Shown: positions 1 through 64,000 of the stretch, piece after piece
Position numbering within the stretch: the stretch's first letter is position 1
Layout of the letters: the number at the start of each line of letters is the position of its first letter
Sequence record: LC494302.1
Reading direction: 5' to 3' (one strand)
Length of the DNA stretch: 64,000 bases
Translations under genes and position numbers: made by a program
Notes under the pieces: model-generated
Told to the model about the DNA's origin: nothing
Seen by the model: only the letters and a program-made list of their open reading frames with translations
Databases searched by the model: none

Positions 1-184
1 CACTATTTCAGTACTCACTAATTATAAAAGATGTATATGATCTTGAGTACTACAAAGAGTTAGTAGATATTTTTAAGAATACTCGACTTTCAAAAGATAT
101 TGTGATATTCTGGTATGTTGAGTATGTTACAGAGGAATTGCTAGAAGAATTTCTTCTAAATATGACAGCTATAAAGGAGAAGTT

Positions 185-658
185 ATGTTAGATATTTTAG
201 GAAACATCGACACTGCAAATTATTTTATTCAAGATGCATTGTTTAATACAGTACAACAAGGTTTAGAAGTTCACCACAATGTTTATCAGGGTGATGGATA
301 TTTTGTTGATATTATCGAGACACGTAAAAATACATTTAATGTTAACATTACGACGCTTGGAAGACAGAACATTGCACGAATTTTAGTAAGTAAAGATGAA
401 ATAGTACTGAGATACAGTGCTAAGTTTATGTTGACTTATAAGAAAAAAACTGATATGTTCAGTACTAATTTATTTGATGAGCCATTTGACCTTGAAGATA
501 TTGAAGCTACTTTCTTTACTCAAAGTACTATGGTAAAATACACTGATGTTCAATTTTCTGCTGATGTAATGTCAGAAACATTACAAATGATCAAGGTATT
601 ATTTTATGCATTTGAGCAATTTAGAGAAGAAAGAAACAAGGTTAACAACCACAGATGA
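185..658 (+). CDS. hypothetical protein (FQ-motif paralog family)
   Basis: 157 aa ORF, AAGGAG upstream; C-terminal EATFFTQSTM resembles the motif in neighbouring ORFs. Confidence 0.75.
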   Translation: MLDILGNIDTANYFIQDALFNTVQQGLEVHHNVYQGDGYFVDIIETRKNTFNVNITTLGRQNIARILVSKDEIVLRYSAKFMLTYKKKTDMFSTNLFDEPFDLEDIEATFFTQSTMVKYTDVQFSADVMSETLQMIKVLFYAFEQFREERNKVNNHR

Positions 659-1019
659 ACTAATAGAGGCGATCACTAAGGAGTCAAAATACCATAAAGG
701 GATTCGTCTATACTTTATAGATACTGGTTCGATGGAAGGTACATACATTTATGGTTCACAATCGTTGTCTTATGATGCAATGCCAAATAAACATGTTAAA
801 ATCTTTTTAGGTTCAAGTAATAAAACTTTCTTGACAATTAATGATAAAAACGTTATTATGAATTCGTTGGGTCATGATAAGGTGGAAATTGATCTAAACA
901 CGCTGGAGGATATTGATTTTTTTCAATACGAGTGTTTAGGTGTTGACTTACATGGCATTAGTAGCGATATGATAAAATCATTAATCAAATATTTCGAAGG
1001 TGTTCATAAATGTATCTAA
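606..1019 (+). CDS. hypothetical protein (FQ-motif paralog family)
   Basis: ORF overlapping both neighbours; DIDFFQYECL motif; true start may be downstream. Confidence 0.7.
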   Translation: MHLSNLEKKETRLTTTDELIEAITKESKYHKGIRLYFIDTGSMEGTYIYGSQSLSYDAMPNKHVKIFLGSSNKTFLTINDKNVIMNSLGHDKVEIDLNTLEDIDFFQYECLGVDLHGISSDMIKSLIKYFEGVHKCI

Positions 1020-1507
1020 CTAAATCAATGAAAAATTCATTTGATAAAATTAAGAGTTGTCTTGATGGAGAAAATATTACAAGTGTTACACAAACTGCTG
1101 ACCAAATTCAAAGCAGTTCAAGTGATTGCACTGTTATTTTTGGTTTACATAGTCTGCGTTTATCAATAGTAAATAATATTGACAACACTGCTATTGTAAT
1201 CACACCATGCAATATTCAAAATGAGAATGGTGTATATCTTCATCACATGGGAACAGTATTTCACATTTTCAATTCAAACGAAAACATTGTTAAGGAATAC
1301 AATACTCTTAATATTGATTCAGGTGAATTATTTCAAATGAGTACTTTGTACTCATGTAATTTTACAGATACTTCATGTATTTTGCCATTTTTCTTGGAAA
1401 TTATTAAGAAAATGGAAAATTTAAAACGTGAATACAATAAAGAAATGGTTCCTGAAGCTATATTAAATATTACTAATGCTATAGAGAAGTATAATGCAGT
1501 GACTTAA
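1010..1507 (+). CDS. hypothetical protein (FQ-motif paralog family)
   Basis: 165 aa ORF; GELFQMSTLY motif. Confidence 0.75.
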   Translation: MYLTKSMKNSFDKIKSCLDGENITSVTQTADQIQSSSSDCTVIFGLHSLRLSIVNNIDNTAIVITPCNIQNENGVYLHHMGTVFHIFNSNENIVKEYNTLNIDSGELFQMSTLYSCNFTDTSCILPFFLEIIKKMENLKREYNKEMVPEAILNITNAIEKYNAVT

Positions 1508-1549
1508 TAAAAACGCACATGGAGTGCATTAGAAGATCAAGGATAGATC

Positions 1550-2023
1550 ATGGAGATTAAAACTGTTGAAAATGGGAAAATTGATGACATTTTAGAGTTG
1601 GACGCATTCAAAGTTCATGATATAATGTTTAATGTGAAGGACATTATTCAATGTCTATTTTTGTGTAGCAAGACAATGCATGATTTTTTTCACAACCCAA
1701 ATACTAACGTTTTTATACTAACAATCAGTACTGAAAACTCGTTTATCATGGGTATGCCTATGAGTACAAATGAACAATATATTGATTGTGTTATTCGTAA
1801 TAACGATAGTATTACGCCACAATCTGAAGTACGTAAAAAGAAAAACACCTACACAATCAAAGATGATAAAATTATGATGTGCTGTAGTAAAGGGTTTATA
1901 TTAGATAATTTTATCGTAAAAGACAGTTATCACGACTTTAAAGTATCTGAAAATCAATCCAATGTAGTTCTTTATGCGAGTGACATAGAAAGTCTAACAG
2001 TTAAAGATCCTAGTTTGGAGTAA
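1550..2023 (+). CDS. hypothetical protein
   Basis: 157 aa ORF with AAGGA upstream. Confidence 0.75.
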   Translation: MEIKTVENGKIDDILELDAFKVHDIMFNVKDIIQCLFLCSKTMHDFFHNPNTNVFILTISTENSFIMGMPMSTNEQYIDCVIRNNDSITPQSEVRKKKNTYTIKDDKIMMCCSKGFILDNFIVKDSYHDFKVSENQSNVVLYASDIESLTVKDPSLE

Positions 2024-2025
2024 TT

Positions 2026-2157
2026 ATGTCGAAGAAAGTTAACAATTTCGTACAGAAACATATGAATGAGTTTAATAAACCTCAGACACATGTGGATCGT
2101 AAAAAAGAAATGAAAAATGGTAAAGTAAAACACAAGTCGAGATTTATTCTCGACTAA
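2026..2157 (+). CDS. small basic protein, 43 aa (not in ORF track)
   Basis: MSKKVNNFVQKHMNEFNKPQTHVDRKKEMKNGKVKHKSRFILD; GGAG upstream; resembles recalled small phage proteins of the 'N.VAK...FNK...H.DRKK' type. Confidence 0.7.
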   Translation: MSKKVNNFVQKHMNEFNKPQTHVDRKKEMKNGKVKHKSRFILD

Positions 2158-2163
2158 TTTTTT
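2135..2163 (+). terminator. intrinsic terminator overlapping the 3' end of the 43 aa ORF
   Basis: AGTCGAGA-tttat-TCTCGACT followed by a T-tract. Confidence 0.7.
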
Positions 2164-2180
2164 GTCTAAATTTATGAGGA

Positions 2181-3035
2181 TTGTATATGTTAGACATTTC
2201 AGATTTTCTTAATTTTAAAAAGTATTCAGTACTTGAACATATCAACGAATTTCTGAATTCTACTACACCATTTGGTATCAGTACATCAGATGCATACGAT
2301 GGATATACAATCTTCCCATACAATGACTTTCAAATTTCCGTCAAAAAAGGTTTTACAAAAGAAGTTGCAATTCGTGATGTAGTAATGTATAGCGATTCTT
2401 CTATTTCTTACTGTCATGATGTGAACAAGTTTGAATCTCTTGCAACACCTAATTGTTCATACTACAAATCACATGACACGATGATGTATAAAGAACAACA
2501 TATCAATGGTGTTTCGTTCTATAAAACTAGCAGTGATAAATCATATACATCTAGAGATGATTTTGGAAAATACACATGTACTATGCACACGGATAATGAA
2601 AAAACAAATTACACTCATTCATTCGAGTCCAAATTCCAAGAGAGTGAAGTTTCAAATATCACTATACAAGAACAGGTTTCAGAAGGCATTGTATATCGTA
2701 GCACTGCATTCTTTCGCATGAAAGATATTGCCACAGGCAGACCAATGATGTACAATATTGACATATACATGAAAGGTGATATATCCGAAGTAGTGATTAG
2801 TACTGGTTATCGTGAAAAATATACAGTTACAATGGAATCACCAGATGCATCATTAGTTCATCTCTTTAACAATTTATATACATTCCAATTCGAACTTAGT
2901 TTCGATCCAAATGAATATCAAATATTTGATATATTAAAAAGTAATATTATTAATAAGTTAGAATATTACTACAAGTTAGGTGGTAAGATGTGCATAGTTA
3001 ATACTATGTTACATAACATAAAAGAAACATTATAA
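2181..3035 (+). CDS. hypothetical protein
   Basis: 284 aa ORF, GAGG upstream. Confidence 0.8.
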   Translation: MYMLDISDFLNFKKYSVLEHINEFLNSTTPFGISTSDAYDGYTIFPYNDFQISVKKGFTKEVAIRDVVMYSDSSISYCHDVNKFESLATPNCSYYKSHDTMMYKEQHINGVSFYKTSSDKSYTSRDDFGKYTCTMHTDNEKTNYTHSFESKFQESEVSNITIQEQVSEGIVYRSTAFFRMKDIATGRPMMYNIDIYMKGDISEVVISTGYREKYTVTMESPDASLVHLFNNLYTFQFELSFDPNEYQIFDILKSNIINKLEYYYKLGGKMCIVNTMLHNIKETL

Positions 3036-3051
3036 ATCTGGAGGATTTGGT

Positions 3052-3345
3052 ATGGATACTAAATTCAAAATTATTTTTAAAACTAAGCCGTATATTCCAC
3101 ATACAGCAGAACGTTTTATACCACATGGTGCTGAGGAAATTATTCACCAAGATGGTACTAAGTTATACCTTGTTCCTTGTTCTTATGAACGTGCAGTAGA
3201 AATGTTACTAATGAATGCTAGACTATGCAAAAACAAGTACATTAGTTACCTATACAATGAACATATTTTAGATTTCAATGATGAAAATATGTTCATTCTA
3301 GCAATTGAGGATTTTGATAACTGGTACAATATTATTAAAATCTAA
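3052..3345 (+). CDS. hypothetical protein
   Basis: 97 aa ORF, GGAGG upstream. Confidence 0.75.
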   Translation: MDTKFKIIFKTKPYIPHTAERFIPHGAEEIIHQDGTKLYLVPCSYERAVEMLLMNARLCKNKYISYLYNEHILDFNDENMFILAIEDFDNWYNIIKI

Positions 3346-3356
3346 TGAAAATAATG

Positions 3357-3384
3357 TGAACATATTAGATTCTTGTGATATAAT
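3357..3384 (+). promoter_or_regulatory. extended -10 promoter (GRACA class) within a 10 bp inverted repeat
   Basis: TGAACA-N16-TATAAT with TG extension; ATGTGAACAT (3354-3363) / ATGTTCACAT (3383-3392) followed by a T-tract. Confidence 0.7.
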
Positions 3385-3417
3385 GTTCACATCTTTTTTT
3401 TGATAACGGAGATATAG

Positions 3418-3804
3418 ATGAATACAAGTTCAATCCTAAAAGCAATTGGTGGTGTTTTACTCATTGAAGTAAAAGGTGAACCAAAGCTATGCTGTTTAGA
3501 AGATATGAAGAATACAAAACACTTCAGTACTGGTCAGATTTTCAATGCCATTCGTATTCTAAATGACAAATCCATTGCTGATTATGGAAAAGTTTGGCCT
3601 GTATATCAAAATGCTGATGGTGATATCAGTACTGATTGGAAAACAATTGAGGCGGTACGACAAAGTTGTGAGAGTGATTGGGACTTCATTGTTGAAGTTT
3701 GTGATCAACTACAAGAAGATGTTCCAGAAATTGTCGAACGAAAAGAAGTCCTAGCACGACTTGAAAAATTCCGTCACGGAACACTACAGTATGACACAAT
3801 CTAA
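3418..3804 (+). CDS. hypothetical protein
   Basis: 128 aa ORF downstream of promoter, GGAG SD. Confidence 0.8.
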   Translation: MNTSSILKAIGGVLLIEVKGEPKLCCLEDMKNTKHFSTGQIFNAIRILNDKSIADYGKVWPVYQNADGDISTDWKTIEAVRQSCESDWDFIVEVCDQLQEDVPEIVERKEVLARLEKFRHGTLQYDTI

Positions 3805-3853
3805 TCTGCTTATTAAAAATATCTAATTAACATTATATAAAAGGAATTTAAAA

Positions 3854-4159
3854 ATGGAAGACAATGGAATGAAATTTGATATGTTTGAAGGTGTACCAGA
3901 GTTCGATTTCAATAAACTTGAAAATGGTGAAGAATCAGAACTAGTAAGTGTTACACTAAAATCAGATACCAAAAAGAAATATTCCCCATCAGTTCGTTCA
4001 CGTTCTCAAGAAGAATATGAAACCTTCATTGAGAGTATTCATTACGAAACGTTCCATCATGCAGATGGTACTCCGTATGAAGTTCGTGTTACAGTACTGA
4101 AGCCTGAAGTAAACCCAATGGAAAATCTACGTCCTGTTTACTGCTGGGCAAGCCACTAA
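3854..4159 (+). CDS. hypothetical acidic protein
   Basis: 101 aa ORF, AAGGA SD. Confidence 0.8.
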   Translation: MEDNGMKFDMFEGVPEFDFNKLENGEESELVSVTLKSDTKKKYSPSVRSRSQEEYETFIESIHYETFHHADGTPYEVRVTVLKPEVNPMENLRPVYCWASH

Positions 4160-4166
4160 TAAACCA

Positions 4167-4198
4167 AAGGACGGGATATAATATCTCGTCTTTTTTTT
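4167..4198 (+). terminator. intrinsic terminator
   Basis: AAGGACGGGAT-ataat-ATCTCGTCTT plus T-tract. Confidence 0.75.
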
Positions 4199-4210
4199 GT
4201 CTGGAGATAT

Positions 4211-5059
4211 ATGAAACTTTATCTAATCGTTGACTACAGTAAGGGTTATTATGACTACGCAGAAGAATCTGAAGGGTATTGCTCGTCTACTAATGTCAAT
4301 GTACGCACCAGTAGTACACATGAGCATGAATCTATTACAAACCTAAAAGATTTCATCGCATATCGAGCATTTGAAAAGAATTTCTGTCGTAGTAGATATT
4401 CGAAGTTTGAGTACCCGTTAATTGATGTTCCTGATGAATTGATGTTCCAGTTAATGCTCACTGGAGTACAAGATTATGATTACATCGCGTACAATCACAT
4501 TACTAAGAAAATTTATATCGGTACGTCAACACATGACATTTCTATGTATGCATCATGCCCCGATGATCGAATGAATGATAGAAAATCATACTATAGTGGT
4601 TCAGTTGGTTCAAATGATTCATTAAATGAAAATTTATTCTTTGAGTACGAGTTTGATAATCATCGAGGGAAAAAAGACCGAGAAGATTATTGTACTGAAA
4701 TTGATAGTACCAATGGATATGAAGAAGTGAAAGAAGCGATAATGCCATATATCCTTGACAAGTACTACAAAGATTTTCAGTACTGTAGTAATTTTCTAAT
4801 CCGAAATTCTATCATAATCGGTCGTCAAAGTACTGCATTCTCTAAGTACTACAATGATTCCCCTGTTGCTGAAAATGAAAACTGTAATATTCTCTCAATC
4901 CCACGTGAAGATATGGTATTCATGTTCACATCTTTCATTGAAGATGATGAGTTGTATGTAAAAAACAAGCACAGGTTCATGCCAAGTAAGATTGAGGTTA
5001 TGAGAAGCTTAAGTGCAGATATCTTAACTAATTTCACTGAAAAAACAGAATACAACTGA
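4211..5059 (+). CDS. hypothetical protein
   Basis: 282 aa ORF, GGAG SD. Confidence 0.8.
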   Translation: MKLYLIVDYSKGYYDYAEESEGYCSSTNVNVRTSSTHEHESITNLKDFIAYRAFEKNFCRSRYSKFEYPLIDVPDELMFQLMLTGVQDYDYIAYNHITKKIYIGTSTHDISMYASCPDDRMNDRKSYYSGSVGSNDSLNENLFFEYEFDNHRGKKDREDYCTEIDSTNGYEEVKEAIMPYILDKYYKDFQYCSNFLIRNSIIIGRQSTAFSKYYNDSPVAENENCNILSIPREDMVFMFTSFIEDDELYVKNKHRFMPSKIEVMRSLSADILTNFTEKTEYN

Positions 5060-5085
5060 GACATACCATAAGTTTATGATATAAT
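5058..5085 (+). promoter_or_regulatory. extended -10 promoter (GRACA class) upstream of ncRNA copy 1
   Basis: GAGACA-N16-TATAAT, TGA immediately before the -10. Confidence 0.65.
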
Positions 5086-5087
5086 GT

Positions 5088-5122
5088 AAGGTGACAGCAG
5101 AATATGTTGTCGCCTTTTTTTT
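5088..5122 (+). terminator. intrinsic terminator overlapping the promoter start site
   Basis: AAGGTGACAGCA-gaata-TGTTGTCGCCTT plus T-tract. Confidence 0.75.
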
Positions 5123-5134
5123 AATCCTGAAAGG

Positions 5135-5730
5135 TTCCATATGGAAATGATTAAAGCCTAATCCACTCGAAAAGTAGAGGGTAGATGAGTAGTCCTTTCA
5201 GTACGAACAGCAAATGAAACCCGTTAGATGATGGCATAGTTTGAACCACTCACGGCAATGCGGCTGTATAAAGAACTCCAATAGGATAAAGAGAGTTCCT
5301 CGATAGACATATAAGGATCGCACCTTACCAATTATCTAAGGGAGATTTCATGAGAAATTTGCGGTCGGAATTATACAATATAGTTGCGTCCAAATTTTGT
5401 GAAATCAAATACAAGTACTGGTCATATGGTATTTGTATTATGTGTCGGGATGTTTAAGACCGACGACCGTTGCTACAAGAACCGCGATAGAGAGAAACAG
5501 AGCAACCCGCTTTCGTCTCGTAAGAGAATTCGTGATATGAACTATGTGAAGGCCACCAGCGTCAAACTTTTTTGTTCTTTCCCCTGCGGGGGGATGAAAT
5601 ATGCTCAAGCAAACCCCGTCAATATTAATTAAAAGAAAATAGTACTTGTAGAATTAGACATGCGTAGCATGGTAATTCTACTGATGTTGATGAAATCAAC
5701 GTCACGTATATTCATTGATGTTTCCATAGG
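5135..5730 (+). ncRNA. large structured non-coding RNA, copy 1 (family unassigned)
   Basis: ~600 nt intergenic, GC-enriched; colinear conserved blocks with 60410-61030; compensatory helix GACGA/TCGTC versus AGCGA/TCGCT; 5'/3' closing helix TATGGAAA/TTTCCATA; ends approximate. Confidence 0.8.
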
Positions 5731-5737
5731 AATAATG

Positions 5738-6280
5738 ATGGCATTTATTAGAAAAGAAAAAACTGTTACTTATAAAACTTTGAATTTTGATGATTGCATT
5801 AATCAATCACAAGACGAAGATATCTTTACTGGATATGTGGTTATTAAAGAAAAAGGATGCATTTCTTATATAAAGGAATTGCAAAATGGAATTGAAGTGA
5901 CTTCAGTTAAATTACTTCCTACTCAAAAACCAACAATATCAAAAGCCCAGTATGGTAATTATTTTGAAGAAAGATATAGTAATAATTCAATAAGTGTTAA
6001 GGCTCATATTATTAAAGGAGAACTAGAAGGAGAATATAGAAAATACAACCCACAAGGAAAATGTGTTTGGGTTAAATACTTCAATTCAGGATATGATGTA
6101 ACATCTGAAATTATAGAGTTCTTAGGTTTAAAATGTACCCCTGAGACTATTCATGATTACAAGTTCAATACTGAAGAAGAGTTTAATCTGATGATGCGTT
6201 ACGGTTCACATTTTAAATTTTTATATGAATATAACATTGACAGTAGTACTTTTGATAAGATAGTACACAACTGTCTCTAA
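5738..6280 (+). CDS. hypothetical protein with a MORN-variant-like repeat
   Basis: GELEGEYRKYNPQGKCVWVKYFNSG; start moved to ATG 5738 behind AGGA because the track start (5660) lies in the ncRNA. Confidence 0.65.
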   Translation: MAFIRKEKTVTYKTLNFDDCINQSQDEDIFTGYVVIKEKGCISYIKELQNGIEVTSVKLLPTQKPTISKAQYGNYFEERYSNNSISVKAHIIKGELEGEYRKYNPQGKCVWVKYFNSGYDVTSEIIEFLGLKCTPETIHDYKFNTEEEFNLMMRYGSHFKFLYEYNIDSSTFDKIVHNCL

Positions 6281-6296
6281 CAAAAGGAATTATATA

Positions 6297-6818
6297 ATGT
6301 CGAAGAAGGATGCTTCGAAAAAACATTCAGTACATTTTAGTACTGGAAAAGATAACTGGACAACTCCAAAGGATTTCTTTGAAGATTTGGATGAACTCTG
6401 GGAATTTACACTAGATGCAGCATGTGTCAAAGAAACTGCATTGTGTGATAATTTTTTCACTCCAGAAGATGATTCACTGTCACAGGATTGGGGAAATAAT
6501 ATAGTTTGGTTGAATCCACCATATAGTGACTTGAAAACTTGGTTATCTAAAGCAGTAGATGCATATAATAACGGGGCAACTGTAGTTATTCTTGTACCCT
6601 CAAGAACCGATACAATTGCTTTTCAGGATTATGCTGCTAAAATATGTGATTGTATTTGTTTTATTAAGGGAAGATTGAGATTTGGTATACCAGAAGAACC
6701 CGATAAGAAAACAGATTCAGCACCATTTCCTTCGTGTCTGATAGTACTGGATAAGTACTTAACCACTGCTAAAATCAATTATCTTAAATCTCTTGGGTTG
6801 GTGATGAAGAATTTATGA
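6297..6818 (+). CDS. phage DNA N6-adenine methyltransferase (PF05869-type)
   Basis: WTTPKDFF, FTLDAAC, DSLSQDW, WLNPPYS, LVPSRTDT, FIKGRLRF, APFPS motifs. Confidence 0.92.
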   Translation: MSKKDASKKHSVHFSTGKDNWTTPKDFFEDLDELWEFTLDAACVKETALCDNFFTPEDDSLSQDWGNNIVWLNPPYSDLKTWLSKAVDAYNNGATVVILVPSRTDTIAFQDYAAKICDCICFIKGRLRFGIPEEPDKKTDSAPFPSCLIVLDKYLTTAKINYLKSLGLVMKNL

Positions 6819-7348
6819 AAGAAACATGCGTATTAACTTTTGGACGTGTTAATCCCGTACATCGTGGACATGGTTTAGTTTTTGAAAAGGCCAAAACATT
6901 ACAAGAACAGTACAATGCTGATTTAAAAATATATCTAAGCACCAGTACTGACAATATAAAAAACCCACTCCCACCTGAACTAAAAATGTATTATACAGAG
7001 GGATTCTATCCTTCAGTGCAAGAGAACATCTACACAGAAGACAATCTATTTGATATAATGAGAGAACTGGATGGAAAGTACTTAGATGTTCTTTTCATAT
7101 GTGGTTCTGACCGTATTGATTCTTTTCAAAAAACTCTTGACATGTACAATGGTAAGTTGTATAATTTTTGTAGTATAAAAGCAATTCAAGCAGGTATTGA
7201 CCGTAATGTAAGTCAATATAGCTCAACACAAATGCGTAACTTCGCAAAAAATGAAGATTTTGATAGTTTTCGTGAGTTTTTACCTGGAAATGACGAGGAC
7301 TTAAAAATACAATTATTTGAAGACGTTATAAAATACATGAGGAAATAA
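6815..7348 (+). CDS. cytidylyltransferase-like (HxGH nucleotidyltransferase)
   Basis: TFGRVNPVHRGH, KNPL, CGSDR, SSTQMR motifs as in T4-like phage cytidyltransferase-family proteins. Confidence 0.85.
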   Translation: MKETCVLTFGRVNPVHRGHGLVFEKAKTLQEQYNADLKIYLSTSTDNIKNPLPPELKMYYTEGFYPSVQENIYTEDNLFDIMRELDGKYLDVLFICGSDRIDSFQKTLDMYNGKLYNFCSIKAIQAGIDRNVSQYSSTQMRNFAKNEDFDSFREFLPGNDEDLKIQLFEDVIKYMRK

Positions 7349-7350
7349 TT

Positions 7351-7644
7351 ATGTCAGTACTGTTCAAAACCAATCCAGTACTTTGGGATCAAAATGAGCA
7401 ATCAGGATTTCGTTCCATCCATGTTGAATACAAAGGTAATACTGTAGTTGCAATTATTGCTAACAAAACTCTAGGAAACTGGACTGCACAGGTTGTTCCT
7501 ATGGGATATTCTTACACATCTGATGAGGTTCAATTCCTGGCTGAACTATATCGTCAAGTGCCGTTTATCATTAATGTACTAGAAGGTAATGATACATTAT
7601 CACATGCAGATGTGATTAATTTTCTTGGAAACTTGCATGTGTGA
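7351..7644 (+). CDS. hypothetical protein
   Basis: 97 aa ORF in operon. Confidence 0.7.
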   Translation: MSVLFKTNPVLWDQNEQSGFRSIHVEYKGNTVVAIIANKTLGNWTAQVVPMGYSYTSDEVQFLAELYRQVPFIINVLEGNDTLSHADVINFLGNLHV

Positions 7645-7924
7645 TGAAATAAATCTTACAGGATATTTTTTACAAGAATCAATGATTAAATTTAGTGATA
7701 AATTTTCAGTACTGGATGGTATCGAAATGTGGCATGTCAAACCACTGTTCCACACTTTCAGTAAAGAGCACAAAATGTTATTGACTGAAGCCAGTAAATC
7801 AAATAACATATGTGAAATCAAAATTGGTGTAAATGTCTATAAAGGGATGGTTATCTTTTTTGACAATAACAGCAACTACTTTTATATTGTTAAGGAGCAT
7901 TACGTTGACAAATACAAATACTAA
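7625..7924 (+). CDS. hypothetical protein
   Basis: ORF overlapping neighbours; start uncertain. Confidence 0.6.
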   Translation: METCMCDEINLTGYFLQESMIKFSDKFSVLDGIEMWHVKPLFHTFSKEHKMLLTEASKSNNICEIKIGVNVYKGMVIFFDNNSNYFYIVKEHYVDKYKY

Positions 7925-8519
7925 TACATATTTCCGTTATCTTCGCTTAGGTCTTTCCCTACGTCCGATCCGTGGAAAGTGCGATTCACTCGCTGACCTT
8001 GACTATGCATATGCATTACATCATGAAGGTGTACAGTATGTATTGGGTGATTATGGTGAATTTGAAGAAACAAATGACAGTACTGGAATTAATGCTGGTG
8101 TAGAAAATCTTAACAACATTGCTAACAGTTCTCGCCATGACATTGTGTTACAGATTCAAAACTTTATTGAGCAACACACAGGCAAACGTGTTTGGTGCTA
8201 TGTCGGTACTGATGCACAAATGTCAATTTCATTCGGTAACGATGAAGGATATGTTGCACAGCTTATTATGGATTTTGAATCTGAAGAGAAGTTTTTAGAA
8301 TTCAAAGAAAAGATTATTCAGTCACTTGTTGATATGGGTATCCCCGAAGATAAAATGCCAGAAGTCCAAAACATTGATGAATTTGTTTTGATTCCATCTG
8401 ATGAGAAATATGATGCAATGTTTACTGCTCTTAATATTCCAAGAGTTATTGTGGAGTACTTTGATGATGGTGATGATAGTATCTATATCGATCTAGATGA
8501 CGATGACGACGATGAATAA
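7905..8519 (+). CDS. hypothetical acidic protein
   Basis: probable TTG start at 7905 behind AAGGAG; poly-Asp C-terminus. Confidence 0.75.
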   Translation: MTNTNTNTYFRYLRLGLSLRPIRGKCDSLADLDYAYALHHEGVQYVLGDYGEFEETNDSTGINAGVENLNNIANSSRHDIVLQIQNFIEQHTGKRVWCYVGTDAQMSISFGNDEGYVAQLIMDFESEEKFLEFKEKIIQSLVDMGIPEDKMPEVQNIDEFVLIPSDEKYDAMFTALNIPRVIVEYFDDGDDSIYIDLDDDDDDE

Positions 8520-8524
8520 TGTAC

Positions 8525-8553
8525 ATAGCCCGACATAAGTTCGGGCTATTTTT
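8525..8553 (+). terminator. intrinsic terminator
   Basis: ATAGCCCGA-cataagt-TCGGGCTAT plus T-tract. Confidence 0.8.
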
Positions 8554-8565
8554 GTAAGGGGATAT

Positions 8566-8841
8566 ATGAATTATAAAGTTCTACAATATACATACAGTGT
8601 TTTGTTTGATTTACATCACAATGGAAGATATCTCAATACAATACGAGAAAACACATTCACTCATACTATCTGGATTAATCACTTAATAATGATACGTGAA
8701 TATTTTGTTAATAGTGAGATAATCATTCGTGGTAAAAAACAGAAGATAGAACAAGTTAATAGTTTTGGTGGTAAATTAGTACTATCATTTATAGATAGTA
8801 ATACTAATGAAAGATATAGTATAGATTTGGTGGACATATGA
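8566..8841 (+). CDS. small paralog (TYK array)
   Basis: MNYKVLQYTYSVLFDL N-terminus. Confidence 0.75.
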   Translation: MNYKVLQYTYSVLFDLHHNGRYLNTIRENTFTHTIWINHLIMIREYFVNSEIIIRGKKQKIEQVNSFGGKLVLSFIDSNTNERYSIDLVDI

Positions 8842-9104
8842 ATTATAAAGATTTCCTACTAACATACAAGATTATTCGAGATTTAGCACACGACAATGAT
8901 AGCCCTAGTCTAGAAGACACATGCACTGAAATGATTCATACGATTCGTGGTAAGATTAAAAAAAAATTCAGTACTGTTATTATTAATGACGACCATGCAG
9001 AATTTTCTGATATAATCATTAGACGTGATGGTAAAGTTGAGGTTCAGTACTACACTGATTTTGGATTTACTAGTGTTCCGTTGGAGATATTCCCTTGGTA
9101 TTAA
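8838..9104 (+). CDS. small paralog (TYK array)
   Basis: MNYKDFLLTYKIIRDL; ATGA overlap. Confidence 0.75.
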   Translation: MNYKDFLLTYKIIRDLAHDNDSPSLEDTCTEMIHTIRGKIKKKFSTVIINDDHAEFSDIIIRRDGKVEVQYYTDFGFTSVPLEIFPWY

Positions 9105-9406
9105 ATTTAAATGATATACAATTCACTTATAAGATCCTATATGACTTGTATGATACATACCTTGTTAGTAACAAAATAGGTTCACATAACCCATCTAAAG
9201 AACAACAATTTATTGATTTATATATTGAGTACTTAGATTCTATTGAAAACTATCTCAAAAAGAATTACAGTACTTTTATCGATGGAAATGATAAATTCGA
9301 TTTCTATGGTGTACAATCATATAATGGTATAATCCATGTTCAATTTCAGGAAATAACCGATAGGGGATTTATCGAGATTAAAGTTGTGAAGTTGGTGAAT
9401 TTATAA
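9095..9406 (+). CDS. small paralog (TYK array)
   Basis: LNDIQFTYKILYDL. Confidence 0.75.
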   Translation: MVLNLNDIQFTYKILYDLYDTYLVSNKIGSHNPSKEQQFIDLYIEYLDSIENYLKKNYSTFIDGNDKFDFYGVQSYNGIIHVQFQEITDRGFIEIKVVKLVNL

Positions 9407-9416
9407 GAGGTTACAT

Positions 9417-9728
9417 ATGAATATAAATGATATACAATTCACATACAAATTTTTGTATATCCAATACGCTACGGTTGATGCTGGAGAATATCTCTACAGT
9501 GAAATCTATCGTTCGGTATGGATAAAGTTTTTGGATGAATTACATGAATATTACCATGATTTGTGTATAGTTCGTGATAATAAAATATACAAATTCCGCG
9601 ATATTGTTAGTCATAGCGGTAAGCTACGATTGGAATTAAGTACTGATAGTGATGTTGATTGGATTGGTGTAAATTTACTGGAGTTGGAGAATGAAAAACA
9701 ACTTAAAGGAAATACAAGTATTTTATAA
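9417..9728 (+). CDS. small paralog (TYK array)
   Basis: MNINDIQFTYKFLY; GAGG SD. Confidence 0.78.
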   Translation: MNINDIQFTYKFLYIQYATVDAGEYLYSEIYRSVWIKFLDELHEYYHDLCIVRDNKIYKFRDIVSHSGKLRLELSTDSDVDWIGVNLLELENEKQLKGNTSIL

Positions 9729-9975
9729 ATTCTTATACTTATCATATGTAAAAGATGAGTACTATGAAAGTGTGTATTATTTTTTATGGCAACATTACCG
9801 TACTATAGTAAGAGATTTATATATAGGAAAATCTATCATATCCAATGGTGAAAAATGTATCTGTACGGATGTAGTTAGTTTTAATGGTTCTTTAACACTG
9901 TGTTTCAGATGCGATAATAATAGTGGGTCATTTTCATTAAACGTATATCAGTTAGAAGGAATAAATTTTGAATAA
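9691..9975 (+). CDS. small paralog (TYK array)
   Basis: EIQVFYKFLY ... DLYIGKSII; GGAG SD. Confidence 0.75.
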   Translation: MKNNLKEIQVFYKFLYLSYVKDEYYESVYYFLWQHYRTIVRDLYIGKSIISNGEKCICTDVVSFNGSLTLCFRCDNNSGSFSLNVYQLEGINFE

Positions 9976-10168
9976 ATGTCCATATTGTAACAGTACTCAA
10001 TTAGCTCGTTTCCGTTTAGATTCAGACTGGGCGACTGGTGCTGGTGATTTCTTCCCTATTAATGATGATGCAGAATACACCGAAGAACAGCACAAAGATT
10101 TTGATAAATCATGGCGACCTGACATTGAGTGCATTTATTGCCTTAATTGTGAGCGTGTTCATGACTAA
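9968..10168 (+). CDS. small zinc-ribbon protein
   Basis: CPYC ... CLNC pair. Confidence 0.7.
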   Translation: MNKCPYCNSTQLARFRLDSDWATGAGDFFPINDDAEYTEEQHKDFDKSWRPDIECIYCLNCERVHD

Positions 10169-10424
10169 AGCTGAACTAATAGTTCATACATATAAAATGA
10201 TATCAAGTACTGAGTTATCATATAGTGCAGATAATCCAGTACTGGATTATTTTGTTGAATTATTGAAAGAGCATTATATTGGTAAATCACTGATTCTTAA
10301 TAATATTAATTTCACGGTAAAGGATGTAGCACCTGGAAAAAACGTACTAATAGTATGTGTTACTTCATCTGATAACCCAGTATACCCAATATCAATAATT
10401 TTTGAGATATTAGGAGATTTATGA
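10161..10424 (+). CDS. small paralog (TYK array)
   Basis: MTKAELIVHTYKMI ... EHYIGKSLI; start reassigned from 10038. Confidence 0.7.
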   Translation: MTKAELIVHTYKMISSTELSYSADNPVLDYFVELLKEHYIGKSLILNNINFTVKDVAPGKNVLIVCVTSSDNPVYPISIIFEILGDL

Positions 10425-10711
10425 ATATCATTTTAATGCAGAAAACATATGCTATATTGGTGAAAGATTATTCCATTACTTTCGATTCACAAGAAAGTGC
10501 TCTACATAACCTATACAAAAACGTAACACAAGAATACAGAAATATGTTTTCTGACTTAGTAGTAGGAAGGTATTTCAGTACTAGAAAATACCCAAAACTT
10601 CAAATAGTTGATGTTTCTTTTTATTTCAATGGTCATATTACTATTCATAGTTTAGACCAAGATTCAACAACGTACTTAAACTTTTCATTTGATGAGGTAA
10701 CATTTTTATGA
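10421..10711 (+). CDS. small paralog (TYK array)
   Basis: MQKTYAILV ... DLVVGRYF. Confidence 0.7.
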   Translation: MNIILMQKTYAILVKDYSITFDSQESALHNLYKNVTQEYRNMFSDLVVGRYFSTRKYPKLQIVDVSFYFNGHITIHSLDQDSTTYLNFSFDEVTFL

Positions 10712-10870
10712 GAACAGTATTTTTTATCTGGAGTCTTTTTTCATTGGCAGTACTGACAGTATGTGGGATTTGTTTCCTTTCATCAATTAATACTTGGTAT
10801 ATCAATTTACTATTTCCATTTGTCGGTGTTGGTTTAGGGTTTACTTTGCATAGTGTATGTAAGGATTACA

Positions 10871-11149
10871 ATGAGAACAAATGAAGTACTTATTGCTGAA
10901 ACAATGAAGATGATTTACAATATCACGTCAGCACAGAATATGCCCTATCCAACTAAGTCTTTATTGAGGACTGTGTATCTGGGGATAGTACAGGAGTACT
11001 ACAAATCCAAGCACCGAAGCATTATTAGTGTTTATCGTGATTATGAAAGGATTCGTATTTTATTCTGGAACAAGAATCGAGTACGTTCTGAATGTGACCT
11101 AGTGGACTTTAAATTAGAGAATCTTTATTGCTATAAACAGGGACAATAG
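10871..11149 (+). CDS. small hypothetical protein, probable TYK-array member
   Basis: AAGGA SD; IAETMKMIY. Confidence 0.6.
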   Translation: MRTNEVLIAETMKMIYNITSAQNMPYPTKSLLRTVYLGIVQEYYKSKHRSIISVYRDYERIRILFWNKNRVRSECDLVDFKLENLYCYKQGQ

Positions 11150-11167
11150 TTTAATTCATGATATAAT
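11140..11167 (+). promoter_or_regulatory. extended -10 promoter (GRACA class)
   Basis: GGGACA-N16-TATAAT with TGA before the -10. Confidence 0.7.
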
Positions 11168-11207
11168 AATGGGTAAGGAACAATAATTAACACAAGGAGT
11201 GTGTGAA

Positions 11208-11936
11208 ATGCTTGACCGTATCCGTTTCGCTACAGAGATGGCGAATGAATTAAACATGGCAAATTTCCAAATGTTAACATCAGTAATGGCTGAACATGCA
11301 TGTGCTTATTCTGTAAGTGGTGTGCAGTGTGGTCAGGAGAATATGTTAGCAGATGTTTATAGTGAAGTGCAAAGTAAGCAATATAGTGTAAAGACATATA
11401 AGGATAAGTTTGTTAGTCTTTATATGAACGAAGATATTGCCGAAGACCGTAAATTCACTGATTTTATTATTGAACGCCGAGTATCAGGTGTATCTAATCC
11501 TAATGCATCAAGCGAGGAAGTTTTTGCAGAAGTACTGAAAGATATATACGAAAATGAATTAAAAAGTAAGAATCATTACAATGTACGTGAAACTAACACA
11601 GTGCTCTTGGGATATGATGAAGACGAAGAATACTATTATTTTCGTATGACTGAAGTTCCTTTTGAATATAAATCACCAAGTACTACTGCTGTAAAAGAAT
11701 TTACCGAGAAAAGCAAGAACTACAAGAAACATGAAGGCAACCGTTGTAGTATAAATGGTTATAATGAAGATGGTGTTCATATATATGAATGGGTACATCC
11801 TAATTGCCAGACATACACCCGTTGCTTAAAGAAACGTTATAATTTAGAAGATAATGAATCCTTCTACTTTAAAGTTAAGAAACAAAGTTATACTCGTCCT
11901 GAAGATTCAGAATTGATGGGTATGGTATATTTCTAA
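11208..11936 (+). CDS. hypothetical protein
   Basis: ORF behind promoter and AAGGAG; start 11199 or 11208. Confidence 0.8.
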   Translation: MLDRIRFATEMANELNMANFQMLTSVMAEHACAYSVSGVQCGQENMLADVYSEVQSKQYSVKTYKDKFVSLYMNEDIAEDRKFTDFIIERRVSGVSNPNASSEEVFAEVLKDIYENELKSKNHYNVRETNTVLLGYDEDEEYYYFRMTEVPFEYKSPSTTAVKEFTEKSKNYKKHEGNRCSINGYNEDGVHIYEWVHPNCQTYTRCLKKRYNLEDNESFYFKVKKQSYTRPEDSELMGMVYF

Positions 11937-11945
11937 GGAACTGTT

Positions 11946-12230
11946 ATGGATTTTAACTCACATGCTTGGACATTCGAACAGTATATTTCTTTGTATAATG
12001 AAATATACAATACTGATATGTCATACTGCAATTATTTTAGCAATATGATTGATGAATATTCAAAGGAATTTAATAGTTTATACCTTTATGTGAATAAAGA
12101 AGTTACACATAAGACTATGAATAAAACAGGTACAATTGATGAAATTTCATTTGATACCCGTGGTGTGTATTTCTATATTACATTTTCTGATGATACTCTC
12201 GGTATATACACTTGTAGTGAGTTAAAATAA
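11946..12230 (+). CDS. small hypothetical protein (helix plus beta-rich family)
   Basis: 94 aa; YLYVNKEVTH...GTIDEI. Confidence 0.7.
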   Translation: MDFNSHAWTFEQYISLYNEIYNTDMSYCNYFSNMIDEYSKEFNSLYLYVNKEVTHKTMNKTGTIDEISFDTRGVYFYITFSDDTLGIYTCSELK

Positions 12231-12236
12231 AAATAT

Positions 12237-12261
12237 AGGCCAGCGTTTGCTGGTCTTTTTT
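12237..12261 (+). terminator. intrinsic terminator
   Basis: AGGCCAGC-gttt-GCTGGTCT plus T-tract. Confidence 0.75.
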
Positions 12262-12274
12262 CGCAGGTACAAAG

Positions 12275-12577
12275 ATGCTCAGTATAGATTTAATTAACAG
12301 TACTATCAAAATGTTGGCTGATTTGGTGAGACAATCCAATGGAACTTTATATCCATCAATGTATAAAATGTTTGACCGATACATCAAGGATTGTAACATA
12401 TCATTATATGGACTTGCTGTTGATATAGACGATTACTATGGAATTAATACTTCATATAAAACAGGAATTTTAATTGGTATTAATATAAAGATGGGGTATT
12501 TCCCTTATTACTGTATAGGATTACCAGATAATACTTTGGTAGAATATCCAGCCAGTACTATTAAATTAAGAGGATAA
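12275..12577 (+). CDS. small hypothetical protein
   Basis: 100 aa; INSTIKMLADL resembles TYK-array N-termini. Confidence 0.65.
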   Translation: MLSIDLINSTIKMLADLVRQSNGTLYPSMYKMFDRYIKDCNISLYGLAVDIDDYYGINTSYKTGILIGINIKMGYFPYYCIGLPDNTLVEYPASTIKLRG

Positions 12578-12584
12578 AACTAAA

Positions 12585-13163
12585 ATGAATGTATTAGAAT
12601 TAAGTACTAAGCTGATTAGTATGCGTAATGAGTGGTACGATTGGTTTTATAATGGTACTGATATGGATTTTTCAAAATATCCATTTATGGAATCAGGATG
12701 TGATGCAAGATACCGCTGGTTGAGCAAAGATTGTTCTGGTTTACATATTCTAGTTGACGATAGTGGTCAGGGAATTATAAAAGATTTACTTCAAGTTGAA
12801 CAACTCGTCCATGATAATTGGTGTGATAACGATCCATACCTTGGAAATATGATTTATGTAAGTGAAGATGATTGCATATTCGTTATCCAGCGTCATGGTA
12901 ATTCTATGTTTTATGTAGCAGACAGCAGTACACCAGAAGGTGCAGCAGCCGATGGACTTATGCCTAAGATTGATATATTGGAATTTGGATTACCTGAGCA
13001 CTTCCAGATTAGTACTTTATACGATATTCCACCACTTGAGTTCTTTGAAGAATTTAAATTGTACTACAATGATCTTCAAAAATTGAGTACTGATCGACGC
13101 ATTGAAATAACTGTTAAGTACATGGACGGAACGAAATTAACTGATACGGGGATAGAATTTTGA
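12585..13163 (+). CDS. hypothetical protein (FQ-motif family)
   Basis: PEHFQISTLYD; GAGG SD. Confidence 0.78.
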   Translation: MNVLELSTKLISMRNEWYDWFYNGTDMDFSKYPFMESGCDARYRWLSKDCSGLHILVDDSGQGIIKDLLQVEQLVHDNWCDNDPYLGNMIYVSEDDCIFVIQRHGNSMFYVADSSTPEGAAADGLMPKIDILEFGLPEHFQISTLYDIPPLEFFEEFKLYYNDLQKLSTDRRIEITVKYMDGTKLTDTGIEF

Positions 13164-13849
13164 TTAAAGATTTAGATAGAATTTTATATGTACTAAGGGG
13201 TGTAATTACATTACATCCACAAATCAATCGAATTGAAAGTACATTTCAGTTGGAGTCAAGAGAAACTCCATATTCACATATATCAAATGTAGTTGGTTCA
13301 CTCAGTACTGAAGACTCGTCTTACGATATTTGTGTATGTGAAGTACAACCAAGTTCGGATCTTGGATTTGCTATTTTTGATAAAAATCAAAATCTCATTA
13401 GTATGTTTCAGTGCAATAATCCTTTTTGGAAAACATGCCTGTATCCAGAGTGGGCTATGCTTGATCCAACCAAGAGTACCATTAAAGTTTATGACTCTAA
13501 AAATGATGAAGTCGTTATTGATTTAGATGAGTCAATGTCAGAGGAAGAACACTTTCAGCTAATGATGATGCGTGCTATGCCTGAATACAATGCAATGATT
13601 AACACTGTGCAATACATTAAGGATACCATGCCAGCGTTGCGTACACATGAGTTTTGTCATCCGGTATTGTATGAACATCTAGATTTAGACTTCAGTACTA
13701 TTCAATTTAAAGATAGTGTTAAAAAATATATTCAAGAGAATGTTAAATTTGATTTTATTAGTACTATGAACAATAATCCAAAAACTAATTTTAGGCATCA
13801 GTACAATGAATCTTTGTCTAATGGACGTGATACCAGTTGGTGGAAATAA
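13160..13849 (+). CDS. hypothetical protein (FQ-motif family)
   Basis: SEEEHFQLMMM. Confidence 0.75.
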   Translation: MIKDLDRILYVLRGVITLHPQINRIESTFQLESRETPYSHISNVVGSLSTEDSSYDICVCEVQPSSDLGFAIFDKNQNLISMFQCNNPFWKTCLYPEWAMLDPTKSTIKVYDSKNDEVVIDLDESMSEEEHFQLMMMRAMPEYNAMINTVQYIKDTMPALRTHEFCHPVLYEHLDLDFSTIQFKDSVKKYIQENVKFDFISTMNNNPKTNFRHQYNESLSNGRDTSWWK

Positions 13850-13850
13850 T

Positions 13851-14114
13851 ATGAATATTCAAGATAGATTACAATTACTGTACACACTTGAACAGGCTGC
13901 TTATGATCTTGTTCGAAAAATCTCAGATGAACTACCTAAAGGAACTAAAGTTCGTGTACGTGAGATGAATTATTTTTCTGGAGTAATTGAAGAACAAGTA
14001 CTAACAGTGAATAAAGTAACATACTATGAATCTGAGTTGTCTATTCAGTGTGAATCTGATGATGGATTAATATCATATTATGGAACTGATGTAGATATAG
14101 AGGTAATAAAATGA
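13851..14114 (+). CDS. small hypothetical protein (helix plus beta-rich family)
   Basis: ELPKGTKVRV; start reassigned. Confidence 0.7.
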   Translation: MNIQDRLQLLYTLEQAAYDLVRKISDELPKGTKVRVREMNYFSGVIEEQVLTVNKVTYYESELSIQCESDDGLISYYGTDVDIEVIK

Positions 14115-15253
14115 CCCTTTTGCAAATATATGAAGATTTAATGCACTTATGTAATACAAACGATGCATTCTTTTATGTGGATCATAAAAGTCCTGCTGGT
14201 GGCACGTATCGTGTATTCAGTTATCGTCTAGCATCATACACTGATTTCATGCAACCAAATGCGTTGGAAACCCGTGGCTCTATGTGGGAAATTGATGAAG
14301 AAGGTGACATGATACGTTGTGCAGCACGTACAATGAAAAAGTTCTTCAATGCTTACGAGAATCCTGCTACAATGTTCCCTGCTAACACCACATGCGATGA
14401 CATTGCGGTAGTGATGCCTAAGTTGGATGGCTCGATCATCAGTACTTATCGTGATAATGATGGTGAGATTCGTTGTAAATCACATACTGCATTGTATTCT
14501 GACCATGCGATTAACAGCACTCGACTTATTAACGAGAACCAGAATTTGTATCAGTACATCGACGAAGCGGAACGTTTAGGTTACACAGTTAATATGGAGT
14601 ATACAAGCCCAGAGTACCGAATTGTATTACCATATCAGGTAGAACAACTGTTTGTACTGAACGTTCGTCATCGTGTGAGTGGTGAGTTGCTTTGTGGTAA
14701 AGCACTACGTGATAAGTTTCCATGTCTTGCACAGTACAGTACTAATATGACTGGAAAAGATATTCATCACACTTTTCCGGTACGAAATACCTTCCGTGAA
14801 AGCGTGGAGGAAGTTCATAAAATGCTTGATATTGAGGGTTTTGTGTGCATCCTAAATAATGGGACAATGTGTAAAATAAAGACTGACTGGTACAGTTCAT
14901 TACATCTTACAAAAGATAGTATTATTATTGATTCTCATTTATATGAAGCAGTATTAAATGGTTCAAGTGATGATTTAAAACAATTGTTCAGTACTGATGA
15001 ATATGCTATGCAAAAGATATTAAGAATGGAACAATTGGTATTTTCGTGCTATAATGCATTACAAGATGAAGTAGAAAGCTTCGTCAAGGAACACAAGCAC
15101 TTGGAGCGAAAGGAATTCGCAATGAAGGTTCAGGAGTGTTTAACTAATGAACTGAATCGTCAGGGCTTGGCCTTTGCAATGTATAACAATAAGAAAGTTG
15201 ATTACAAAGAGACTCTTATAAAATACATGAAAATTGTACTAAAGGATTTTTAG
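14111..15253 (+). CDS. rnlA: RNA ligase 1 (T4 gp63/RnlA-like)
   Basis: MKKFFN, motif I PKLDGS, NMEY, EGFV, KIKTDWY..LH. Confidence 0.93.
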   Translation: MTLLQIYEDLMHLCNTNDAFFYVDHKSPAGGTYRVFSYRLASYTDFMQPNALETRGSMWEIDEEGDMIRCAARTMKKFFNAYENPATMFPANTTCDDIAVVMPKLDGSIISTYRDNDGEIRCKSHTALYSDHAINSTRLINENQNLYQYIDEAERLGYTVNMEYTSPEYRIVLPYQVEQLFVLNVRHRVSGELLCGKALRDKFPCLAQYSTNMTGKDIHHTFPVRNTFRESVEEVHKMLDIEGFVCILNNGTMCKIKTDWYSSLHLTKDSIIIDSHLYEAVLNGSSDDLKQLFSTDEYAMQKILRMEQLVFSCYNALQDEVESFVKEHKHLERKEFAMKVQECLTNELNRQGLAFAMYNNKKVDYKETLIKYMKIVLKDF

Positions 15254-15280
15254 TACTATCTAGCCTAAGCACAAGGAGAA

Positions 15281-15538
15281 GTGATGGCTAAACCTAAGTA
15301 TAAAAATGACGGTTCCCTTTCTCCGACTGAGTTCAGGAAAATACAAGAAGAAATCGATGAATTACAGCACAAACGCTCAATGAAAGGTGTGAAGATAAGT
15401 AAGAAACGAATCGAGAATACCTTCGGATGTAGTAGTACTGAATACAAGAAGAAAAGGAAACCAAAAGGTGTTAAGCCGAGAATACATGATGTAACTCGCT
15501 ATACATCGAAACGTGAAAATAAATTTGATCCACTATAA
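15281..15538 (+). CDS. small basic hypothetical protein
   Basis: 85 aa Lys/Arg-rich; AAGGAG SD. Confidence 0.7.
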   Translation: MMAKPKYKNDGSLSPTEFRKIQEEIDELQHKRSMKGVKISKKRIENTFGCSSTEYKKKRKPKGVKPRIHDVTRYTSKRENKFDPL

Positions 15539-15547
15539 GGAGTTCAT

Positions 15548-15784
15548 ATGAAAGTTGAAGTTCAGCATAGTATTGTTCAGGATATGTCAGTAGTTAAATT
15601 TCTTTCTCTGAAAGATTACTTCAGATGTATCAAGTTCCTAGAAGAATCTCAATTACAGTGGACCCCATTAAAGTACAGTTCATCCAATGATACTGCTAGT
15701 ATTCGTTGTGATGAATCTGTACTTGTGAAAATCTCCAAGCGATTTGGAGTTGGGAAATATAATGATAAACAATGCACAAAGTAA
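15548..15784 (+). CDS. hypothetical protein
   Basis: 78 aa; AAGGAG SD. Confidence 0.7.
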   Translation: MKVEVQHSIVQDMSVVKFLSLKDYFRCIKFLEESQLQWTPLKYSSSNDTASIRCDESVLVKISKRFGVGKYNDKQCTK

Positions 15785-16073
15785 TTTACTATATATAAAG
15801 TCAGTAGAAGCTGAAATTAAAAATTCAGTACAAACTATCGTCGATGAAATGATTGACAAATACAAGAGCAATCTTATTGGGAAGAAAGTCAGATGTTGGG
15901 ATTACACATTCAAACACTGGTACGATTCCGAGATTGTGAAAGTTGATGTGAATACTGATAGTAATGGTCTAATTAATGGTATTGCGTATATTGGTGTTTT
16001 AATACGCAAGGGAACACCACAGGAATGGCTAACTTATCATAATATAGAGCATGTTAAATTTTTAGAGGATTAA
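15762..16073 (+). CDS. small hypothetical protein (helix plus beta-rich family)
   Basis: SNLIGKKVRCWDY. Confidence 0.72.
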   Translation: MINNAQSNLLYIKSVEAEIKNSVQTIVDEMIDKYKSNLIGKKVRCWDYTFKHWYDSEIVKVDVNTDSNGLINGIAYIGVLIRKGTPQEWLTYHNIEHVKFLED

Positions 16074-16076
16074 AGG

Positions 16077-17009
16077 ATGCCAACTATCACACTAACAGTT
16101 GGATTGCCTGGGTGTGGTAAAACTACATGGGCAGTGCAAGAGATTAAAAACGCCAAATCCAAGACTATCAACATCAACCGTGATGATATTCGTGAATCTA
16201 TGGCTGGGTCACATGATGCTTACAAATTCAACGATGCTAATGAGCAGTACGTAACTAATTTACAGTTCAGTGCAGCAAATTCAGCAGCAGAGAATGGTTG
16301 GAACATCATCATATCCGATACGAACCTTAAACAACATTTCCGTAATCTATGGAAAGTATGGGCTAAAGATAATGGCTATGATTACAAAGAAAAGAACTTC
16401 TATGATGATTTTGTACCTAATGAAGACCGTGGTGCAGATGTTCATGAATTCTTTAAGATTAAAGAGTTCGTAAAACTTTGCAAGAAATATAATCTCCAGC
16501 GTGAGCGTTCAGTACAAGATAATATCATTGACACTATGGCAGATACGTACTATTATAGTAAAGCATTGCACATTGGTTACTATGGTAATTCACGAGAAGC
16601 TGCTATTATCGTTGATATCGACGGTACTCTTGCTCATAAATGGGGTCGTAATCCTTACGATGAAAGTACTGTTCTTCAGGATACACCTGATGAAGAAGTT
16701 ATTTTGTCTATTATCGCTGAAGCAGTTTTTCATAAACGCAAGATTATCGTCATGAGTGGGCGTACTGAAGGGTGTCGTGCTGATACCGAACAGTGGCTTA
16801 AGAATTGGGGTGTTCCTTACGATGCATTGTTTATGCGAGATATCGATGATAAACGTCCTGATGATGTTGTAAAATTCGACCTGTACATGAAAAATGTGGT
16901 TGATCATTACGATGTTAAAAAGGTATATGATGACCGCGATCAAGTTGTATTCATGTGGCGTAAACTACTTGGGTTGAAAGTTTTCCAAGTGGCTGAAGGA
17001 AATTTCTAA
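16077..17009 (+). CDS. pseT: polynucleotide 5'-kinase/3'-phosphatase (T4 PseT-like)
   Basis: P-loop GLPGCGKTT, INRDDIR, SDTNL; HAD DIDGT, SGR, RPDDVVK, YDDRDQVV, QVAEGNF. Confidence 0.95.
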   Translation: MPTITLTVGLPGCGKTTWAVQEIKNAKSKTININRDDIRESMAGSHDAYKFNDANEQYVTNLQFSAANSAAENGWNIIISDTNLKQHFRNLWKVWAKDNGYDYKEKNFYDDFVPNEDRGADVHEFFKIKEFVKLCKKYNLQRERSVQDNIIDTMADTYYYSKALHIGYYGNSREAAIIVDIDGTLAHKWGRNPYDESTVLQDTPDEEVILSIIAEAVFHKRKIIVMSGRTEGCRADTEQWLKNWGVPYDALFMRDIDDKRPDDVVKFDLYMKNVVDHYDVKKVYDDRDQVVFMWRKLLGLKVFQVAEGNF

Positions 17010-17012
17010 TAC

Positions 17013-17040
17013 AAAAGGGATCATATATTGGTCCCTTTTT
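17013..17040 (+). terminator. intrinsic terminator
   Basis: AAAAGGGATCA-tatat-TGGTCCCTTTT. Confidence 0.75.
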
Positions 17041-17234
17041 CTTTTAAGGTACATTATAGTGAATGTAACAACACAGATGTTATTACGAAAAGACTACTTA
17101 GAAAATATAGAACGATACTATAGATTGTCTTTGTATGAAAATAAGCATAAAAATTATAGTTTTGATAAACTACTAAATTCCAGTACTGATGATTATCTAT
17201 TTTCATCAATGTTTTATGTGAGAGGTTTATTATA

Positions 17235-17495
17235 ATGGATAAATTTCACACAGATATAACACAGATAGGTAATCTTATCAATAGTCTAATTACTGATTTA
17301 GAAGAAAAGTACTTAGGTCGAAATGTATACGTAGAAATGTATGAAACATATGGTGTTATTGATATGATTTATTACAGTGCATTGAAGTGTGAAATACGTT
17401 TAACAATATGTTTGTTTGAAAAAAATACATTCAACAGAAGTACTGCAATTCGCCAAGTTGGAGTTGATGATATAGAATTATACGAGGAACAATAA
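17235..17495 (+). CDS. small hypothetical protein (helix plus beta-rich family)
   Basis: DLEEKYLGRNVYV. Confidence 0.75.
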   Translation: MDKFHTDITQIGNLINSLITDLEEKYLGRNVYVEMYETYGVIDMIYYSALKCEIRLTICLFEKNTFNRSTAIRQVGVDDIELYEEQ

Positions 17496-17746
17496 TGTTT
17501 GAGCAGGACTTAGAGATATTCAAAAGTCATATTGATTACTTGACTATATTAGAAAATGATTTAACTACAAAGTACAAAGGCATTCGTGTTCTGTGCTGGT
17601 ATGATGATTGGGATTATAAACGTGAACTCACGATTGATCGAATTTATTTCAGTGACGGTGTACTAAATGTACATGGTGTAAATGATTTTGGTCATTCATA
17701 TACATATTCTAATAATGCTAAATTTAAAAGGATCTACAATGAATGA
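17495..17746 (+). CDS. small hypothetical protein (helix plus beta-rich family)
   Basis: DLTTKYKGIRVLC. Confidence 0.75.
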   Translation: MFEQDLEIFKSHIDYLTILENDLTTKYKGIRVLCWYDDWDYKRELTIDRIYFSDGVLNVHGVNDFGHSYTYSNNAKFKRIYNE

Positions 17747-18041
17747 ATATTATCATAATTTATTCGATTACATAAAACTAATAGATGATCTTTCTTTTGA
17801 ATTTCTCAGTACTGAAAAAGTTCTTGAACCTCTCTATTATGATTGTATTAGTTCACTATGTTTAGATGAAAAAGAGATATTAGCAAACAACTTACCATCC
17901 ACGGTCTGTACAATCAATGGTTCCAAGGCATTAGTGTGCGAGGTTAATTTTCATAAATCACTTAATACAATTGTTTACAAGTTCGATAACACTTGGGTAA
18001 ATCATGTAACCAGTAATATTAAATCTGTGAGATTTTTATGA
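17739..18041 (+). CDS. small hypothetical protein
   Basis: AAGGA SD; overlap with upstream stop; start reassigned. Confidence 0.7.
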   Translation: MNEYYHNLFDYIKLIDDLSFEFLSTEKVLEPLYYDCISSLCLDEKEILANNLPSTVCTINGSKALVCEVNFHKSLNTIVYKFDNTWVNHVTSNIKSVRFL

Positions 18042-18334
18042 ATATAAAAAAATTATTTGAACAAGTAAATTTATTGTACTGGTGTTCAGACGGGTCAGAT
18101 AAAGAAAATAGTGAAGCTTTTTTAGAATTATTCAGAAATGAAATACACATAATTAGAAGATACTTAATTGATAATAAAACTGAAGTAAAAGTTAGATACC
18201 ATAATGGTACTTTAAAGAATGGTATAATTATTGGATTGATAGTTACACGAATGTCTAGTAATATTAAAGTTGCAGTAAGATTAATGACTGATGATGGTGT
18301 CTACACAATAGAAGCTAGTGAGATTATATATTAA
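18038..18334 (+). CDS. small hypothetical protein
   Basis: 98 aa; ATGA overlap. Confidence 0.7.
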   Translation: MNIKKLFEQVNLLYWCSDGSDKENSEAFLELFRNEIHIIRRYLIDNKTEVKVRYHNGTLKNGIIIGLIVTRMSSNIKVAVRLMTDDGVYTIEASEIIY

Positions 18335-18640
18335 ATGGATATACAAACATTCAATAAACTTAAGTACTATGATGATGGTTTTGCATTAATAATTAACGAA
18401 CTTGATGGAATACCATACGAATATCATAATCAAGTAATGAAGATAATAAAATGTATATGTGAAGAATTAAAAAGTATATTTAAAAATGAATATGTTTATG
18501 ATTTAGGTAATAATAGCAAAAAACTATACATAAAGAAATTCTGGGGAACGCATTGCGGTTTGATGGTCGATTTAGGTTTAAGTTTAGACGATAATTCTGA
18601 ATCATGTTCATTATATATAGATGAAATGCGAATATCATGA
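18335..18640 (+). CDS. small hypothetical protein
   Basis: 101 aa, abuts upstream stop. Confidence 0.7.
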   Translation: MDIQTFNKLKYYDDGFALIINELDGIPYEYHNQVMKIIKCICEELKSIFKNEYVYDLGNNSKKLYIKKFWGTHCGLMVDLGLSLDDNSESCSLYIDEMRIS

Positions 18641-18697
18641 GACGTATCAGAATTCGGTGATATAATTTGATTACATCACCAATAGGGAGAAGTTGAA

Positions 18698-19024
18698 GTG
18701 AATGGTTCGTTTTTAACAATATTAGAAAAGACAACCGAGATGCTTTCTAGCTCGTTAATGCAGATTTTCAGTACTAATAATTTATACAATACCAAGGTGT
18801 TAGATTCAATTAATAATAACTATGTGGTAAGTATATCTGATGAAATATGTCCATTTAACGCGTATTCAATTTATAGTGTAGAAGAGTTTCATATATCCGA
18901 GATTCGATGTGGTTTTGGTGCTTGGTTAGTTCTAAATGAACGTTCAGGGTTGTCTTTATACATCGAAGAAGTTAGTAAATTTATATACAAAGGAGTAGAA
19001 TATGTTAACCCCAATTATTCTTAG
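18698..19024 (+). CDS. hypothetical protein
   Basis: 108 aa ORF. Confidence 0.6.
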   Translation: MNGSFLTILEKTTEMLSSSLMQIFSTNNLYNTKVLDSINNNYVVSISDEICPFNAYSIYSVEEFHISEIRCGFGAWLVLNERSGLSLYIEEVSKFIYKGVEYVNPNYS

Positions 19025-19631
19025 CAGTGCATATGTAATCGGTATTATTATTTCTGGTATGCTTGCATATAACTATAACAGAAGTGTTCTAGGTTATGTA
19101 GTACTTGGTACAGTACTAAGTCCAGTGATTGCCATTGGTCTTCTTGTTATGCTAGGTGAGAAAAATACAAGCTTCTTTATTACTAAAGAACTTGATAAAA
19201 TCACTCCAGCACCAGAAACAGTTATTCCAGAAGTTAAAGAAGAAGTTAAAGAAGTTGAAGTTCAAATGCAAGTTAAAGTGTATAATACACTTGAAGAAAC
19301 TGATCCTAAAGTTGTAGTGAATGTAGTTCCAGTAGTTGAAGATGTGAAACCAAAAGCTCCTAAAGTACAGAAAAATACTAAAACTGCAAAGAAAGCTCGT
19401 TACACTAAAGGTAAGAACAAAGGTAAATCTAAGGATGAACCACAACTAGGTGTTCATGACCATACTGCACAAATTGCAACGGCAGCGACCGCAGCAGCAA
19501 TCGTAACATCACCAATCTACAACAATGATGATTACAGTGATTATAGCCGTCACAGCAGTTCTTCCTCTGATTCTTGTTCCTATGATAGCTCTAGTTCTGA
19601 TTCAAGTTCATCGTCTGGAAGTTGTGATTAA
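19002..19631 (+). CDS. membrane protein with Ser/Asp-rich tail
   Basis: two N-terminal hydrophobic segments; C-terminus SSSSSDSCSYDSSSSDSSSSSGSCD. Confidence 0.8.
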   Translation: MLTPIILSSAYVIGIIISGMLAYNYNRSVLGYVVLGTVLSPVIAIGLLVMLGEKNTSFFITKELDKITPAPETVIPEVKEEVKEVEVQMQVKVYNTLEETDPKVVVNVVPVVEDVKPKAPKVQKNTKTAKKARYTKGKNKGKSKDEPQLGVHDHTAQIATAATAAAIVTSPIYNNDDYSDYSRHSSSSSDSCSYDSSSSDSSSSSGSCD

Positions 19632-19966
19632 TGTCAATGAAACCACTAATTCAACATAATATTTTTTATAGGTCATTATTCAAAATTCAAGATGATTTTT
19701 ATCAGACGTTGAGTAATGATCTTATAGGTAAAACTGTACGATATTCGGAACAATACATCAAACGTATGACAAGTCAGTATATTGACCCTGAATACGAATA
19801 CGAATACGACATTGAACACATTAATCCCAATACTAGAATGAAAATCATTGAGATATTTAAGAATGGGAGAACTATAGGTGCTGAAATTGAGTACTTGAAT
19901 TGTGATTGTTACATAGATACAGAGTTGAGTTTGGATTATCTTGTTTTAGTGGATGATGAGGAATAA
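19631..19966 (+). CDS. small hypothetical protein (helix plus beta-rich family)
   Basis: SNDLIGKTVRY. Confidence 0.72.
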   Translation: MSMKPLIQHNIFYRSLFKIQDDFYQTLSNDLIGKTVRYSEQYIKRMTSQYIDPEYEYEYDIEHINPNTRMKIIEIFKNGRTIGAEIEYLNCDCYIDTELSLDYLVLVDDEE

Positions 19967-19968
19967 TT

Positions 19969-20184
19969 ATGATAACATTTTTTGCAATATATGGATTTGT
20001 AGCATTTGTTACATTTATAACCAACTTTCTAGTACTCAATTGGGGTTGTTTTAAAGATGAAATCATGATTATCATGAATCTCCAAACAGCAGCACTGATG
20101 GCTATTATTTGGCCTATAACGTTAGTATATATTTTTATTTCACTTACCCAAGATATTATTAACAAATATAAGAGAAAGAAATAA
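19969..20184 (+). CDS. small membrane protein
   Basis: two hydrophobic segments with a WP motif. Confidence 0.7.
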   Translation: MITFFAIYGFVAFVTFITNFLVLNWGCFKDEIMIIMNLQTAALMAIIWPITLVYIFISLTQDIINKYKRKK

Positions 20185-20435
20185 TGTTCAACACTGACTT
20201 ATCACATTTGCGATATCTTATGTCTTTGGCTGATGATTTTATAAATGATCTGAAGCCAAAATATATTGGTCAAGAAGTACGATTAATAAACTCCAGAGGG
20301 TATGGAAAGTATATTATTACTGATATGTATATTAGTGGTGGTGAATGGCGTTTTAAAATTAATACTTATCTTAAAGATGGTTCTTTTGCTGGAACACAAG
20401 TTACTAAACACACTAATATTATATGGTTGGAGTAA
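20184..20435 (+). CDS. small hypothetical protein (helix plus beta-rich family)
   Basis: DLKPKYIGQEVRL. Confidence 0.75.
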   Translation: MFNTDLSHLRYLMSLADDFINDLKPKYIGQEVRLINSRGYGKYIITDMYISGGEWRFKINTYLKDGSFAGTQVTKHTNIIWLE

Positions 20436-20437
20436 TA

Positions 20438-21181
20438 ATGAAACACTTCTTAGAAGTAACCGTACCTGATGATAAAGATTTATACATTGTAGGTGATTTG
20501 CATGGTAATGGTAAACTATGGGATGCTACAGTGAAAGAATTTGGTATTACACACAATGATTATGTTTTCAGTGTAGGTGATATTATCGACCGTGGAGAAC
20601 AAAATTCAAAGCTCCTTTTTGAATTTTTGTTCGGAGAAAATCGTTACATGATTGCGGGTAATCATGAGATGATGTGCGTTGATTCGGAAACACTTCGAGA
20701 TTGGTATCATTGTTGGATAAGTAATGGTGGTGATAAATTCCTTGATGAAGTTGGAGGAACAGGCATTCAATTCTTTCGTCAGTACTTAAAGGATCTCCCT
20801 ATGATTATCCAAATCAATCACCGAGGATTGAAGATTGGGTTAGTTCATGCTGGAGTTCCGTTGGAATATACAACATGGGAACGATTTGTTAATGGGACAA
20901 AATCACTTAGTGCTGATATAATTGATAAGTGCTTGTGGGATAGAAAAACATTCGATTATTGTAGAACTAATAATACATATTATGCACCTAAGTTAGATGG
21001 AGTGCATTGTGTCTTTAGTGGACATACAGCAGTTACAGACCCACTCATTTACGGTAATCGTATTTGGATTGATAGTCAGTTCTTGACGGGTGACTTAACT
21101 CTCGCTACTCCACAAAGTGGTGGGATGAGATACTTACGTAAAGAAAAAGATGAGTACTCATTCAATCGTTTCAAAAGGTAA
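20438..21181 (+). CDS. Ser/Thr protein phosphatase (PPP/NinI-like metallophosphoesterase)
   Basis: GDLHG, GDIIDRG, GNHE, HAG, LWDR, GHT motifs. Confidence 0.92.
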   Translation: MKHFLEVTVPDDKDLYIVGDLHGNGKLWDATVKEFGITHNDYVFSVGDIIDRGEQNSKLLFEFLFGENRYMIAGNHEMMCVDSETLRDWYHCWISNGGDKFLDEVGGTGIQFFRQYLKDLPMIIQINHRGLKIGLVHAGVPLEYTTWERFVNGTKSLSADIIDKCLWDRKTFDYCRTNNTYYAPKLDGVHCVFSGHTAVTDPLIYGNRIWIDSQFLTGDLTLATPQSGGMRYLRKEKDEYSFNRFKR

Positions 21182-21186
21182 TAATT

Positions 21187-21456
21187 ATGCATGATGTAGT
21201 TAAAAAATATTTGAATGATAGATATATTATGAAAAAATCTATTAATTCTATCCTAAAAGACCATGCAAATCAAATACGTGAGATTCTATCAAATAAACTT
21301 ATTGGTTGTTCAGTTGAGTTCAACTACAAAAAGAATGTCGTGAAGATTGGAGTTATTAAACGTGTAGTTGCTGTTTATGACCAAGATGTATATGTTGAAA
21401 TAGAATATGATGGTAAATTATCACAATTAAGTACTGAAGATTTAACATTTTTATAA
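21187..21456 (+). CDS. small hypothetical protein (helix plus beta-rich family)
   Basis: SNKLIGCSVEF. Confidence 0.72.
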   Translation: MHDVVKKYLNDRYIMKKSINSILKDHANQIREILSNKLIGCSVEFNYKKNVVKIGVIKRVVAVYDQDVYVEIEYDGKLSQLSTEDLTFL

Positions 21457-21466
21457 GGAAATAGAA

Positions 21467-21694
21467 ATGAAAGTAATTCAAGTTATGGTAGAAAAATACC
21501 AAACTGAAGATGGTCGTATTTTTGATTCAGCTAAACAAGCTGAACACCATGAACGTATTATTTCTGGTGCACGTAAAGTATGTCCTACATGTAATGGAAC
21601 ACAACAAGTACCGTCAGAAGATTACCGCAGCTTTTATGCTTGTCCACACTGTGATGGGAAAGGCTACGTAGAAAAACAAGAGGTATGGAAATGA
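21467..21694 (+). CDS. small zinc-finger protein (DnaJ-type CxxCxGxG)
   Basis: CPTCNGT ... CPHCDGKG. Confidence 0.78.
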   Translation: MKVIQVMVEKYQTEDGRIFDSAKQAEHHERIISGARKVCPTCNGTQQVPSEDYRSFYACPHCDGKGYVEKQEVWK

Positions 21695-22104
21695 AATTGT
21701 ATTGCTTAACTAATATGTACTGCCAAGGTGTCCAAGCTGGTATTCAAGCATTCCATGCTGGTGTTAAACTAATTAAAGAATATGAAGGTACTGCTTTCAG
21801 TACTATTATTGATGAATGGTACTATGAACACGAAACTATTGTAGTACTAAATGCTGGTGGTCATGATAAGTTAAATTCTTATTATAACAACCTTAGCAAA
21901 CAGGGAAAAGTTCCGTTTGCCAAATTCAATGAAGCTGGATTGAATGATGCTATTACCTGTGTAGCAGTACTGTGTACGTCTGAAATGATTGAAGACATGG
22001 CTGTTATGCGTATGAATCTTCCTGCTGGTGATCAACTAATGCAAGTAAAATATGGTGCATTGTTTGACACATTAAAAGCAATCAGCACAATGAGGACCAT
22101 TTGA
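21691..22104 (+). CDS. peptidyl-tRNA hydrolase 2-like phage protein
   Basis: QAGIQAFHA, W....ETIVVLNAGG, FNE..LNDAITCVAV, matching the recalled PTH2-fold pattern. Confidence 0.65.
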   Translation: MKLYCLTNMYCQGVQAGIQAFHAGVKLIKEYEGTAFSTIIDEWYYEHETIVVLNAGGHDKLNSYYNNLSKQGKVPFAKFNEAGLNDAITCVAVLCTSEMIEDMAVMRMNLPAGDQLMQVKYGALFDTLKAISTMRTI

Positions 22105-23303
22105 TGGATTTTCCAGAGAAGTTATTTGTTGCACGTTCCTATGTAAACCACAACCAAGTTGATGGTTTTATTATCGATGCAACAAAATCACATACAAAAG
22201 CGTTTGAAACAAAGAAAGAGAGAGCAGAGTACTGGGCAAAGAAGAACAATCTTCCATCGTTATATATTGACAACGTTCCAACCACGGGATTTTGTGTAGT
22301 TGATAAATTAACAACTCATGCACGAGAAACATATTTCACGATCCGTCACCCAGAAGGATTTGAATTTATGATTAGTGCAAAAAACATGAATGATTTAATT
22401 ATCAATAACGATATAATCAAAGGTGTTTTTGTAGACCCAATGTTTTTCAACAATAACTTAGAATTAATTAATGGTAAAACAAAAACGTTTGCTAAGTTAG
22501 TTGAAAAAGAAAATAAAAAAGAACAACAAAAAGAAACTGTAGCAGGTCTTAAAGTTGGTGATGGTTTCACTTATCTTAAAGAAGATTACTATTACTGCGG
22601 TAAAGTACATGCAATTTGTATAAAGAAAACTAAAGAATTTGCATATCCCGACAAAAGTTCAGTTTATCATTTACTTTTTAACAGTACTCGTGGAACTTAT
22701 GCATTGAATCAACGTTTGGATAATTACAATCTTGAACCTCGTGCACTCTTGAATAAGAAGACTACGGCAGATGAAGAAATTAAACTTGCTAATGAATTTT
22801 GGCAAAGCTATAGAACAAACAGACATAACCCATTAGGTGAATCTAACATTCCAGTACTGGTACACAATAAATCATTTAAAGCAAAAGACCTTAAAATTAA
22901 ATACGAAGAAATAAATGTTGATGATCTTATGAATAATGGACGTTTCAACGAGAACGTACCATTTATGACTAAAGATAATGAACAAACATATCGCGTATTT
23001 TTTGGTGTAAGTAATAATACAACGCGTAGTTATTATGGGCGTAGTGGAGATTATAATATCCATTATAATGATAAATTTGAACGCTTTAGTGCATATCCAG
23101 TTCAAATTGATGATAATGGGATTATGGTAATGGATGTTGATATTAATGAACACTCATCATTTAGTACATGGAATGGCTATCGTTCCCCATTCTTCCCACC
23201 AAATGAACGCAAAACATCAAGCACTCGTTACTACCAAGACAAACCATGTCACGTCCAACTATCAATTAGTAATCCACTTTATATTGGAAAGTATTATCTA
23301 TAA
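22101..23303 (+). CDS. hypothetical protein
   Basis: 400 aa; RHPEGFEFMISAKNM. Confidence 0.8.
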   Translation: MMDFPEKLFVARSYVNHNQVDGFIIDATKSHTKAFETKKERAEYWAKKNNLPSLYIDNVPTTGFCVVDKLTTHARETYFTIRHPEGFEFMISAKNMNDLIINNDIIKGVFVDPMFFNNNLELINGKTKTFAKLVEKENKKEQQKETVAGLKVGDGFTYLKEDYYYCGKVHAICIKKTKEFAYPDKSSVYHLLFNSTRGTYALNQRLDNYNLEPRALLNKKTTADEEIKLANEFWQSYRTNRHNPLGESNIPVLVHNKSFKAKDLKIKYEEINVDDLMNNGRFNENVPFMTKDNEQTYRVFFGVSNNTTRSYYGRSGDYNIHYNDKFERFSAYPVQIDDNGIMVMDVDINEHSSFSTWNGYRSPFFPPNERKTSSTRYYQDKPCHVQLSISNPLYIGKYYL

Positions 23304-23314
23304 AGGAATATACA

Positions 23315-24733
23315 ATGAGCATTTTAGCAATTCTTGAAAGCATTAAAAATACTAGCAGTACACTAGGCAAAAAGGCTATTCTTGAACAAAATAAAGATAA
23401 TGTAACTTTACAAAAAGTACTGAAATATACTCTAGACCCTTCTATCGTAAGTGGCTATAAGAAGCTCCCTGACGCTGATGACGTATATCAACATATGACG
23501 TTAGATGAAGCAATTGATAAGTTAGAATGCATTTACAAGCGTGATGTGACAGGAAATGCGGGGCGTGATTTCATTGCTTCAGTACTGGGTTCAGTATCAG
23601 AAGATGATCAAGAAGTTCTCCGTAAAATGCTTACTAAAAACCTTGATTGTGGTATTCAAGAAAAGAACTGCAATGATGTATTTGGTAAAGGCTTTATTAA
23701 AGACGAACCATATATGCGTTGTTCTTTGATTGACAAAAAGACTGCAAAGAACATCAACTTCAAAGATTATGGTTACGCTATATCAGAAGTGAAAATGGAT
23801 GGTCAGTACTTGAACCACGTTGTCATTAATGGTTCATTAACTTCTACATCCCGTAATGGTAAACTATACGACTTCCTGGGTTGTCGTGATGGTGAGATGG
23901 CAGGTCTTGCTCACATCATCCAAAGTAAAGATGAACGTTTTAGTAGTGGTGTGGTCTTTATGGGGGAAGGTGTAGTACTGGACAATGATGGAGAAACCAT
24001 TCTCCCACGCACTACTGGCAACGGTATAATTCAGAAAGCTGGTAAAGATAGCATCAGTCAGAATGAAGCAATGCGTACTGTATTCGTTCTATGGGATGTT
24101 GTTCCATATGATGCATTTTGTGAAGGTGTATGGGATGTAAAACGTAAAGAACGTCGCGAGATCTTAGTAGATGCAATTAACGAACTCAATAGTGATTTTG
24201 TTCGTATGGTTGGATTCCGTAAAGTTCTAAACATTAAAGAAGCATTTGAGTACAATAGTGAACTAATGAACGAAGGTGAAGAGGGTTCAGTACTGAAATG
24301 TGAAGATGGTATCTGGAAATCTCATACTTCACCTAAGCAGTTGAAAATGAAATTGAAAATGCAACTGGACTTACGTATTGTTGGTTTCAATGAAGGTGAA
24401 GGTAAACGTAAAGGAAGCCTAGGTTCTTTACAACTGGAAAGTGCTTGTGGTTCATTGAAAGTTAATGTGGGTACTGGTATCAAAGAGAAAGATGCTGAAT
24501 GGACATTTAAAACCATTTGGGAAAGAATGCAAGAACTTATTGGTAAAGTGGTTACAGTTGAGTGTAATGACATTGTATTCGACAAGCGTACTGGTGAGCC
24601 ATCACTGTTCTTACCAGTGTTTATTGAATTTAGATTTGACAAAAACACTTGTGATGATTATACTCGTATCTTAGAAATTCGTGAGAGTGCAGTTGAAGTG
24701 TTCTCAAACAGTATTATTGACGCATTAGGTTAA
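23315..24733 (+). CDS. ATP-dependent DNA ligase (T4 gp30-like)
   Basis: SEVKMDG, MGEG, LWDVV, EGSVLK, KMKLK, VTVECN, LFLPVF.EFRFDK. Confidence 0.95.
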   Translation: MSILAILESIKNTSSTLGKKAILEQNKDNVTLQKVLKYTLDPSIVSGYKKLPDADDVYQHMTLDEAIDKLECIYKRDVTGNAGRDFIASVLGSVSEDDQEVLRKMLTKNLDCGIQEKNCNDVFGKGFIKDEPYMRCSLIDKKTAKNINFKDYGYAISEVKMDGQYLNHVVINGSLTSTSRNGKLYDFLGCRDGEMAGLAHIIQSKDERFSSGVVFMGEGVVLDNDGETILPRTTGNGIIQKAGKDSISQNEAMRTVFVLWDVVPYDAFCEGVWDVKRKERREILVDAINELNSDFVRMVGFRKVLNIKEAFEYNSELMNEGEEGSVLKCEDGIWKSHTSPKQLKMKLKMQLDLRIVGFNEGEGKRKGSLGSLQLESACGSLKVNVGTGIKEKDAEWTFKTIWERMQELIGKVVTVECNDIVFDKRTGEPSLFLPVFIEFRFDKNTCDDYTRILEIRESAVEVFSNSIIDALG

Positions 24734-24752
24734 CCATTTATTGGAGGTAATT

Positions 24753-25544
24753 ATGAAATTTGTTGTAACATCTGATGTACACGGTGGGACTGATTACCTC
24801 CATAGTGGTGATTACAGTGATACAGTACTGATTATTGCTGGGGACTTCGATGAAGTTAAACGCAGTCGTTACCGTACTGGTATAGAATCACTATGTAAGC
24901 AGTTTAAGAATGTAGTACTGGTTCCTGGCAATCATGAATATTATGGTTCCAATATCCACAAAACGCATAAAGTACTGTCCGATATGCAAGATGAGATTCC
25001 AAATTTCATCTTTTTGCAAAACAAATTTGTATGGCTGGATGGAGTACTGCTTGTTGGTAGTACTCTGTGGACAGACTTCGATAAAGGTAATTCTTTGACG
25101 AAGTTTGATGCTTGTCAGAAGATGAACGATTACAAACATATCCGTCATGGAACAACATCAGAGCCTTGGCGTAAGAAACTGACACCAGATGATACTGAGT
25201 TTATGCATCACAAAGATAAACAATTTATCAAAAATTCTATTGACACAGTTCGCTTTATGCATGATAATGATTTCAAGGTCATCGTGGTTACCCATCACGC
25301 ACCAAGTTATCAAAGTGTTTCACCAAAATATAAAAATGATTCACTGAATGGTTGTTACTGTTCCGATATGGATCAGTACATTGAAGATTTGGGTGCTGAT
25401 GTTTGGATTCATGGACATGTTCATAGTAGCTTTGACTACCACATTGGTAAGACACGTATCATTTGTAATCCAAGAGGCTATGAATCATACAGTGGAGCTT
25501 GTGAGAATTTTGATTACAATCCTAAATTTGTATTTGAAATTTAA
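24753..25544 (+). CDS. calcineurin-like metallophosphoesterase
   Basis: SDVH, AGD, PGNHEYY, THHAP, HGHVH, CNPRGY. Confidence 0.92.
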   Translation: MKFVVTSDVHGGTDYLHSGDYSDTVLIIAGDFDEVKRSRYRTGIESLCKQFKNVVLVPGNHEYYGSNIHKTHKVLSDMQDEIPNFIFLQNKFVWLDGVLLVGSTLWTDFDKGNSLTKFDACQKMNDYKHIRHGTTSEPWRKKLTPDDTEFMHHKDKQFIKNSIDTVRFMHDNDFKVIVVTHHAPSYQSVSPKYKNDSLNGCYCSDMDQYIEDLGADVWIHGHVHSSFDYHIGKTRIICNPRGYESYSGACENFDYNPKFVFEI

Positions 25545-25556
25545 TGAGAGGATATT

Positions 25557-25940
25557 GTGTCATTAATTTATTTTGAACTACCAGAATATACCAATTATCC
25601 AAGCCGAGTTATTTGCTCAGTTTATAGTAATGCATATCATCACTTGTTAGTGAATAGTAATAAAGCTGTGCATTATTATCGAAATAAAGAACCACGTACA
25701 TTAAAGAATCGTTATGGGTTTGACCCAACTAACACTGAAGTTGAACTCTGTGATCTGTTCGGGGAAGTAATGGTGGTGTTGAAACGAGATATTCATCTTT
25801 TCCATACATACAAACTTAATCAGTACTTTATGGAAACACTGTCTATACGTTCCCATGCTCCGATGATTAAAGTTGATTTGAATTATGTTGATGATAAATT
25901 GAAATATGATTTCATTAATTCACTTGTTTATTTGGAGTAA
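25557..25940 (+). CDS. hypothetical protein
   Basis: 127 aa; GAGG SD. Confidence 0.7.
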   Translation: MSLIYFELPEYTNYPSRVICSVYSNAYHHLLVNSNKAVHYYRNKEPRTLKNRYGFDPTNTEVELCDLFGEVMVVLKRDIHLFHTYKLNQYFMETLSIRSHAPMIKVDLNYVDDKLKYDFINSLVYLE

Positions 25941-25941
25941 T

Positions 25942-26346
25942 ATGAATATACGTTCAGTACGAATATTTTCATTTGTTGATATGAATAAAAAACACTCTTA
26001 TGTTTTTGAAAATGTCAATAAGTTAAATCCTCATACGGCAAAAATGATTGAAACCATGAAGAACTTGAGTTTACATATAGAAGTTTACTATCTTCATGAC
26101 GATTCTGTTTATGTATATGATGATGGATGGTATGACGGTGTGTTTTATGATGACATTAGCACTACTGCTGATTACTACTTTCTAGTGAGTAATCCACTAT
26201 TCAGTACTAAAACTTTGTTTGACATTACCGATACAAGCGTGTATGATACAAGTCATGTTGAGTTACTTAAGTTTGATCCAGTATTATTCAACAAAGAGAC
26301 GGCGTATTGGATGACTGATTTCTTTTCAAATATTCCAGTAAAATAG
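25942..26346 (+). CDS. hypothetical protein
   Basis: GGAG SD; start reassigned. Confidence 0.7.
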   Translation: MNIRSVRIFSFVDMNKKHSYVFENVNKLNPHTAKMIETMKNLSLHIEVYYLHDDSVYVYDDGWYDGVFYDDISTTADYYFLVSNPLFSTKTLFDITDTSVYDTSHVELLKFDPVLFNKETAYWMTDFFSNIPVK

Positions 26347-26348
26347 TT

Positions 26349-26376
26349 TGGACATTTTAAATCTTAGTGATATAAT
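26349..26376 (+). promoter_or_regulatory. extended -10 promoter (GRACA class) of clpP
   Basis: TGGACA-N16-TATAAT, TGA before the -10. Confidence 0.72.
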
Positions 26377-26410
26377 ACTCACAACAACGAAATAATAGAG
26401 GAAATTAATA

Positions 26411-27106
26411 ATGGTTGAACAATTCATGTTTGGTGGTTATGCTAATGGCGAAGTACGTAACATTTCTATTCCTTACGTAGTTGAGAAAGTTAATGGTTCA
26501 GAACGTACATATGATCTAGCATCTCGTATGATGCAAGACCGTATCATTTTCCTTGATACTGATTTCAATGATCAAATGGCACATATCATCAAACAACAAT
26601 TGGTATGGTTAGACTCACAAGGTGATTCCCCTATTACATTCTACATTAGTTCACCGGGTGGTTCAGTACACGCAGGTTTGGGTATTGCAGACGTTGCTAA
26701 GTCTTGTATTTCGCCAATTCGCACTGTAGTAATGGGCTATGCAGCATCAATGGGTTGCTATACACAATCTGTTATTGGGACTAAAGGTTTCCGTTTAGGT
26801 GGTAAACGCTCATACTTCATGTGTCATCAAGTAAGTTCTGGTACACAAGGTCTAATTACAGACCAGAAGATTTCCCTACAACATTCTGATGCACTGAATA
26901 CATTGTTGACCAAAGAAATTGCAGAAGCTGTAGGTGTATCACATGAACAATTACTAAAAGATGCTGACCGCGATTTGTGGTTAAATGCAGAAGAAGCACT
27001 TGAATATGGTGAACATGGTTTCATTGATGGTATTATTCTTGGACCACGTAACGAAGAAGGCAAGTACTTAGTTAAGCGTCGCGGTGGTGTAGAAGAGTGG
27101 GTGTAA
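26411..27106 (+). CDS. clpP: ATP-dependent Clp protease proteolytic subunit
   Basis: IPYVVE, YDLASRMMQDRIIFL, ISSPGGSV, AASMG (Ser), MCHQ (His), DRDLWLNAEEALEYG (Asp). Confidence 0.93.
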   Translation: MVEQFMFGGYANGEVRNISIPYVVEKVNGSERTYDLASRMMQDRIIFLDTDFNDQMAHIIKQQLVWLDSQGDSPITFYISSPGGSVHAGLGIADVAKSCISPIRTVVMGYAASMGCYTQSVIGTKGFRLGGKRSYFMCHQVSSGTQGLITDQKISLQHSDALNTLLTKEIAEAVGVSHEQLLKDADRDLWLNAEEALEYGEHGFIDGIILGPRNEEGKYLVKRRGGVEEWV

Positions 27107-27154
27107 GATAGATTTTGATGCCTCAATATGGGGCATCATCTTTGTGGAGATTAT

Positions 27155-27445
27155 ATGAAAGTACTAGTACGTAATAATACGGAAGTAGCAAATGTATTAG
27201 AAGATTCCGATTTTATTAATGTTGCGTTCGATCAAATTAGTGCAGTAGCACTTGAATTAAAAAATGTAGATGAATCTGAGCGTGTGCTGAATGGTTTTGC
27301 AATTGTACTTGAATTAATGAAGGAAGTACTAATTAAAAAGAACATTAATCCAGTTGATGCGGTTCAACATGCAGAAGCTGTGCGTAAAGAACACGGTACA
27401 TTCTCTGACAAAAAATACATTCAAACTGATGAGGTAAAAGAATAA
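27155..27445 (+). CDS. hypothetical protein
   Basis: GGAG SD; start reassigned. Confidence 0.75.
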   Translation: MKVLVRNNTEVANVLEDSDFINVAFDQISAVALELKNVDESERVLNGFAIVLELMKEVLIKKNINPVDAVQHAEAVRKEHGTFSDKKYIQTDEVKE

Positions 27446-27446
27446 T

Positions 27447-27893
27447 ATGTCCAATGCACAATATAAAGATGGTTATGACGCATACAAAGCAAAAGTAGTT
27501 CTAAGTGCTGAACAGCTAAAAATGCAGCATCCATTATATCGTCAGGGCTATCGTGCAGCACAAGCAGAAGCAATGAAGAAAAATAATGTAACTTTCCCTA
27601 CTACACTATATGATATTCCAAAACGTCCACACATTTTTAAAGCTGAATGGACTGATATTATGGCAGCGACAAAGCGTCCACGCTTTGCTAAATTACACAC
27701 CGATGAAGGTCGCTGGTTGCTAATGGGGATTATGAAAGCAGTTGAGAATCAATCTCATAAGATTGTTCGTTATAAAGATGTTGTTGCTATGGTTGATAAA
27801 GCATTTGACCTTGTACTTCAATATGGTTATGATGAAGGTGTTCTAACTGTTTCTGATTGTGAAAAATATCAGTACACCCCATATCAAAAATAA
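27447..27893 (+). CDS. hypothetical protein
   Basis: 148 aa ORF. Confidence 0.78.
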   Translation: MSNAQYKDGYDAYKAKVVLSAEQLKMQHPLYRQGYRAAQAEAMKKNNVTFPTTLYDIPKRPHIFKAEWTDIMAATKRPRFAKLHTDEGRWLLMGIMKAVENQSHKIVRYKDVVAMVDKAFDLVLQYGYDEGVLTVSDCEKYQYTPYQK

Positions 27894-27901
27894 TATTGTG
27901 A

Positions 27902-27933
27902 AAAGGAATCCTATCATGGGATTCCTATTTTTA
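27902..27933 (+). terminator. intrinsic terminator
   Basis: AGGAATCC-tatcatg-GGATTCCT plus T-tract. Confidence 0.7.
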
Positions 27934-28013
27934 TTGCTGTATATCAATTTTCCATTGATCATATTTTGATCTATATGAGCTAAATACCCAAGGAATCATT
28001 GTTACTAGGGTAG

Positions 28014-28568
28014 GTGAATATGCAGCAATATAATTTAACTGAAGAACAAAGTGATATTTTTTACCATCATATGTTTTTAATTGATGAATTTGCTTTAAAA
28101 ATTAATTCTGAAGCAATTGATATATTGAAGAAATGGTATAGTTGTTATAATAAAAACAAAAAGTGGTATTGGTTTAATAGAAATATAAAATCATTTCTAA
28201 AAACAATCACATACACTGATAGTATTGAGTTAATACATAGTTCTATTGGATATAGTTACTTAACTAAACACAACAGTACTATGATGTTATCAGGGTTTAA
28301 AGTTGAAAGAATTTCCAAATTAACAGGTTTGTCATTAGAAACAATTCTATATGATATTGAGAAAATTTGGAAAACTATAGAATTAATGCATAAAAATATG
28401 TCATTCATATATAGAAATTATGATATATTCACTGATGTACGACAATATCATAATAAACCGTATGTATTGGATGAAAAGTACTATAATCATATGGAAGTTT
28501 GTTCTAAACTCGTTGATGATTGGAATCTAGAGGGACATAATGAAATACACACACCTAAGTATAGATGA
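28014..28568 (+). CDS. hypothetical protein (paralog of next ORF)
   Basis: YHNKPYVLDE versus YADKPFEINE. Confidence 0.72.
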   Translation: MNMQQYNLTEEQSDIFYHHMFLIDEFALKINSEAIDILKKWYSCYNKNKKWYWFNRNIKSFLKTITYTDSIELIHSSIGYSYLTKHNSTMMLSGFKVERISKLTGLSLETILYDIEKIWKTIELMHKNMSFIYRNYDIFTDVRQYHNKPYVLDEKYYNHMEVCSKLVDDWNLEGHNEIHTPKYR

Positions 28569-29064
28569 TACTAATATCTGGTTAGATAACATAATCAAGA
28601 CATTAGAATTAATTAAACTTACATTACAAAAAACTACTGATATTGAAATTAATATTAAACAAGAAATATTAAACTATTATCATAGAAACAAATATAGCAC
28701 GTTTATCTCTAAATTAATTTATGGATTATATGATATTGAAGATATTTGCATCGGTTACAGTACTGGTATTTGCTTCACAGTTAATGGTTTAAAAAATGAT
28801 TTAAATTTCAGACTTTCCGATGAAGAGCAAGATTTTCGTAGATTTTGTGATAATATTATGGATACAGATAAAATTACATTTGTTATTGAATTAAATCAAA
28901 CGTGGTCTACATATGCAGATAAACCATTTGAAATTAATGAAACAGATGTGTTAAACTATATTCGAGTTATGAAAATTCATGATTTGTGTAAAAACGCATT
29001 GTTAAGTATTGGAGCTTATAATGAAACATACGACTTGGTTGAAGATAGCAGAAGTAGTTGCTGA
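28540..29064 (+). CDS. hypothetical protein
   Basis: 174 aa; GAGG SD. Confidence 0.75.
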   Translation: MKYTHLSIDDTNIWLDNIIKTLELIKLTLQKTTDIEINIKQEILNYYHRNKYSTFISKLIYGLYDIEDICIGYSTGICFTVNGLKNDLNFRLSDEEQDFRRFCDNIMDTDKITFVIELNQTWSTYADKPFEINETDVLNYIRVMKIHDLCKNALLSIGAYNETYDLVEDSRSSC

Positions 29065-29500
29065 GGAAAGTAAATGTATTTCACAAAAAGTTGGTTGTGT
29101 TATTGTTAAAAATAACCGAGTATTGAGTACTGGATACAATGGTACTCCATCAAAACAACCAAATTGTTGTGATGTGAATCAACACTTAGTCAATGATGGA
29201 CGTTTTCAAGACTGGGTTAGTGATGAAGCAAAGCATGAACATCATGAGTGGAGTAATATTCATGAAATCCATGCTGAAATGAACGCTTTACTCTATAGTT
29301 CTCCTACTGAACGTCAAGGTGCTACTCTTTACACAACACTACAACCATGTTATACTTGTTCTAAGTTGATCGCAGGTAGTGGGATTTCACGTGTAATTTA
29401 TCTCAAAAATTATCCTCGTACACCACCAGAAGCTATTAAAGTACTGGAAGATGCTGGAATTATTGTTAATTGCATTTATGATAAGGGTCTTGATAAATGA
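29021..29500 (+). CDS. cd: dCMP deaminase
   Basis: KVGCVIV, STGYNG, HAEMNAL, TLQPCYTC, SGISRVIY. Confidence 0.93.
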   Translation: MKHTTWLKIAEVVAEESKCISQKVGCVIVKNNRVLSTGYNGTPSKQPNCCDVNQHLVNDGRFQDWVSDEAKHEHHEWSNIHEIHAEMNALLYSSPTERQGATLYTTLQPCYTCSKLIAGSGISRVIYLKNYPRTPPEAIKVLEDAGIIVNCIYDKGLDK

Positions 29501-29754
29501 CAGTAATAATTATTATTGCTTTTCTAATAACAGTGTTTTTCATTTTTATGTTATATATAGTTGCTATGGATGAACCTAATACTTCTTTTCGAAATTATGA
29601 AGTTCGTTTTTCTGCACAAAATAATAAGTACTATATTGTAAACTGTATACACCGTAGTGAGAAAAGGGTAACAAGTAGATTTGGATTTACCATTTATTAT
29701 AAAGACCGAGTAGAAGCTGATATGATTTGTCAGAAGCTTAATACTGTAGAATAA
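29497..29754 (+). CDS. small membrane-anchored protein
   Basis: N-terminal hydrophobic helix. Confidence 0.7.
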   Translation: MTVIIIIAFLITVFFIFMLYIVAMDEPNTSFRNYEVRFSAQNNKYYIVNCIHRSEKRVTSRFGFTIYYKDRVEADMICQKLNTVE

Positions 29755-29782
29755 AAAAAGGAGCCGTATGGCTCCTTTTTTT
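29754..29782. terminator. bidirectional intrinsic terminator between convergent genes
   Basis: A-tract, GGAGCC-gtat-GGCTCC, T-tract. Confidence 0.85.
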
Positions 29783-29783
29783 G

Positions 29784-30161
29784 TTAACCAGGGAGGTTAC
29801 AATAATACAAATCCCAAGGGTGATATTTCATCGCACCAGTACTCAATTTAATTTTATGAAACTGGAATGATTCGGCAAATGCACTATCGTCAATCTTAAT
29901 ACAAAAAGTGTTTTTGGCTAGAGTTGGTGCAATTTCCAATGCTGTTTTAGATGCATCTAATCTAATTTTATCTTTATCATAACTAGTGATAGTTACAAAA
30001 CGATAAACATTAAAATCAGTATCAATGAGATCGTAAACACAACTAGAACGTTGATTAAAGATGTTCAAGTTATATTTCAATTCACCGTTTATATTAGCTG
30101 CGGTTACACAAAACCCGCCGATATTGAATGGTAGTTTACCTTGTGCTGCGATAGCTTTCAT
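29784..30161 (-). CDS. hypothetical protein, only credible minus-strand gene
   Basis: 125 aa; AAAGGA SD on the minus strand; fills a gap with no + strand ORF; ends at the bidirectional terminator. Confidence 0.8.
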   Translation of the reverse strand: MKAIAAQGKLPFNIGGFCVTAANINGELKYNLNIFNQRSSCVYDLIDTDFNVYRFVTITSYDKDKIRLDASKTALEIAPTLAKNTFCIKIDDSAFAESFQFHKIKLSTGAMKYHPWDLYYCNLPG

Positions 30162-30371
30162 ATTTTATTTCCTTTTTTAAATATAAGTATGAAATATATT
30201 TGTTTTTTACATCAGATGCACCATGAACTAGTTGACAAAACATCAGTGGTATGATATGATCTGTTATAAACTGTACACCTTAAGTTTTATTTTTAAAAAT
30301 TTGAGTTAAGTACAGAAAAAGTTTGACTTAAGTGTTTAAGTACTATATTATTTATATCTTCCTAAACAAAA

Positions 30372-30995
30372 TTGAGGACTTGTTATATGAAAAGACTATG
30401 GCTTGAAGTGATACAAGCAGCAATGTTTCTATTGTTAATAAATTTTCCAGCCAGTGCTGGTATTGAAAGTAAAAATGTGATAAAGTATAATCCTGAAACC
30501 CGAAATGTATATTTCATATCAGATATTACAGATGGGTCACTCAAGAGAATGATAGAGTTGTATGATAAAGAACACTATGATACCATCACAATTACATCTC
30601 CTGGTGGTGATTTTGATGCAGGTATTCGAATGGCAAACTTTGTTAGAGACAATGGGATAAATTTAATTGTTTCTAGGTATTGCAATTCAGCATGTACTGT
30701 GGTATTCTTTAGTGTATCTCCCGAAAAGCGATATATGACAAATCGCTCAGTACTGGGTCTTCATAACATTTCGATTAAAAGTAATGTTACTGATGGTGAT
30801 AATTCATTTGTGTCTGTAAGACAGCTATCAACTTTTACCGAAGAAATGGCAACAAAGGTAGGTTTCCTTTTTTCACTATATGCAGCAAATGGAATCCCAC
30901 CAGAAGTTCTATTTAGAGTTAGTCGTTCTCGTGGTGAAGATGTTGTAATATTAACAAAACCAGAACTGGTTTTTTACGGTTCAGTCAAACAATAA
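30372..30995 (+). CDS. exported ClpP/crotonase-fold protein (COG3904-like)
   Basis: signal-peptide-like N-terminus; ITSPGG, CNSAC, LGLH. Confidence 0.7.
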   Translation: MRTCYMKRLWLEVIQAAMFLLLINFPASAGIESKNVIKYNPETRNVYFISDITDGSLKRMIELYDKEHYDTITITSPGGDFDAGIRMANFVRDNGINLIVSRYCNSACTVVFFSVSPEKRYMTNRSVLGLHNISIKSNVTDGDNSFVSVRQLSTFTEEMATKVGFLFSLYAANGIPPEVLFRVSRSRGEDVVILTKPELVFYGSVKQ

Positions 30996-31065
30996 AAATA
31001 ATTAAAATAACAGGATGATTATGATGTACTTCCTTTGTTATTAATTATATTGAGATTATATAACT

Positions 31066-31326
31066 ATGACAAACATCCAAAACTTGACATCTATTATTTT
31101 TTATGCTACTGTAGTAATGTATGCTACAGTTATTTTTCTAACAGTTTTCATTTACAAAGATTATCGTAATGGCTTTATTGATCCAACTACAATGAAGTTC
31201 AATTCAAAATTCGAAGCAATAATTTATTATGTACTATCAACTTCATACTTGGTGTGCCTAATGTTGTTAGGAGCACTAATTTATATCTTATACACAACAT
31301 TATTTGCAATTGGAGCTATTTTATGA
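31066..31326 (+). CDS. small membrane protein
   Basis: two hydrophobic segments. Confidence 0.65.
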   Translation: MTNIQNLTSIIFYATVVMYATVIFLTVFIYKDYRNGFIDPTTMKFNSKFEAIIYYVLSTSYLVCLMLLGALIYILYTTLFAIGAIL

Positions 31327-31916
31327 CCTGTATTATTGCACACACTGACGGAGTAAGTTCTTTTATTGCTGGCGATAAGTTAGGAAGCAATGGATTTACA
31401 AAAACTGTTCAAACTGAGCCAAAGGTATTCGAGAAAGAATTTATCAAGTTACATGATGATGGACTAACTAGAACTAAAGAAGTAATGGCATTGGGTTATA
31501 CTACATCATTTCGTATGGGTCAGTTGTTAAATTATAACCTTAATTTACCTGAACAAGCTGCTGGTCAAACATTTTCACAATATTTGGTTCTTAAAGTTAT
31601 TCCAATCATTCGTCAAATGTTTAAAGAAGAATGGGGTTCACGAGATGCATCACAAGATGTAGGTGGTGGACAATTTATCATTCTCCACAATCATACAATC
31701 TATGAAGTTCAAGAAGACTTTTCAGTACTACAACCTAAAACAAGAATTACCGCAGTAGGTAGTGGGACATATCATGCAATTGCAGCAATGCAAGCATATA
31801 TTGAAGTTGAGAACGAATCTAAAAAACCACTACACGAACGTATCAAATCAATTTTTAAAATTGTTAGTGATAATGTAACAAGCGTAAGCGAAGAGTTTGA
31901 TGTTTTAAAATATTAA
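31323..31916 (+). CDS. Ntn-hydrolase (HslV/proteasome-beta-like) protein
   Basis: start MTCIIA behind GGAG (N-terminal Thr nucleophile), AGD, KVF, SFRMGQLL, AVGSG..HAIAAM. Confidence 0.75.
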   Translation: MTCIIAHTDGVSSFIAGDKLGSNGFTKTVQTEPKVFEKEFIKLHDDGLTRTKEVMALGYTTSFRMGQLLNYNLNLPEQAAGQTFSQYLVLKVIPIIRQMFKEEWGSRDASQDVGGGQFIILHNHTIYEVQEDFSVLQPKTRITAVGSGTYHAIAAMQAYIEVENESKKPLHERIKSIFKIVSDNVTSVSEEFDVLKY

Positions 31917-31943
31917 AAGTACTAATATTATAAGAGAGAATAG

Positions 31944-32138
31944 ATGATGGCATACACAATTTATGAATGGGTTTTGAGTTTTTTTATAGTTTTTTCTATT
32001 GTTGTAATTTATAACAATGCTAAATGCTTATATAGGGACTTGAAATCCAATGGTTATCACAAAGATAATAATTTTATGTATGCCTATCATATTGGAATCA
32101 TTCTGTTATTATCAATATATTTAATTGTTTTTTTATAA
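31944..32138 (+). CDS. small membrane protein
   Basis: two hydrophobic segments. Confidence 0.6.
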   Translation: MMAYTIYEWVLSFFIVFSIVVIYNNAKCLYRDLKSNGYHKDNNFMYAYHIGIILLLSIYLIVFL

Positions 32139-32141
32139 GGA

Positions 32142-32900
32142 TTGAATATGATATCAGAAAAATTTATAAGAAATGAAGGTAAAAAGCGATTACTGATTAT
32201 ATCAGGTGCAGGACTTTCTGTTGAAAGTGGTATGGAACCTTTTCGATTTGATGATGGTTTGTGGGATACATTTAAAATTAATGATGTATGTAACATTGCG
32301 AGTTTAACTACAAAATATCATGTTGTTCATTCTTTCTATAATACATTACGTGTAAAATTGGGACAATGCGAACCGAATGCAATGCATTATTTTATAAAAT
32401 CGTTAGAAGATCAATATGGTGATTGCTTCCTTCATATGACTTCTAACATGGACGATCTTTATACTCGTATTGGTGGTCATGAGCTTAAACTTCATGGAAA
32501 CTTGTGTGAAGTTATTGAAAATTATAGTATCAATTCCGATGATTATAATGTTATTAACTGCGGATACGAACCATACATACCAAAACATGATGTTTTTGCT
32601 AAACCAAATGTAGTAATGATTGGAGAATATCATCGTTATGTTGATGGTATTCGCTTACCAATTTACGAAGAACGAAATAATGTGTTGAAATCTCTTAATG
32701 AAAATGATACAGTTATTGTAATTGGTAGTAGCGATACAGTACTGGTATGGTCGAGATTAGCAGCAGCATTGCCATGTTATAGTGTTAATGTTAACATTCG
32801 TAAAAATGATAATGATTTTTTGTTTAATGAAAAAGTTATCAAGCCAGCAACCAAAGCAATACCGCATCTAGAGACTATAATTAAGGAACGTATGAAATGA
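32142..32900 (+). CDS. Sir2-family NAD-dependent deacylase
   Basis: SGAGLSVESG..FR..DGLW, TSNMDDL, LHG, KPNVV, IGSS. Confidence 0.9.
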   Translation: MNMISEKFIRNEGKKRLLIISGAGLSVESGMEPFRFDDGLWDTFKINDVCNIASLTTKYHVVHSFYNTLRVKLGQCEPNAMHYFIKSLEDQYGDCFLHMTSNMDDLYTRIGGHELKLHGNLCEVIENYSINSDDYNVINCGYEPYIPKHDVFAKPNVVMIGEYHRYVDGIRLPIYEERNNVLKSLNENDTVIVIGSSDTVLVWSRLAAALPCYSVNVNIRKNDNDFLFNEKVIKPATKAIPHLETIIKERMK

Positions 32901-33448
32901 GTGTTAAAGAAGTTCCCTTTGGTGAATATGGCACACGTGCAAATTTTGTATTTTGTTATTTCTTTGCAAGAAAATGCAACCCTTACAAAAACTATGAGTT
33001 GAATGATATACCAGAAGTAAATTTAGTATTACTGCAATTACGATGGGATGGTCTTCTTGGTGGATGTGGTGGAACCGTAGAAAGTACTGATATCTCACTA
33101 GAAGATGCGTTGCGTCGTGAAGTTCAAGAAGAAATGGATTACAATATTTTTGTTTCCCATCTTCGACCACTCAAAACTTTTGAAATTTACCCAGGTGCAA
33201 ACAGTCATAGTTTTAGCTATGAAGTGAGCTATGACGAGTTGAAACACATTAGAGATGGATACACTAATGCTAAACATGCAAGTGCAGAAGTTGCTGGTGT
33301 AAATTTATGTCATATTTCTCGTTATTCTAAGGGACAAAATCGAGAAGCGGGATATAATAATCTTATGACACAGAACTTCATCGGTACAGCAAAACAAGAA
33401 TTGGAGTATCTGGTTCAAAAAGAAAACTTACTAATTAGTTATCTATAG
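32897..33448 (+). CDS. Nudix hydrolase, NUDT16-like
   Basis: LQLRWDGLLGGCGG...DISLEDALRREVQEEM Nudix box; C-terminal FIGTAKQEL. Confidence 0.85.
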   Translation: MSVKEVPFGEYGTRANFVFCYFFARKCNPYKNYELNDIPEVNLVLLQLRWDGLLGGCGGTVESTDISLEDALRREVQEEMDYNIFVSHLRPLKTFEIYPGANSHSFSYEVSYDELKHIRDGYTNAKHASAEVAGVNLCHISRYSKGQNREAGYNNLMTQNFIGTAKQELEYLVQKENLLISYL

Positions 33449-33457
33449 GAGTTTAAC

Positions 33458-33778
33458 ATGTCTTACTCAATGTTTTTGGATGATATTCGTGATGCAAATC
33501 TATATTATCCAAACCAAGATATGGTGGTATGTCGTGACTTTAAAAGTGCATGTGAATATGTTATTGAAAATGGAATTCCAGCATTTGTATCATTCGACCA
33601 TGACTTGGGTGATGTGAGCGAAGACGAAAAGACTGGATATTCTTTTGCTAAGTTTCTTATTGATTATATGTTTGATAATAATATTAAAGAACCGTTTGAG
33701 TACTTTGTTCACAGTAGTAATCCTGTTGGTAAAATTAATATTGAAACATACTTAAACAATGGATTTAACGCATTATGA
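33458..33778 (+). CDS. cyclic-phosphate-processing receiver (cREC)-like domain protein
   Basis: FLDDIR, VSFDHDLG, TGY, VHSSNPVG. Confidence 0.78.
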   Translation: MSYSMFLDDIRDANLYYPNQDMVVCRDFKSACEYVIENGIPAFVSFDHDLGDVSEDEKTGYSFAKFLIDYMFDNNIKEPFEYFVHSSNPVGKINIETYLNNGFNAL

Positions 33779-34077
33779 TTCAAACACACATCAAAAGTCT
33801 TATTTGTACTGTTCTGTTAGGTGCAGGAGTTCTTTGGTTCGGACAGTATCACGAGAACACTAAGCGTACCAACATTCACTACAATACCGCAGAAGTTGTT
33901 AGTTTAGGACAATGTAGCGAGTCCAAATGTTCATTTATGTATAAAACCCAAAATGGTGAAGTACGTAATGGACTATCAAGAGAACCAGTTTCAATTGGTC
34001 AACTTGTTTACCAGGAGTGCTGGGAAGAAAAGGTTCGAGGTTCACGTTGCTATGTTGAATACGAACCAAATATGTAA
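33775..34077 (+). CDS. membrane-anchored hypothetical protein
   Basis: N-terminal TM helix; four Cys in the soluble part. Confidence 0.7.
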   Translation: MIQTHIKSLICTVLLGAGVLWFGQYHENTKRTNIHYNTAEVVSLGQCSESKCSFMYKTQNGEVRNGLSREPVSIGQLVYQECWEEKVRGSRCYVEYEPNM

Positions 34078-34137
34078 TAATCCGAGTCAATAACATTAGT
34101 CGAGTACAAGGATGTACTCATAACTCAAGGATGTTTT

Positions 34138-35577
34138 ATGAAAAAATATACAATTGACACAAACGTACTACTATCTGACCCTAATGCATCTATTGCTTTT
34201 GATGGTGCTACAATCATTCTACCATTTACAGTACTGGAAGAATTGGATTCAATTAAGAGTCGTAATGTAGATGTTTCACGCGATGCTCGTGTTGCTATTC
34301 GTAACATTGAAGCAATTATTGCAGATGCATCACATGATGAGATTAGTAGTACTGGTGTTAATATTGCTGATGTTCATACCAATATGAATCCTGATAGCAA
34401 ATTGTTTGTTATTACAAACGAAGAAGCTGAAGCACTAATTCGTACTAAAGGTTCAGAAGAGAAAGTTCAAACCCTTCTCAAAAGCACAGTACCTGATGAT
34501 AAAATCATTCTGGTAGCTTTAGCAACAGAATCAGTACTGGTAACTCGTGATATCAACATGCGTATCAAAGCACTAAGTTATGGTGTCGAGGTACAAGATT
34601 ATCGCCATGATATTGTTATTGGTGATAGTGATTTGATTCACATTGGTCAACACCATTTGGAAATTAATTTTTGGGAAGTATATAGCAACTTAACCAATAC
34701 TAATATTCAATCCGAACAAGTTGGTCGTCGTTTGTATCATTACATTTCTAAAAGCTTGATTGAACATTTGCTTCCACAAAATCTATGCATCGGTGATTAT
34801 CTATATGATGATGCAGACGTATTATTTGTGTACGAAGGTCAATCAGCAATTGAGGAAGATGATGGAACACTAACACCAGAAGATATTTTGGTATTCCAAG
34901 ATATTGGACAATCAGTAGCTTTACGTGCTAAAGTATGGGATATTAAAGCAAAGAATATCCAACAAGCACTCGCCATCAACAGTATTCTCGATCCTGATGT
35001 ACATCTAACAGTACTGCTAGGTTCTGCTGGTACTGGTAAAACACTAATTACGATTGCTACTGCATTAGAATTAGTACTGGAAAAACGTAAATACGACCGA
35101 ATCATCTTCTCTAAAACTCAAGACTCACAGTTTGAAGATATTGGTTTCTTGCCAGGTTCAGAAGCAGAAAAAGTGATTCCATTCTGTGGAGCCGCAATTG
35201 ACGCGTTAGAGTTTCTTCATAAAGATGATGCTAACCCACAAGGTAGTATTGAAGAGATTATGAAACGTAATGTTATTCAATTTAAAGCACTAAACTTTGT
35301 ACGTGGACGTTCATTCACCAACACTATTCTAGTAGTTGATGAATTCCAAAACATTACACCTGCACAAGCCAAAACAATCTTGACACGAGCAGGATTAAAC
35401 TGTAAAGTAGTAATTATGGGTAACTTGAGTCAGATTGACAGTAAGTTTATTAGTCCTGTTAACAGTGGTTTGACATATGTAACTGAGAAGTTTAAAGATT
35501 GGGCAGGTTGTCGTGTCATCGAACTAGAAGGTGTTGTTCGTTCACCACTTGCAGAATTTGCTGAAGAAAATATGTAA
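34138..35577 (+). CDS. phoH: PIN-PhoH protein (PhoH2/YlaK-like)
   Basis: N-terminal PIN (IDTNVLL, EELD, DDKI, TRDINMRIKA); GSAGTGKT, GFLPG, RGRSF, DEFQN, GNLSQID, RSPLA. Confidence 0.93.
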   Translation: MKKYTIDTNVLLSDPNASIAFDGATIILPFTVLEELDSIKSRNVDVSRDARVAIRNIEAIIADASHDEISSTGVNIADVHTNMNPDSKLFVITNEEAEALIRTKGSEEKVQTLLKSTVPDDKIILVALATESVLVTRDINMRIKALSYGVEVQDYRHDIVIGDSDLIHIGQHHLEINFWEVYSNLTNTNIQSEQVGRRLYHYISKSLIEHLLPQNLCIGDYLYDDADVLFVYEGQSAIEEDDGTLTPEDILVFQDIGQSVALRAKVWDIKAKNIQQALAINSILDPDVHLTVLLGSAGTGKTLITIATALELVLEKRKYDRIIFSKTQDSQFEDIGFLPGSEAEKVIPFCGAAIDALEFLHKDDANPQGSIEEIMKRNVIQFKALNFVRGRSFTNTILVVDEFQNITPAQAKTILTRAGLNCKVVIMGNLSQIDSKFISPVNSGLTYVTEKFKDWAGCRVIELEGVVRSPLAEFAEENM

Positions 35578-35585
35578 TATTGTAT

Positions 35586-35614
35586 GGGACATAATGTCCC
35601 ATACATGATATAAT
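35586..35614 (+). promoter_or_regulatory. extended -10 promoter (GRACA class) with a perfect 10 bp inverted repeat over the -35
   Basis: TGTATGGGAC-ataat-GTCCCATACA then TGATATAAT. Confidence 0.72.
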
Positions 35615-35645
35615 GTTGTTATCATAATACAGAAGGAGATATAAA

Positions 35646-35834
35646 ATGGCTAAACAACCTAAGAAAAAAGAACCAGTAGCAAAAGTTAAGAAAGAGAAAG
35701 TTATTCAATCTAAAGAACAACGTATGTACGAACAACGTAAGAGTGAAACCCTATCCGGTCTACAAGCTCTACGCAAACAAGGTGTACTAACTCGTGCACA
35801 GTACCGTGAACTAGTAGCTCAGAAAGGTTTTTGA
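35646..35834 (+). CDS. small basic protein
   Basis: 62 aa; AAGGAG SD. Confidence 0.78.
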   Translation: MAKQPKKKEPVAKVKKEKVIQSKEQRMYEQRKSETLSGLQALRKQGVLTRAQYRELVAQKGF

Positions 35835-35938
35835 TTCATTTGAAGACATATTGTGGAGTTCTTAATAAATACTTTTATAAGAATAATAATACTTTTTATT
35901 AAATTAAAAAGAACTCCATGTGTTATTTCAGTTTTTCG

Positions 35939-35964
35939 TCCCTGTCTTTTGGCAGGGATTTTTT
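35939..35964 (+). terminator. intrinsic terminator
   Basis: TCCCTGTC-tttt-GGCAGGGA plus T-tract. Confidence 0.75.
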
Positions 35965-36060
35965 ATATCTATATCTTGACAAAAGGAACAAATCATGAGA
36001 ACATGTATTAAAGGAAGAATGACTTTCCATTAGGTTATTTTAACTTAAAGGAGATTTCAT

Positions 36061-36618
36061 ATGTTTTTTGACCAAACATTTACGTTGTATCACGATTCTG
36101 GTAAAGTTGAGATTATTGATAATCTGTTAGAGTACATTGCGGAACATGACGGTATAGACCGTTTCCACAGTAAGATGAAATTCGATTTAGCTGAATTCAA
36201 CAAAAAGAATCGTGAAACATTTTGGAAGAACCGTTTCTATTACGAAATGTTTCCAGAAAAGTTTGTGGGTTATTATCTTTGTACTGAAAAAGGATTACTT
36301 GTATCTCCTGATTTACTTATGGGTGAATACATGATACTCTATAATGAGTACTGGGAACATAAACGTAAAGCTCGTGATACGGAATGGCGACATAAGCGTT
36401 CGTATATGTACAAACATAACCACTCCCGATACAAGCGTCCTAAGACTCAGCAAGAGCGTCGTATGGCTTGTGCAGTACTGAAGGATGAGGGGGAACCTGA
36501 TATACGTGGAAGACGTAAGATGCGTTCATTACCATCGTATTGGGACGATATCAGAACAAGACATAGTACTGGCTGGAAATACAGTACTAAACGTAAACAT
36601 CAATACAAAGGGAGCTAA
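36061..36618 (+). CDS. hypothetical protein with basic C-terminal domain
   Basis: LPSYWDDI...GWK..KRKHQY; AAGGAG SD. Confidence 0.8.
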   Translation: MFFDQTFTLYHDSGKVEIIDNLLEYIAEHDGIDRFHSKMKFDLAEFNKKNRETFWKNRFYYEMFPEKFVGYYLCTEKGLLVSPDLLMGEYMILYNEYWEHKRKARDTEWRHKRSYMYKHNHSRYKRPKTQQERRMACAVLKDEGEPDIRGRRKMRSLPSYWDDIRTRHSTGWKYSTKRKHQYKGS

Positions 36619-36636
36619 TGCTCCCTAATTTTATAG

Positions 36637-36975
36637 GTGAACTTTATGAACAAAATTGACGTTACTGTAGTGATTGGTTATATTGAAATTGAACCGTGTG
36701 GCATTGATACCTTTATTGACACTCTTAATAAGTATCGTGCTGAATATAACGGTCCCATTAGTCTTTCACCCGACGGTGGTTACGGCGGTTTTCATGGATA
36801 CAATGTAATTTGGACCAGAGAAGAAACTGACGAAGAATATAATACACGAATTGAAGCTGAATCTAAAAGATGTGAAGAAATTGAACGCCAAGAAATGAAA
36901 CACTTAATGAACAAGAAATCATTAAGTACCGAAGAGAAATCTAAACTGCTAAAATACATCAAGGATTACATGTAA
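36637..36975 (+). CDS. hypothetical protein
   Basis: 112 aa; REETDEEYNTR. Confidence 0.75.
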   Translation: MNFMNKIDVTVVIGYIEIEPCGIDTFIDTLNKYRAEYNGPISLSPDGGYGGFHGYNVIWTREETDEEYNTRIEAESKRCEEIERQEMKHLMNKKSLSTEEKSKLLKYIKDYM

Positions 36976-37625
36976 TGAAAAATGTAACTCAAGAAAAGAT
37001 TCTGTACCTTGCAAAGTACAATGGTGGTTTCAATATCATTAGCCGTGAGTACAGTGGCAATTTGGCTAAGTTGATTGACAGTTTGTTAGAATTTGATTTC
37101 ATTAAATGGGAAACTAATGAACTTTGGTACGAATATGCTGGTCAGAAATGGGAAAGTGATTATGATAATGCAATACATTCATACACTATCACCAAAGCAG
37201 GTGAAGTTCGATTAGCCATTATGCGTTGTGCATATACTTACAAAAATCATAAAGGTGAAGAAAAACATATTCGCAGAAATGAAGAGCTATTACTTCTCAT
37301 GGAAGCAGCAAAAGTTACAATGCATGATTTGTTCCACCACCCACGTTGGTATGAAAATTTAACAAAAGCAGAGTACAAAGCTTTACGTTACATTGATGAA
37401 CAAAACAACACCCCAGTTGAAGTTAATGTTGTTAGTGATGATGAACTAAGCCTCAAAAATGTATTTGAAAGTACCAGTACTGAAAGTATTACAGACATTT
37501 CTGTACAGATGGCACTAAAAGCAATGGAACTTTTCAAGACACAATATGAAGGACACAGTGCTGAAGAAGTAGAGCGTGAGTTCATTACACGCGTACAGAT
37601 TGCATTGTTCCAATCGAAAAAGTAG
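36975..37625 (+). CDS. hypothetical protein
   Basis: 216 aa; TAATG overlap. Confidence 0.78.
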   Translation: MKNVTQEKILYLAKYNGGFNIISREYSGNLAKLIDSLLEFDFIKWETNELWYEYAGQKWESDYDNAIHSYTITKAGEVRLAIMRCAYTYKNHKGEEKHIRRNEELLLLMEAAKVTMHDLFHHPRWYENLTKAEYKALRYIDEQNNTPVEVNVVSDDELSLKNVFESTSTESITDISVQMALKAMELFKTQYEGHSAEEVEREFITRVQIALFQSKK

Positions 37626-37637
37626 GATGATGTGCAC

Positions 37638-37666
37638 TTGACATGTTCGCTTTGCAATGCGATAAT
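37638..37666 (+). promoter_or_regulatory. sigma70-type promoter
   Basis: TTGACA-N17-GATAAT. Confidence 0.6.
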
Positions 37667-37756
37667 ATGAGTTCAGAAGAGATGGAACGTGAGTTCCTTA
37701 CTTACATGAATGTTAAACTAGCCAAATGGCGTAAATCAATTCAATAGGTATTTTAA

Positions 37757-38728
37757 ATGAAAACTAAAATTATTTCTGAACAAAAAATTGGCAATACTAC
37801 AGTACTGAATCTTGAAGTTCAAGGTCTTAGTAATGTTCGTTCTCTTACGGTTTGTACTCAGAGAGATGATTTGACTGATTTCTATAGCTCAGAATACATG
37901 TCAGAAGAACCTTGGGATATGGGATGGTTGGACGGTAGTAGTTATATCAGTTCACGTTATAGTTTTGGTTCTCATGAAAATATTGAACAATTAAAAAATG
38001 AGTATATTAAACTCAGTGATACTATTGAAATGAAAGAAGAAGATTGTGTAGAACTTTTCATTTTTGAATTCGATGCCGGAAATGGTAATTCATTACTAGT
38101 AAGTAATATTGAAGAACATTTAATGTATCATGAAATTGAAGATGTAGATTTTGAAAGTATTAAAAATGTTGTTCATATGGTTGGTGGTAGTATTACTGAT
38201 GATTCAGATATCGGTCATAATATTTCACTGTGCTTAATTTCTCATCCAAAAACTCGTGGTTTTAAAGTTCCACAAGATGAAACTTACGTGTCTGAAACTG
38301 CTGATGAAGGAATTTATCCTTGGAATGATTATGTAGAATACTATGGTCATTTCTGTTCTGATACAAAAGAACTGAAAAAAGGCGAACAATATTTTGATAT
38401 GTTCCGTGCTGCACAGCGTTTAGTACTGAATAATACTGAACTATTTCCTGATCGCGGCGAAGAAAATATGATTGATATTATCTTCAAGAACTACGATTAT
38501 GTACAGAACATTCCTGATAATGTACATTTGGAATATGTTCACGGTTCTTCAAACAAATTCTATAATATTGAATTGAATGCTCCAGTGTGTGAAGTAATTA
38601 TTGAGTACGGTGCTATTGGTAAAACCAGTACTACAGATGGTGAAGAATTCGAAACTATTGAAGAAGCACGTAAGTTCTTCGAGAAGAAAGTAATTTCTAA
38701 AATTAAAAGTGGTTATAGCCCAAAATGA
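37757..38728 (+). CDS. acidic protein with C-terminal WGR-like domain
   Basis: SNKFYNIEL...VIIEYGAIGK.....F...EEA.K..EKKV.SKIKSGY. Confidence 0.78.
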   Translation: MKTKIISEQKIGNTTVLNLEVQGLSNVRSLTVCTQRDDLTDFYSSEYMSEEPWDMGWLDGSSYISSRYSFGSHENIEQLKNEYIKLSDTIEMKEEDCVELFIFEFDAGNGNSLLVSNIEEHLMYHEIEDVDFESIKNVVHMVGGSITDDSDIGHNISLCLISHPKTRGFKVPQDETYVSETADEGIYPWNDYVEYYGHFCSDTKELKKGEQYFDMFRAAQRLVLNNTELFPDRGEENMIDIIFKNYDYVQNIPDNVHLEYVHGSSNKFYNIELNAPVCEVIIEYGAIGKTSTTDGEEFETIEEARKFFEKKVISKIKSGYSPK

Positions 38729-38739
38729 GAAAAAATATC

Positions 38740-38973
38740 ATGAAAAATATATTCATTACATTAACAATATTTGTATCCATTATTCTCTGTGGTTGTGCTC
38801 CTAAAGTTGATGAGATGGATGCTGAAATCATCCGTCAAGGTTTAACAAAACTAAATCACCAAGGAACACTATACGCATGTCATACTATGCGTCATGGGCA
38901 AGATCTTAATCTCATGTGCAGGAAGATTGTGAATCGCAAACGTCTTAATACTGTTCCGAAGGATGCACAATGA
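38740..38973 (+). CDS. putative lipoprotein
   Basis: hydrophobic leader ending in lipobox-like ILCGC. Confidence 0.6.
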   Translation: MKNIFITLTIFVSIILCGCAPKVDEMDAEIIRQGLTKLNHQGTLYACHTMRHGQDLNLMCRKIVNRKRLNTVPKDAQ

Positions 38974-39140
38974 AAGAAGTAATTGACTACAAATGTAAAA
39001 ATTGTGGCAAAGATAAGGGTAAGCATTCAGTACAAGGAATGGCTTGCCCGAATCCAGGTCGTGGTAATTTCAGAGGGTTCAGTACTGAAAAGTCTTACGA
39101 ACCGGATCATACCAAACCTGTAATGGGTTATAAATTATGA
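38970..39140 (+). CDS. small Cys/His protein, 56 aa (not in ORF track)
   Basis: MKEVIDYKCKNCGKDKGKHSVQGMACP...; AAGGA SD; ATGA overlaps at both ends. Confidence 0.65.
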   Translation: MKEVIDYKCKNCGKDKGKHSVQGMACPNPGRGNFRGFSTEKSYEPDHTKPVMGYKL

Positions 39141-39496
39141 GTGATTATGTAGCATTTCTTCATCGCTTTGGAGAAGCTAAAGAAAAACATATTATCCGTA
39201 TGCCATTATATGGTGAAAAAGACTGGTACAAAAGTACTATCAGTGTAGGTGCATTTCGTGACCGTGAAGCTGGATTCTTTCTGGGTAAGAAACATGAACG
39301 AGAGGTACTTTGCTCACTGTGGCGTTTGGATGAATGGGATAGTGAGAACGTAAGAACTGCTGAATCAATGCTGGCTATTGTTGGTATTGCGAACTATCAG
39401 CACCCATATGACCTATTACCTACATTTGAACATGCTTCTTTGTTTGACTTTTACAAAGCAGTAGGGTATGATTATAAAAAGAAACGTTACATTTAA
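39137..39496 (+). CDS. hypothetical protein
   Basis: 119 aa; FYKAVGYDYKKKRY. Confidence 0.78.
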   Translation: MSDYVAFLHRFGEAKEKHIIRMPLYGEKDWYKSTISVGAFRDREAGFFLGKKHEREVLCSLWRLDEWDSENVRTAESMLAIVGIANYQHPYDLLPTFEHASLFDFYKAVGYDYKKKRYI

Positions 39497-39541
39497 TATC
39501 AGTACTGTCATAGTGGCAGTACTTTTTAATTGGAGATTACT

Positions 39542-40156
39542 ATGACTACATCGGAAAAGTACTGGTGGATTTTGGGTCATCCTAAATTCATAAACAAAGA
39601 CATGGTTCCAGCTAGGATTGATATAGAACCTCATGATGTGTGTCCAATGACAAATCGAATTGAAGATTTTAAAGCATTGAATACAAAGACTCAATTTTGG
39701 GTAGAATTTCTTTCACCAATGTATATTGAGCAAGACGACGAATGGGTACAAGCACATGATTATCAATTGGATTGTGGTGGTGATACGTATGAAGAGGCGA
39801 TTGATAAATTATACAAAAATGTGCTAAACACATGTGGTGATTACACCCAACAAGAAGCAGATAACACATTTAATAAGATCCATGCATTCAAATCTACTCA
39901 ATCAATTTTTAATCCTACTAAAACTGTTTGGGAGGAACGACACAGTTGGAGTTCATGTGTAATCGATGAAGAAACCAAAGAAAAAATCATCGATGATATA
40001 AAAAATTTAAAAAATACGATAGAAGCCTTGCGTGAATTCATAATGTCTTGTACAATAGAACAAAAGAAAGAGGCAAAGATACATTTGGAGAGTGAAGAAT
40101 GTAAACTTTGGGTTCTAGAGAAATCTATTGAAAAGGGTATAGACTTAGACTTATGA
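39542..40156 (+). CDS. hypothetical protein
   Basis: GGAG SD; DCGGDTYEEAI. Confidence 0.78.
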   Translation: MTTSEKYWWILGHPKFINKDMVPARIDIEPHDVCPMTNRIEDFKALNTKTQFWVEFLSPMYIEQDDEWVQAHDYQLDCGGDTYEEAIDKLYKNVLNTCGDYTQQEADNTFNKIHAFKSTQSIFNPTKTVWEERHSWSSCVIDEETKEKIIDDIKNLKNTIEALREFIMSCTIEQKKEAKIHLESEECKLWVLEKSIEKGIDLDL

Positions 40157-40521
40157 ATAGTAAATTGGAGAAACTAATAGAAGAATTACGCCAGATGCCA
40201 CCTATTGAACAAGTAGGAAATTACAAACGGTATCGTGTTATTGCTCGTGCACTTGATAAAAAAGGTAGAGTACTGGCAACTCGCACAAATTCTTATACAC
40301 AGACTCACCCAGTACAGAAGGGTTTCGCCATTCGTGCTGGGCGACCGCAAGGTGAGTTTCTTCATGCTGAAATTTCATGTTTACTGGCTGCTCGTGCTGA
40401 TGTTCATACTTTACTGATTGCACGGATAAGTAAAGATGGAATTCCTGTTCCGGCTAAACCATGTGAAATTTGCTCATTAGCAATAAAAGAATATGGGGTG
40501 AAAGAGATTATCCACACATGA
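40153..40521 (+). CDS. cytidine-deaminase-fold protein (second deaminase)
   Basis: LHAEISCL and AKPCEIC zinc motifs. Confidence 0.82.
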   Translation: MNSKLEKLIEELRQMPPIEQVGNYKRYRVIARALDKKGRVLATRTNSYTQTHPVQKGFAIRAGRPQGEFLHAEISCLLAARADVHTLLIARISKDGIPVPAKPCEICSLAIKEYGVKEIIHT

Positions 40522-40749
40522 AAATTGAAAGATATGCTAAGCATACTGTTGGGTGTGTAAATGATATATTCTATTATTATATTTTTGCACCTGAACTACG
40601 TTTTCAAATCACAACATTCAATGATGGCAGATTTAAAGATACAAACTTCCTCATAACCGACTTAGCAAAGTATGCGAATACAGAACATTTTAATCATTTA
40701 GTATTTGTGTACTGTATACCAAACCCAAATAAAAAGTAGGAGATTAAAA

Positions 40750-41109
40750 ATGGCTAAAACAATTTCTTTAAAAAATGAAAATGTAGGACAACGCAAAGAT
40801 GGTTTCTTTGGTTTTTCTTGGACAACATTATTCTTTGGACCGTTCCCTGCATTGTTTCGTGGTGACTTTATTACGTTCATCGGTGCATTTGTAATTTACT
40901 TCATCCTCAACGCAGTGTCATTTTGGATTGTGGGTACAATTGCAATGGTTGTATGGGCATTTCTTTATAATAAGTACTACACAGTGAATCTCATCAAGAA
41001 TGGGTATAAATTCAATGGCACACATGAAGAAAATGCTGAAGCTGCAATGGCTTTGCAAATTGATTTGAATAAAAACAACACAGTTGATAAAAATAAAGAT
41101 CCTGAATAA
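40750..41109 (+). CDS. membrane protein (DUF2628-like)
   Basis: GFSWTTLFFGPFPALFRGD, hydrophobic core, YNK.Y...LIKNGY. Confidence 0.7.
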   Translation: MAKTISLKNENVGQRKDGFFGFSWTTLFFGPFPALFRGDFITFIGAFVIYFILNAVSFWIVGTIAMVVWAFLYNKYYTVNLIKNGYKFNGTHEENAEAAMALQIDLNKNNTVDKNKDPE

Positions 41110-41328
41110 ATGGAAAAATACGATATAATTTACGATTATTATGGTAAGGCTTATATGAAGTGTGGGCGTTATGTTGAACTCTCTAATAGAGAATCAATAG
41201 ATCCCCACACTCTTATAACAATTCATAATTCGTACTATAAAAAAGTTACAATAGCTAATTTTGCAACATACGTAAATAATCCTTTATTTCCTTACATTAT
41301 TCAGTACTACTGTAGAGTTATCAAATAA
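41110..41328 (+). CDS. hypothetical protein
   Basis: 72 aa, abuts upstream stop. Confidence 0.55.
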   Translation: MEKYDIIYDYYGKAYMKCGRYVELSNRESIDPHTLITIHNSYYKKVTIANFATYVNNPLFPYIIQYYCRVIK

Positions 41329-41339
41329 GGTAAAAAGAA

Positions 41340-41750
41340 ATGTTAGCTGATGAATTTATGTCACTAAGTATCAAGATATTTGATATACTAGGTGATGAAA
41401 CAGATTTCAATCTAAGCGACAAAGATATCCCATTGGAAGATGGTGGATACTTTTTTGCGATTGGAACTACGTATAATCTAGATCTTTCAAAGCCTATCAG
41501 TGATGATAGTGATTATAATGCAACAACATATTTTGATTTCCAGCTTGATGGACATAAAGAGCGTTTACTAACGTACAGACGTAAAGGTAGTTTCAATAGA
41601 ACCGAGATTACAATAATGGATTTTGAAAAACGCATTGAACTAGCTAAGAAACATCCATTCATCAGTACTCATACATTTAATAGACTAATCGATCTATTAG
41701 ATAATTATCCATATACAATCCGAGGGTCGTTACGTTTAAATGCAGAATGA
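41340..41750 (+). CDS. hypothetical protein
   Basis: 136 aa. Confidence 0.7.
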   Translation: MLADEFMSLSIKIFDILGDETDFNLSDKDIPLEDGGYFFAIGTTYNLDLSKPISDDSDYNATTYFDFQLDGHKERLLTYRRKGSFNRTEITIMDFEKRIELAKKHPFISTHTFNRLIDLLDNYPYTIRGSLRLNAE

Positions 41751-41925
41751 AATCTTCAAAAAAGAATACGATGGTGAAAGTCTCTATGATATTCAAAGAG
41801 ACGTACATGAAGCCTTCGATTCAAGATTTAACCCATTAGCTGAACAAATCCCACAAGATGAGTTTGGTTTTCAGGAAGGGACGTTCACAGTGACTATTAC
41901 ATGGAGTCCAGATGAGACTAGCTAA
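41740..41925 (+). CDS. small acidic hypothetical protein
   Basis: 61 aa; GESLYDIQRDVHEAFD. Confidence 0.7.
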   Translation: MQNEIFKKEYDGESLYDIQRDVHEAFDSRFNPLAEQIPQDEFGFQEGTFTVTITWSPDETS

Positions 41926-42026
41926 ACTTGTCATAGGTTGTAGTGCAATTGCTGCATATATGATTTTTTCAGCCCCAACCAATGTATTACTGTTAATTTG
42001 GGCAGTTGTCATATTAGCAGTACTTT

Positions 42027-42049
42027 AAAGCACCCTAGTGGTGCTTTTT
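42027..42049 (+). terminator. intrinsic terminator
   Basis: AAAGCACC-ctagt-GGTGCTTT plus T-tract. Confidence 0.78.
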
Positions 42050-42084
42050 CTATTTGTGCAAATAAAAACCAATGTGACTTTTCC

Positions 42085-42126
42085 TTGATATAGGTCAAGA
42101 GAAATAACCTGTTCTGACGCTATAAT
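42085..42126 (+). promoter_or_regulatory. class II FNR-type promoter of nrdD
   Basis: TTGAT-atag-GTCAA (42085-42098) centred at -41.5 relative to the start predicted from TATAAT at 42121-42126. Confidence 0.6.
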
Positions 42127-42187
42127 GTTGTCTGGTGATATTAAATATCTTCACCCCCAGATGATTTCAAAATACAAGGAATGTACA

Positions 42188-43993
42188 ATGCAATTAGATA
42201 AATTATATACTGACGTAACGAATTTCCTCAATCAGAGCAATACTGATCTTACCAACGAAAATGCGAACAAAGATGCGAAATGCGTCAATACACACAGGGA
42301 TTTACTTGCAGGTATCCTATCTAAGCATTATTCACAAGATGTTATTCCAAATGAGCTAATGCAGTGGCATAATGATGGTTATGGTCATATTCATGATTTA
42401 GACTACTATATCAGCCCATTAACCAACTGTTGCTTAGTTAACTACCCAGATATGCTAAAAAATGGATTTACCATTGGTTGTGCCAAAATTGAAGAACCAA
42501 AGAGTTTTAGTGTAGCATGTACAGTACTGACACAGATTGTACAAGCAGTAGCTAGTTCCCAATACGGCGGTCAATCGTTGGCTCACATTGATGTCGGTTT
42601 AGAACCTTACGTTCAAAAGTCATGGGATAAGCTGTTAGAAAAACAAAAGAAATATAATCTAAGTGATGAGTTCATTGAAGAAGAATTACGAAAAGAAGTA
42701 TACGATGGATGTCAAACATTACTTTACCAGACTAATTCAATGATTAGCACTAATGGACAAGCTGCATTCATTTCTCTTAGTTTAGGGCTTAATACTTCTA
42801 AATTTGGTAAATTAATCACTGAACAGTACTTAAAAGTTCATGAGAATGGTTTAGGTAAAGATAAGATTACTCCAGTGTTTCCTAAAGTAATTTTCTTTTT
42901 ACAAGATGGTATAAACATGAATACCAATGATAGTAATTATGACCTTAAACAGTTAGCTATGCGTTGTGCATCAAAACGAATCTACCCAGACTTTGTTTCA
43001 GTTCCATTAAATCACAAAGTGACGGGAAGTAGTAGTACTGCTGTAACACCGATGGGCTGTCGTTCATTCTTAGGAAAATGGGAAGATTCAAATGGAAATG
43101 AACAATATAACGGTCGTTTCAATTTAGGCGTAGTTTCTATCAATTTACCTCTAATTGCTCTTGAGAGTGCTTCTGATGGAGAGTTTTTTGATAAGATAGA
43201 CGAGCACATGAATATTGCATATCGTGCTCAGATGAACCGTGTGGAGCGTTTAAAAGGCACTAAAGCGAAGCAGAATCCAATTTTGTTCATGGAAGGTGCA
43301 TTAGCACGTTTAGGTGCAGAAGAAACCATTGACAAGCTATTTTACAATGGTTATGCTAGTATTAGTATTGGTTATGTTGGTCTTGTTGAATGTTCAGAAA
43401 TCCTCACTGGTTCTATCAGTAAGGAGTTTTGTATGTCAGTACTGAATTATATGAAAGTAAAATGTGATGAGTTCAAAAAAGAAAGTAATATTGCTTTTAG
43501 TCTATATGGAACTCCAGCAGAGTCGCTTTGTTATAAATTTGCACGTTGCATTGAAGCAAAATATCCTTCAGTACTAAAACGTGATTACATCACAAATTCC
43601 TTCCATCAACCAGTATGGGTAGAAAGTTCTCCATTTGATAAATGGAGTTATGAAGAAGGGTTTGCTTACCTAAGTAACGGTGGAAACATCAGTTATGTTG
43701 AATCTCCAAACTTAGCAAACAACATTCAAGCACTTGAAACATTAGTTAACTATGCGTACACTAAGATACCATATTTTGGTATTAACCAACCAGTTGACCA
43801 TTGTTATGAATGTGGCTTCCAGGGTGAGTTCAGTGTCGATAAACATGGTTTCCACTGTCCTGTATGTGATAATCGTAATGAGAAGACAATCTCAGTGATT
43901 CGTCGTGTTTCTGGGTACTTGGGTAATCCTTCTTCGCGTGGCTTCAATAAAGGCAAGCAACAAGAGTGTTGCGAGCGTATTCAGCACAAATAA
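42188..43993 (+). CDS. nrdD: anaerobic (class III) ribonucleoside-triphosphate reductase
   Basis: HIHDLDY, NCC, QYGG, VFPK, PMGCRSFL, FNLGVVSINL, YGTPAES, TNSFH, CxxC...CxxC, RRVSGYL; start reassigned to ATG 42188 behind AAGGA. Confidence 0.96.
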   Translation: MQLDKLYTDVTNFLNQSNTDLTNENANKDAKCVNTHRDLLAGILSKHYSQDVIPNELMQWHNDGYGHIHDLDYYISPLTNCCLVNYPDMLKNGFTIGCAKIEEPKSFSVACTVLTQIVQAVASSQYGGQSLAHIDVGLEPYVQKSWDKLLEKQKKYNLSDEFIEEELRKEVYDGCQTLLYQTNSMISTNGQAAFISLSLGLNTSKFGKLITEQYLKVHENGLGKDKITPVFPKVIFFLQDGINMNTNDSNYDLKQLAMRCASKRIYPDFVSVPLNHKVTGSSSTAVTPMGCRSFLGKWEDSNGNEQYNGRFNLGVVSINLPLIALESASDGEFFDKIDEHMNIAYRAQMNRVERLKGTKAKQNPILFMEGALARLGAEETIDKLFYNGYASISIGYVGLVECSEILTGSISKEFCMSVLNYMKVKCDEFKKESNIAFSLYGTPAESLCYKFARCIEAKYPSVLKRDYITNSFHQPVWVESSPFDKWSYEEGFAYLSNGGNISYVESPNLANNIQALETLVNYAYTKIPYFGINQPVDHCYECGFQGEFSVDKHGFHCPVCDNRNEKTISVIRRVSGYLGNPSSRGFNKGKQQECCERIQHK

Positions 43994-44001
43994 GGTAAAT
44001 T

Positions 44002-44334
44002 ATGGATTTAAAGCCAATTGTGGTTAACAAATACAAAGAACCGTATGATGTGTATATTGGACGTGGGTCTAAATGGGGAAACCCATTTACCCATATTAAA
44101 GATAAACAAACCAAAGCCGAGTTCATTGTTAGTACAAGAGAAGAATCAATTGAAAAATTCAGAGAATACATTATTGAACGTATTTCTTGTGGAGAAGTTA
44201 AGATTGATGAATTACTTGAACTCGCAGGGAAACGCCTTGGTTGTTTCTGTAAACCAAAATCATGTCACGGCGATGTTCTTGTCGAAATAGTGAGTGCAAT
44301 ATTAGATGAATTACCAGACGATAATCAAGGATGA
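44002..44334 (+). CDS. DUF4326 protein
   Basis: DVYIGRGSKWGNPF ... LAGKRLGCFCKP..CHGDVL. Confidence 0.88.
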   Translation: MDLKPIVVNKYKEPYDVYIGRGSKWGNPFTHIKDKQTKAEFIVSTREESIEKFREYIIERISCGEVKIDELLELAGKRLGCFCKPKSCHGDVLVEIVSAILDELPDDNQG

Positions 44335-44776
44335 TTTAGTAAATGGAGAGGGCGTTCGCTGCTCTTTATTTGTTAGTGGGTGTTCGCACGGATGTGATGG
44401 TTGCTTCAATGAAGAAGCATGGGATTACAGAAGTGGTCAATTGTTCAGTACTGAAACAGTTGAGATTATACTACAGGAACTAAAAAAACCATATGTTAGT
44501 GGTTTGTCACTTCTAGGCGGCGATCCATTAATGAAAAAGAATATAGATGAAGTTTTAAATCTATGCAAAGTAGTTAAAGAAACTTATCCTAGTAAAACTA
44601 TTTGGTGCTGGAGTGGGTATACTTTAGATGAGATTATGAAAAATCATGCTAAAGATATACTTCAGTACTTAGATGTATTAGTTGATGGTAAGTTTATTGA
44701 GTCCGAAAAGAATTTAAAATTACCTTTCCGTGGTTCAAATAATCAAAGAATACTATATAAAAATAAAGATTTTTAG
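44306..44776 (+). CDS. nrdG: anaerobic RNR activating enzyme (radical SAM)
   Basis: NGEGVRCSLFVSGCSHGCDGCFN, LGGDPL, DGKF, FRGSNNQR. Confidence 0.95.
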   Translation: MNYQTIIKDDLVNGEGVRCSLFVSGCSHGCDGCFNEEAWDYRSGQLFSTETVEIILQELKKPYVSGLSLLGGDPLMKKNIDEVLNLCKVVKETYPSKTIWCWSGYTLDEIMKNHAKDILQYLDVLVDGKFIESEKNLKLPFRGSNNQRILYKNKDF

Positions 44777-44779
44777 CAT

Positions 44780-44802
44780 AAGCACCCGTTGGGTGCTTTT
44801 TT
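44780..44802 (+). terminator. intrinsic terminator
   Basis: AAGCACCC-gtt-GGGTGCTT plus T-tract. Confidence 0.8.
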
Positions 44803-44810
44803 ATTATGTA

Positions 44811-44818
44811 TATAAATA
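44811..44818 (+). promoter_or_regulatory. T4-type late promoter
   Basis: exact TATAAATA between a terminator and a large structural-type gene. Confidence 0.7.
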
Positions 44819-44852
44819 CATTAACTAATATCTAATTTATAAGGGATATATA

Positions 44853-47549
44853 ATGTCAAAGAAAATATATGGTGGCTTAGATGTCACACATAATGTGACA
44901 GTTAATGGTAAAAGAACAATTCAAGGAATAAATGAACAAGTTTTTGATTCCAACGGTAACTTGGAATTAGATACTTATTCCAGAGATGAAGTACTAGATA
45001 TAGTAAGTATGATGCCAATCTCCCATTATGGTTCACAAAACTATCTACCTGCGGGTGTTTCTGGGGATTTCAATGGTGCATCAGAAAACCAGTCACAACG
45101 TAGAAATAAAATTTTATTAGAAAACGATGGTACACTAGTACTTTTACGTAGTGGGACAAACGGTAGTGTTGAGGGATTATTTTATTCATATTTGGCTAAC
45201 GCATTATCAGTTGATGACATGAGCCGTACAATTAACACTAGTCGTCAATACAAGCCTGGGTTTTTTGGTTCAAATAGAGTTGCGATTGGTTTATACAATA
45301 CTGATCCAAATATTTTACTCGGTAGATATATTGATACTTCTAACAGTACTAATGGTTTGTTCATATCAATTACCAATGGTACATTAGATGATAAATTGCA
45401 TACTGGTTTTTTCGTTAACCAAGCAGATATATCACCTGAAGGTGGTATTGAATATGCTATGATGGCAGAAGATGGTTCTATATATGTTTTTAACGTACTT
45501 AATGAAAATAACCAACTACAATTAGTTGTTGTTAAAGTTGTTTATAATATAAGCAATGGTACTTATACTGCAACTCGAATTACTGGATGGACTACTAAAA
45601 CATTTTATAACACGACATATTCTGCACAAAATAATATGGTTATTACTAATCAGGTAACATCAACAAATATTGCTGATAAACCTTATGCTTATGTCCCACA
45701 AAATCTACGCGGTATTGGGATTTACATGACATCAATTGATTTATATGTTGCACAGCAGCCAGGAACGCAGAATTTCCGCTTTAGAATGAACGGGGACGCT
45801 TGGTTTACAATGGCAACATATAATACACGTCCACAGCATAGTTACAGTTTTGTGTTCAATATGAGTACTAAACAATGTACATTAGATGCGGGTAATGATA
45901 TTGGTTCATACCAAGCACCATTAGTTATAACGGATACAGGTTCAGCATTAGTTCCTACTGGTAACGTTTTAAATAACGATCCATTGTATAACCATGCAAA
46001 TGCAAGGAACATTTACAGTTCTTATTTTTATTTAAATTCAGGTGAAGCATTTTGTACTGCATGTCCAAACTTAGCAGAACCATTACTTATGCAAAAAGCT
46101 AAGTTTCCTATTCAAATAGTTTATAGTATGCTGAATGTCCGTGCTGTACTTTCTACTGACTTCAAAGGTGGCATAGTTCGCCCGTCTTTTGGTTCAGCGG
46201 TTGGTTCATTTATTAATGGTGTAGAATTACTACCAGATAACAGTACTAAACAATATTCACGTGCATCAGGTAGTGGTGGATTTAGACCATCATATGCAGT
46301 TCATAAAAGTACTCCTAATTTTACATTTAAATCATTATCTTTAGGAACAATACAAGGTTATGAACCTACAGTTGAACGTGCTAATGTTGATGATAATGCA
46401 AATAATAGAATTTTTATTAGTAGTATTTCTGGGTCAACTGTCACAACCAATGGTGGTATTTTTATGGTTGGGCAACGTTATTCACAATCATTATCCTATG
46501 ATAAAAACTTAAATGGCACAGGAATTATAAGCGTTACACAATCAGTACTGGACAATTTTAGAAATACTGAATATGCCAAAGTTCTAAGTGATTGGAATTT
46601 ATCAGCACAAGCATACCGTGATATGACACTATTTGTTCCACAACAAACAGACATTCCAGCTTTTGTTATGTTGAGTACAATTACTAATGATTATAGAAAC
46701 TATATTAGAATTGCTGAAGTTAATGTCAATACTAGAGTTGGTAATATTACATCTATTACATTTAAGCGTTTAGTACTTGAGAATACGTATGGTGATAACT
46801 TTACACCAACTGGGAATGGTTCGATTGCATCTTCTTCTGTTGGTTTGACAATATATGATGGTGGTTCATTCTACTTCATTGGTGGTTCTGACCCATTATC
46901 ACATCCAACAATAGGTAATACTGCAACTCATCAATTTAGAGCATATGTAACTAAATCAACTGCACAATTTACAAGTTTTATAATTACTGGATCTCATGCC
47001 AGTTATGAACAAGGAAGTCAACCAGCAGCATTACCTGGTATTGGTTTTGGAATTTTTGAACCAATGGATTACTCAAATAAAATGACATTCAAAAAATATG
47101 GAACAACGATTGCAGACTATAATAACTGGACTGCACAAGGTAGCCCAATTAACGTAGTATCCCAGGACGTTGCTCAAGGGTTTATTGTATATTTTACAGA
47201 GGAAACACCAGTTATTCTTTCAGGTAAGTCATTTTCACTACCAGTTTCAAATATTGATTTGAGAACTATTAAGTCTAATCCAGCAAATACAACATTTTAT
47301 GTATATGTTAAATTGGAACAAGGATTGGCAAACTATTACATAACTACTGATGTTATTTCTGAAACAGGAACAACTGCATATAATATTTTTTGGATAGGTA
47401 CAATTCAAACTAATGCAATTCAAATCGAAACAATTAATATACAAAAACGTTCCCGTTTAGATATATTTGGTGCTTCACTTGAATCAGCAGGTTCATCGTT
47501 CCCAGTTAGCTACGGTCTACCATCACAAACAGGAACCATAAACTGGTAA
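44853..47549 (+). CDS. large putative virion structural (fibre/baseplate-type) protein A
   Basis: 898 aa, G/S/T/N-rich, late-type promoter; paralog of 48165-50894. Confidence 0.75.
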   Translation: MSKKIYGGLDVTHNVTVNGKRTIQGINEQVFDSNGNLELDTYSRDEVLDIVSMMPISHYGSQNYLPAGVSGDFNGASENQSQRRNKILLENDGTLVLLRSGTNGSVEGLFYSYLANALSVDDMSRTINTSRQYKPGFFGSNRVAIGLYNTDPNILLGRYIDTSNSTNGLFISITNGTLDDKLHTGFFVNQADISPEGGIEYAMMAEDGSIYVFNVLNENNQLQLVVVKVVYNISNGTYTATRITGWTTKTFYNTTYSAQNNMVITNQVTSTNIADKPYAYVPQNLRGIGIYMTSIDLYVAQQPGTQNFRFRMNGDAWFTMATYNTRPQHSYSFVFNMSTKQCTLDAGNDIGSYQAPLVITDTGSALVPTGNVLNNDPLYNHANARNIYSSYFYLNSGEAFCTACPNLAEPLLMQKAKFPIQIVYSMLNVRAVLSTDFKGGIVRPSFGSAVGSFINGVELLPDNSTKQYSRASGSGGFRPSYAVHKSTPNFTFKSLSLGTIQGYEPTVERANVDDNANNRIFISSISGSTVTTNGGIFMVGQRYSQSLSYDKNLNGTGIISVTQSVLDNFRNTEYAKVLSDWNLSAQAYRDMTLFVPQQTDIPAFVMLSTITNDYRNYIRIAEVNVNTRVGNITSITFKRLVLENTYGDNFTPTGNGSIASSSVGLTIYDGGSFYFIGGSDPLSHPTIGNTATHQFRAYVTKSTAQFTSFIITGSHASYEQGSQPAALPGIGFGIFEPMDYSNKMTFKKYGTTIADYNNWTAQGSPINVVSQDVAQGFIVYFTEETPVILSGKSFSLPVSNIDLRTIKSNPANTTFYVYVKLEQGLANYYITTDVISETGTTAYNIFWIGTIQTNAIQIETINIQKRSRLDIFGASLESAGSSFPVSYGLPSQTGTINW

Positions 47550-47560
47550 AGGATTACATA

Positions 47561-48148
47561 ATGGCATATAAAATAAGAGCAGACCTTAAGGCAATGCAAC
47601 AAGTAACAGTTCAGGGTAAAAGTACTGGTCTTGGTGTATTAGGTAATAATATGACTTATTACCCAACAAATTCAAATGGGGAATGTACATTCCCCTCTAT
47701 TACCAAAGATGAAGTTAACTTTATTGTCAATGGATTACCACTTACACAATACGGAGAATTGTATGATGACGCTAGTCTAAATATTACTTCATCAGGCTAT
47801 AGTCTTACATTTAACAGACAGATACCATCATTTATTGGTGGTTATCTTTATAAATTTCCAGCAGTTTCTATTTTTGCTTCAACTGTTTCATCTGGAACAC
47901 AAACACAATACGTATATGCAACGTTAGTTCTCGGTGAACCAATTTATAAAATATCACCAACACAAATACAAGAATCTGAAATTATAATGTTTATTGGAAC
48001 ACTGACCGTTGGTACAAGTGGTATTACAAATATAAACATTAATAAAGTATCCAGATTTAGTACATATAGACCTAGTGTTACACAAAAAGGTTCTTCATTC
48101 CCAGTCAGTACTGGAAAACCATCAGAAACTGGTACAATTGGTTGGTAA
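47561..48148 (+). CDS. short putative virion protein sharing end modules with the flanking paralogs
   Basis: C-terminus KGSSFPVSTGKPSETGTIGW versus AGSSFPVSYGLPSQTGTINW. Confidence 0.75.
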   Translation: MAYKIRADLKAMQQVTVQGKSTGLGVLGNNMTYYPTNSNGECTFPSITKDEVNFIVNGLPLTQYGELYDDASLNITSSGYSLTFNRQIPSFIGGYLYKFPAVSIFASTVSSGTQTQYVYATLVLGEPIYKISPTQIQESEIIMFIGTLTVGTSGITNININKVSRFSTYRPSVTQKGSSFPVSTGKPSETGTIGW

Positions 48149-48164
48149 ATTAAGGAAAAGAAAG

Positions 48165-50894
48165 ATGTCATCAAAACGAATTATAGGAAGTGCCGAGATC
48201 CTTGGGAACTTGGCAATTGGACAAAGGTACGCTATGCGTACTTTTAATGGAACCTCACCGAATGCCAATACTGGAATTGTTCAATATCCAATATATAAGC
48301 GTTCAGAAGTTCAAAGTATTTTAGATATGTTGCCTATATCACGTGTAGGAGAAATGGATTACTTACCATTAAACGTAAGTGGATCGTATGAAGGTGCTAC
48401 ACCTATGTCAAGTGACCAAGTAGTTCAGCCAACAATTATTGAAGATGATGGAACCGCCGTTGTTCTGCGTAGCGGAACCAATGGTAGTACTAAAGGTTTT
48501 TATTATTCATTTATACGAGATCTCCGAAATATAACTATGATTTCACAAGAAAGTGTTATTTCAACCAATTCAATGTATAAACCTTCAATTATGAGTAGTA
48601 CTGAAAATATTAAGTATTTTATTGGCTCTAATGGTTATGAGATGCTTGGATGTTTAAGTACTGAAGATAATTATATTTTTACTATAACCAATGGCACATT
48701 TAACGAAATATCACATATTCATGCTAAAGTTCCAAGTACTTCTTTTGGTAATGATATGCCAATATATACACATATTGTTGGGACAAAGGTTTATATTTGG
48801 TGTAAAGATAAAAGTGTTTCTAATTTAGGATTAGCACTTTCAATTTATACAGTAGAGCTAAGTGATGTGAAAGCAAGCTCAATGGCATCATTAACAAAAG
48901 TTACTGGGTTATCAGGTCAAACTGTTCGAAACACAAGTTATTCTGCATCTAATAACATAAGAGTGTTCGATAAATTATATAGTGTTGGTACTAGCTCGGA
49001 TTCATTATTCGAAGTTACATCACCAGTATCACGTGTAGAATTTTCAGACTATACAGACTTTAACATTCAAGCCAACGTTAGTCCTGATTTATCAAAAATA
49101 CGTGTAACTTTATATCCAACACATCGAATGGTTACACCTTTGTATATTTCAACAGTTTATGGTACTGGAATAAGTTTTGTTTATAATATAAACTCAAAAT
49201 CTATGTCACTAGATGGTAGTGCTCGTGCACCTGCAACTGTTTCATATAATAATGGATTTCAAGTTTCTAACCCATTTGAAATTAATATGGTCAACTTCAC
49301 AGGGACAACTGCTGCTGGTGTATTAGGAAACGCAGGTGGTTTATGTCAAACTAAAGATGGTTTGGTATTTGCATCTAAATTTAGATGGAGTTCAACTGAA
49401 TTTTATGGTCTACAACGATATAAGGTTAGTGGGACACCGTTTGATTCATGGGTTGCCAGTACTAGAACCGCAAGTAACGTTATAAATGCAAACGTTTTAC
49501 CAGTTTTTGGTAGTGCTGTTGGTGCAAACCTTTTAGGTGTACGTTTCATCGATAATAGAAAAATATTATTAGCATGTTCTGGTACGTATGATGATGTAAC
49601 ATATAATTATAATAATACTGTTTTTTCTGAAATAGGTTCACAACCAACATATCAATATAACTCAGTTCAAAATAATACTACATTAAATGGTTTTGCACCA
49701 CAATCTAATCGTAAACAAATAGGCGATGATTTTACATACACTGCTATGATTTCTCTTGTTGATACCGATGGTAGTGTTAGATGCTATGGAACATCATTCA
49801 TTGAAGGTGTATATAAAACAAGTGGTGGATTATTAAATCCAGATACTTTAGAATTTGATGAAACATATACAATAGAACCAACGGTATTAGAATCATTAAA
49901 ACAAGATATTTTTGCTAATATAGGAAACTCTGGCATTGTTGGTACACTATCTGGACAAATTGTATTATATTATGTACCTGATAATACTTTTTCTAAATCC
50001 ATCGCAGTAGTTTCAGCATATAATCTTAACAATAACCAAGGTTATGCAATCTATGCCGAAGTTGATGTTGTATTATCTGGAACTAACATAACTTCAGCTA
50101 CATTGGTGAGTACTAGATATGAGACACTTAGTTCTGTTACAGGAATTATTACTGAAGCATATATGAAACGTTGTACTGGTCTAACAGTTGCAAAATATTC
50201 AGGATTTGGTTACATTGGTGTTGATGCTGTTCATCAATTTTCACAACCAGGTAATGCACAATTTAAGATGATGATAGCTAAAACAGTAGATGGTGTCATA
50301 ACATCAAATCGTTTTTTATCATCTAGTTACATCCAACTTGGTGCAGCATATCAACATGGTGTTATTCCTGGTGTTGGTTTTGGATATTACAATTTTCAAG
50401 ATTCTGACTATCAAACCAAATCTGTATTCAGCGTTTTTGGTACAACATCTGCTGAAATGGATGGTTTAATTAGCGGAAATGGTAGCGTTAAAGAAAAGAT
50501 TGTGGTAGTATCACAAGACGTTGCACAAGGATTCTCAGTGTACTTTACACGTGAAGTTCCGGTGTTTTTAGGTGGAATTTTCGACAGACTACCTATACAA
50601 AGTGTTGATTTAAGTACTGTAAAAAGTAACCCAGCTAATACTACGTTCTATTTGTATATACAAATGAACAGGAATACTAAGAAAGCGTCATATGTTATTA
50701 GTACTGAAACAATTGATGAATCTTTAACTAGCACTTACATTGGTAAGATAGTTACTGGAACTTCAGGAATAACTTCAATTGATACAGAAAAAGTAACTCG
50801 TTTTTTGACATATCGTCCAAGTACAACGAAACGTGGTTCAGCGATACCTGCCAGTACTGGTGTACCATCAGGTCCAGGTACACGTTGGAAATAA
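48165..50894 (+). CDS. large putative virion structural protein B
   Basis: start reassigned behind AAGGA; DDG..VVLRSGTNGS and VVSQDVAQGF.VYFT.E.PV shared with protein A. Confidence 0.75.
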   Translation: MSSKRIIGSAEILGNLAIGQRYAMRTFNGTSPNANTGIVQYPIYKRSEVQSILDMLPISRVGEMDYLPLNVSGSYEGATPMSSDQVVQPTIIEDDGTAVVLRSGTNGSTKGFYYSFIRDLRNITMISQESVISTNSMYKPSIMSSTENIKYFIGSNGYEMLGCLSTEDNYIFTITNGTFNEISHIHAKVPSTSFGNDMPIYTHIVGTKVYIWCKDKSVSNLGLALSIYTVELSDVKASSMASLTKVTGLSGQTVRNTSYSASNNIRVFDKLYSVGTSSDSLFEVTSPVSRVEFSDYTDFNIQANVSPDLSKIRVTLYPTHRMVTPLYISTVYGTGISFVYNINSKSMSLDGSARAPATVSYNNGFQVSNPFEINMVNFTGTTAAGVLGNAGGLCQTKDGLVFASKFRWSSTEFYGLQRYKVSGTPFDSWVASTRTASNVINANVLPVFGSAVGANLLGVRFIDNRKILLACSGTYDDVTYNYNNTVFSEIGSQPTYQYNSVQNNTTLNGFAPQSNRKQIGDDFTYTAMISLVDTDGSVRCYGTSFIEGVYKTSGGLLNPDTLEFDETYTIEPTVLESLKQDIFANIGNSGIVGTLSGQIVLYYVPDNTFSKSIAVVSAYNLNNNQGYAIYAEVDVVLSGTNITSATLVSTRYETLSSVTGIITEAYMKRCTGLTVAKYSGFGYIGVDAVHQFSQPGNAQFKMMIAKTVDGVITSNRFLSSSYIQLGAAYQHGVIPGVGFGYYNFQDSDYQTKSVFSVFGTTSAEMDGLISGNGSVKEKIVVVSQDVAQGFSVYFTREVPVFLGGIFDRLPIQSVDLSTVKSNPANTTFYLYIQMNRNTKKASYVISTETIDESLTSTYIGKIVTGTSGITSIDTEKVTRFLTYRPSTTKRGSAIPASTGVPSGPGTRWK

Positions 50895-50898
50895 ATTT

Positions 50899-50939
50899 AA
50901 AGCTCGTCTATTGACGGGCTTTTCTTTTATGTGTATAAT
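50899..50939 (+). promoter_or_regulatory. terminator hairpin containing the -35 of a sigma70 promoter
   Basis: AAGCTCGTC-tatt-GACGGGCTT plus T-tract; TTGACG (50911-50916)-N17-TATAAT (50934-50939). Confidence 0.75.
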
Positions 50940-50961
50940 TGAATAAAAATAGGAGGAAATT

Positions 50962-51528
50962 ATGGTCAAAACTTTATTACCACCACCAAAACGTCACAAA
51001 ATCAAAGAAATGAAAGAACAACGTACATTAAAGATGTACAACAATTTAGTTAAGTTACTGTGTAAAAGTCCATCGCTCAAAGCAGAGTTTAAAACTGATG
51101 ATGACCGTAAAGCACTAATTGAGATGAAATATATGCTCAGTAAAATGTCCTTTTACAAATTTGTAAAAGAATACGCATCTGACCCATTTAGTCCTCGTTG
51201 GAGAGCCAAACCAAGAGAGTATTTTTACGGTGGTTCATATACAGATCGCATTCAAGACACAGTGATGGGAGTTGAATTTGAAATCGATTATGAGCCGAAT
51301 GGTGAGGAAATCTTGCAGATTGAGAAACGTTTACCAAGTGAAGAAGAAATTTATGTTTATGCAAGAAAACTTTCAAATTACAGTTCAAGAATTACTCTAG
51401 GCAATTTAGATTCATTAATTATTTTCTATACACGTGTTGGTGTAGATAAGATGGTAACTAAACTCAATGAACTTTCATTACAACAAAAACAGATTAATGC
51501 ATACAAAGACATTACTGATTTATACTAA
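50962..51528 (+). CDS. hypothetical protein (tandem trio member 1)
   Basis: DDDRKALIEMKYMLSK; AGGAGG SD. Confidence 0.8.
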   Translation: MVKTLLPPPKRHKIKEMKEQRTLKMYNNLVKLLCKSPSLKAEFKTDDDRKALIEMKYMLSKMSFYKFVKEYASDPFSPRWRAKPREYFYGGSYTDRIQDTVMGVEFEIDYEPNGEEILQIEKRLPSEEEIYVYARKLSNYSSRITLGNLDSLIIFYTRVGVDKMVTKLNELSLQQKQINAYKDITDLY

Positions 51529-51534
51529 TGAGGA

Positions 51535-52056
51535 ATGGATATGTTTTTTGGATCAGTTGGAAAACAAAACAGTACTTTAATTTGGCATGAAATTATCTTC
51601 AAAATTATATCTAAAAGCTACTCACTAAAGGATATTATCACCACAGATAATGATAGACGTATCCTGTTAGATGCAAAATATAAATTGAGCAAACACCCTT
51701 TACTTTCTTTAATCATTGATTACGTTAATGATTATGAATCTAGTCGTTGGAAGTGGGAAGACGGCGGTTTATTTCGTGGAAAAACATTCTACGGTGCGGA
51801 ACGATATGTTTTCAGTGATGCATCAAATGGCGTTAAGTTTGTTATTAGAAACTTTAACTCCAAAGAAAATGATTATCTTGAAAGTGGAGTGAAAGTATAT
51901 ATCGATAATAATAGCAATGTCCTAACATATGACGAATCACTAATTATGTTACAAATAATGCGTGGTGTTGAAGGTGTAAGAAACAACCTTACTAAATTGA
52001 AAATCCAGCAAAATGATATACATAATAGACAGAAAATTAAGGGTTTATATAAATGA
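51535..52056 (+). CDS. hypothetical protein (tandem trio member 2)
   Basis: DNDRRILLDAKYKLSK. Confidence 0.8.
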   Translation: MDMFFGSVGKQNSTLIWHEIIFKIISKSYSLKDIITTDNDRRILLDAKYKLSKHPLLSLIIDYVNDYESSRWKWEDGGLFRGKTFYGAERYVFSDASNGVKFVIRNFNSKENDYLESGVKVYIDNNSNVLTYDESLIMLQIMRGVEGVRNNLTKLKIQQNDIHNRQKIKGLYK

Positions 52057-52562
52057 TTTCATTTTTCAAAAAGAAACAAAAAGTTGATGAAACAGGATTA
52101 GAATCGTTTCTATGGACTCTTATCATCAAAAAAAGTCCATTGATAAAAGAATATGCTATCAATGATGCTAATAGAAAAACTATCATTGAATACAAATACG
52201 AATTATCAAAATGTGATCCAATCGTTTATCACTTTGCGAAGTACTGTTCAAAAAATTTATCGGATATCACAATAGACCATGAGTCAGTTCCAATGAGCTT
52301 TCCTTATGGTGATTGGGTAGATACTTTTGATATTTTTGATGGGTCCAATGGATTCAGTTTCTTTTACTCGTCAAATAAAGCAAATGTTCGTATTAAAACA
52401 GAGATAGGTTGGGCACAGCATAGCTCAAATAAAGAAGATTATAATTTACTAGCTGACGTATACCGAAGTGTGAAGAATTCAAAGGATATTGATGAAAGAA
52501 TTAAAAAGCAAAATCGTATTTCTTTATCACTTGAAACATACAAGTCAAAGTATGGTGGTTAA
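52053..52562 (+). CDS. hypothetical protein (tandem trio member 3)
   Basis: DANRKTIIEYKYELSK. Confidence 0.8.
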   Translation: MISFFKKKQKVDETGLESFLWTLIIKKSPLIKEYAINDANRKTIIEYKYELSKCDPIVYHFAKYCSKNLSDITIDHESVPMSFPYGDWVDTFDIFDGSNGFSFFYSSNKANVRIKTEIGWAQHSSNKEDYNLLADVYRSVKNSKDIDERIKKQNRISLSLETYKSKYGG

Positions 52563-52564
52563 CG

Positions 52565-52966
52565 ATGACTACAGTTGATGATATCTACAGCACTATACGC
52601 AATATGAGTACAGATAGAAAAGTATTTGGTGATAAAGAAAAATCTAAGTGTTATGGTATTGATTCTTTTGATATAATTTCTTATGAGTACAACACGAGTG
52701 GAAATAGTTCACTGAATATCGTCTGCCCTCGTGACCCAGAAAATAATTTTATGTATGTTGAAATTAATAATGATGGAATATTTTTTACAAAAGTTTTTAA
52801 AGGTGGAATTAATTACGAACCAATTGAATGTATGAATGAAGAAACTTTCTTTCAAGAAGATACAATTATCAATTTAGGTTTTAGTTTTGATGATTATAAA
52901 ACATTAGAACATGACTTTAATCGTTATTATAACGGTTTCTTAAAGGAGTTAACAATTTATCTATGA
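52565..52966 (+). CDS. hypothetical protein (FQ-motif family)
   Basis: MNEETFFQEDTI. Confidence 0.72.
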   Translation: MTTVDDIYSTIRNMSTDRKVFGDKEKSKCYGIDSFDIISYEYNTSGNSSLNIVCPRDPENNFMYVEINNDGIFFTKVFKGGINYEPIECMNEETFFQEDTIINLGFSFDDYKTLEHDFNRYYNGFLKELTIYL

Positions 52967-54195
52967 ATAACCAATATGTTGAACAAACAATAGTGAAACA
53001 CTTGGCTGGGTCACAAGCCTACGGAACCAGTACACCTGAAAGTGATACTGATTATCGTGGTATTTTTCTTGCTAATAAAGAATTTATTCTTACGCCATTC
53101 TATAAGGTCAAAGAAGTAGCTGATAAAAATGAAGAAGATACTAAATTCTATGAGTTAAATCAGTATTTAAAATTATACACTGAAGCCAACCCTAATATAT
53201 TGGAATCACTATGGGTCGAACCAGAACACATTGTAGAAAGTACTGAGATTTATGACTATCTTCGTTCATTTAACCAAAAACTTCTTAGTTCTAAGATTGC
53301 ATTTTCATATACTGGATATGCATATAATCAGATTAAGCGTATGACAAATCACCACGGTTGGATGGATAAAGAGCGTATTGCTGAAAAACGTTTAAATGAG
53401 ATTTTAGAAGAACACCCAGTCGATGAGGTTCTTGCGTGGATGTATGATTCATTTCCACAATATCTTGTTGAACGTTTAGATACATCGAACTTACATCCAT
53501 TTAATGCTAAAAAGATTGATTTTGAAAAATATATGCGTGATACGTCATTGCAGTTAGTTTCGAAAAATCCATTAAAGCAATATCATTTTGTAAAATTAGT
53601 GCATAACTACACTACTGACAAAATTCTAGATCGTGATTTCAATTTATTGAATTTTAATAATGGCTATGAACTAATTCATTACGGAGAAAACATTTTTGCG
53701 ATTATTAAAAATCCGAATGAAAGCACTATCAACGGTGATGGATCATTGCGTTATTTTTCTAAAGAGCGTAGTACTGAAGAGTTGAAAACTAAACCAGAAC
53801 TAATTGTCAAATTTAACGAAAAAGAATATCAGGAAAATAGTGAGAATAGGAAAAGTTATCATAAATGGAAAGAAAATCGTAATGCCAAACGTGCTATTTT
53901 AGAATCACAACACGGATACGATTGTAAACATGCTATGCACACAATCCGACTTTTGAATAGTGCAGAAGAAGCATTACAAAGTGGAATTATTCAAGTTAAA
54001 CGACCAGATGCACAAATGTTGATGGATATTCGTAATGGTAAATGGAAGTATGAAGAAGTATTAGAATATTTCGATGATAAAGTACAATACATTCGTGATG
54101 TTCTATATAAGAAATCAGTACTTCCTAAAAAACCAAACATCAAGTTAGCATCAAAAATTATCATTGATATTAGAGAAATGCAATGGTATAAGTAA
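52963..54195 (+). CDS. Pol-beta-superfamily nucleotidyltransferase (PF10127/RlaP-like)
   Basis: AGSQAYGTSTPESDTDYRGIF, ANPNILESLW, GYA..Q, GYDCKHAMHTIRLL. Confidence 0.87.
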   Translation: MNNQYVEQTIVKHLAGSQAYGTSTPESDTDYRGIFLANKEFILTPFYKVKEVADKNEEDTKFYELNQYLKLYTEANPNILESLWVEPEHIVESTEIYDYLRSFNQKLLSSKIAFSYTGYAYNQIKRMTNHHGWMDKERIAEKRLNEILEEHPVDEVLAWMYDSFPQYLVERLDTSNLHPFNAKKIDFEKYMRDTSLQLVSKNPLKQYHFVKLVHNYTTDKILDRDFNLLNFNNGYELIHYGENIFAIIKNPNESTINGDGSLRYFSKERSTEELKTKPELIVKFNEKEYQENSENRKSYHKWKENRNAKRAILESQHGYDCKHAMHTIRLLNSAEEALQSGIIQVKRPDAQMLMDIRNGKWKYEEVLEYFDDKVQYIRDVLYKKSVLPKKPNIKLASKIIIDIREMQWYK

Positions 54196-54272
54196 CATAT
54201 ACAAGTGTAATGGTACTAAAAATGCCATTACACTCAATAAATACTCAATATAAATTAACACAAGGATTAAGT

Positions 54273-54900
54273 ATGGCACAACAAATTTTCACAGATATCC
54301 ACACTACCGGAGTTATTAAATTTCAAAATAATTTTTCAGGTGCAACTGGTGTAGACATTAAAAATGATGGTTTTAACATTGTCAGTACTCGGATCTATTG
54401 ATGGTGAAGATAGTTCTCTTAGTGATTCTGTGATTGCATCATTCGGAACTAATAAAAACAGTTCTTTTATTATATCTGGATGGACTGGAATGACTGATTC
54501 TGAAAATAATGTTAAGATAAAAGCTAAATCTACTAACGAGAATCATGAAACAGAATGGGTAACATTATATGATAGTGCAAGTAATAAGTTATATAATGTA
54601 CTAAGTTCTAATAACATTTTAATTAATCCACTGTCGGGTAATGCTGTTTTTAATATTAATTTATCTGATAGAAATACTACTATTTCGATTGGTGCGGCTC
54701 CTACTGAAGTTTATTCAATTACCATCCTATTAACACAACAAACAGGTTCAAACCTAGTTAATTGGGGTTCTAATGTTAAATGGTCATATAACAGACCAGT
54801 TGTTCTTTCTTATGAAATTGGCGAAAAAGATATTATTTCATTAGAAACATATGATAAAGGAGTTACATGGTACGGTGCATTAATTAGAGCAGGAGTATGA
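54273..54900 (+). pseudogene. structural-type gene split by an apparent +1 frameshift (54273-54401 and 54364-54900)
   Basis: ATG 54273 has an AAGGA SD; downstream piece lacks an SD; C-terminal TILLTQ.TGS..VNW...VKW...LS....DII...YD.G.TWYG module seen in phage structural proteins. Confidence 0.6.
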
Positions 54901-54901
54901 T

Positions 54902-57691
54902 ATGTTAAACAATAATATTGATAATATTGTACAACTTCTTTATGGGCATCACAAATTTATTGAAAGAAATACTGGTGATACAATAGACCCAACAGTACAA
55001 CATTATGTGGTGAATAATCAGGGTGTTTTGGCGAACAACCGTCATTTTATTAACTATTCTGCAATGGAAGGTCAACCAAACGGTGACGGGACAACAGAAG
55101 GTCAAAGTCTATTAATTTTAGGATACATTTATGCGTATCTGGCAACAAATGATCCAATGTTTTTAGATAAAGCCAAATGGTACTGGGATGCATATCATCA
55201 GTACTTTTATGCTGGGCGTGAATTACCAGACCCACCAACCCCACTGCAATGTAACTGGATAGTTAATGCCAAAGAACCGATTTTGGCTAACTGGCCTTTA
55301 GCTGATGATGGATGGCCTACACATGGTGGTTTCAAGGGTGTAGAATTTACATTTACAAATGGACAATGTAAAATACCACATGGTGCACCTTATTATGGTC
55401 AGTTCTTGGATAAAGTAACATTTGCATTCAAAGGTGCTTTAGCATGGAACCAAATAAATGCGTCAGTAAAAGCATTATTACCAGATGGTAGTGTTGATTG
55501 GGATACACCAGGTGAACAATATGATGTTGACTGGATTATCGATTTCATGGGTAGAAAAATCGACTGGGATGGTAATATTTTAGCAGAAGGTTTTGACGAA
55601 TCTGAAAAAGGAACTGTTCAATTAAAGAATACAACAATTAATGGTGTATATAAATTAAATTTTGCAAATCGTCAACCAGTAGAATATGGTGGTGTGATAA
55701 TTCAACGAAATGAAATGCAACACAACCGCCCTCTTCATGTTCCAATTGATTTGGAATTTGCTGATAACGCATCAGATGCAGAATTATGGTTTAGTGATGC
55801 TTCTTATTTGTTATATAAAATAACAAAAGAAAGAAAACATTATTTGGGTTGGAAATGTTCACTACTAACGTGTTATGCTTATGGTGATATTGACTCCAGA
55901 GATAAATTTTTCAGACAAAGTACAATTGTAACCACACCATTCACTGATGGTATTTCCTATGAATATTTTTATCCAAGTGATGCTATTGCTAAGTTTGGTA
56001 GAAATTCTCTAGGATATATTACTATCAGGCAAGACCAAAGTGCACAAAGTACTATGGAACAACAAGCTATTTGGTTCAGGGTCAATGCTGATTCTAAATT
56101 ACTTGTAGACTATGGTGGTGTATGTGATGATGGTAAGCCGTTATCATTTAAACCAGTACTGGAATTGTCAAAAACAAAAAATGACCATGATGTTGTTCGT
56201 TATCGTTGTGGCTTACCGGAAAGTAAAGACCAAAATATCACACATTCATTAACACCTTTAAGTGCATTTGTTAGAGAAAAGAAAGCAGATGGTTCCCCTT
56301 ATATAATTGCTGATAGTAGAATTGTTGTTCCTTATGGTGCAGCTACGTCCGAAATGATATATAGTACTGATATATTAGTTACACGCCGCGATACCATTAA
56401 TCAGTTAGTTTGTGGTGAAGATGATGGTGCTGTTATTGGATTTTGGCTATTAGCAACAAATAAGTCTGAAGTTAAATCTTTTACCTATCGTTCATATGAA
56501 GATGATTACAATATAAGAATTGTAGATGATAATGGTTGGAGATGGTGGTGGATGATTCCTGCAACACACGGGGAATGGACTACAATCACACTAAGTTCCG
56601 ATACATTACGTTTATCTGGGTATCAGCCAAATCATCCAAGTTCTGACCCAAGACCAGATGCACCAGTTTATAGTGAACTAGAAGATATTACTATTTTACC
56701 TGATACAACCCCAGTAGATGGTGTTGCTGCAATAATTGATTGGTATTGTATTAATGACATTCCAGAATTATACACGGATGCTGACGGTGATGACTATACT
56801 ATGACATTTTCAATAACAATTGCAGGTGAATCACCATATACTGCACAGTTAGGGGATTGTGTAATCAAGGATTATTTGTTAAACTCATTGCATTACACAC
56901 CAGGAACAATACCATTTTCTAACATCACTGACCCGTATGCGAACCAGTATTCAGGATGGCGTGGTTTACCGTATCCAGGTTATCAATATCCTGTGATATA
57001 TTGTTTTAAAGACCAGCCGGTAGATAACACACGCTTAGGAAACATGTTAAGCTTTATGAAAGATTCCCAAACATGGTTTACTCAACAATTCGGTACTGTT
57101 GGTCCGTGTGCACAAGCATATGTTTGGAACCGCTGGGATAACTTAAAATATGGTGAACCAGATACATTTACTATGCTACATTGGGGTGATCAAGCATGGA
57201 GTGGGTATGAACCACGTGCGTTCTTTGGGGCTGCCAGAGCATGGCAAGAACTCGCAGAGAGAGGAATTGAACCACCAGCAGATCTTGTTGAATTTTGTGA
57301 GAATTGGATTCACTTTTTAATTCAATTTCAAAAAGATAATGATGGTCGTTCACCAACAATCTTCAATAAAGATGGCACAGTTGAAGGTCCAGATTGGGAC
57401 TTTACAGGTCATATGTGTGGGTTGTGGTTAGCTGGGGCTTGTGCTGCTGGATTGGCTGGATGTAAAATAGAAGGTCTAACAACACTCGCTGATAACTTAG
57501 TTCTCGAACTTCAAAAGAATTATGTTATTGTAAATCCAGGTTCACCAATGAATGGTTCATGGAGTCCAGCAGTTAGAGAAGGTACTGATAATGGTATGTT
57601 TTTTGGTTTCTGGGCAGGTGAGATTATGCGTGGATTGGGATTATACTCAATGTACCGCTTAAACACACCAAATCGTTTCCGTGATTTATAA
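54902..57691 (+). CDS. GH8-like (six-hairpin) glycoside hydrolase with inserted beta-domains
   Basis: GTTEGQS and DNASDAELW match recalled GH8/BcsZ motifs TSEGQS and NSASDGDVW; Trp-rich insert. Confidence 0.65.
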   Translation: MLNNNIDNIVQLLYGHHKFIERNTGDTIDPTVQHYVVNNQGVLANNRHFINYSAMEGQPNGDGTTEGQSLLILGYIYAYLATNDPMFLDKAKWYWDAYHQYFYAGRELPDPPTPLQCNWIVNAKEPILANWPLADDGWPTHGGFKGVEFTFTNGQCKIPHGAPYYGQFLDKVTFAFKGALAWNQINASVKALLPDGSVDWDTPGEQYDVDWIIDFMGRKIDWDGNILAEGFDESEKGTVQLKNTTINGVYKLNFANRQPVEYGGVIIQRNEMQHNRPLHVPIDLEFADNASDAELWFSDASYLLYKITKERKHYLGWKCSLLTCYAYGDIDSRDKFFRQSTIVTTPFTDGISYEYFYPSDAIAKFGRNSLGYITIRQDQSAQSTMEQQAIWFRVNADSKLLVDYGGVCDDGKPLSFKPVLELSKTKNDHDVVRYRCGLPESKDQNITHSLTPLSAFVREKKADGSPYIIADSRIVVPYGAATSEMIYSTDILVTRRDTINQLVCGEDDGAVIGFWLLATNKSEVKSFTYRSYEDDYNIRIVDDNGWRWWWMIPATHGEWTTITLSSDTLRLSGYQPNHPSSDPRPDAPVYSELEDITILPDTTPVDGVAAIIDWYCINDIPELYTDADGDDYTMTFSITIAGESPYTAQLGDCVIKDYLLNSLHYTPGTIPFSNITDPYANQYSGWRGLPYPGYQYPVIYCFKDQPVDNTRLGNMLSFMKDSQTWFTQQFGTVGPCAQAYVWNRWDNLKYGEPDTFTMLHWGDQAWSGYEPRAFFGAARAWQELAERGIEPPADLVEFCENWIHFLIQFQKDNDGRSPTIFNKDGTVEGPDWDFTGHMCGLWLAGACAAGLAGCKIEGLTTLADNLVLELQKNYVIVNPGSPMNGSWSPAVREGTDNGMFFGFWAGEIMRGLGLYSMYRLNTPNRFRDL

Positions 57692-57692
57692 C

Positions 57693-57752
57693 TTGACATA
57701 GAAAAAGTAATTATGTATAATCAGAGAACTTCATATGGAGTTCTCTTTTTTT
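57693..57752 (+). promoter_or_regulatory. consensus sigma70 promoter overlapping an intrinsic terminator
   Basis: TTGACA-N17-TATAAT (57693-57721) then AGAGAACTTC-atat-GGAGTTCTCT plus T-tract. Confidence 0.8.
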
Positions 57753-57765
57753 ATAAGGTGATAAA

Positions 57766-58185
57766 ATGTTAAATGAACGTATTAAAAATGCACTACATGT
57801 ATTGAACCAAGAAGTAAATTCTATTGATAAAAGTACTGACCGTTATAAAGTAATGCATGAAATCAAACAAGAATTGGAATCTATTAATAAGGGAGAATGG
57901 TGGTATCTTCAGCCCGAATATCAAACTCGTGAATTAAACGATGTTGAAAAAGAAATTGTCAAATTCATCACTACTCGTTACTGTGATACATCAGAGAATG
58001 AGGTATCAGCGAACTTCAATCTTACTAAATTGGAAGTCGAAGAAAAATTCAATTTTGATTGGCTTGATTGGATTGAAATGGTCATGGAACTAGAAGAAAA
58101 ATTCAATGTTGAAGTTGATGAAAAGTTCGAGAATAATGAAACGAAGCTGTATGAACTAGTAGAACATATTCAAAAAATGTTGTAA
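57766..58185 (+). CDS. acyl-carrier-protein-like protein lacking the phosphopantetheine Ser
   Basis: FDWLDWIEMVMELEEKFNVEV aligns with ACP [21 protein letters not shown]; ~55 aa N-terminal extension. Confidence 0.75.
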   Translation: MLNERIKNALHVLNQEVNSIDKSTDRYKVMHEIKQELESINKGEWWYLQPEYQTRELNDVEKEIVKFITTRYCDTSENEVSANFNLTKLEVEEKFNFDWLDWIEMVMELEEKFNVEVDEKFENNETKLYELVEHIQKML

Positions 58186-58238
58186 AACTATACAATTGTA
58201 TACTCTAAATAATATCATCAACTATAGGAGATATTATT

Positions 58239-58613
58239 ATGAGTATGTTAGAAATAATTGTTTCAAAAATTCTTATTCCATTTTGGAAACCAATTTCTTT
58301 TGTATTATTAATTGGCGGTTCAGCTTATGCTGGTTGGGAAGCTAATACTTATTACAGTGGATATCAACAAAGCATAGAGCAACAAATAGCTAAAAAAGTT
58401 GATACCGCCTTGGATAAAATGCAACAAGAAAATGCAAAAAATTACCTTGAAACTAAAAAAATCATGGAAGATAATGCTAAAGTTATTGAAACAAAGGTTC
58501 CTTTTATTGTAGAACGTGAAGTTTATAAGAATGTATGTTTAGATGAAGATGGTGTAAAAGTACTGAATGAACTAAAACAAAATTCTCAAGCAGCGAGGAA
58601 TAAATTCAAATGA
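58239..58613 (+). CDS. i-spanin (Rz-like)
   Basis: N-terminal TM helix, coiled coil, VEREVYKNVCLDEDG; overlaps a lipoprotein gene. Confidence 0.72.
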   Translation: MSMLEIIVSKILIPFWKPISFVLLIGGSAYAGWEANTYYSGYQQSIEQQIAKKVDTALDKMQQENAKNYLETKKIMEDNAKVIETKVPFIVEREVYKNVCLDEDGVKVLNELKQNSQAARNKFK

Positions 58614-58918
58614 AAAAATTATTAGTTCCGTTTATTTCTTTTTTAATTATAAGTGGGTGTGCCGAACAAGTAAAACTACAATCCCCTGCACCAATTAAAC
58701 AAGAAATTCTGTTAGAAAGATGTGATGATGATACACCTCTACCACAAAAAATTATGATTGACAAAAATGGTTTTAAAGGTTATGATGGTGCAGAAATTCT
58801 TAAAGTACTTACTCGTTGGGATGCAGTCTACAATGAATGTGCTTTAAAACATGACGCATTGATTAAAACTATTCGTGATTTACAAGGTAAAGATATTAAA
58901 ATCAATATCAAGGAATAA
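58610..58918 (+). CDS. o-spanin (Rz1-like lipoprotein)
   Basis: lipobox ISGC, LLERC..PLP, YNECALKHDALI. Confidence 0.72.
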   Translation: MKKLLVPFISFLIISGCAEQVKLQSPAPIKQEILLERCDDDTPLPQKIMIDKNGFKGYDGAEILKVLTRWDAVYNECALKHDALIKTIRDLQGKDIKINIKE

Positions 58919-58919
58919 A

Positions 58920-59531
58920 ATGAACAAATATCATGTTTACTATACGACAAAATTATCACTTCTTGAAGAATTAAATCAACGAAGTACTAAGATGAAACGC
59001 TACACTTTAAATGGTATTACTTTTCGATATTTCCCACAAAAAGTTCTTACTTTTGTTAAGAATCCAAAATGCGTGGCATGTGGGATTGAAGCTACTGAAG
59101 TACGCATTGAACGTTCATTATGTTCTGATCCAGTATATGGTAAACCACATTTAAATGTATATGCTGTATGTGGTCTTTATGAAGTTTTAATGACAGTTGA
59201 CCATAATCATCTGGCATCTAAGGGTGGACCTGATTTAGAGTCAAACTTTAATACTATGTGCTCCAGATGTAATCAACTACGTTCGAATAAAACTGAAACA
59301 GTTGATGAGTTTCTTGAAAAAGTTAAAGGTCGTAATCTTCTCCAAGAACATATGAATAATTTCTTTAATGTACAAAAAAAGAAAAATAACATTGACAAGT
59401 CGAAACTACTAGAAGAACGTAGGTTACGTCAAGAATTATGGGAAACCGATCATCTATGGCATGTTCGAGAGTTTGGTCGTCATATGAAAGCTTTGAAAAA
59501 AGAACAGAAGAAATTGAATAAACATGATTGA
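58920..59531 (+). CDS. HNH endonuclease-like protein
   Basis: CVACG ... TVDHNHLASKGG...NFNTMCSRCN; start reassigned behind AAGGA. Confidence 0.8.
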   Translation: MNKYHVYYTTKLSLLEELNQRSTKMKRYTLNGITFRYFPQKVLTFVKNPKCVACGIEATEVRIERSLCSDPVYGKPHLNVYAVCGLYEVLMTVDHNHLASKGGPDLESNFNTMCSRCNQLRSNKTETVDEFLEKVKGRNLLQEHMNNFFNVQKKKNNIDKSKLLEERRLRQELWETDHLWHVREFGRHMKALKKEQKKLNKHD

Positions 59532-59572
59532 TATGATATTATAAGGACTTGAGTATTCAAGTCCTTTTTTTT
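59514..59572 (+). promoter_or_regulatory. promoter overlapping an intrinsic terminator
   Basis: TTGAAT-N17-TATTAT with TG extension, then AAGGACTTGA-gtat-TCAAGTCCTT plus T-tract. Confidence 0.65.
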
Positions 59573-59583
59573 GGAGAAAATAA

Positions 59584-59940
59584 ATGAAATCTAAAATCTT
59601 TTTACCACAATTAATGTGGCATCTAGCAGAGTTAGATGAAAATGATGAATTTACTGACTATGGTGCATGGGATGACAGTACTGAAACTTTTAAACCAGAT
59701 GTAAAATATAAAATCATCTACAATGAAAGCAAAGGGCACAGAAGGTGGACTGAAGAATTTGATCTCGTATTTCTTGACATGAGCACAAATAAGTTTTATC
59801 ATTGTACTTATGAACGAGGTTTAACAGAAGATAGACCAGTACAACCATTCAGTAATGAAACTGATGGTGTTAAGTGCAATGAAGTTTCTGTAACCAGAGA
59901 AGAAATTATCACTTATCGAACTTTGTGGAAATATTTGTAA
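59584..59940 (+). CDS. hypothetical protein
   Basis: 118 aa; GGAG SD. Confidence 0.78.
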   Translation: MKSKIFLPQLMWHLAELDENDEFTDYGAWDDSTETFKPDVKYKIIYNESKGHRRWTEEFDLVFLDMSTNKFYHCTYERGLTEDRPVQPFSNETDGVKCNEVSVTREEIITYRTLWKYL

Positions 59941-59941
59941 A

Positions 59942-60340
59942 ATGCTTAAAGAATTAGATTTTTCAAACTTAGAAATTATCAGTGCTGTAAAAAACATTTC
60001 CGATATGGGAGATGAGAAAGCAGTTCTTGTTACTATTACTTTTGTAAAAGAAAAAGATAGCTATAGCCATTTAACTGGTATTGAAGAACTAATTCATAAA
60101 ACCAATCTTGAGAATGATGGTAAACTCATCAAGCTTCAGGCTTCATATACGCAAAAAACGTCAAATTTTATAGACCTAAATAATGTAGTCAAGGTGGTAT
60201 ACAATCATCCTGAACACACATATAGGAACACGACAAGAAATGAAAATGTTGCTAACGATTCGAATATTATCGAAGATGTTGAATTCATAAACACAATTTT
60301 TGATCGTTGTTCTAAGGATTTAAAAAAAGTATACATGTAA
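59942..60340 (+). CDS. hypothetical protein
   Basis: 132 aa. Confidence 0.75.
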   Translation: MLKELDFSNLEIISAVKNISDMGDEKAVLVTITFVKEKDSYSHLTGIEELIHKTNLENDGKLIKLQASYTQKTSNFIDLNNVVKVVYNHPEHTYRNTTRNENVANDSNIIEDVEFINTIFDRCSKDLKKVYM

Positions 60341-60341
60341 T

Positions 60342-60369
60342 GGGACATTATATGTTCCAATGATATAAT
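60342..60369 (+). promoter_or_regulatory. extended -10 promoter (GRACA class) upstream of ncRNA copy 2
   Basis: GGGACA-N16-TATAAT; imperfect inverted repeat TGGGACAT/ATGTTCCA. Confidence 0.72.
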
Positions 60370-60409
60370 GTATATAGAAAATGACAACGGACATTGAAAA
60401 ATGGACACT

Positions 60410-61030
60410 GAGAACCTACTTCTCTTGAAAATGTAAAGGATAGATGAGCTTTACCGTTGTAGCGAACAGCAGAAGAAACCTGTTAGAGTACTGGCATTCA
60501 AACAAACACGATGTAAGACCACGAATCACGGCGACACGGCTGTATAAAGAACTCCGATAAGCATACAGAGAGTTCCTAGATAGATGTATAAGGTTCGCAC
60601 CTTACCAGATTTGCTAAGGGAGTTCAAGGATAGCGGACGCAATTTTTACAAGAAAGTTGCGTCCAAAATTTGAGAACAAGTACTACTTTGATCGAATAGA
60701 GTTAGTACTGAGTGCTGTTGATGAAAAGACCAGCGACCGTTGCATATGACTGCGATAGAGAGAAACCGAGCAACCCGCTTTCGCTCTCTAAATTTTGGTA
60801 CAAGAAAGATCCGTCCAAAATTTGAGAAATTCGCAATTCGATAATATCCGATGCCATCATCGTCAAGAGAGACTTAATTGTCTCTTTTTTATTACCTTCA
60901 TTCCCCTGTGGGGGGATGTAATAGTCCTCAACAAATCCCGTCAAGTTTTTAAAGTACATTATCATTTTCAGAAGGAACTAGTTTACGAAGTAAACGCAGT
61001 GACTTCTTGAGTTACGAGAGAACGAAGTGA
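60410..61030 (+). ncRNA. large structured non-coding RNA, copy 2 (family unassigned)
   Basis: colinear homology with 5135-5730; multiple hairpins; no credible ORF; ends approximate. Confidence 0.8.
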
Positions 61031-61459
61031 ATGAGTAACACAACGAAAATATCCGATAAATCCGAATTAACACAAATGTTATTCAAAGAATATTTTGAGT
61101 TTCAGATAAAAGACGAACATCAATTACCACAGCAATATTTGAAAAGAATTAAAGATCCGTCAGTAATTACTAAAGAAACTAATTTTTATAATAGTATTTT
61201 GGATTTCGTTAAATCAGTTCATACAACAAGACCTATTGTAGTTTTGTTTTTTGATAAATCTATTCCTTTAGTAGTTCCTGAAAATGTATTTTTTATTTCA
61301 GAAACTGATTTAAATAATCAAAGTACTGTAAGTAGATTAAGAAATTGCTTACTTGTAGTATGTGATTCTTCTTTGTATAATAACAGAATACTATGGGATA
61401 GAAGTAAACGCAATGCAGTTTCTGAAATGAATCCTGAAATTACCTTTATTATTAACTAA
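61031..61459 (+). CDS. hypothetical protein
   Basis: 142 aa. Confidence 0.7.
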   Translation: MSNTTKISDKSELTQMLFKEYFEFQIKDEHQLPQQYLKRIKDPSVITKETNFYNSILDFVKSVHTTRPIVVLFFDKSIPLVVPENVFFISETDLNNQSTVSRLRNCLLVVCDSSLYNNRILWDRSKRNAVSEMNPEITFIIN

Positions 61460-61491
61460 ATAATAAGAGAATAACTCTAAGGAGAGATATT

Positions 61492-61932
61492 ATGGAAGAT
61501 ATTAATGATTTACGACACGTAATGGACTTTATCGGAAGTACTGAAGAAGATAATTCGTATGATGAAGTACTATTAACTTTTATTGAAAATAGTTTGTTTT
61601 TAAGTTCTGCTGCACATAACTGGCACTTACAATGTCATTTTTATACAAAGCATTTACAATTAGATGAACTATATAAAGAATTACCAGAATATGTGGACGC
61701 ATTTGTTGAAGGTATCATGAATAATCGTGGTGCTTTACAAGTTGGAACTGGTAATAGTTATCGTTTTACACCAATTGAAGATTGTGTACCAATTCTTGAA
61801 GAATATGTTGAGCAATGTAGAGCAATTCATGATATGCTTGAAGAATCAGGTGATTACGGCAGTGTAAACACATTAGAAGATATTATGAGTTTTGTTGAAG
61901 GAACACTTTACAAACTTAAAGTTTTACAATAA
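61492..61932 (+). CDS. Dps/ferritin-like protein
   Basis: AHNWHL.....KHLQLDELY..L.EYVDAFVE; YKLKVL C-terminus. Confidence 0.82.
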   Translation: MEDINDLRHVMDFIGSTEEDNSYDEVLLTFIENSLFLSSAAHNWHLQCHFYTKHLQLDELYKELPEYVDAFVEGIMNNRGALQVGTGNSYRFTPIEDCVPILEEYVEQCRAIHDMLEESGDYGSVNTLEDIMSFVEGTLYKLKVLQ

Positions 61933-61939
61933 AATATAT

Positions 61940-61969
61940 GGAGAGTCATTGTGACTCTCCTTTTCTTTT
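61940..61969 (+). terminator. intrinsic terminator
   Basis: GGAGAGTCA-ttg-TGACTCTCC plus T-tract. Confidence 0.8.
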
Positions 61970-61980
61970 GGAGAAATAAA

Positions 61981-62598
61981 ATGAAATCTCATGATTTAGC
62001 AAAATTACTACTATCTCAACCAAATCTAGAAATTTATCATTATGATGCAGAGAGTGACTTGCATTATCAGAATTTTGATAATAAATTAATGGTCACCCCA
62101 TCTGGCATTTTCACAACGGTAAAACCCACATCAGTTTCTGAAAATGTACTTACACCATACGAAACCCCGCTCTTGGGTCATGTACAAATTTTCTTTAAGG
62201 ATGGTACTATTACTCCAAAATTGGAGGGTTCATCTATTCAAACTGTTCTTAACTTAGAATCTGGGTTGATATTTAACATTCCTTATGAAAAGCCAATTGT
62301 TTTATTAGGTAAAAATCAATCAGCACCATCAGGGAATCAAAATGCTGTTTGGTATACACCCGATGATATTGATTTCATTTCAGTACTGACAGAATATGAT
62401 CCTAATACTTGGCATGAAACATGGGAAAATATGTCATATGATGAAGCAATTGAATGTGGTAAAAATTTAGCCAAAATGTTATTTCCACAAAAAGAAGAAC
62501 TTTCACAAGAACAAATTGATTCATTTTCTAAAGATTTTCCTGATTCTGAATTCAATGTAAAAGTATCACCTTCTATGATTGATAAAATTGAAAAATAA
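61981..62598 (+). CDS. hypothetical protein (paralog of 63334-63918)
   Basis: MKSHDLAKLLLSQP...VTPSGIF...YTPDD. Confidence 0.8.
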   Translation: MKSHDLAKLLLSQPNLEIYHYDAESDLHYQNFDNKLMVTPSGIFTTVKPTSVSENVLTPYETPLLGHVQIFFKDGTITPKLEGSSIQTVLNLESGLIFNIPYEKPIVLLGKNQSAPSGNQNAVWYTPDDIDFISVLTEYDPNTWHETWENMSYDEAIECGKNLAKMLFPQKEELSQEQIDSFSKDFPDSEFNVKVSPSMIDKIEK

Positions 62599-62604
62599 AA
62601 GAGG

Positions 62605-62964
62605 TTGAACATGAGTGATTACCGCGTAACATCTGGACTAATGGCCCGTCTTATTGAAGCAGTTCCTGAAGATGATTATGAAGCTATTTCAGATCGTCTT
62701 TTTGACGCAGATTCTAAACTCCATATTACATATGATGGTGCATTGATTTACAGTACTGATATTGATATGTCTAGTTATGAATTTGAGATTTCTTTTGGTA
62801 ACAAACTAACTACTGAAGAATTCGCTCAAAAATGTGAGCGTGAAGGGTTGTGTATTGATATTAGTTCAGTTCAGCCATATACATCACTGTGGTATGATGG
62901 TGCTGATAGTCCAATGTCTACTACATCTTTACAGGATTTTCTAAATGCAAATCAAAAAGATTAA
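62605..62964 (+). CDS. hypothetical acidic protein
   Basis: 119 aa; GAGG SD; YNGADSP-like WYDGADSP. Confidence 0.75.
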   Translation: MNMSDYRVTSGLMARLIEAVPEDDYEAISDRLFDADSKLHITYDGALIYSTDIDMSSYEFEISFGNKLTTEEFAQKCEREGLCIDISSVQPYTSLWYDGADSPMSTTSLQDFLNANQKD

Positions 62965-63337
62965 ATTCCACCAGCATTGTTCTATACATGAATGTGATGA
63001 TTGTGGTATACAAATGAGTGACATTTATACAGTTTCCTGTAAAGGTTTCAAATTCACTCACGGTGAACCTGCTTATTGTTATGGTACAGAAGAAGGTGAT
63101 ATCGAAGTAGTACTGAAAGAATTGTTCCAATACTTGCAAAGTGTAGGTCATGATGTTACAATACCCACATATTATGAAGATGATTATGATGCACATGTAG
63201 AAGAAAATACATATTATAATCAATTCGTTTATGGTAATGGTTTTATCACATACCTACATGAGAATGGTATTGAGGTAAAAACTAAGTACACCAGTGATGA
63301 TTATGATGATGATAATTCTATGGAGATTGAAGATTGA
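62945..63337 (+). CDS. hypothetical protein with possible zinc site
   Basis: HECDDCG ... H..AYC. Confidence 0.7.
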   Translation: MQIKKIKFHQHCSIHECDDCGIQMSDIYTVSCKGFKFTHGEPAYCYGTEEGDIEVVLKELFQYLQSVGHDVTIPTYYEDDYDAHVEENTYYNQFVYGNGFITYLHENGIEVKTKYTSDDYDDDNSMEIED

Positions 63338-63918
63338 AAGCAAAAGACTTAGCAGCACTGTTGTTGCAGAATCCTGAAATGGAAGTGTATCATGAGCACA
63401 TGCACATTGATGACATGTGTGACGCTTACTATTCACCAGAAAATGTGTCTGGTATTGAAATTACCCCTAGTGGAGTATTCATCAGTACTGAACGTATTGA
63501 TTATAATTCCCAGCAAGAAATCAAAACTCCACATAATAAACCTCGCATTGGTACAATTGACCTAGTATTTCATCAGGACCGTTTGGTGGAATATGATGAA
63601 GACGATGGTACTACCCGAACTGATGTTGAGAATGTTGTTTTTCGTTTTTATAATGCATACGAAGACCCAACTACTGGAGAAGATTTCTTCCGTGAGCTAT
63701 TAGAGGATGGAGAAGTTTATGGTCAGGATGGTACGGTTTTTGTACTGGACCCTAACTATGAGCCAGATCACAATACATGGCAATTCTATACACCAGAAGA
63801 TGTAATGGAAGTTAAAGTACTTATCGATATTGACGATAAATGGAATCCTATGTATACTTCAATGACATATGAAGAAGCCAAAGAATACTTCGTTTCTAAA
63901 CTAAACATTACAAAATAA
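63334..63918 (+). CDS. hypothetical protein (paralog of 61981-62598)
   Basis: MKAKDLAALLLQNP...ITPSGVF...YTPED. Confidence 0.8.
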   Translation: MKAKDLAALLLQNPEMEVYHEHMHIDDMCDAYYSPENVSGIEITPSGVFISTERIDYNSQQEIKTPHNKPRIGTIDLVFHQDRLVEYDEDDGTTRTDVENVVFRFYNAYEDPTTGEDFFRELLEDGEVYGQDGTVFVLDPNYEPDHNTWQFYTPEDVMEVKVLIDIDDKWNPMYTSMTYEEAKEYFVSKLNITK

Positions 63919-64000
63919 TAAGGATTCACAAATTTATGAAAATTGTTGCAAGTGCATGGATGAAACTACCAGATGGTACAACTGCTTTTGAAGAATATGG

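Follow-up and report, generated by a model that had tools for sequence, protein, structure and literature searches.

As a rule phages lose palindromes from their genomes and keep clear of restriction sites, and this locus raises the question of what a short palindrome, AGTACT, is doing at hundreds of places in a phage genome. The window, that is, the whole stretch of DNA analysed here, is 64,000 bp long with a GC content of 33.3% and corresponds to positions 186001-250000 of Escherichia phage SP27, a jumbo phage as the original prediction had it. That prediction had put the number of AGTACT sites at about 180, roughly one per 350 bp, and the exact count is 183, or one per 350 bp. This compares with 21.5 expected from base composition and with 17.2 ± 4.0, and never more than 28, in 100 dinucleotide-preserving shuffles. 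AGTACT is the top-ranked hexamer of the window; the control hexamers ACTAGT, TGTACA, and AGATCT are without excess (11, 26, and 5 copies), all remaining 6-bp palindromes are at 1.9-fold or lower, and 27 of the 64 six-bp palindromes are missing altogether from the SP27 genome. The excess survived every shuffle of the coding sequence, where 170 sites were observed: 41.0 ± 5.6 were left when synonymous codons were shuffled within genes, which keeps the proteins intact (z = 23), 33.4 ± 5.3 when they were pooled across genes, and 23.2 ± 4.7 when codon order was shuffled. The longer form CAGTACTG, which makes up 43 of the 183 sites, was observed 40 times in the coding sequence as against 2.8 under the shuffle null. 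A maximal-order Markov model gives an expectation of 150 sites in the window but it is unsuitable as a null, since only the inflation by the hexamer of its own pentamers, AGTAC and GTACT, makes the expectation so high.

All three codon phases are in use (82/30/56), and the density is about the same in coding DNA (about 2.9 per kb) and in intergenic DNA (about 2.7 per kb), with 172 of the 183 sites in coding sequence and 11 truly intergenic. This distribution, which had been foreseen, together with the codon shuffles places the signal at the level of DNA and not in codon usage or in the proteins. Sites had also been claimed in a lone minus-strand gene and in two non-coding RNAs. Minus-strand sites are indeed present but there are two such genes, with one site each, and no RNA gene was found in the window by ARAGORN or Rfam. 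The spacing of the sites is roughly Poisson-distributed with a mean of 350 bp, and at the short range examined there was no helical phasing beyond a small bump at 20-24 bp. At least one site is found in 40 of the 41 genes of 500 nt or longer. The flank preference is palindromic, with C at -1 in 45% and G at +1 in 49% of the sites, and the surroundings are T-rich upstream and A-rich downstream. The features of the window are collected in Table 1.

Table 1. Positions of AGTACT groups and of the methyltransferase and nucleotidyltransferase genes in the window
Feature	Position	Strand
Whole AGTACT lattice, 183 sites including 43 CAGTACTG	1..64000	.
Densest cluster in the window, four AGTACT in 90 bp, within CDS 4211-5059	4761..4850	+
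Two AGTACT (5414, 5641) in the 678-nt intergenic gap 5060-5737	5414..5646	.
Small Dam-family N6-adenine DNA methyltransferase (PF05869, NPPY motif), candidate modifier	6297..6818	+
Cytidylyltransferase-like nucleotidyltransferase, always adjoining the methyltransferase gene in sampled relatives	6815..7348	+
AGTACT within the minus-strand gene 29784-30161	29838..29843	-
Two intergenic AGTACT, 17 bp apart, directly upstream of the CDS starting at 39542	39501..39523	.
Intergenic AGTACT at 60487 and 60679 (gap 60341-60701) and AGTACT at 60704 in the minus-strand gene 60702-60959	60487..60709	.

That the sites are selected, as the original prediction had proposed, is borne out by comparison with phage Ecwhy_1. 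Third-codon-position divergence is 11.2% inside AGTACT and 31.2% outside (p = 2.5e-7), and 75% of the AGTACT sites are kept as compared to 43% of phase-matched control hexamers. Between genera with about 50% amino-acid identity, 14-30% of the AGTACT sites lie at exactly homologous codons, where about 0.15 sites would be expected. Polarised gains and losses are near balance (12 and 17, respectively). The dipeptides S-T, V-L, and Q-Y are enriched 1.5- to 1.6-fold whereas their reversed orders are not, and 83 of the 136 S-T dipeptides are encoded by AGT-ACT as against 19 expected. The sites have thus skewed the dipeptide content of the phage proteins. Selection keeps AGTACT in every reading frame, and the word behaves like a private DNA mark or a docking site.

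The excess extends well beyond the window. In the whole genome of PBECO4, which is near-identical to SP27, AGTACT is again the top hexamer with 891 sites as against 118 expected, and it is enriched 8- to 11.5-fold in every Rak2-like genus tested, the relatives sampled being Alcyoneusvirus, Mimasvirus, and Eneladusvirus as well as the phages Munch and XaC1, the last being the most AGTACT-rich relative sampled. In the outgroup jumbo phages MIJ3, Atu_ph07, and LR756502 the excess is absent or AGTACT is depleted. The flank preferences vary between genera. The excess is therefore a trait that defines the whole phage clade, on which the original prediction had not remarked, and our search of the literature found no prior report of iterated AGTACT. 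E. coli DNA, in a 50-kb sample, has 0.22 sites per kb, so that the phage is about 12 times denser. The density peaks at about 6 sites per kb in the early block, which matches the direct terminal repeat of about 21 kb reported for fEgEco12 (PMC13070987); about 730 of the PBECO4 sites are outside the early block. We consider it probable that AGTACT is a genome-wide iterated DNA signal, restricted to one phage clade and kept by selection on the DNA itself.

Being a palindrome, AGTACT can show no orientation bias in the window. Such a bias is present, however, in the Asteriusviruses, where a conserved block of 7.7 kb, lying immediately inside the left terminal repeat, is devoid of AGTACT and instead has the one-strand variant AGTACA, about 16-fold enriched and in a single orientation only. 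The block carries 38-42 sense AGTACA, and antisense AGTAC is depleted to 0-1 where 6-7 are expected. The strict orientation is held in three lineages down to 78% identity, and across them individual sites turn over and the numbers stay constant. The adjoining block is of opposite polarity and therefore the two diverge from a 2.6-kb centre. A search of that centre revealed nothing resembling an origin, and the skew shifts within it but keeps its sign. No polar block was seen in the sampled regions of K64-1 and of an Erwinia phage. As the polar block implies that the unit is read strand by strand, we regard AGTACW, a strand-specific hexamer, as the functional unit; in this genus it is preferably preceded by C and followed by G. 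Its self-complementary form, AGTACT, carries the unit on each of the two strands. In the AGTACA block the outer T:A pair is flipped, so that one adenine changes strands.

In the terminal repeat, some of the sites are part of early promoters of the sigma-70 type and occupy fixed positions in them. In 12 of the 52 strict TTGACA-N16-18-TAnAAT promoters of PBECO4, AGTACTG abuts the -10 element at one identical offset. Pairs of sites with a distance of 21-22 bp are seen in Asteriusvirus and in an Erwinia Eneladusvirus; in the early promoters of the terminal repeat the first site of the pair is located at the -35 element or slightly upstream of it, and the second abuts the -10. No sigma-70-type promoter carrying AGTACT was found in the window. 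A general role for AGTACT as a sigma-70 promoter element was considered and rejected, as only those 12 PBECO4 promoters have it, and with about 730 PBECO4 sites beyond the early block and the great majority of the window sites in coding sequence, regulation alone is insufficient. Both the strand-specific reading and the promoter placement had escaped the original prediction.

This leads to the question of what reads the word. The hosts of these phages range from E. coli to Xanthomonas and the motif remains constant, and therefore the reader is most likely encoded by the phage. The enrichment of AGTACT, its selection, its distribution over the clade, its positions in promoters, and the polar variant block are observations; that a protein binds the sites, and what the binding brings about, we infer. 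Our tentative first choice is that a two-fold symmetric, sequence-specific phage DNA-binding protein may dock on AGTACT, mark the DNA, and act at early promoters. Such a putative protein would, by docking on its many sites, mark phage DNA, with its roughly 12-fold higher site density per kb than the E. coli sample, and it would be the operator protein at those early promoters of the terminal repeat in which the sites are 21-22 bp apart. The palindromic flank preferences count in favour of a symmetric docking protein. A symmetric dimer alone, however, does not explain the polar block, for which an enzyme tracking along the DNA or recognising a single strand is the better fit. The want of helical phasing beyond the small bump also counts against the docking protein, as do the many sites outside the early block and in coding sequence.

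A possible, though on balance unlikely, alternative is an epigenetic self-mark, in which a phage methyltransferase modifies AGTACW and the methylated lattice separates phage from host DNA or parental from new DNA. The users of the mark would be a phage nuclease, repair, or methylation-sensitive early promoters, and the polar block would be hemi-methylated by design. Of the methyltransferase genes, only that of the small Dam-family enzyme is present in all the sampled AGTACT-rich genera, where it and the neighbouring nucleotidyltransferase gene are syntenic, and the T:A flip in AGTACA, by relocating the adenine to the opposite strand, would also suit methylation. Promoters with a methylatable -10 or -35 site are a known control device with Dam, and HIP1, the iterated palindrome of cyanobacteria, correlates with methyltransferases, both of which count for this alternative. 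Against it, orphan methyltransferases do not, to our knowledge, normally have enriched target sites. The target of ScaI is the same six base pairs as AGTACT, but no ScaI-like enzyme pair was found; a Pfam search of the annotated methyltransferases and nucleases returned only PF05869, PF00145, HNH, and T5orf172, and the literature yielded neither a methylome nor a ScaI digest. Some restriction enzymes fail on DNA of RaK2, XaC1, and XbC2 (PMC3622015, PMC11273794), which favours a modification, but fEgEco12 DNA is cut as predicted by ten enzymes, ScaI not being among them (PMC13070987), and therefore there is no bulk base replacement. The original prediction had linked the motif to a methyltransferase; we could assign no such enzyme to it. 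Among characterised enzymes, the one most closely related to the small Dam methylates GATC (PMC4190342), and Iyer and colleagues suggest that RNA may even be the substrate of a small Dam family in jumbo-phage subgroup 2.2, which is probably this one (PMC7824862). To judge from RaK2 bisulfite data, the C5 methylase of the group appears to be active in a CpG context (PMC3622015), and it is not among the reported methyltransferases of XaC1 (PMC11273794).

That AGTACW is recognised on a single strand by an enzyme in motion, be it a T4-type primase or a helicase-nuclease for which the motif would act like Chi, is doubtful, even though the strict orientation of the polar block in three lineages at constant site numbers, and the two blocks of opposite polarity diverging from the 2.6-kb centre, speak for it. 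The palindrome would then serve forks or nucleases arriving from either side, and the polar block by the left terminal repeat would mark a stretch in which the direction is fixed. A density of one site per 350-390 bp is comparable to T7 pentamer primase sites and to 5-mer Chi sites, and the central GTA of AGTACT resembles the GTN triplets at which primases start (GTT in T4 and GTC in T7). The flanks, however, are symmetric even within the polar block (C at -1 in 48%, G at +1 in 38%), which indicates recognition of duplex DNA; the centre is without an origin-like feature and its skew keeps its sign, the block is missing from the sampled regions of K64-1 and the Erwinia phage, and we know of no hexamer-specific primase of the DnaG or gp61 type. 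That AGTACW is a strand-read code for phage replication or recombination, either as a start word for the primase or as a 'Chi' of the phage, with the polar block as a fixed-direction zone around an origin or processing site, is a shade more doubtful still.

Neutral molecular drive, in which biased repair of the VSP type or gene conversion keeps making a functionless AGTACT, is very improbable. It would likewise yield conservation at synonymous positions, there are several apparent two-step gains over a short divergence, and drive was once proposed for HIP1, but it leaves unexplained the fixed promoter positions, the region-specific polar variant that avoids the other orientation, and the genus-specific flank preferences. 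No depletion of one-mismatch neighbours of AGTACT was found in five phages. VSP-type repair was also examined and rejected, the transition neighbours being at 1.0-fold (AATACT/AGTATT) and 1.8-fold (AGCACT/AGTGCT). That AGTACT is a by-product of codon or dipeptide usage, or of sites for the host protein SlmA, is scarcely credible: AGT and ACT are in frequent use, for 34% of Ser and 42% of Thr, and the SlmA site, which we take to be GTGAGTACTCAC, contains the AGTACT core, but only 41 of the 170 coding sites survive the protein-preserving shuffle, intergenic density equals coding density, and the excess is also found in Xanthomonas phages. SlmA-type sites were rejected as GTnAGTACTnAC has no match in the window and GAGTACTC has one as against 5 expected, and therefore SlmA-type flanks (GTG/CAC) are disfavoured.

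Among known systems, AGTACT resembles Chi, KOPS, USS, and DUS in being a genome-wide 'self' word that lies in coding sequence and is denser in self DNA, and the Asteriusvirus AGTACA block is strictly oriented like Chi or KOPS. Unlike these words, AGTACT is palindromic and without polarity over most of the genome, and no helicase-nuclease, translocase, or uptake receptor is linked to it. TF1 of phage SPO1 is a phage-specific DNA-binding protein that tells phage from host DNA, and its strongest sites overlap early promoters in a long terminal repeat; AGTACT also lies in terminal-repeat early promoters but it is a hexamer, whereas TF1 recognises hydroxymethyluracil DNA. No homologue of TF1/HU turned up among the genes examined here. 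In T7 all EcoP15I sites (CAGCAG) are in the same orientation, by which restriction is evaded, and the word is not enriched; AGTACA is one-way too, yet it is 16-fold enriched and confined to the 7.7-kb block. The likeness to HIP1 (GCGATCGC) that had been pointed out was upheld, both being hyper-abundant short palindromes, about one per gene, in all frames and in intergenic DNA. HIP1 is conserved between genomes above background, and is therefore selected and not neutrally replenished (PMC5861425); AGTACT is likewise conserved. HIP1, however, belongs to cells and AGTACT to a virus, and the hexamer excess is 7.5- to 11-fold as against 15- to 300-fold for HIP1. Long-range periodic spacing (10-90 kb) is a mark of HIP1; the spacing of AGTACT was examined at short range, where no periodicity was seen. 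The AGTACT system also differs in having a conserved block of a polar one-strand variant and fixed positions in early promoters.

AGTACT breaks the rule of palindrome avoidance, as it is the commonest hexamer of a genome from which 27 of the 64 palindromes have been purged. It has been preserved across a deep clade with hosts from E. coli to Xanthomonas by selection strong enough to bend proteins. If the word were a strand-read code, it would be the first genome-wide word of its kind to be encoded by a virus. Experiments have concrete starting points in the polar block and in the site pairs within promoters. As this coliphage can be grown on E. coli K-12 and its sites, about 900 in number, can be recoded, it is a tractable model for the HIP1 type of question, which is decades old. 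The roughly 12-fold density over the E. coli sample provides a simple signature of Rak2-like phage DNA in metagenomes. The abundance, preservation, and selection of AGTACT imply an undiscovered, conserved, and sequence-specific part of jumbo-phage DNA biology, be it marking, compaction, regulation, priming, or protection.

Exact counting gave 183 AGTACT sites in the window, close to the roughly 180 of the original prediction, in a sequence identical to LC494302.1 186001-250000 of Escherichia phage SP27, a 347-kb Asteriusvirus of the Rak2-like jumbo myoviruses. The stretch is annotated with 114 complete genes, two of them on the minus strand and the rest on the plus strand. Base composition predicts 21.5 sites and dinucleotide-preserving shuffles gave 17.2 ± 4.0 and never more than 28. 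AGTACT is the most frequent hexamer of the window whereas the next palindrome reaches only 1.9x, and the control hexamers named beforehand, ACTAGT, TGTACA and AGATCT, were not enriched (11, 26 and 5 copies, respectively). The excess persisted under the protein-preserving shuffle that had been set as a test. Compared to the 170 sites observed in genes, synonymous codon shuffling within genes gave 41.0 ± 5.6 (z = 23), pooled synonymous shuffling 33.4 and codon-order shuffling 23.2, and CAGTACTG, an extended form of AGTACT, was found 40 times in genes against 2.8 in codon shuffles. A maximal-order Markov model, which expects 150 sites, was discarded as a null because the hexamer raises the counts of the pentamers nested in it. 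As predicted, the sites occupy all three codon phases (82/30/56) and extend into intergenic DNA, at about the same density as in coding DNA. One or more sites were present in 40 of the 41 genes with a length of at least 500 nt, the counts per gene fit a Poisson distribution, and the spacing of the sites showed no helical phasing beyond a 20-24-bp bump that is due to promoter cassettes. Sites had also been placed in two noncoding RNAs, but neither ARAGORN nor Rfam found an RNA gene in the window.

In the genome of PBECO4, which was fetched whole and is 99.5-99.7% identical to SP27, AGTACT was found 891 times where 118 are expected and is again the commonest hexamer. When related phages were counted, as had been proposed, the excess was 8-11.5-fold in 40-kb syntenic pieces of the Rak2-like phages Klebsiella KP13-7 and K64-1, Cronobacter GAP32, Xanthomonas XbC2 and XaC1, Erwinia Eneladusvirus and Salmonella Munch. 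By z-score AGTACT came first in six of the pieces; in the two from Klebsiella it was second or third. The richest piece was that of XaC1 (158 against 13.7 expected), a phage whose prohead protease shares just 45% identity with that of SP27. In the outgroups, each with 13.6 expected, the counts were 1 in a piece of Pseudomonas MIJ3, 2 in one of Agrobacterium Atu_ph07 and 13 in a 642-kb uncultured phage. Present in the sampled Rak2-like pieces and absent from the outgroups, the excess is therefore a synapomorphy of the Rak2-like phages; our literature searches found no earlier description of it. MIJ3 and Atu_ph07 run counter to this clade, with some 7-14 times fewer copies of the word than expected.

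The flanks of AGTACT in the window are themselves palindromic, with C at -1 in 45% and G at +1 in 49% of the sites, T-rich positions from -2 to -4 and A-rich positions from +2 to +4, and the left and right flanks vary independently. The preference depends on the genus: Asterius- and Alcyoneusvirus favour C..G, the others A..T. SlmA sites were considered as the identity of the word and rejected, as their flanks do not fit. AGTACT has shaped the phage proteins: the dipeptides S-T, V-L and Q-Y are over-represented 1.54-1.61x whereas the reversed T-S, L-V and Y-Q stand at 0.79-0.98x, and AGT-ACT encodes 83 of the 136 S-T pairs where codon usage predicts 19. Other palindromes are extremely avoided in the window, with 27 of the 64 six-bp palindromes having no copy at all; among the 4-bp palindromes GCGC is absent (47 expected), the counts of GGCC and CCGG reach about 0.2x of expectation and those of GATC and CTAG about 0.5x. 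A short word, GTTGCGTCCAAA(A)TTTTG, is common to the two largest intergenic gaps (in 5380-5420 and in 60650-60685), where it stands about 10-20 nt upstream of AGTACT; the gaps do not align otherwise. The DUF5856 protein, labelled by PHROG as a 'starvation-inducible transcriptional regulator', may, judging by its similarities, be a Dps-like protein of the phage.

A block of small early genes, roughly 24 kb long, adjoins two polar stretches that are free of AGTACT. It carries about 6-8 AGTACT per kb, has a higher GC (0.36-0.40) and strong sigma-70 promoters, and the early blocks of K64-1 and the Erwinia phage are equally dense. A direct terminal repeat of 20,993 bp has been demonstrated in fEgEco12 (PMC13070987), and the early block matches it in size and position; it is probably a direct terminal repeat of roughly 21 kb that is collapsed in the 348-kb assemblies. 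Strict sigma-70 promoters numbered 52 in PBECO4, with 50 of the 52 on the gene strand, and in 12 of the 52 AGTACTG abuts the -10 hexamer at one identical offset. A second AGTACT, 21-22 bp from the first, coincides with the -35 element or immediately precedes it in Asteriusvirus and in Eneladusvirus, and these paired sites look like an operator arrangement. AGTACT occurs at 0.22 per kb in a 50-kb sample of E. coli compared to 2.6 in the phage and 6 in the repeat, and therefore it could discriminate phage DNA from that of the host. The mechanism that we prefer, tentatively and at somewhat less than even chances, is that a symmetric DNA-binding protein would bind AGTACT (as carried by the motif-bearing oligonucleotide TTCAGTACTGAA) and thereby mark phage DNA, and that the same putative protein would act at early promoters.

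Features discussed, with positions in the window or in the genome named
Feature	Coordinates	Strand	Length	Remarks
phrog_16210 gene	window 5738-6280	+		conserved; always directly upstream of small Dam in relatives
Small Dam-family methyltransferase	window 6297-6818	+		
DUF5856 protein	window 61492-61932	+	146 aa	weak ferritin/Dps similarity; PDB Dps-family E = 2e-4 to 0.02
Polar block, first stretch	SP27 about 160,600-168,300 (SP27 piece L021:34600-42300); PBECO4 NC_027364 116,608-124,301		7.7 kb	
Second stretch	SP27 about 153,700-158,000 (L021:27700-32000); PBECO4 126,954-132,598		5.6 kb in PBECO4	opposite polarity
Dense early block	PBECO4 132.6-158 kb; SP27 128-153.5 kb; K64-1 230-244 kb; Erwinia pEa_SNUABM_12 1-24 kb			

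A serious rival, though a rather unlikely one, is that AGTACT is read as a methyl mark. PBECO4 codes for a C5 methylase and for a small methyltransferase of the Dam family. In every genus sampled the small Dam keeps its synteny with a neighbouring nucleotidyltransferase, which lies at 6815-7348 of the window. M.Phi93DAM, the nearest characterised relative of the small Dam, methylates GATC (PMC4190342), and it has been proposed that a small Dam family of the same jumbo-phage subgroup, probably this one, may act on RNA (PMC7824862). The C5 methylase has homologues in rV5-like phages and ICP1; it was dropped as a candidate because bisulfite data of RaK2 point to a CpG context (PMC3622015) and the methyltransferases reported for XaC1 do not include it (PMC11273794). 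The SAM-dependent methyltransferase of XbC2 has no homologue in PBECO4. The phrog_16210 gene gave no family, Pfam or PDB match. The DNA of fEgEco12 was cut normally by ten enzymes, ScaI not being one of them (PMC13070987), so there is no bulk base substitution.

The other serious rival, less probable again, is a replication or recombination signal that is read by strand, and among the readings it best explains the polar block. The two AGTACT-free stretches of PBECO4, 7.7 and 5.6 kb long, have chance probabilities of 3e-8 and 3e-6. In the first, AGTACA was found 44 times in gene orientation where 2.7 are expected and never in the complement orientation. In SP27, 121Q and Ecwhy_1 the same stretch has 38-42 sense AGTACA, no more than 1-5 AGTAC with C, G or T as the next base, and 0-1 antisense AGTAC against 6-7 expected; a sequencing artefact is ruled out because the block is seen in all four phages. 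These AGTACA sites use all three codon phases (15/14/12) and keep the C(-1)/G(+1) flanks. Ecwhy_1 is 78% identical here, and about half of the sites have turned over between it and SP27, while the number stays at 38-44 and none has become AGTACT. The second stretch, in which about 19 small paralogous genes of some 70 aa each are arrayed in tandem, has only TGTACT (6-13 copies) and almost no sense AGTAC, and its polarity is weak. Between the two lies a 2.6-kb piece with normal, dense AGTACT, where a search for origin features (repeats, promoters, skew) gave nothing decisive; ten proteins of the polar block gave no informative Pfam match, and no such block was seen where K64-1 and an Erwinia phage were sampled. 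These patterns mean that the unit is AGTACW, read strand by strand, with the palindrome AGTACT as the form that presents it on both strands.

Neutral drive is unlikely. In a 25-kb alignment (window 14000-38999) SP27 is 94.5% identical to 121Q, 89% to UE-S1 and 83% to Ecwhy_1, and the proposed synonymous-site check showed conservation, third codon positions diverging by 11.2% inside the motif and 31.2% outside (Ecwhy_1; p = 2.5e-7). A larger share of AGTACT than of phase-matched control hexamers was retained, 89 against 78% in 121Q, 73 against 61% in UE-S1 and 75 against 43% in Ecwhy_1, and polarised changes were about balanced (12 gains and 17 losses). In genera at about 50% amino-acid identity, 14-30% of the SP27 sites are at exactly homologous positions, where independent placement predicts about 0.15 shared sites, and the remaining sites have turned over at a constant density of about 3-4 per kb. 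No one-mismatch neighbour of AGTACT is depleted, including the transition products AATACT and AGTATT, which argues against a VSP-type repair drive. Where AGTACT was gained or lost in this alignment, the commonest other state was AGTTCT. Modification-related sequencing error was considered for it, but it is better explained by the A4>T change being conservative whichever frame is used (Thr>Ser, Tyr>Phe, Val=Val), which makes this change the main evolutionary route by which AGTACT arises and is lost. A by-product of coding or of a host factor is also unlikely.

Of the phenomena known, HIP1 of cyanobacteria comes closest to AGTACT, which it resembles in its hyper-abundance, its use of all frames and its conservation (PMC5861425). 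AGTACT differs in being viral, in being a hexamer with a lower fold excess, in having a polar variant block and in being embedded in promoters. With high confidence we conclude that AGTACT is a selected, DNA-level and clade-specific recognition word for a phage-encoded factor.

Follow-up and report, generated by a model that had tools for sequence, protein, structure and literature searches.

What is encoded in two long gaps of a phage genome segment that otherwise reads as protein? The gaps lie in a window of 64,000 nt (LC494302.1), identical to positions 186,001-250,000 of Escherichia phage SP27, a 347-kb Asteriusvirus, i.e., a RaK2-like, T4-related jumbo myovirus. A sequence-only reading had seen in them two diverged, colinear, GC-enriched copies of an RNA gene with its own promoter, and each of these observations was borne out. 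Gap 1 (5060-5737) is bounded by an ORF at 4211-5059 and by the next gene (ATG at ~5735), and gap 2 (60341-61030) by ORFs at 59942-60340 and 61031-61459; the ORFs inside both gaps are short (≤87 aa) and unconserved. The GC content reaches 41.4% in copy 1 and 41.2% in copy 2, whereas the window averages 33.3%; both copies exceed the 95th percentile of 500-nt windows (38.6%). By blastn, the copies are colinear with 73% identity over 388 nt (E 2.6e-44) plus a second block, a relationship also aligned with MAFFT, and a 32-nt core, GCGATAGAGAGAAACNGAGCAACCCGCTTTCG, occurs exactly twice in the window versus zero expected occurrences. A promoter scan placed TG-TATAAT with a weak -35 ahead of each copy (5058-5085 and 60342-60369). 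The genes at these loci are paralogues and belong to a non-coding RNA family not described before. Their spans, given earlier as 5135-5730 and 60410-61030, needed revision, the conserved RNA occupying rather ~5092/5122-5623 and 60377-60946. No enrichment of GTAC/AGTACT above the window background was found in the copies; two other ORF-poor gaps (9105-9416 and 25545-25905) resemble ordinary coding sequence.

The family was recovered with profile-HMM and pattern scans. A whole-genome local search found not the pair of paralogues first proposed but four copies in SP27, all on the + strand, at ~89.0, 191.1, 246.4, and 325.3 kb, and RaK2-like jumbo phages carry three to five copies per genome. In blastn, 62-72 GenBank phage records match, at three to five places per record (the few exceptions matching in the conserved core only), and the hosts concerned are Escherichia, Salmonella, Klebsiella, Cronobacter, Erwinia, Pectobacterium, Serratia, Yersinia, and 'Xanthomonas'; RaK2 itself has a full-length copy (E 2e-42). 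Pattern scans of IMG/VR followed by a profile HMM yielded 53 full-length copies, 45 of them distinct, and TGnTATAAT stands at the same distance in 53 of 53 full-length homologues. With a degenerate core pattern, 72 true loci were retrieved from metagenomes, including a diverged subfamily (subfamily 2) that has the same promoter and 3' core with a different 5' domain, and that adjoins T4-type portal, baseplate, and Dda-like genes of other T4-like phages. In bacterial genomes, the same degenerate pattern returned four true copies (Serratia fonticola chromosome, Serratia sp., Silvania hatchlandensis, and an Enterobacteriaceae MAG). Among 5,426 complete E. coli genomes, two have a canonical copy (E 3e-121), located at ffs within a 10-kb island, and the RNA is absent from all 72,556 plasmids searched. 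A further 13 loci from the genome and metagenome scans and 6 from the viral scans were chance pattern matches, dropped after nhmmer. The family comprises more than 70 distinct sequences, with RNAs of 478-572 nt from inferred start to closing motif. The designation as a phage RNA holds for RaK2-like phages but not as a confinement to phages, since bacterial islands and prophages carry copies too.

The phylogenetic tree resolves five paralogue lineages common to several genera; the phages of Yersinia, Serratia, Cronobacter, and Pectobacterium and their metagenomic relatives have a single member of each lineage per genome. In Asteriusvirus, duplication specific to the lineage gave rise to copies B (window copy 1), C (window copy 2), and D, of which B and C have long branches. 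The paralogues are ancient and positionally stable, not polymorphic, and the retention of one member per genome across genera is a sign of selection. The RNA is under strong purifying selection in mobile elements of several kinds.

Covariation carries the case for a folded RNA. RNAalifold, applied to 44 distinct sequences, gave 71 pairs, 45 of them with compensatory change, and a helix scan plus inspection led to a model of 17 helices and 93 pairs. Across the 44 sequences, 95.9% of the cells in this model are paired, against 76% in column shuffles and only 38-41% when partners in the same alignment are slid by one to three columns. Compensatory change affects 68 of the 93 pairs, with 756 cells changing on both sides; the covariation score is 0.54 versus 0.08-0.10, a level reached by none of 500 shuffles. 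For the 3' domain, 74 sequences including bacterial and subfamily-2 members are 91.3% paired versus 38-46%. With 280 G·U pairs as against 23 A·C mismatches, the + strand is identified as the functional RNA. Folded individually, the sequences surpass shuffles by only a modest margin (z -2.1 and -3.2), so that the case for structure rests on covariation and not on thermodynamics. The covariation is overwhelming for a large structured non-coding RNA of a new class, and we regard the identity of the loci as a conserved structured RNA as virtually beyond doubt. Copy 1, an RNA of ~533 nt from its inferred start, is laid out as follows on the + strand:

5058..5085, +: promoter from the promoter scan, with -35-like GAGACA (5058-5063) and extended -10 element TGATATAAT (5077-5085)
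~5088-5093, +: inferred start
5088..5124, +: terminator-like 5' stem-loop AAGGTGACAGC...GTTGTCGCCTT, then a T-run, beginning near the inferred start
5122..5623, +: conserved body, AATCCTGAAAGG to CAAACCCCGTCAA (nhmmer E 5e-125)
5127..5204, +: 5' pseudoknot region
5127-5134 / 5194-5201, +: helix P1, CTGAAAGG with CCTTTCAG, the 3' strand inside the P4 loop
5135-5146 and 5158-5184, +: helices P2 and P3, respectively, between the P1 strands
5189-5191 / 5202-5204, +: helix P4, GTA/TAC
5207..5327, +: central domain
5207-11 / 5263-67, +: helix P5, ACAGC/GCTGT
5221-24 / 5252-55, +: helix P6, CCGT/ACGG
5258-60 / 5308-10, +: PK2, ATG/CAT
5273-78 / 5293-98, +: helix P7, GAACTC/GAGTTC
5312-15 / 5324-27, +: helix P8, TAAG/CTTA
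5336-5344, +: invariant CTAAGGGAG
5358-5399, +: optional ~40-nt module TTTGCGGTCGGAATTATACAATATAGTTGCGTCCAAATTTTG
5408..5541, +: 3' domain
5408-19 / 5428-39, +: variable hairpin Pv
5421-27 / 5535-41, +: pseudoknot P9, Pv loop GTCATAT with ATATGAA
~5443-5465, +: helix P10
5469-73 / 5502-06, +: helix P11, GTTGC/GCAAC, a pseudoknot into the P13 loop
5483-87 / 5530-34, +: helix P12, CGCGA/TCGTG
5490-94 / 5510-14, +: helix P13, GAGAG/CTTTC
~5517-5526, +: helix P14
5560..5622, +: 3' tail, with the first CGTCAA (5560-65) and a T-run (5569-74)
5581-5593, +: helix P15, CCCC-TGC-GGGGGG
5610-5622, +: closing motif CAAACCCCGTCAA

The corresponding parts of copy 2 (~572 nt from the inferred start) are:

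60342..60369, +: promoter, GGGACA (60342-47) and extended -10 element TGATATAAT (60361-69)
~60376-60377, +: inferred start
60379..60946, +: conserved body (nhmmer E 4e-131)
60384-91 / 60453-60, +: P1, ACAACGGA with ACCGTTGT, in the same place as P1 of copy 1
60448-50 / 60461-63, +: P4
60466-70 / 60539-43, +: P5
60480-83 / 60528-31, +: P6
60534-36 / 60585-87, +: PK2
60549-54 / 60570-75, +: P7
60589-92 / 60601-04, +: P8
60614-60622, +: invariant CTAAGGGAG
60630..60674, +: optional module, first instance, after CTAAGGGAG
60679-89 / 60698-709, +: Pv
60691-97 / 60836-42, +: P9
60739-43 / 60770-74, +: P11
60751-55 / 60831-35, +: P12
60758-62 / 60778-82, +: P13
60785-88 / 60824-27, +: P14
60793..60826, +: optional module, second instance, inside the P14 loop
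60861..60945, +: 3' tail, with CGTCAA (60861-66)
60869-60890, +: terminator-like hairpin GAGAC-TTAATT-GTCTC followed by T6
60903-60915, +: P15, CCCC-TGT-GGGGGG
60932-60945, +: closing motif CAAATCCCGTCAAG

The model contains four pseudoknots (P1, PK2, P9, and P11), each joining the loop of a hairpin, or an internal loop, to a strand far away in the sequence. Compensatory change is found in 7 of 8 pairs of P1, 5 of 5 of P2, 7 of 8 of P3, and 2 of 3 of P4; PK2 covaries between G-C (33 sequences) and A-U (11), and P9 is 98-99.7% paired, with 5-6 of its 7 pairs covarying. Pairing in P11, P12, and P13 reaches 99.5-100% in the 44 as well as in the 74 sequences. P15 has an invariant G-run, and its C strand shows no change other than C to U. 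AAGGGA is invariant in the 44 sequences, and of 104 invariant columns, 69 are unpaired in the model. The helices GTTGC/GCAAC, GAACTC/GAGTTC, TAAGG/CCTTA, and ACAGC/GCTGT, already picked out by eye from two copies, all covary in the 44 sequences, and covariation likewise supports the variable hairpin recognized at the same position in both. Two other proposals of that reading failed. The putative covarying helix GACGA(5462-66)/TCGTC(5513-17) has outer pairs that are canonical in only 16 and 23 of the 44 sequences, and its bases belong instead to P10 and P13; the pairing of the ends, TATGGAAA/TTTCCATA, exists in copy 1 only, with TATGGAAA forming part of the P2 palindrome and the 3' partner falling in unconserved flank. 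Among the candidate pairings set aside were the GACGA-loop-UCGUC hairpin (57% paired), a long-range GAC/GUC pairing from RNAalifold that is lost in subfamily 2, and a GAUAG/CUAUC helix, all of which lack covariation or fail in some clades.

The optional ~40-nt module is present or absent, and changes position, among homologues; in copy 2, its two instances form an internal repeat (60641-60676 with 60791-60828, 89% identical). Modules and inserts have been shuffled between paralogue lineages, with alternative P5/P6 inserts mixed across lineages. A CGUCAG motif is also duplicated, its two copies bracketing the hairpin segment, and both change together to CGAAG in subfamily 2.

Each RNA gene forms a separate + strand unit with an extended -10 promoter of the sigma-70 type, TGnTATAAT, the transcript ends being inferred. 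The 5' stem-loop of copy 1 may double as a terminator for the transcript of the upstream gene; an equivalent hairpin, with or without the U-run, occurs in several paralogue lineages. Nearer the 3' end, the terminator-like hairpin before a U-run is absent from copy 1 and found in ~20 of 44 copies; where present, it covaries in 5 of 6 pairs, as seen in the set of 74 sequences. Conserved sequence extends ~60 nt past this hairpin, leaving the true 3' end of the RNA uncertain. A separate TTGACA-N17-TAnnnT promoter can be read from the alignment downstream of the RNA in many phage copies. No expression data for RaK2-like phages were found in the literature searched, and transcript ends, abundance, and stability are consequently all inferred. 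GenBank phage records annotate short hypothetical proteins across these loci. A small ORF after GGGGGGATG was rejected as coding because indels shift its frame and copy 2 reads ATG-TAA.

The novelty presumed for this RNA held up against Rfam 15 (4,227 families), in which nothing matched the window copies: the whole window gave no match at the gathering threshold, and at E≤10 both copies, the canonical E. coli copy, and subfamily 2 gave only noise. The RNA is thus not ROOL, GOLLD, OLE, HEARO, an intron, RNase P, tmRNA, or any curated family. ARAGORN found no tRNA or tmRNA in the 64-kb window. A group I/II intron was rejected on the lack of an Rfam match and on flanking ORFs that are complete and unrelated between copies. 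The literature searched on RaK2-like phages, jumbo-phage non-coding RNAs, ROOL/GOLLD, and transcriptomes, including CBB and fEgEco12, does not mention the RNA. Phage PA5oct, a jumbo phage distantly related to the RaK2 group, also bears non-coding transcripts, of which four (ncRNA001-004, 236-619 nt) have been defined by RNA-seq (PMC7318152). As expressed homologues, these were dismissed: nhmmer against the family at E≤10 gave only noise, and a motif search found the signature motif set absent, with isolated chance matches to short motifs. Like phi29 pRNA, the new RNA is phage-encoded and structured, and pRNA is an abundant, trans-acting molecule with a strong early promoter and loop-loop pairing; however, pRNA is ~170 nt, single-copy, and pairs between molecules into a ring, whereas the loop-strand helices here match within each molecule, there is no packaging evidence, and the bacterial islands are without a packaging motor.

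Genomic surroundings vary from copy to copy. In SP27, + strand genes follow copies A, B, and C, whereas - strand genes flank copy D. Window copy 1 is followed by a Dam methylase and a cytidyltransferase; copy 2 is preceded by an HNH endonuclease (1.5 kb upstream) and DUF7325 and followed by a Dps-like gene; and endonuclease VII lies beside copy D. The flanks of these three copies are unrelated to each other. Bacterial copies sit near the edge of integrated elements, i.e., integrase-bearing islands or prophages of Escherichia, Serratia, and Silvania, with one copy each. A large serine recombinase gene immediately precedes the RNA in Silvania and Serratia sp. The S. fonticola copy, situated past two ParB/RepB-like genes, belongs to an element integrated at rof, and the E. 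coli copy belongs to an integrase island that also bears the candidate defence system PDC-M45. At the recombinase-bearing loci (L089, L090, and L092; Serratia, Silvania, and Serratia sp.), the next gene is convergent. Neighbours vary by locus among large serine recombinases, ParB/RepB-like proteins, a CI repressor, and PDC-M45 defence genes, and all-against-all blastp found no protein neighbour shared among the bacterial loci. The layout (own promoter, gene, terminator) is that of a moron-like accessory gene.

Most likely, the RNA is a stand-alone, trans-acting folded molecule carried as accessory cargo by mobile elements, although its function is inferred only. The stand-alone, trans-acting role in itself we hold to be quite probable; for the full reading, i.e., a host-transcribed scaffold, decoy, or catalyst that acts in trans to the benefit of its carrier element, our confidence is somewhat lower, though we still favour it. 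The -35 contact blocked by T4-type AsiA proteins is dispensable at extended -10 promoters, and host sigma-70 RNA polymerase would, by inference, transcribe the RNA from early infection. The RNA would then act in trans as a stable folded molecule via its invariant core, which the four loop-to-distant-strand pseudoknots hold together. It could thereby serve as a scaffold or decoy for a conserved host component or form a catalytic core, and as moron-like cargo it might aid mobile elements during infection or inter-element conflict. "Decoy, scaffold, or catalyst" denotes a class of mechanisms that is not demonstrated, and no partner or molecular target has been identified. A self-sufficient RNA of a new type is conceivable but remains doubtful; it could be a new class of natural ribozyme, or an assembly or decoy made of RNA alone that mobile elements turn against host defences or competing phages. 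Were this true, the 4-5 paralogues per jumbo phage would be specialised variants, and the island and prophage copies would be the same weapon or its countermeasure. Homo-oligomeric RNA-only cages or assemblies have been described for ROOL and GOLLD by cryo-EM (bioRxiv 10.1101/2024.12.08.627333).

We do not think that the loci represent an mRNA leader, a replication origin, or a protein gene. A cis-acting leader would control the downstream array of co-oriented genes, by put-like processive antitermination or as a riboswitch-like attenuator. As with HK022 put/EAR, an early promoter stands immediately before the RNA, and a terminator and long operons come after it; all four SP27 copies share one orientation, with + strand genes after A, B, and C, and the terminator-like hairpin falls within the conserved region, with conservation continuing beyond it. 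The put/EAR RNAs, however, are 70-120 nt and strictly cis-acting, whereas 500 nt with four pseudoknots is far above the size of known antitermination RNAs, and the new RNA also stands alone facing convergent genes (the three recombinase-bearing loci). Opposite-strand genes around copy D, the canonical promoter that follows many phage copies, and the absence of the hairpin from about half of the copies further render such a leader improbable; a cis role in the phage is nonetheless not excluded, because three of the four SP27 copies are followed by co-oriented genes. We give similarly little credence to each copy being an origin at which a structured transcript in a persistent R-loop primes DNA synthesis, in the manner of ColE1 RNA II or T4 oriF/oriG. 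These, too, are promoter-driven structured transcripts of several hundred nt, with several dispersed copies in T4-type genomes. T4-type phages use several transcript-dependent origins, an established point that speaks for this idea, as does the spread of the four SP27 copies over 347 kb (89, 191, 246, and 325 kb) in one orientation. The phage moreover encodes RNase HI, ParB/RepB-like genes lie beside the RNA in one bacterial element, and the G-run, U-run, and C-run bear a resemblance to RNA II, though no more than that. Yet there is no origin evidence: not one of the 72,556 plasmids carries the RNA, the E. coli island is without replication genes, and the 69 invariant unpaired bases and four pseudoknots exceed the demands on a primer, as does, by far, the conservation of the core. 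Cumulative GC skew merely mirrors the strand of the genes, without an inflection at the loci, and is uninformative rather than negative on this point.

A mobile or self-processing ribozyme, or its remnant, would be an intron-like or selfish RNA spreading between phage genomes and islands. Its unrelated mobile contexts, the shuffling of modules and inserts between paralogue lineages, the nearby endonuclease genes (HNH by copy 2, endonuclease VII by copy D), and the duplicated CGUCAG around the hairpin segment are all compatible with this, but even E≤10 brings no hit to any group I, group II, or small-ribozyme model, no copy is flanked by a split host gene, and paralogues that are ancient, position-stable, and not polymorphic make it very unlikely. 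The distant kinship to ROOL (RF03087) or GOLLD (RF01998) entertained in the sequence-only reading is unsupported, and we see only the slightest chance of it. All are at least ~500 nt long with many helices and pseudoknots, stand alone as phage or prophage genes, and have no known function or obligatory protein neighbour; the large, multi-pseudoknot, covarying architecture is indeed present, but as a resemblance of kind and not as evidence of homology. ROOL and GOLLD hosts are Firmicutes and rumen or lake taxa, whereas those of the new RNA are Enterobacterales and their T4-like phages. At neither the gathering threshold nor E≤10 do the window copies, the canonical E. coli copy, or subfamily 2 match either RNA in sequence or structure; the new RNA is kept as diverged paralogues at 4-5 per genome; and ROOL and GOLLD often adjoin tRNA genes, which the new RNA does not (nearest copy at 89 kb, SP27 tRNA cluster at 72-77 kb). 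That the loci are not RNA at all, but the remains of a protein gene or a repeat at the DNA level (e.g., an array of binding sites), would fit the short hypothetical proteins annotated across them in GenBank; with no conserved ORF, every reading frame broken by indels, compensatory changes in 68 of 93 pairs, and a strand-specific excess of G·U over A·C, this explanation is effectively refuted by the covariation and the G·U/A·C asymmetry.

The stand-alone folded RNA thus described is a new family with no detectable relative, of a broad kind already known, namely the large, ornate phage and bacterial non-coding RNAs of unknown function. Very few large, highly structured RNAs are known from bacteria and phages: rRNA, RNase P, introns, tmRNA, OLE, GOLLD, ROOL, and raiA. 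Each has proved informative on RNA architecture or biology. What sets the present family apart from the known ornate RNAs is that it forms multiple paralogues, has other hosts, and lives in jumbo phages as well as in enterobacterial islands. It is a useful subject in having more than 70 distinct sequences, four covariation-supported pseudoknots, and an unusually large invariant core, and its presence in culturable coliphages, one of them listed on E. coli K-12 MG1655, makes genetics, SHAPE, and cryo-EM feasible. The hypothetical-protein calls at these loci in GenBank should be replaced. Ancient paralogues, 4-5 of them, are maintained in each jumbo phage, and we therefore argue that the copies are not simply redundant. 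Ultimately, the defence-island and prophage contexts raise the possibility that this RNA is an RNA-based player in the conflicts between phages, their hosts, and other mobile elements.

The second copy of the RNA in the window, SP27 copy C, contains an internal direct repeat of 36 nt with 89% identity (window 60641-60676 and 60791-60828), which corresponds to two occurrences of the optional module, one following CTAAGGGAG and the other in the loop of P14, a helix of the 3' domain. Among other homologues of the RNA, some carry this module at one or the other of these sites, some have two, and some lack it in both places.

A diverged subfamily is present in metagenome contigs L115, L120, L125, L144, L146, L147, L158, L159, and L170. 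Its members share the promoter TGTTATAAT and the 3' core with the main RNA family and possess a different 5' domain, with CGAAG replacing the duplicated CGUCAG motif at both sites. The contigs are those of T4-like phage, encoding the portal protein gp20, baseplate components, and a Dda-like helicase; no cultured representative of this subfamily was found among GenBank phages.

Full-length homologues of the phage RNA are also carried on bacterial chromosomes, within integrated elements (L086, L089, L090, and the two loci below).

L092, Serratia fonticola NZ_CP183218.1: RNA homologue in integrated element
L094, 14002-14583, E. coli LR-29-1 NZ_AP027515.1: RNA locus

Large serine recombinases adjoin the homologue in L089, L090, and L092; in L094, it shares an island, located at ffs and bearing a tyrosine integrase, with the candidate defence system PDC-M45. 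Among complete E. coli genomes, only 2 of 5,426 contain a homologue. In L092, two nearly identical ROF (Rho-off) genes of 87 aa each (4775-5038 and 5227-5490) adjoin the element, in which the RNA is accompanied by the recombinase and two ParB-like genes; tilS is a close neighbour. The element appears to have inserted at rof, with duplication of that gene.

In many related GenBank records, one to six "hypothetical protein" CDSs are drawn over loci matching window 5060-5740 and 60341-61035, and in one record a "methylase" CDS is called across the RNA locus. These calls are probably spurious, given the covariation of the RNA and the absence of a conserved ORF. In phage RaK2 (L066, NC_019526.1 190748-192596), the core of the RNA is overlapped by ORF245, annotated at 68 aa, and a gene annotated as an RNA polymerase sigma factor lies directly upstream of the RNA.

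Regarding other neighbours, an HNH endonuclease gene (window 58875-59531) is situated 0.8 kb upstream of the copy 2 promoter, and an endonuclease VII gene (L006:26644-27135) immediately upstream of SP27 copy D, on the opposite strand; a consistent association of nuclease genes with the RNA across the family was not found. Elsewhere in SP27, a 2-kb stretch without annotated genes at 132.5-134.6 kb (L003:32548-34554), amid many very small ORFs, displayed no homology to the RNA family by nhmmer.

On the 3' side of the RNA gene, many phage paralogues possess a canonical sigma-70 promoter, AAAATTCTTGACN-N17-TAnnnT, with an A/T-rich upstream element (about columns 815-860 of A3, an alignment of the RNA family), as in two examples.

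L050, 3020-3609, minus strand: RNA copy followed by such a promoter
L033, 2233-2824, plus strand: RNA copy followed by such a promoter

At copy 1 of the window, this promoter is degenerate (ATTCATTGATG at 5709-5719). With a sigma-70 promoter behind many of the paralogues, these RNA genes lie just upstream of early-type promoters.

Follow-up and report, generated by a model that had tools for sequence, protein, structure and literature searches.

A coupled sirtuin, NUDT16-family Nudix hydrolase and cREC cassette of jumbo coliphages and its possible role in NAD+/ADP-ribose processing

The Nudix hydrolases NUDT16 of vertebrates and X29 of Xenopus are known for the decapping of U8 snoRNA, for the hydrolysis of IDP and ITP, and as ADP-ribose pyrophosphatases; TIRR/syndesmos is an inactive paralogue. 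Sirtuins consume NAD and do not erase marks. Tpt1/KptA is an RNA 2'-phosphotransferase, and ADP-ribose 1''-2'' cyclic phosphate is cleared by Cpd1, a 2H enzyme, and by the macro protein Poa1. Phage gene clusters which unite a sirtuin with a Nudix hydrolase have been described by Iyer et al. (Viruses 2022, PMC9503650, section 3.7.3) as the type 1 variant of a sirtuin-centred neighbourhood, with Serratia phage BF as the exemplar. For this neighbourhood, these authors predicted an NAD+-dependent RNA repair resembling that of Tpt1/KptA, a scheme that is also presented in PMC7824862; the cyclic-phosphate phosphoesterase activity assigned to cREC is likewise a published prediction (PMC9503650, PMC7824862). 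Thus, comparative genomics has already made this gene neighbourhood known, with a function that is a prediction only. The term NUDT16 has no occurrence in the text of PMC9503650 and Acb1 is not mentioned in its passages on the neighbourhood; as far as these passages go, Iyer et al. therefore seem not to note that the Nudix hydrolase belongs to the NUDT16 family or that the 2H protein belongs to the Acb1 family.

The window analyzed here, a stretch of 64,000 nucleotides from record LC494302.1, belongs to an Asteriusvirus jumbo coliphage and is in this region identical to phage SP27 of the PBECO4/121Q group. Three open reading frames on the plus strand (32142/32148-32900, 32897-33448, 33458-33778) constitute the cassette. 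They encode a CobB-related, class III-like sirtuin (Sir2) which lacks the zinc-binding cysteines (32148..32900, PF02146), a Nudt16-like Nudix hydrolase (32897..33448, PF22327), and a cyclic-phosphate-processing receiver-like (cREC) protein, which is a predicted phosphoesterase (33458..33778, PF20274). For the sirtuin, ATG 32148 is a more likely start than TTG 32142, because the motif AAGGA is located at 32137-32141 and because SP27 is annotated in this way. The first-pass annotation had proposed that the three genes are coupled, and the sequence bears this out: the stop codon of the sirtuin gene and the start codon of the Nudix gene overlap in an ATGA, and only 9 nt, preceding cREC with a GGAG ribosome-binding site, separate the Nudix gene from the third gene. 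The cREC stop codon again overlaps in an ATGA with the start of the next gene, which codes for a 100-aa membrane protein (33775..34077, plus strand; phrog_14661, 1.2e-44). Consequently, the coupled unit runs past position 33778; this membrane protein and the downstream PIN-PhoH2-type protein (34138..35577, plus strand) are part of the same conserved block. The latter is a fusion of a PIN nuclease (PIN_4, residues 4-156, 7e-20) and a PhoH ATPase/helicase (PhoH, residues 269-473, 7e-44), as determined with Pfam; its score for the NCBIfam entry 'RNA 5'-3' helicase PhoH2' is 152 bits, which is under the equivalog cut-off. Directly 5' of the sirtuin gene, a further open reading frame (31944..32138, plus strand) encodes a small hydrophobic (membrane) protein of 64 residues, whose membership in the cassette is uncertain. 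A Pfam search gave no match for it, and among 12 syntenic loci a homologue was detected only in phage 121Q (L011); at the same position, K64-1 possesses two genes annotated as 'membrane protein' and BF one annotated as 'hypothetical protein'. A terminator-like hairpin with a T run (35938..35959, plus strand; 9-bp stem with five GC pairs) is a candidate for the end of the transcription unit, proposed by a consensus scan which found 4 such sites where 2.5 were expected. A promoter scan gave no excess over what shuffled sequences would lead one to expect. Public RNA runs offered just low-depth metatranscriptome contigs and one run that is probably DNA, and are uninformative on transcription of the cassette.

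The order sirtuin, Nudt16-like, cREC, membrane protein, PIN-PhoH2 is kept across Rak2-like jumbo phages. The comparison covered 12 loci of several genera, 11 of which belong to genera other than that of the window; in these 11, the Nudix protein is 40-55% identical to the one studied here. Ten of the 12 loci have the 100-aa membrane protein between cREC and PIN-PhoH; it is missing in the metagenomic loci L006 and L008. PIN-PhoH2 lies 3' of the Nudix-cREC pair in every locus, including L008. With the type 1 neighbourhood as outlined by Iyer et al., the window shares the phage group and the order sirtuin, Nudix, cREC, PIN; the BF locus is syntenic and its Nudix domain is 46% identical. In contrast to type 1 as described there, the genus of the window lacks a 2H gene, its Nudix and cREC genes are separate, whereas BF, GAP32 and related phages encode both on one polypeptide, and no NAMPT and NMNAT-Nudix genes are found upstream, unlike in BF and K64-1. 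In sister genera (Alcyoneusvirus, Eneladusvirus, and related ones), a 2H gene of the Acb1 family (PF23474, 56 bits) and the NARP2 pair are located immediately upstream of the cassette; the pair, consisting of NAMPT and NMNAT-Nudix, was found in K64-1, BF, and L006. A search of SP27 revealed no NAMPT and, on the NMNAT side, just a sub-threshold cytidylyltransferase-like match; a 2H gene is missing from the whole SP27 genome. By this comparison, the genus of the window appears to have lost the NARP2 and Acb1 genes and to retain the core cassette. Thus, NARP2 and Acb1 resemble the cassette in being its neighbours in sister genera and in sharing an NAD and nucleotide-signal theme, whereas both are missing from the phage of the window and the cassette proteins belong to neither system. 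A comparison with the papers on NARP3, RyDEP, and Avs5 showed no relation of these systems to the cassette.

Nudt16-like genes adjoin NAD-synthesis genes not only in the jumbo phages; the same linkage is seen in two more of the contigs sampled, both from outside this clade. An 888-kb contig contains the order NAPRTase-NMNAT-Nudt16L-NadE, and a phage-like contig possesses Nudt16L near NMNAT and NAMPT. Together with the sirtuin inside the cassette and with NARP2 and the Acb1-family gene upstream in sister genera, these two contigs support the initial notion of a cassette centred on NAD and ADP-ribose.

The assignment of the Nudix protein is supported by profile, sequence and fold. It matches the Nudt16-like profile PF22327 with 67.9 bits (1.3e-18; cut-off 27) and the generic NUDIX profile with 29.7 bits (7e-7); a phmmer search of the PDB gave X29 at 2.8e-12 and NUDT16 at about 3e-11, the best generic Nudix protein having an E-value of 0.05. 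The first-pass annotation had paired four motifs with human NUDT16; all four pairs recur in phmmer alignments to NUDT16/X29 chains (E-values 2.8e-12 to 8e-11). Using the AlphaFold2 model (pLDDT 95.8) as a Foldseek query against the PDB, the top 39 matches were all NUDT16, X29, TIRR or syndesmos (TM 0.71-0.84). The first fold outside the NUDT16 subfamily was a CoA pyrophosphatase with a TM value of 0.56, and the AFDB clusters agree. The protein is a true member of the NUDT16 family and not a generic bacterial Nudix hydrolase; the likeness is far beyond chance. Residues R49, G55, G58, G59, E75, E78, E79, and E131 do not vary in a set of 83 relatives; the catalytic motif R74-E75-V-Q-E78-E79 and E131 are present, and R74 is nearly invariant in the same set. 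With NUDT16/X29, the phage protein thus shares the subfamily according to HMM, sequence and fold, the motif REx2EE, E136 (corresponding to E131), R50 (corresponding to R49), and the C-terminal FIG-x-A-x-x-x-L helix. It differs from them in that it is only 21-26% identical, has a changed base pocket, forms a separate clade, and is encoded in an operon with a sirtuin and cREC. In the phmmer alignment, Gly56 and Glu168 occupy the positions of F57 and Q170, two base-contacting residues of human NUDT16 which mark the vertebrate pocket, not the entire family. Due to these replacements, the substrate preference of the phage enzyme may differ. Among the closest solved structures are complexes of NUDT16 with the ligands ADP-ribose, di-ADPR, IMP, and FAD; hydrolysis of the pyrophosphate in an ADP-ribose would therefore agree with the chemistry known for the family.

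Since X29 and NUDT16 are RNA decapping enzymes, the Nudix protein might act at RNA 5' ends, removing NAD caps, other nucleotide caps or a 5' pyrophosphate like X29/NUDT16, NudC or RppH, and exposing 5'-monophosphate ends to PIN-PhoH2 as a 5'-3' helicase-nuclease. The NUDT16-FAD complex and the constant position of PIN-PhoH2 behind the Nudix-cREC pair speak for this role; we nevertheless regard it as quite unlikely, as it leaves the sirtuin and cREC without a role and as the linkage of Nudt16-like genes to NAD synthesis favours a small-molecule substrate.

A search with the Nudt16-like profile gave 489 clusters at 50% identity. Eukaryotes are represented among them, and the contexts that were sampled are phage-like and cellular; in the ESM Atlas, Nudt16-like clusters occur in Campylobacterota and Uroviricota. 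For close relatives of the phage protein in bacterial genomes, e.g. as part of prophages, a search of 185,579 species genomes gave no match, and the matches in IMG/VR were only eight jumbo-phage contigs. In a maximum likelihood tree, jumbo-phage and animal sequences form two distinct clades (each 95*), and the phage genes accordingly fall outside the animal clade; an AU test does not reject a topology in which both clades are neighbours (p 0.505). The wide non-animal spread and the separation of the clades contradict the earlier view of the gene as the phage representative of a clade found mainly in animals. The tree, which keeps both clades apart, likewise gives no support to an origin of the phage genes within or from the animal clade; with the AU result, neither a specific link between the two nor the lack of one is shown. 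The GG-to-RE spacing of the Nudix box, which is 15 in the protein of the window, one residue longer and as in vertebrate NUDT16, was considered as a derived character shared by phages and vertebrates. This was rejected, because neither group is uniform: a spacing of 14 is found in 2 sequences of the phage clade and in 33 of a mostly animal set, a spacing of 15 in 17 and 66, respectively. Microbial and viral sequences form a large radiation, in which the Nudix protein falls into a clade of its own. One distant member of the family carries a fused Ham1 ITPase and is encoded among purine-synthesis genes. Sanitation of the nucleotide pool, i.e. hydrolysis of IDP or ITP directed against deaminated purine nucleotides originating, for example, from Cad1 or RADAR, would find a model in this fusion, in the NUDT16-IMP complex among the best structural matches, and in Cad1 as a published ATP-to-ITP defence. 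In the tree, however, the Ham1 fusion is far from the phage clade, the base contact Q170 of human NUDT16 is a glutamate in the phage enzyme, and pool sanitation would not account for the coupling to sirtuin and cREC; we consider such a function highly improbable.

The sirtuin matches the Pfam family SIR2 (PF02146) at 3.7e-20 and phrog_2162 at 3e-77; its nearest solved structures are those of CobB (6rxj, 1s5p; E-value about 1e-21). The motifs GAGLSVESG..PFR (GAGxS..FR), T98-x-N100-x-x-D103, H116-G117, and Y64xxxR68 are kept. A comparison of nine phage sirtuins shows that Y64xxxR68, N100, D103, and H116-G117 are invariant in the phage clade, as is the NAD-binding motif GAGxS..FR except in K64-1, where it is degenerate; degeneration of this motif is also seen in RaK2. 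In the segment of the zinc module, which normally contributes a Cys4 site, the nine phage sirtuins have no cysteine in common. With the NCBIfam model of CobB, the score is 93 bits at a cut-off of 318, and the class III residues Y64 and R68 are present. E. coli CobB is the nearest solved relative and has the NAD pocket, the catalytic histidine, and Y-x-x-x-R in common with the phage sirtuin, which differs by the loss of the zinc cysteines, a score far under the equivalog threshold, and its location in a phage-specific clade. PADLOC models of defence sirtuins (DSR, ThsA, SIR2-HerA, and others) gave no match at E 0.01, and the idea of a defence system was dropped on these grounds. The clade comprises 987 phage records, among them T5-like, rV5-like, and jumbo phages. 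In rV5, a sirtuin of this clade is embedded in the arrangement Rnl1-cREC-Sir2-MazG, accompanied by a kinase and a metallophosphoesterase; in the T5-like phage SP15, it is found alongside HAD_SAK_2, a 'Swiss army knife' RNA-repair phosphatase. The window also encodes T4-type Rnl1 and Pnkp.

Kinship with CobB, the retention of all deacylase catalytic residues, and the invariant class III motif Y-x-x-x-R, which binds acidic acyl groups, in a clade so widespread among phages are compatible with a lysine deacetylase or desuccinylase that serves host takeover: it would reprogram host or phage proteins, and Nudix and cREC would dispose of the resulting O-acyl-ADP-ribose. Given the low score on the CobB equivalog model and a zinc module which shapes the peptide cleft and here has no cysteines, we judge this function unlikely; moreover, E. 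coli has its own CobB, and it would be left unexplained why cREC and genes for RNA ligase, kinase, and phosphoesterase recur beside the sirtuin.

The third protein matches the cREC profile PF20274 with 80.5 bits (1.5e-22; cut-off 27); the family has thousands of homologues. Twelve residues, D8, D9, R11, F46, D47, H48, D49, L50, G60, H85, N88, and G91, are invariant in 82 homologues. Its AlphaFold2 model (pLDDT 96.9) consists of alternating strands and helices. When the ESM Atlas model of the nearest cREC cluster, not the protein's own model, was compared, the closest structures outside cREC were response-regulator receivers with TM values of 0.60-0.67; searches by sequence and by profile found no solved relative. 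In an Acinetobacter phage, cREC adjoins Prs, NAMPT, and PNK.

Based on gene order, coupling, family memberships and the intact catalytic motifs, our preferred explanation, to which we assign a probability of about 40%, is that the core of the cassette processes NAD+ and ADP-ribose, with Nudix and cREC degrading an ADP-ribose derivative. The derivative would probably be the product of the sirtuin itself. Judging from the kinship with CobB, Y-x-x-x-R, the catalytic histidine, and the loss of the zinc cysteines, the sirtuin would use NAD+ on an anionic group. Its target would most likely be a phosphate at a damaged RNA end, attacked in the manner of Tpt1/KptA (Iyer et al. 2022), and less likely an acidic acyl-lysine. 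Such a reaction would yield nicotinamide and either ADP-ribose 1''-2'' cyclic phosphate or O-acyl-ADP-ribose. The NUDT16-like enzyme would then cut the pyrophosphate of the derivative to give AMP and a phosphoribosyl product, and cREC would open or remove the remaining cyclic or terminal phosphate by means of its invariant Asp/His/Arg pocket. Because Nudix and cREC are one polypeptide in sister genera, both presumably act as one unit. Downstream, PIN-PhoH2 would handle the RNA; in the sister genera, the Acb1-family 2H phosphodiesterase and NARP2 could turn the nicotinamide set free back into NAD+. The analogy to Tpt1/KptA, Cpd1, and Poa1 lies in the proposed logic, an NAD+-dependent transfer followed by the dismantling of a cyclic-phosphate by-product; no protein of the cassette is homologous to these enzymes, and sirtuin, Nudix, and cREC would stand in for them.

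The RNA-repair scheme fits the gene contexts, as the sirtuin clade adjoins RNA-repair genes in rV5 and SP15 and as the window encodes Rnl1 and Pnkp. Several points argue against it. The T4-type Rnl1/Pnkp pathway leaves no 2'-phosphate, and a Tpt1-like step is therefore not obviously needed. PIN nucleases are metal-dependent and make no cyclic phosphate ends, and 2'-phosphate ends would have to come from a 2H enzyme, which the phage of the window lacks. In addition, L008 keeps Nudt16L-cREC-PIN-PhoH without a recognisable sirtuin, so that a Sir2 encoded by the same phage is not an absolute requirement for the Nudix-cREC pair. The NAD-binding motif of the sirtuin is degenerate in K64-1 and RaK2, and the base pocket of the Nudix protein is altered. 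The two proteins of 248 and 155 residues that replace the sirtuin in L008 gave no Pfam match and no confident match in the Atlas.

This retention of the pair in the L008 lineage would also suit a counter-defence eraser, in which Nudix and cREC, with or without the sirtuin, destroy NAD+-derived products of host immunity. These would be signals built on ADPR (cyclic ADPR isomers of Thoeris, His-ADPR), free ADPR that NADase effectors generate, or ADP-ribose attached to protein, DNA or RNA, and the cleavage products, AMP and ribose phosphate, would be fed into the rebuilding of NAD+. In sister genera, the cassette is located directly behind an Acb1-family gene and NARP2, which have experimentally established counter-defence functions, and NUDT16 structures with ADP-ribose and di-ADPR have been solved. 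A precedent for a signal-degrading enzyme which fuels NAD+ synthesis is RyDEP (PMC13232231). However, glycocyclic ADPR signals are joined ribose to ribose, and before RyDEP no enzyme degrading them was known, according to its authors (PMC13232231). The cassette also lacks a glycohydrolase (macro, ARH or NADAR). A Nudix enzyme acting on an ADP-ribosylated target leaves phosphoribose; without a glycohydrolase, the Nudix protein alone consequently cannot reverse ADP-ribosylation, and true reversal is not expected. Furthermore, the genus of the window retained the cassette yet lost NARP2 and Acb1, a phage-encoded consumer of NAD is a poor fit for a pure eraser, and the neighbours of the sirtuin clade in rV5-like and T5-like phages, genes for RNA ligase and end healing, suggest a different role. 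We rate the eraser as rather unlikely. The published prediction of RNA repair, as given in PMC9503650, fits the linkage of the sirtuin to RNA end healing at least as well as does the idea of ADP-ribose reversal, cap removal or signal destruction put forward initially.

A bolder combination, likewise rather unlikely in our estimation, would make Nudt16-like and cREC a two-step destroyer of ADP-ribose immune products (free or cyclic-phosphate ADPR, perhaps Thoeris-type signals) that works even without the sirtuin, within an Acb1/NARP2 anti-defence island which returns AMP and ribose phosphate to NAD+ rebuilding. The sirtuin clade would then be a Tpt1-like RNA 2'-phosphotransferase or the writer of an ADP-ribose mark at RNA ends that the pair erases. 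If this were true, cREC would represent a new class of phosphoesterases on a receiver fold.

Our analysis adds little to the published comparative genomics: the affiliation of the Nudix protein with the NUDT16 family, that of the 2H protein with the Acb1 family, and the recurrence of Nudt16-like genes beside genes of NAD synthesis. The coliphages that carry the cassette include at least one that was obtained with E. coli K-12 MG1655 as the isolation host, and the system is therefore tractable. It raises the questions of what use a phage makes of an NAD-consuming sirtuin, whether a protein with a receiver fold can be a phosphoesterase, and whether a NUDT16-type Nudix hydrolase may serve in RNA repair or in counter-defence.

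Escherichia phages SP27 and PBECO4 match the region 31900-34100 at 100% identity; 121Q and some 20 further jumbo phages of the genus Asteriusvirus (about 350 kb) match it at 98-99%. In these records, the genes are annotated as 'Sir2-like / cobB', 'nudix hydrolase', or 'hypothetical protein'. The three coupled genes noticed in the first-pass annotation are present as described, and their coupling is visible in the sequence: An ATGA overlap joins the stop codon of Sir2 (32148-32900) to the start of the Nudix gene (32897-33448); cREC (33458-33778, all on the plus strand) starts 9 nt past the Nudix stop with a GGAG site in between; and a further ATGA overlap joins the cREC stop to the start of a fourth gene (33775-34077), encoding a membrane protein of 100 residues. 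The most likely predicted start of Sir2 is the ATG at 32148, six bases past an AAGGA site; the TTG at 32142, which is the mechanical ORF start, is less likely. A promoter scan of the region gave matches at chance level, and its strongest promoter-like sites (30232-30260 and 30463-30491) are consensus matches only; public RNA runs yielded just metatranscriptome contigs of low depth and one run of probable DNA. Just upstream of the cassette and on the same strand lie genes for a ClpP/NfeD-like protease (30372-30995, phrog_26024) and an HslV-family peptidase-like protein (about 31320-31916, phrog_1040); a dCMP/cytidine deaminase gene (29009-29500, plus strand), also upstream, is kept in several sister phages and in a metagenomic lineage lacking Sir2 (L008).

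The Nudix protein is a true homolog of NUDT16, as profile, sequence and fold agree. It matched the Pfam family Nudt16-like with 1.3e-18 (67.9 bits) and the generic NUDIX family with only 29.7 bits; PHROGs gave the same family assignments as Pfam for the cassette genes. Among solved structures, the E-values were 2.8e-12 for Xenopus X29, about 3e-11 for human NUDT16, and about 5e-7 for TIRR/syndesmos, whereas the best generic Nudix protein reached only 0.05. All four motif pairs given for NUDT16 in the first-pass annotation reappear in these alignments. The AlphaFold2 model, based on 83 relatives, has a pLDDT of 95.8; its best 39 PDB matches are all NUDT16, X29, TIRR or syndesmos (TM 0.71-0.84), among them NUDT16 complexes with ADP-ribose, di-ADPR, IMP, and FAD, whereas the first fold of another type follows at 0.56. 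AFDB clusters gave the same result. Among the 83 relatives, E75, E78, E79, and E131 (the equivalent of E136) are invariant and R74 is nearly so, such that the catalytic R-E-x-x-E-E is kept. In the base pocket, F57 and Q170 of human NUDT16 are replaced by Gly and Glu, respectively. As functions of the cassette, IDP/ITP sanitation is very improbable in our view, and RNA decapping and decay is quite improbable. In a distant branch of the family, a protein (L020:5001-6176) combines a Ham1 (ITPase) with a Nudt16-like domain amid genes for adenylosuccinate synthetase and SAICAR synthase, an architecture which suggests inosine-nucleotide clean-up there.

The supposition that the phage gene belongs to a mainly animal clade did not hold. 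A profile search against 1.84 billion representatives gave 489 clusters at E ≤ 0.001 and 166 at ≤ 1e-10, and PF22327 was found in 20 of 20 long members tested. The genomic contexts sampled are phage-like or cellular; the domains found fused to family members include cREC, Ham1 ITPase, HD_4, and one resembling cytidylyltransferases. Among the ESM Atlas neighbors are clusters from chordates, Campylobacterota, and Uroviricota, and numerous U8-decapping enzymes of animals came up in a second search. In a phylogeny computed with IQ-TREE from 108 rows, a branch labelled 95 sets off a group made up of the animal sequences, Goniomonas, and three other rows, and the jumbo-phage clade (also 95) lies amid metagenomic sequences on the opposite side of this branch. 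Constraining phage and eukaryote rows to join gave a tree only 0.73 log-likelihood units worse (p-AU 0.505). Two results are firm: the family is not predominantly animal, and the phage genes fall outside the animal clade. The longer Nudix box, which the phage protein has in common with vertebrate NUDT16, is no diagnostic character, as it varies within both groups.

The sirtuin matched Pfam SIR2 with 3.7e-20, and its nearest solved relative is CobB (E about 1e-21); its score falls well short of the CobB equivalog cut-off, and it matched none of the PADLOC defence sirtuin models. It retains the NAD pocket, N100, D103, the catalytic H116, and the class III motif Y64-x-x-x-R68; no conserved zinc cysteine was found across the phage sirtuin clade. 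Protein deacylation, with the neighboring enzymes cleaning up the products, is an improbable function. In the Alcyoneusvirus sirtuins of Klebsiella phage K64-1 (L003:3264-4001) and RaK2 (L012), the NAD-binding motif is degenerate: GAG is replaced by GNG and the FR dipeptide is lost, while catalytic His, Asn and Asp are retained; these proteins may be inactive or altered. In an IMG/VR contig (L018:5863-6623), two ORFs that overlap (5863-6111 and 6108-6623) share the sirtuin between them; a frameshift, an error in the sequence, or decay to a pseudogene could account for the split.

The cREC protein matched Pfam cREC_REC with 1.5e-22, and D8, D9, R11, D47, H48, D49, H85, and N88 are invariant among 82 homologs. 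Its confident model has a receiver-like fold, and receiver domains are nearest to the ESM Atlas model of the nearest cREC cluster; neither sequence nor profile searches found a solved relative. One phage cluster in this atlas carries cREC fused to DUF5522, an architecture which is not mentioned in the consulted passages of either paper on cREC. In BF, GAP32, and related phages, Nudix and cREC form a single polypeptide, which argues for consecutive steps on one substrate.

A tblastn search with the Nudix protein matched 75 phage records, 71 of which are Rak2-like jumbo phages infecting Escherichia, Klebsiella, Salmonella, Erwinia, Serratia, Yersinia, Cronobacter, Pectobacterium, and Xanthomonas; outside this group the match was distant, to Aeromonas phages of about 100 kb. 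The gene order across 12 syntenic loci, of which two come from annotated phage records, eight from IMG/VR and two from metagenomes, is (NMNAT-Nudix) - (NAMPT) - ... - (2H) - Sir2 - Nudt16-like - cREC - membrane protein - PIN-PhoH. The conserved unit is thus larger than the three reported genes; its PIN-PhoH member is a protein of 479 residues (34138-35577) with PIN_4 and PhoH domains (Pfam). The genes in parentheses are absent anywhere in the SP27 genome and missing from the window's genus. In sister phages, the 2H protein belongs to the Acb1 family (PF23474, 56 bits), and NAMPT plus NMNAT constitute the experimentally demonstrated NARP2 counter-defence pathway. L008 retains Nudt16-like, cREC, and PIN-PhoH. 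Because of the Acb1 and NARP2 neighbors and this Sir2-less lineage, we keep a counter-defence role in consideration; erasure of host-defence products is unlikely, if the least so of the alternatives. At the sirtuin position, this lineage (L008/L009:4800-6014) encodes proteins of 248 and 155 residues; Pfam matched neither of them, and the ESM Atlas gave no confident match for the larger one. Elsewhere in these phages, a second, generic Nudix gene adjoins a macro-domain-like gene (LC494302 257542-259196 in SP27, outside the window; 16318-17971 in K64-1; macro-domain hit of 27 bits in K64-1, sub-threshold in SP27), and the two may be a separate ADP-ribose-processing pair.

The neighborhood has already been described by comparative genomics, as a prediction. 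The definition of cREC goes back to Iyer et al. 2021 (PMC7824862). In the proposal of Iyer et al. 2022 (PMC9503650), the sirtuin would work KptA-like on RNA 2'-phosphates, and the resulting ADP-ribose cyclic phosphate would be processed by 2H, cREC and Nudix. The literature searched contained no experimental work on cREC, on sirtuins of this clade, or on any phage NUDT16-like enzyme. We verified both other contexts given by these authors: In rV5, the order is Rnl1 - cREC (52 bits) - Sir2 - pyrophosphohydrolase, accompanied by a kinase and a metallophosphoesterase; in T5-like SP15, a Sir2 of the same clade adjoins a HAD_SAK_2 RNA-repair phosphatase. In the window itself, at 15-18 kb upstream of the cassette, T4-type RNA ligase 1 (Rnl1; 14111-15253, plus strand; RNA_lig_T4_1 and T4_Rnl1_C) and polynucleotide kinase-phosphatase (Pnkp; 16077-17009, plus strand; AAA_33 and HAD_PNKP) form a complete pair for tRNA repair in the T4 style; the distance between Rnl1 and sirtuin is similar in BF and K64-1. 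NAD metabolism likewise recurs: an 888-kb contig has a NAPRTase-NMNAT-Nudt16L-NadE cluster, and a phage-like contig has Nudt16L together with NMNAT and NAMPT. Acinetobacter phage vB_AciJM_313 (L026:636-4815) combines NAD salvage and RNA end-healing in one block, a row of cREC, ribose-phosphate pyrophosphokinase (Prs), NAMPT, a 255-residue protein, and polynucleotide kinase.

Since the NAD linkage recurs in the jumbo phages, in both contigs and with the Acinetobacter phage cREC, we favor a NAD-derived small molecule as substrate of Nudix and cREC; the repeated association of the sirtuin clade with RNA ligase and end-healing genes speaks for a sirtuin function at RNA ends. The first-pass observation and the NUDT16 homology are confirmed, and the original reading as an ADP-ribose/NAD-cap reversal module is partly borne out. 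We tentatively propose, with a probability of roughly 0.4, that these phages possess an NAD/ADP-ribose-processing cassette, in which the sirtuin would generate an ADP-ribose derivative, most likely by reaction with an RNA phosphate, and the NUDT16-like Nudix enzyme and cREC would dismantle it.
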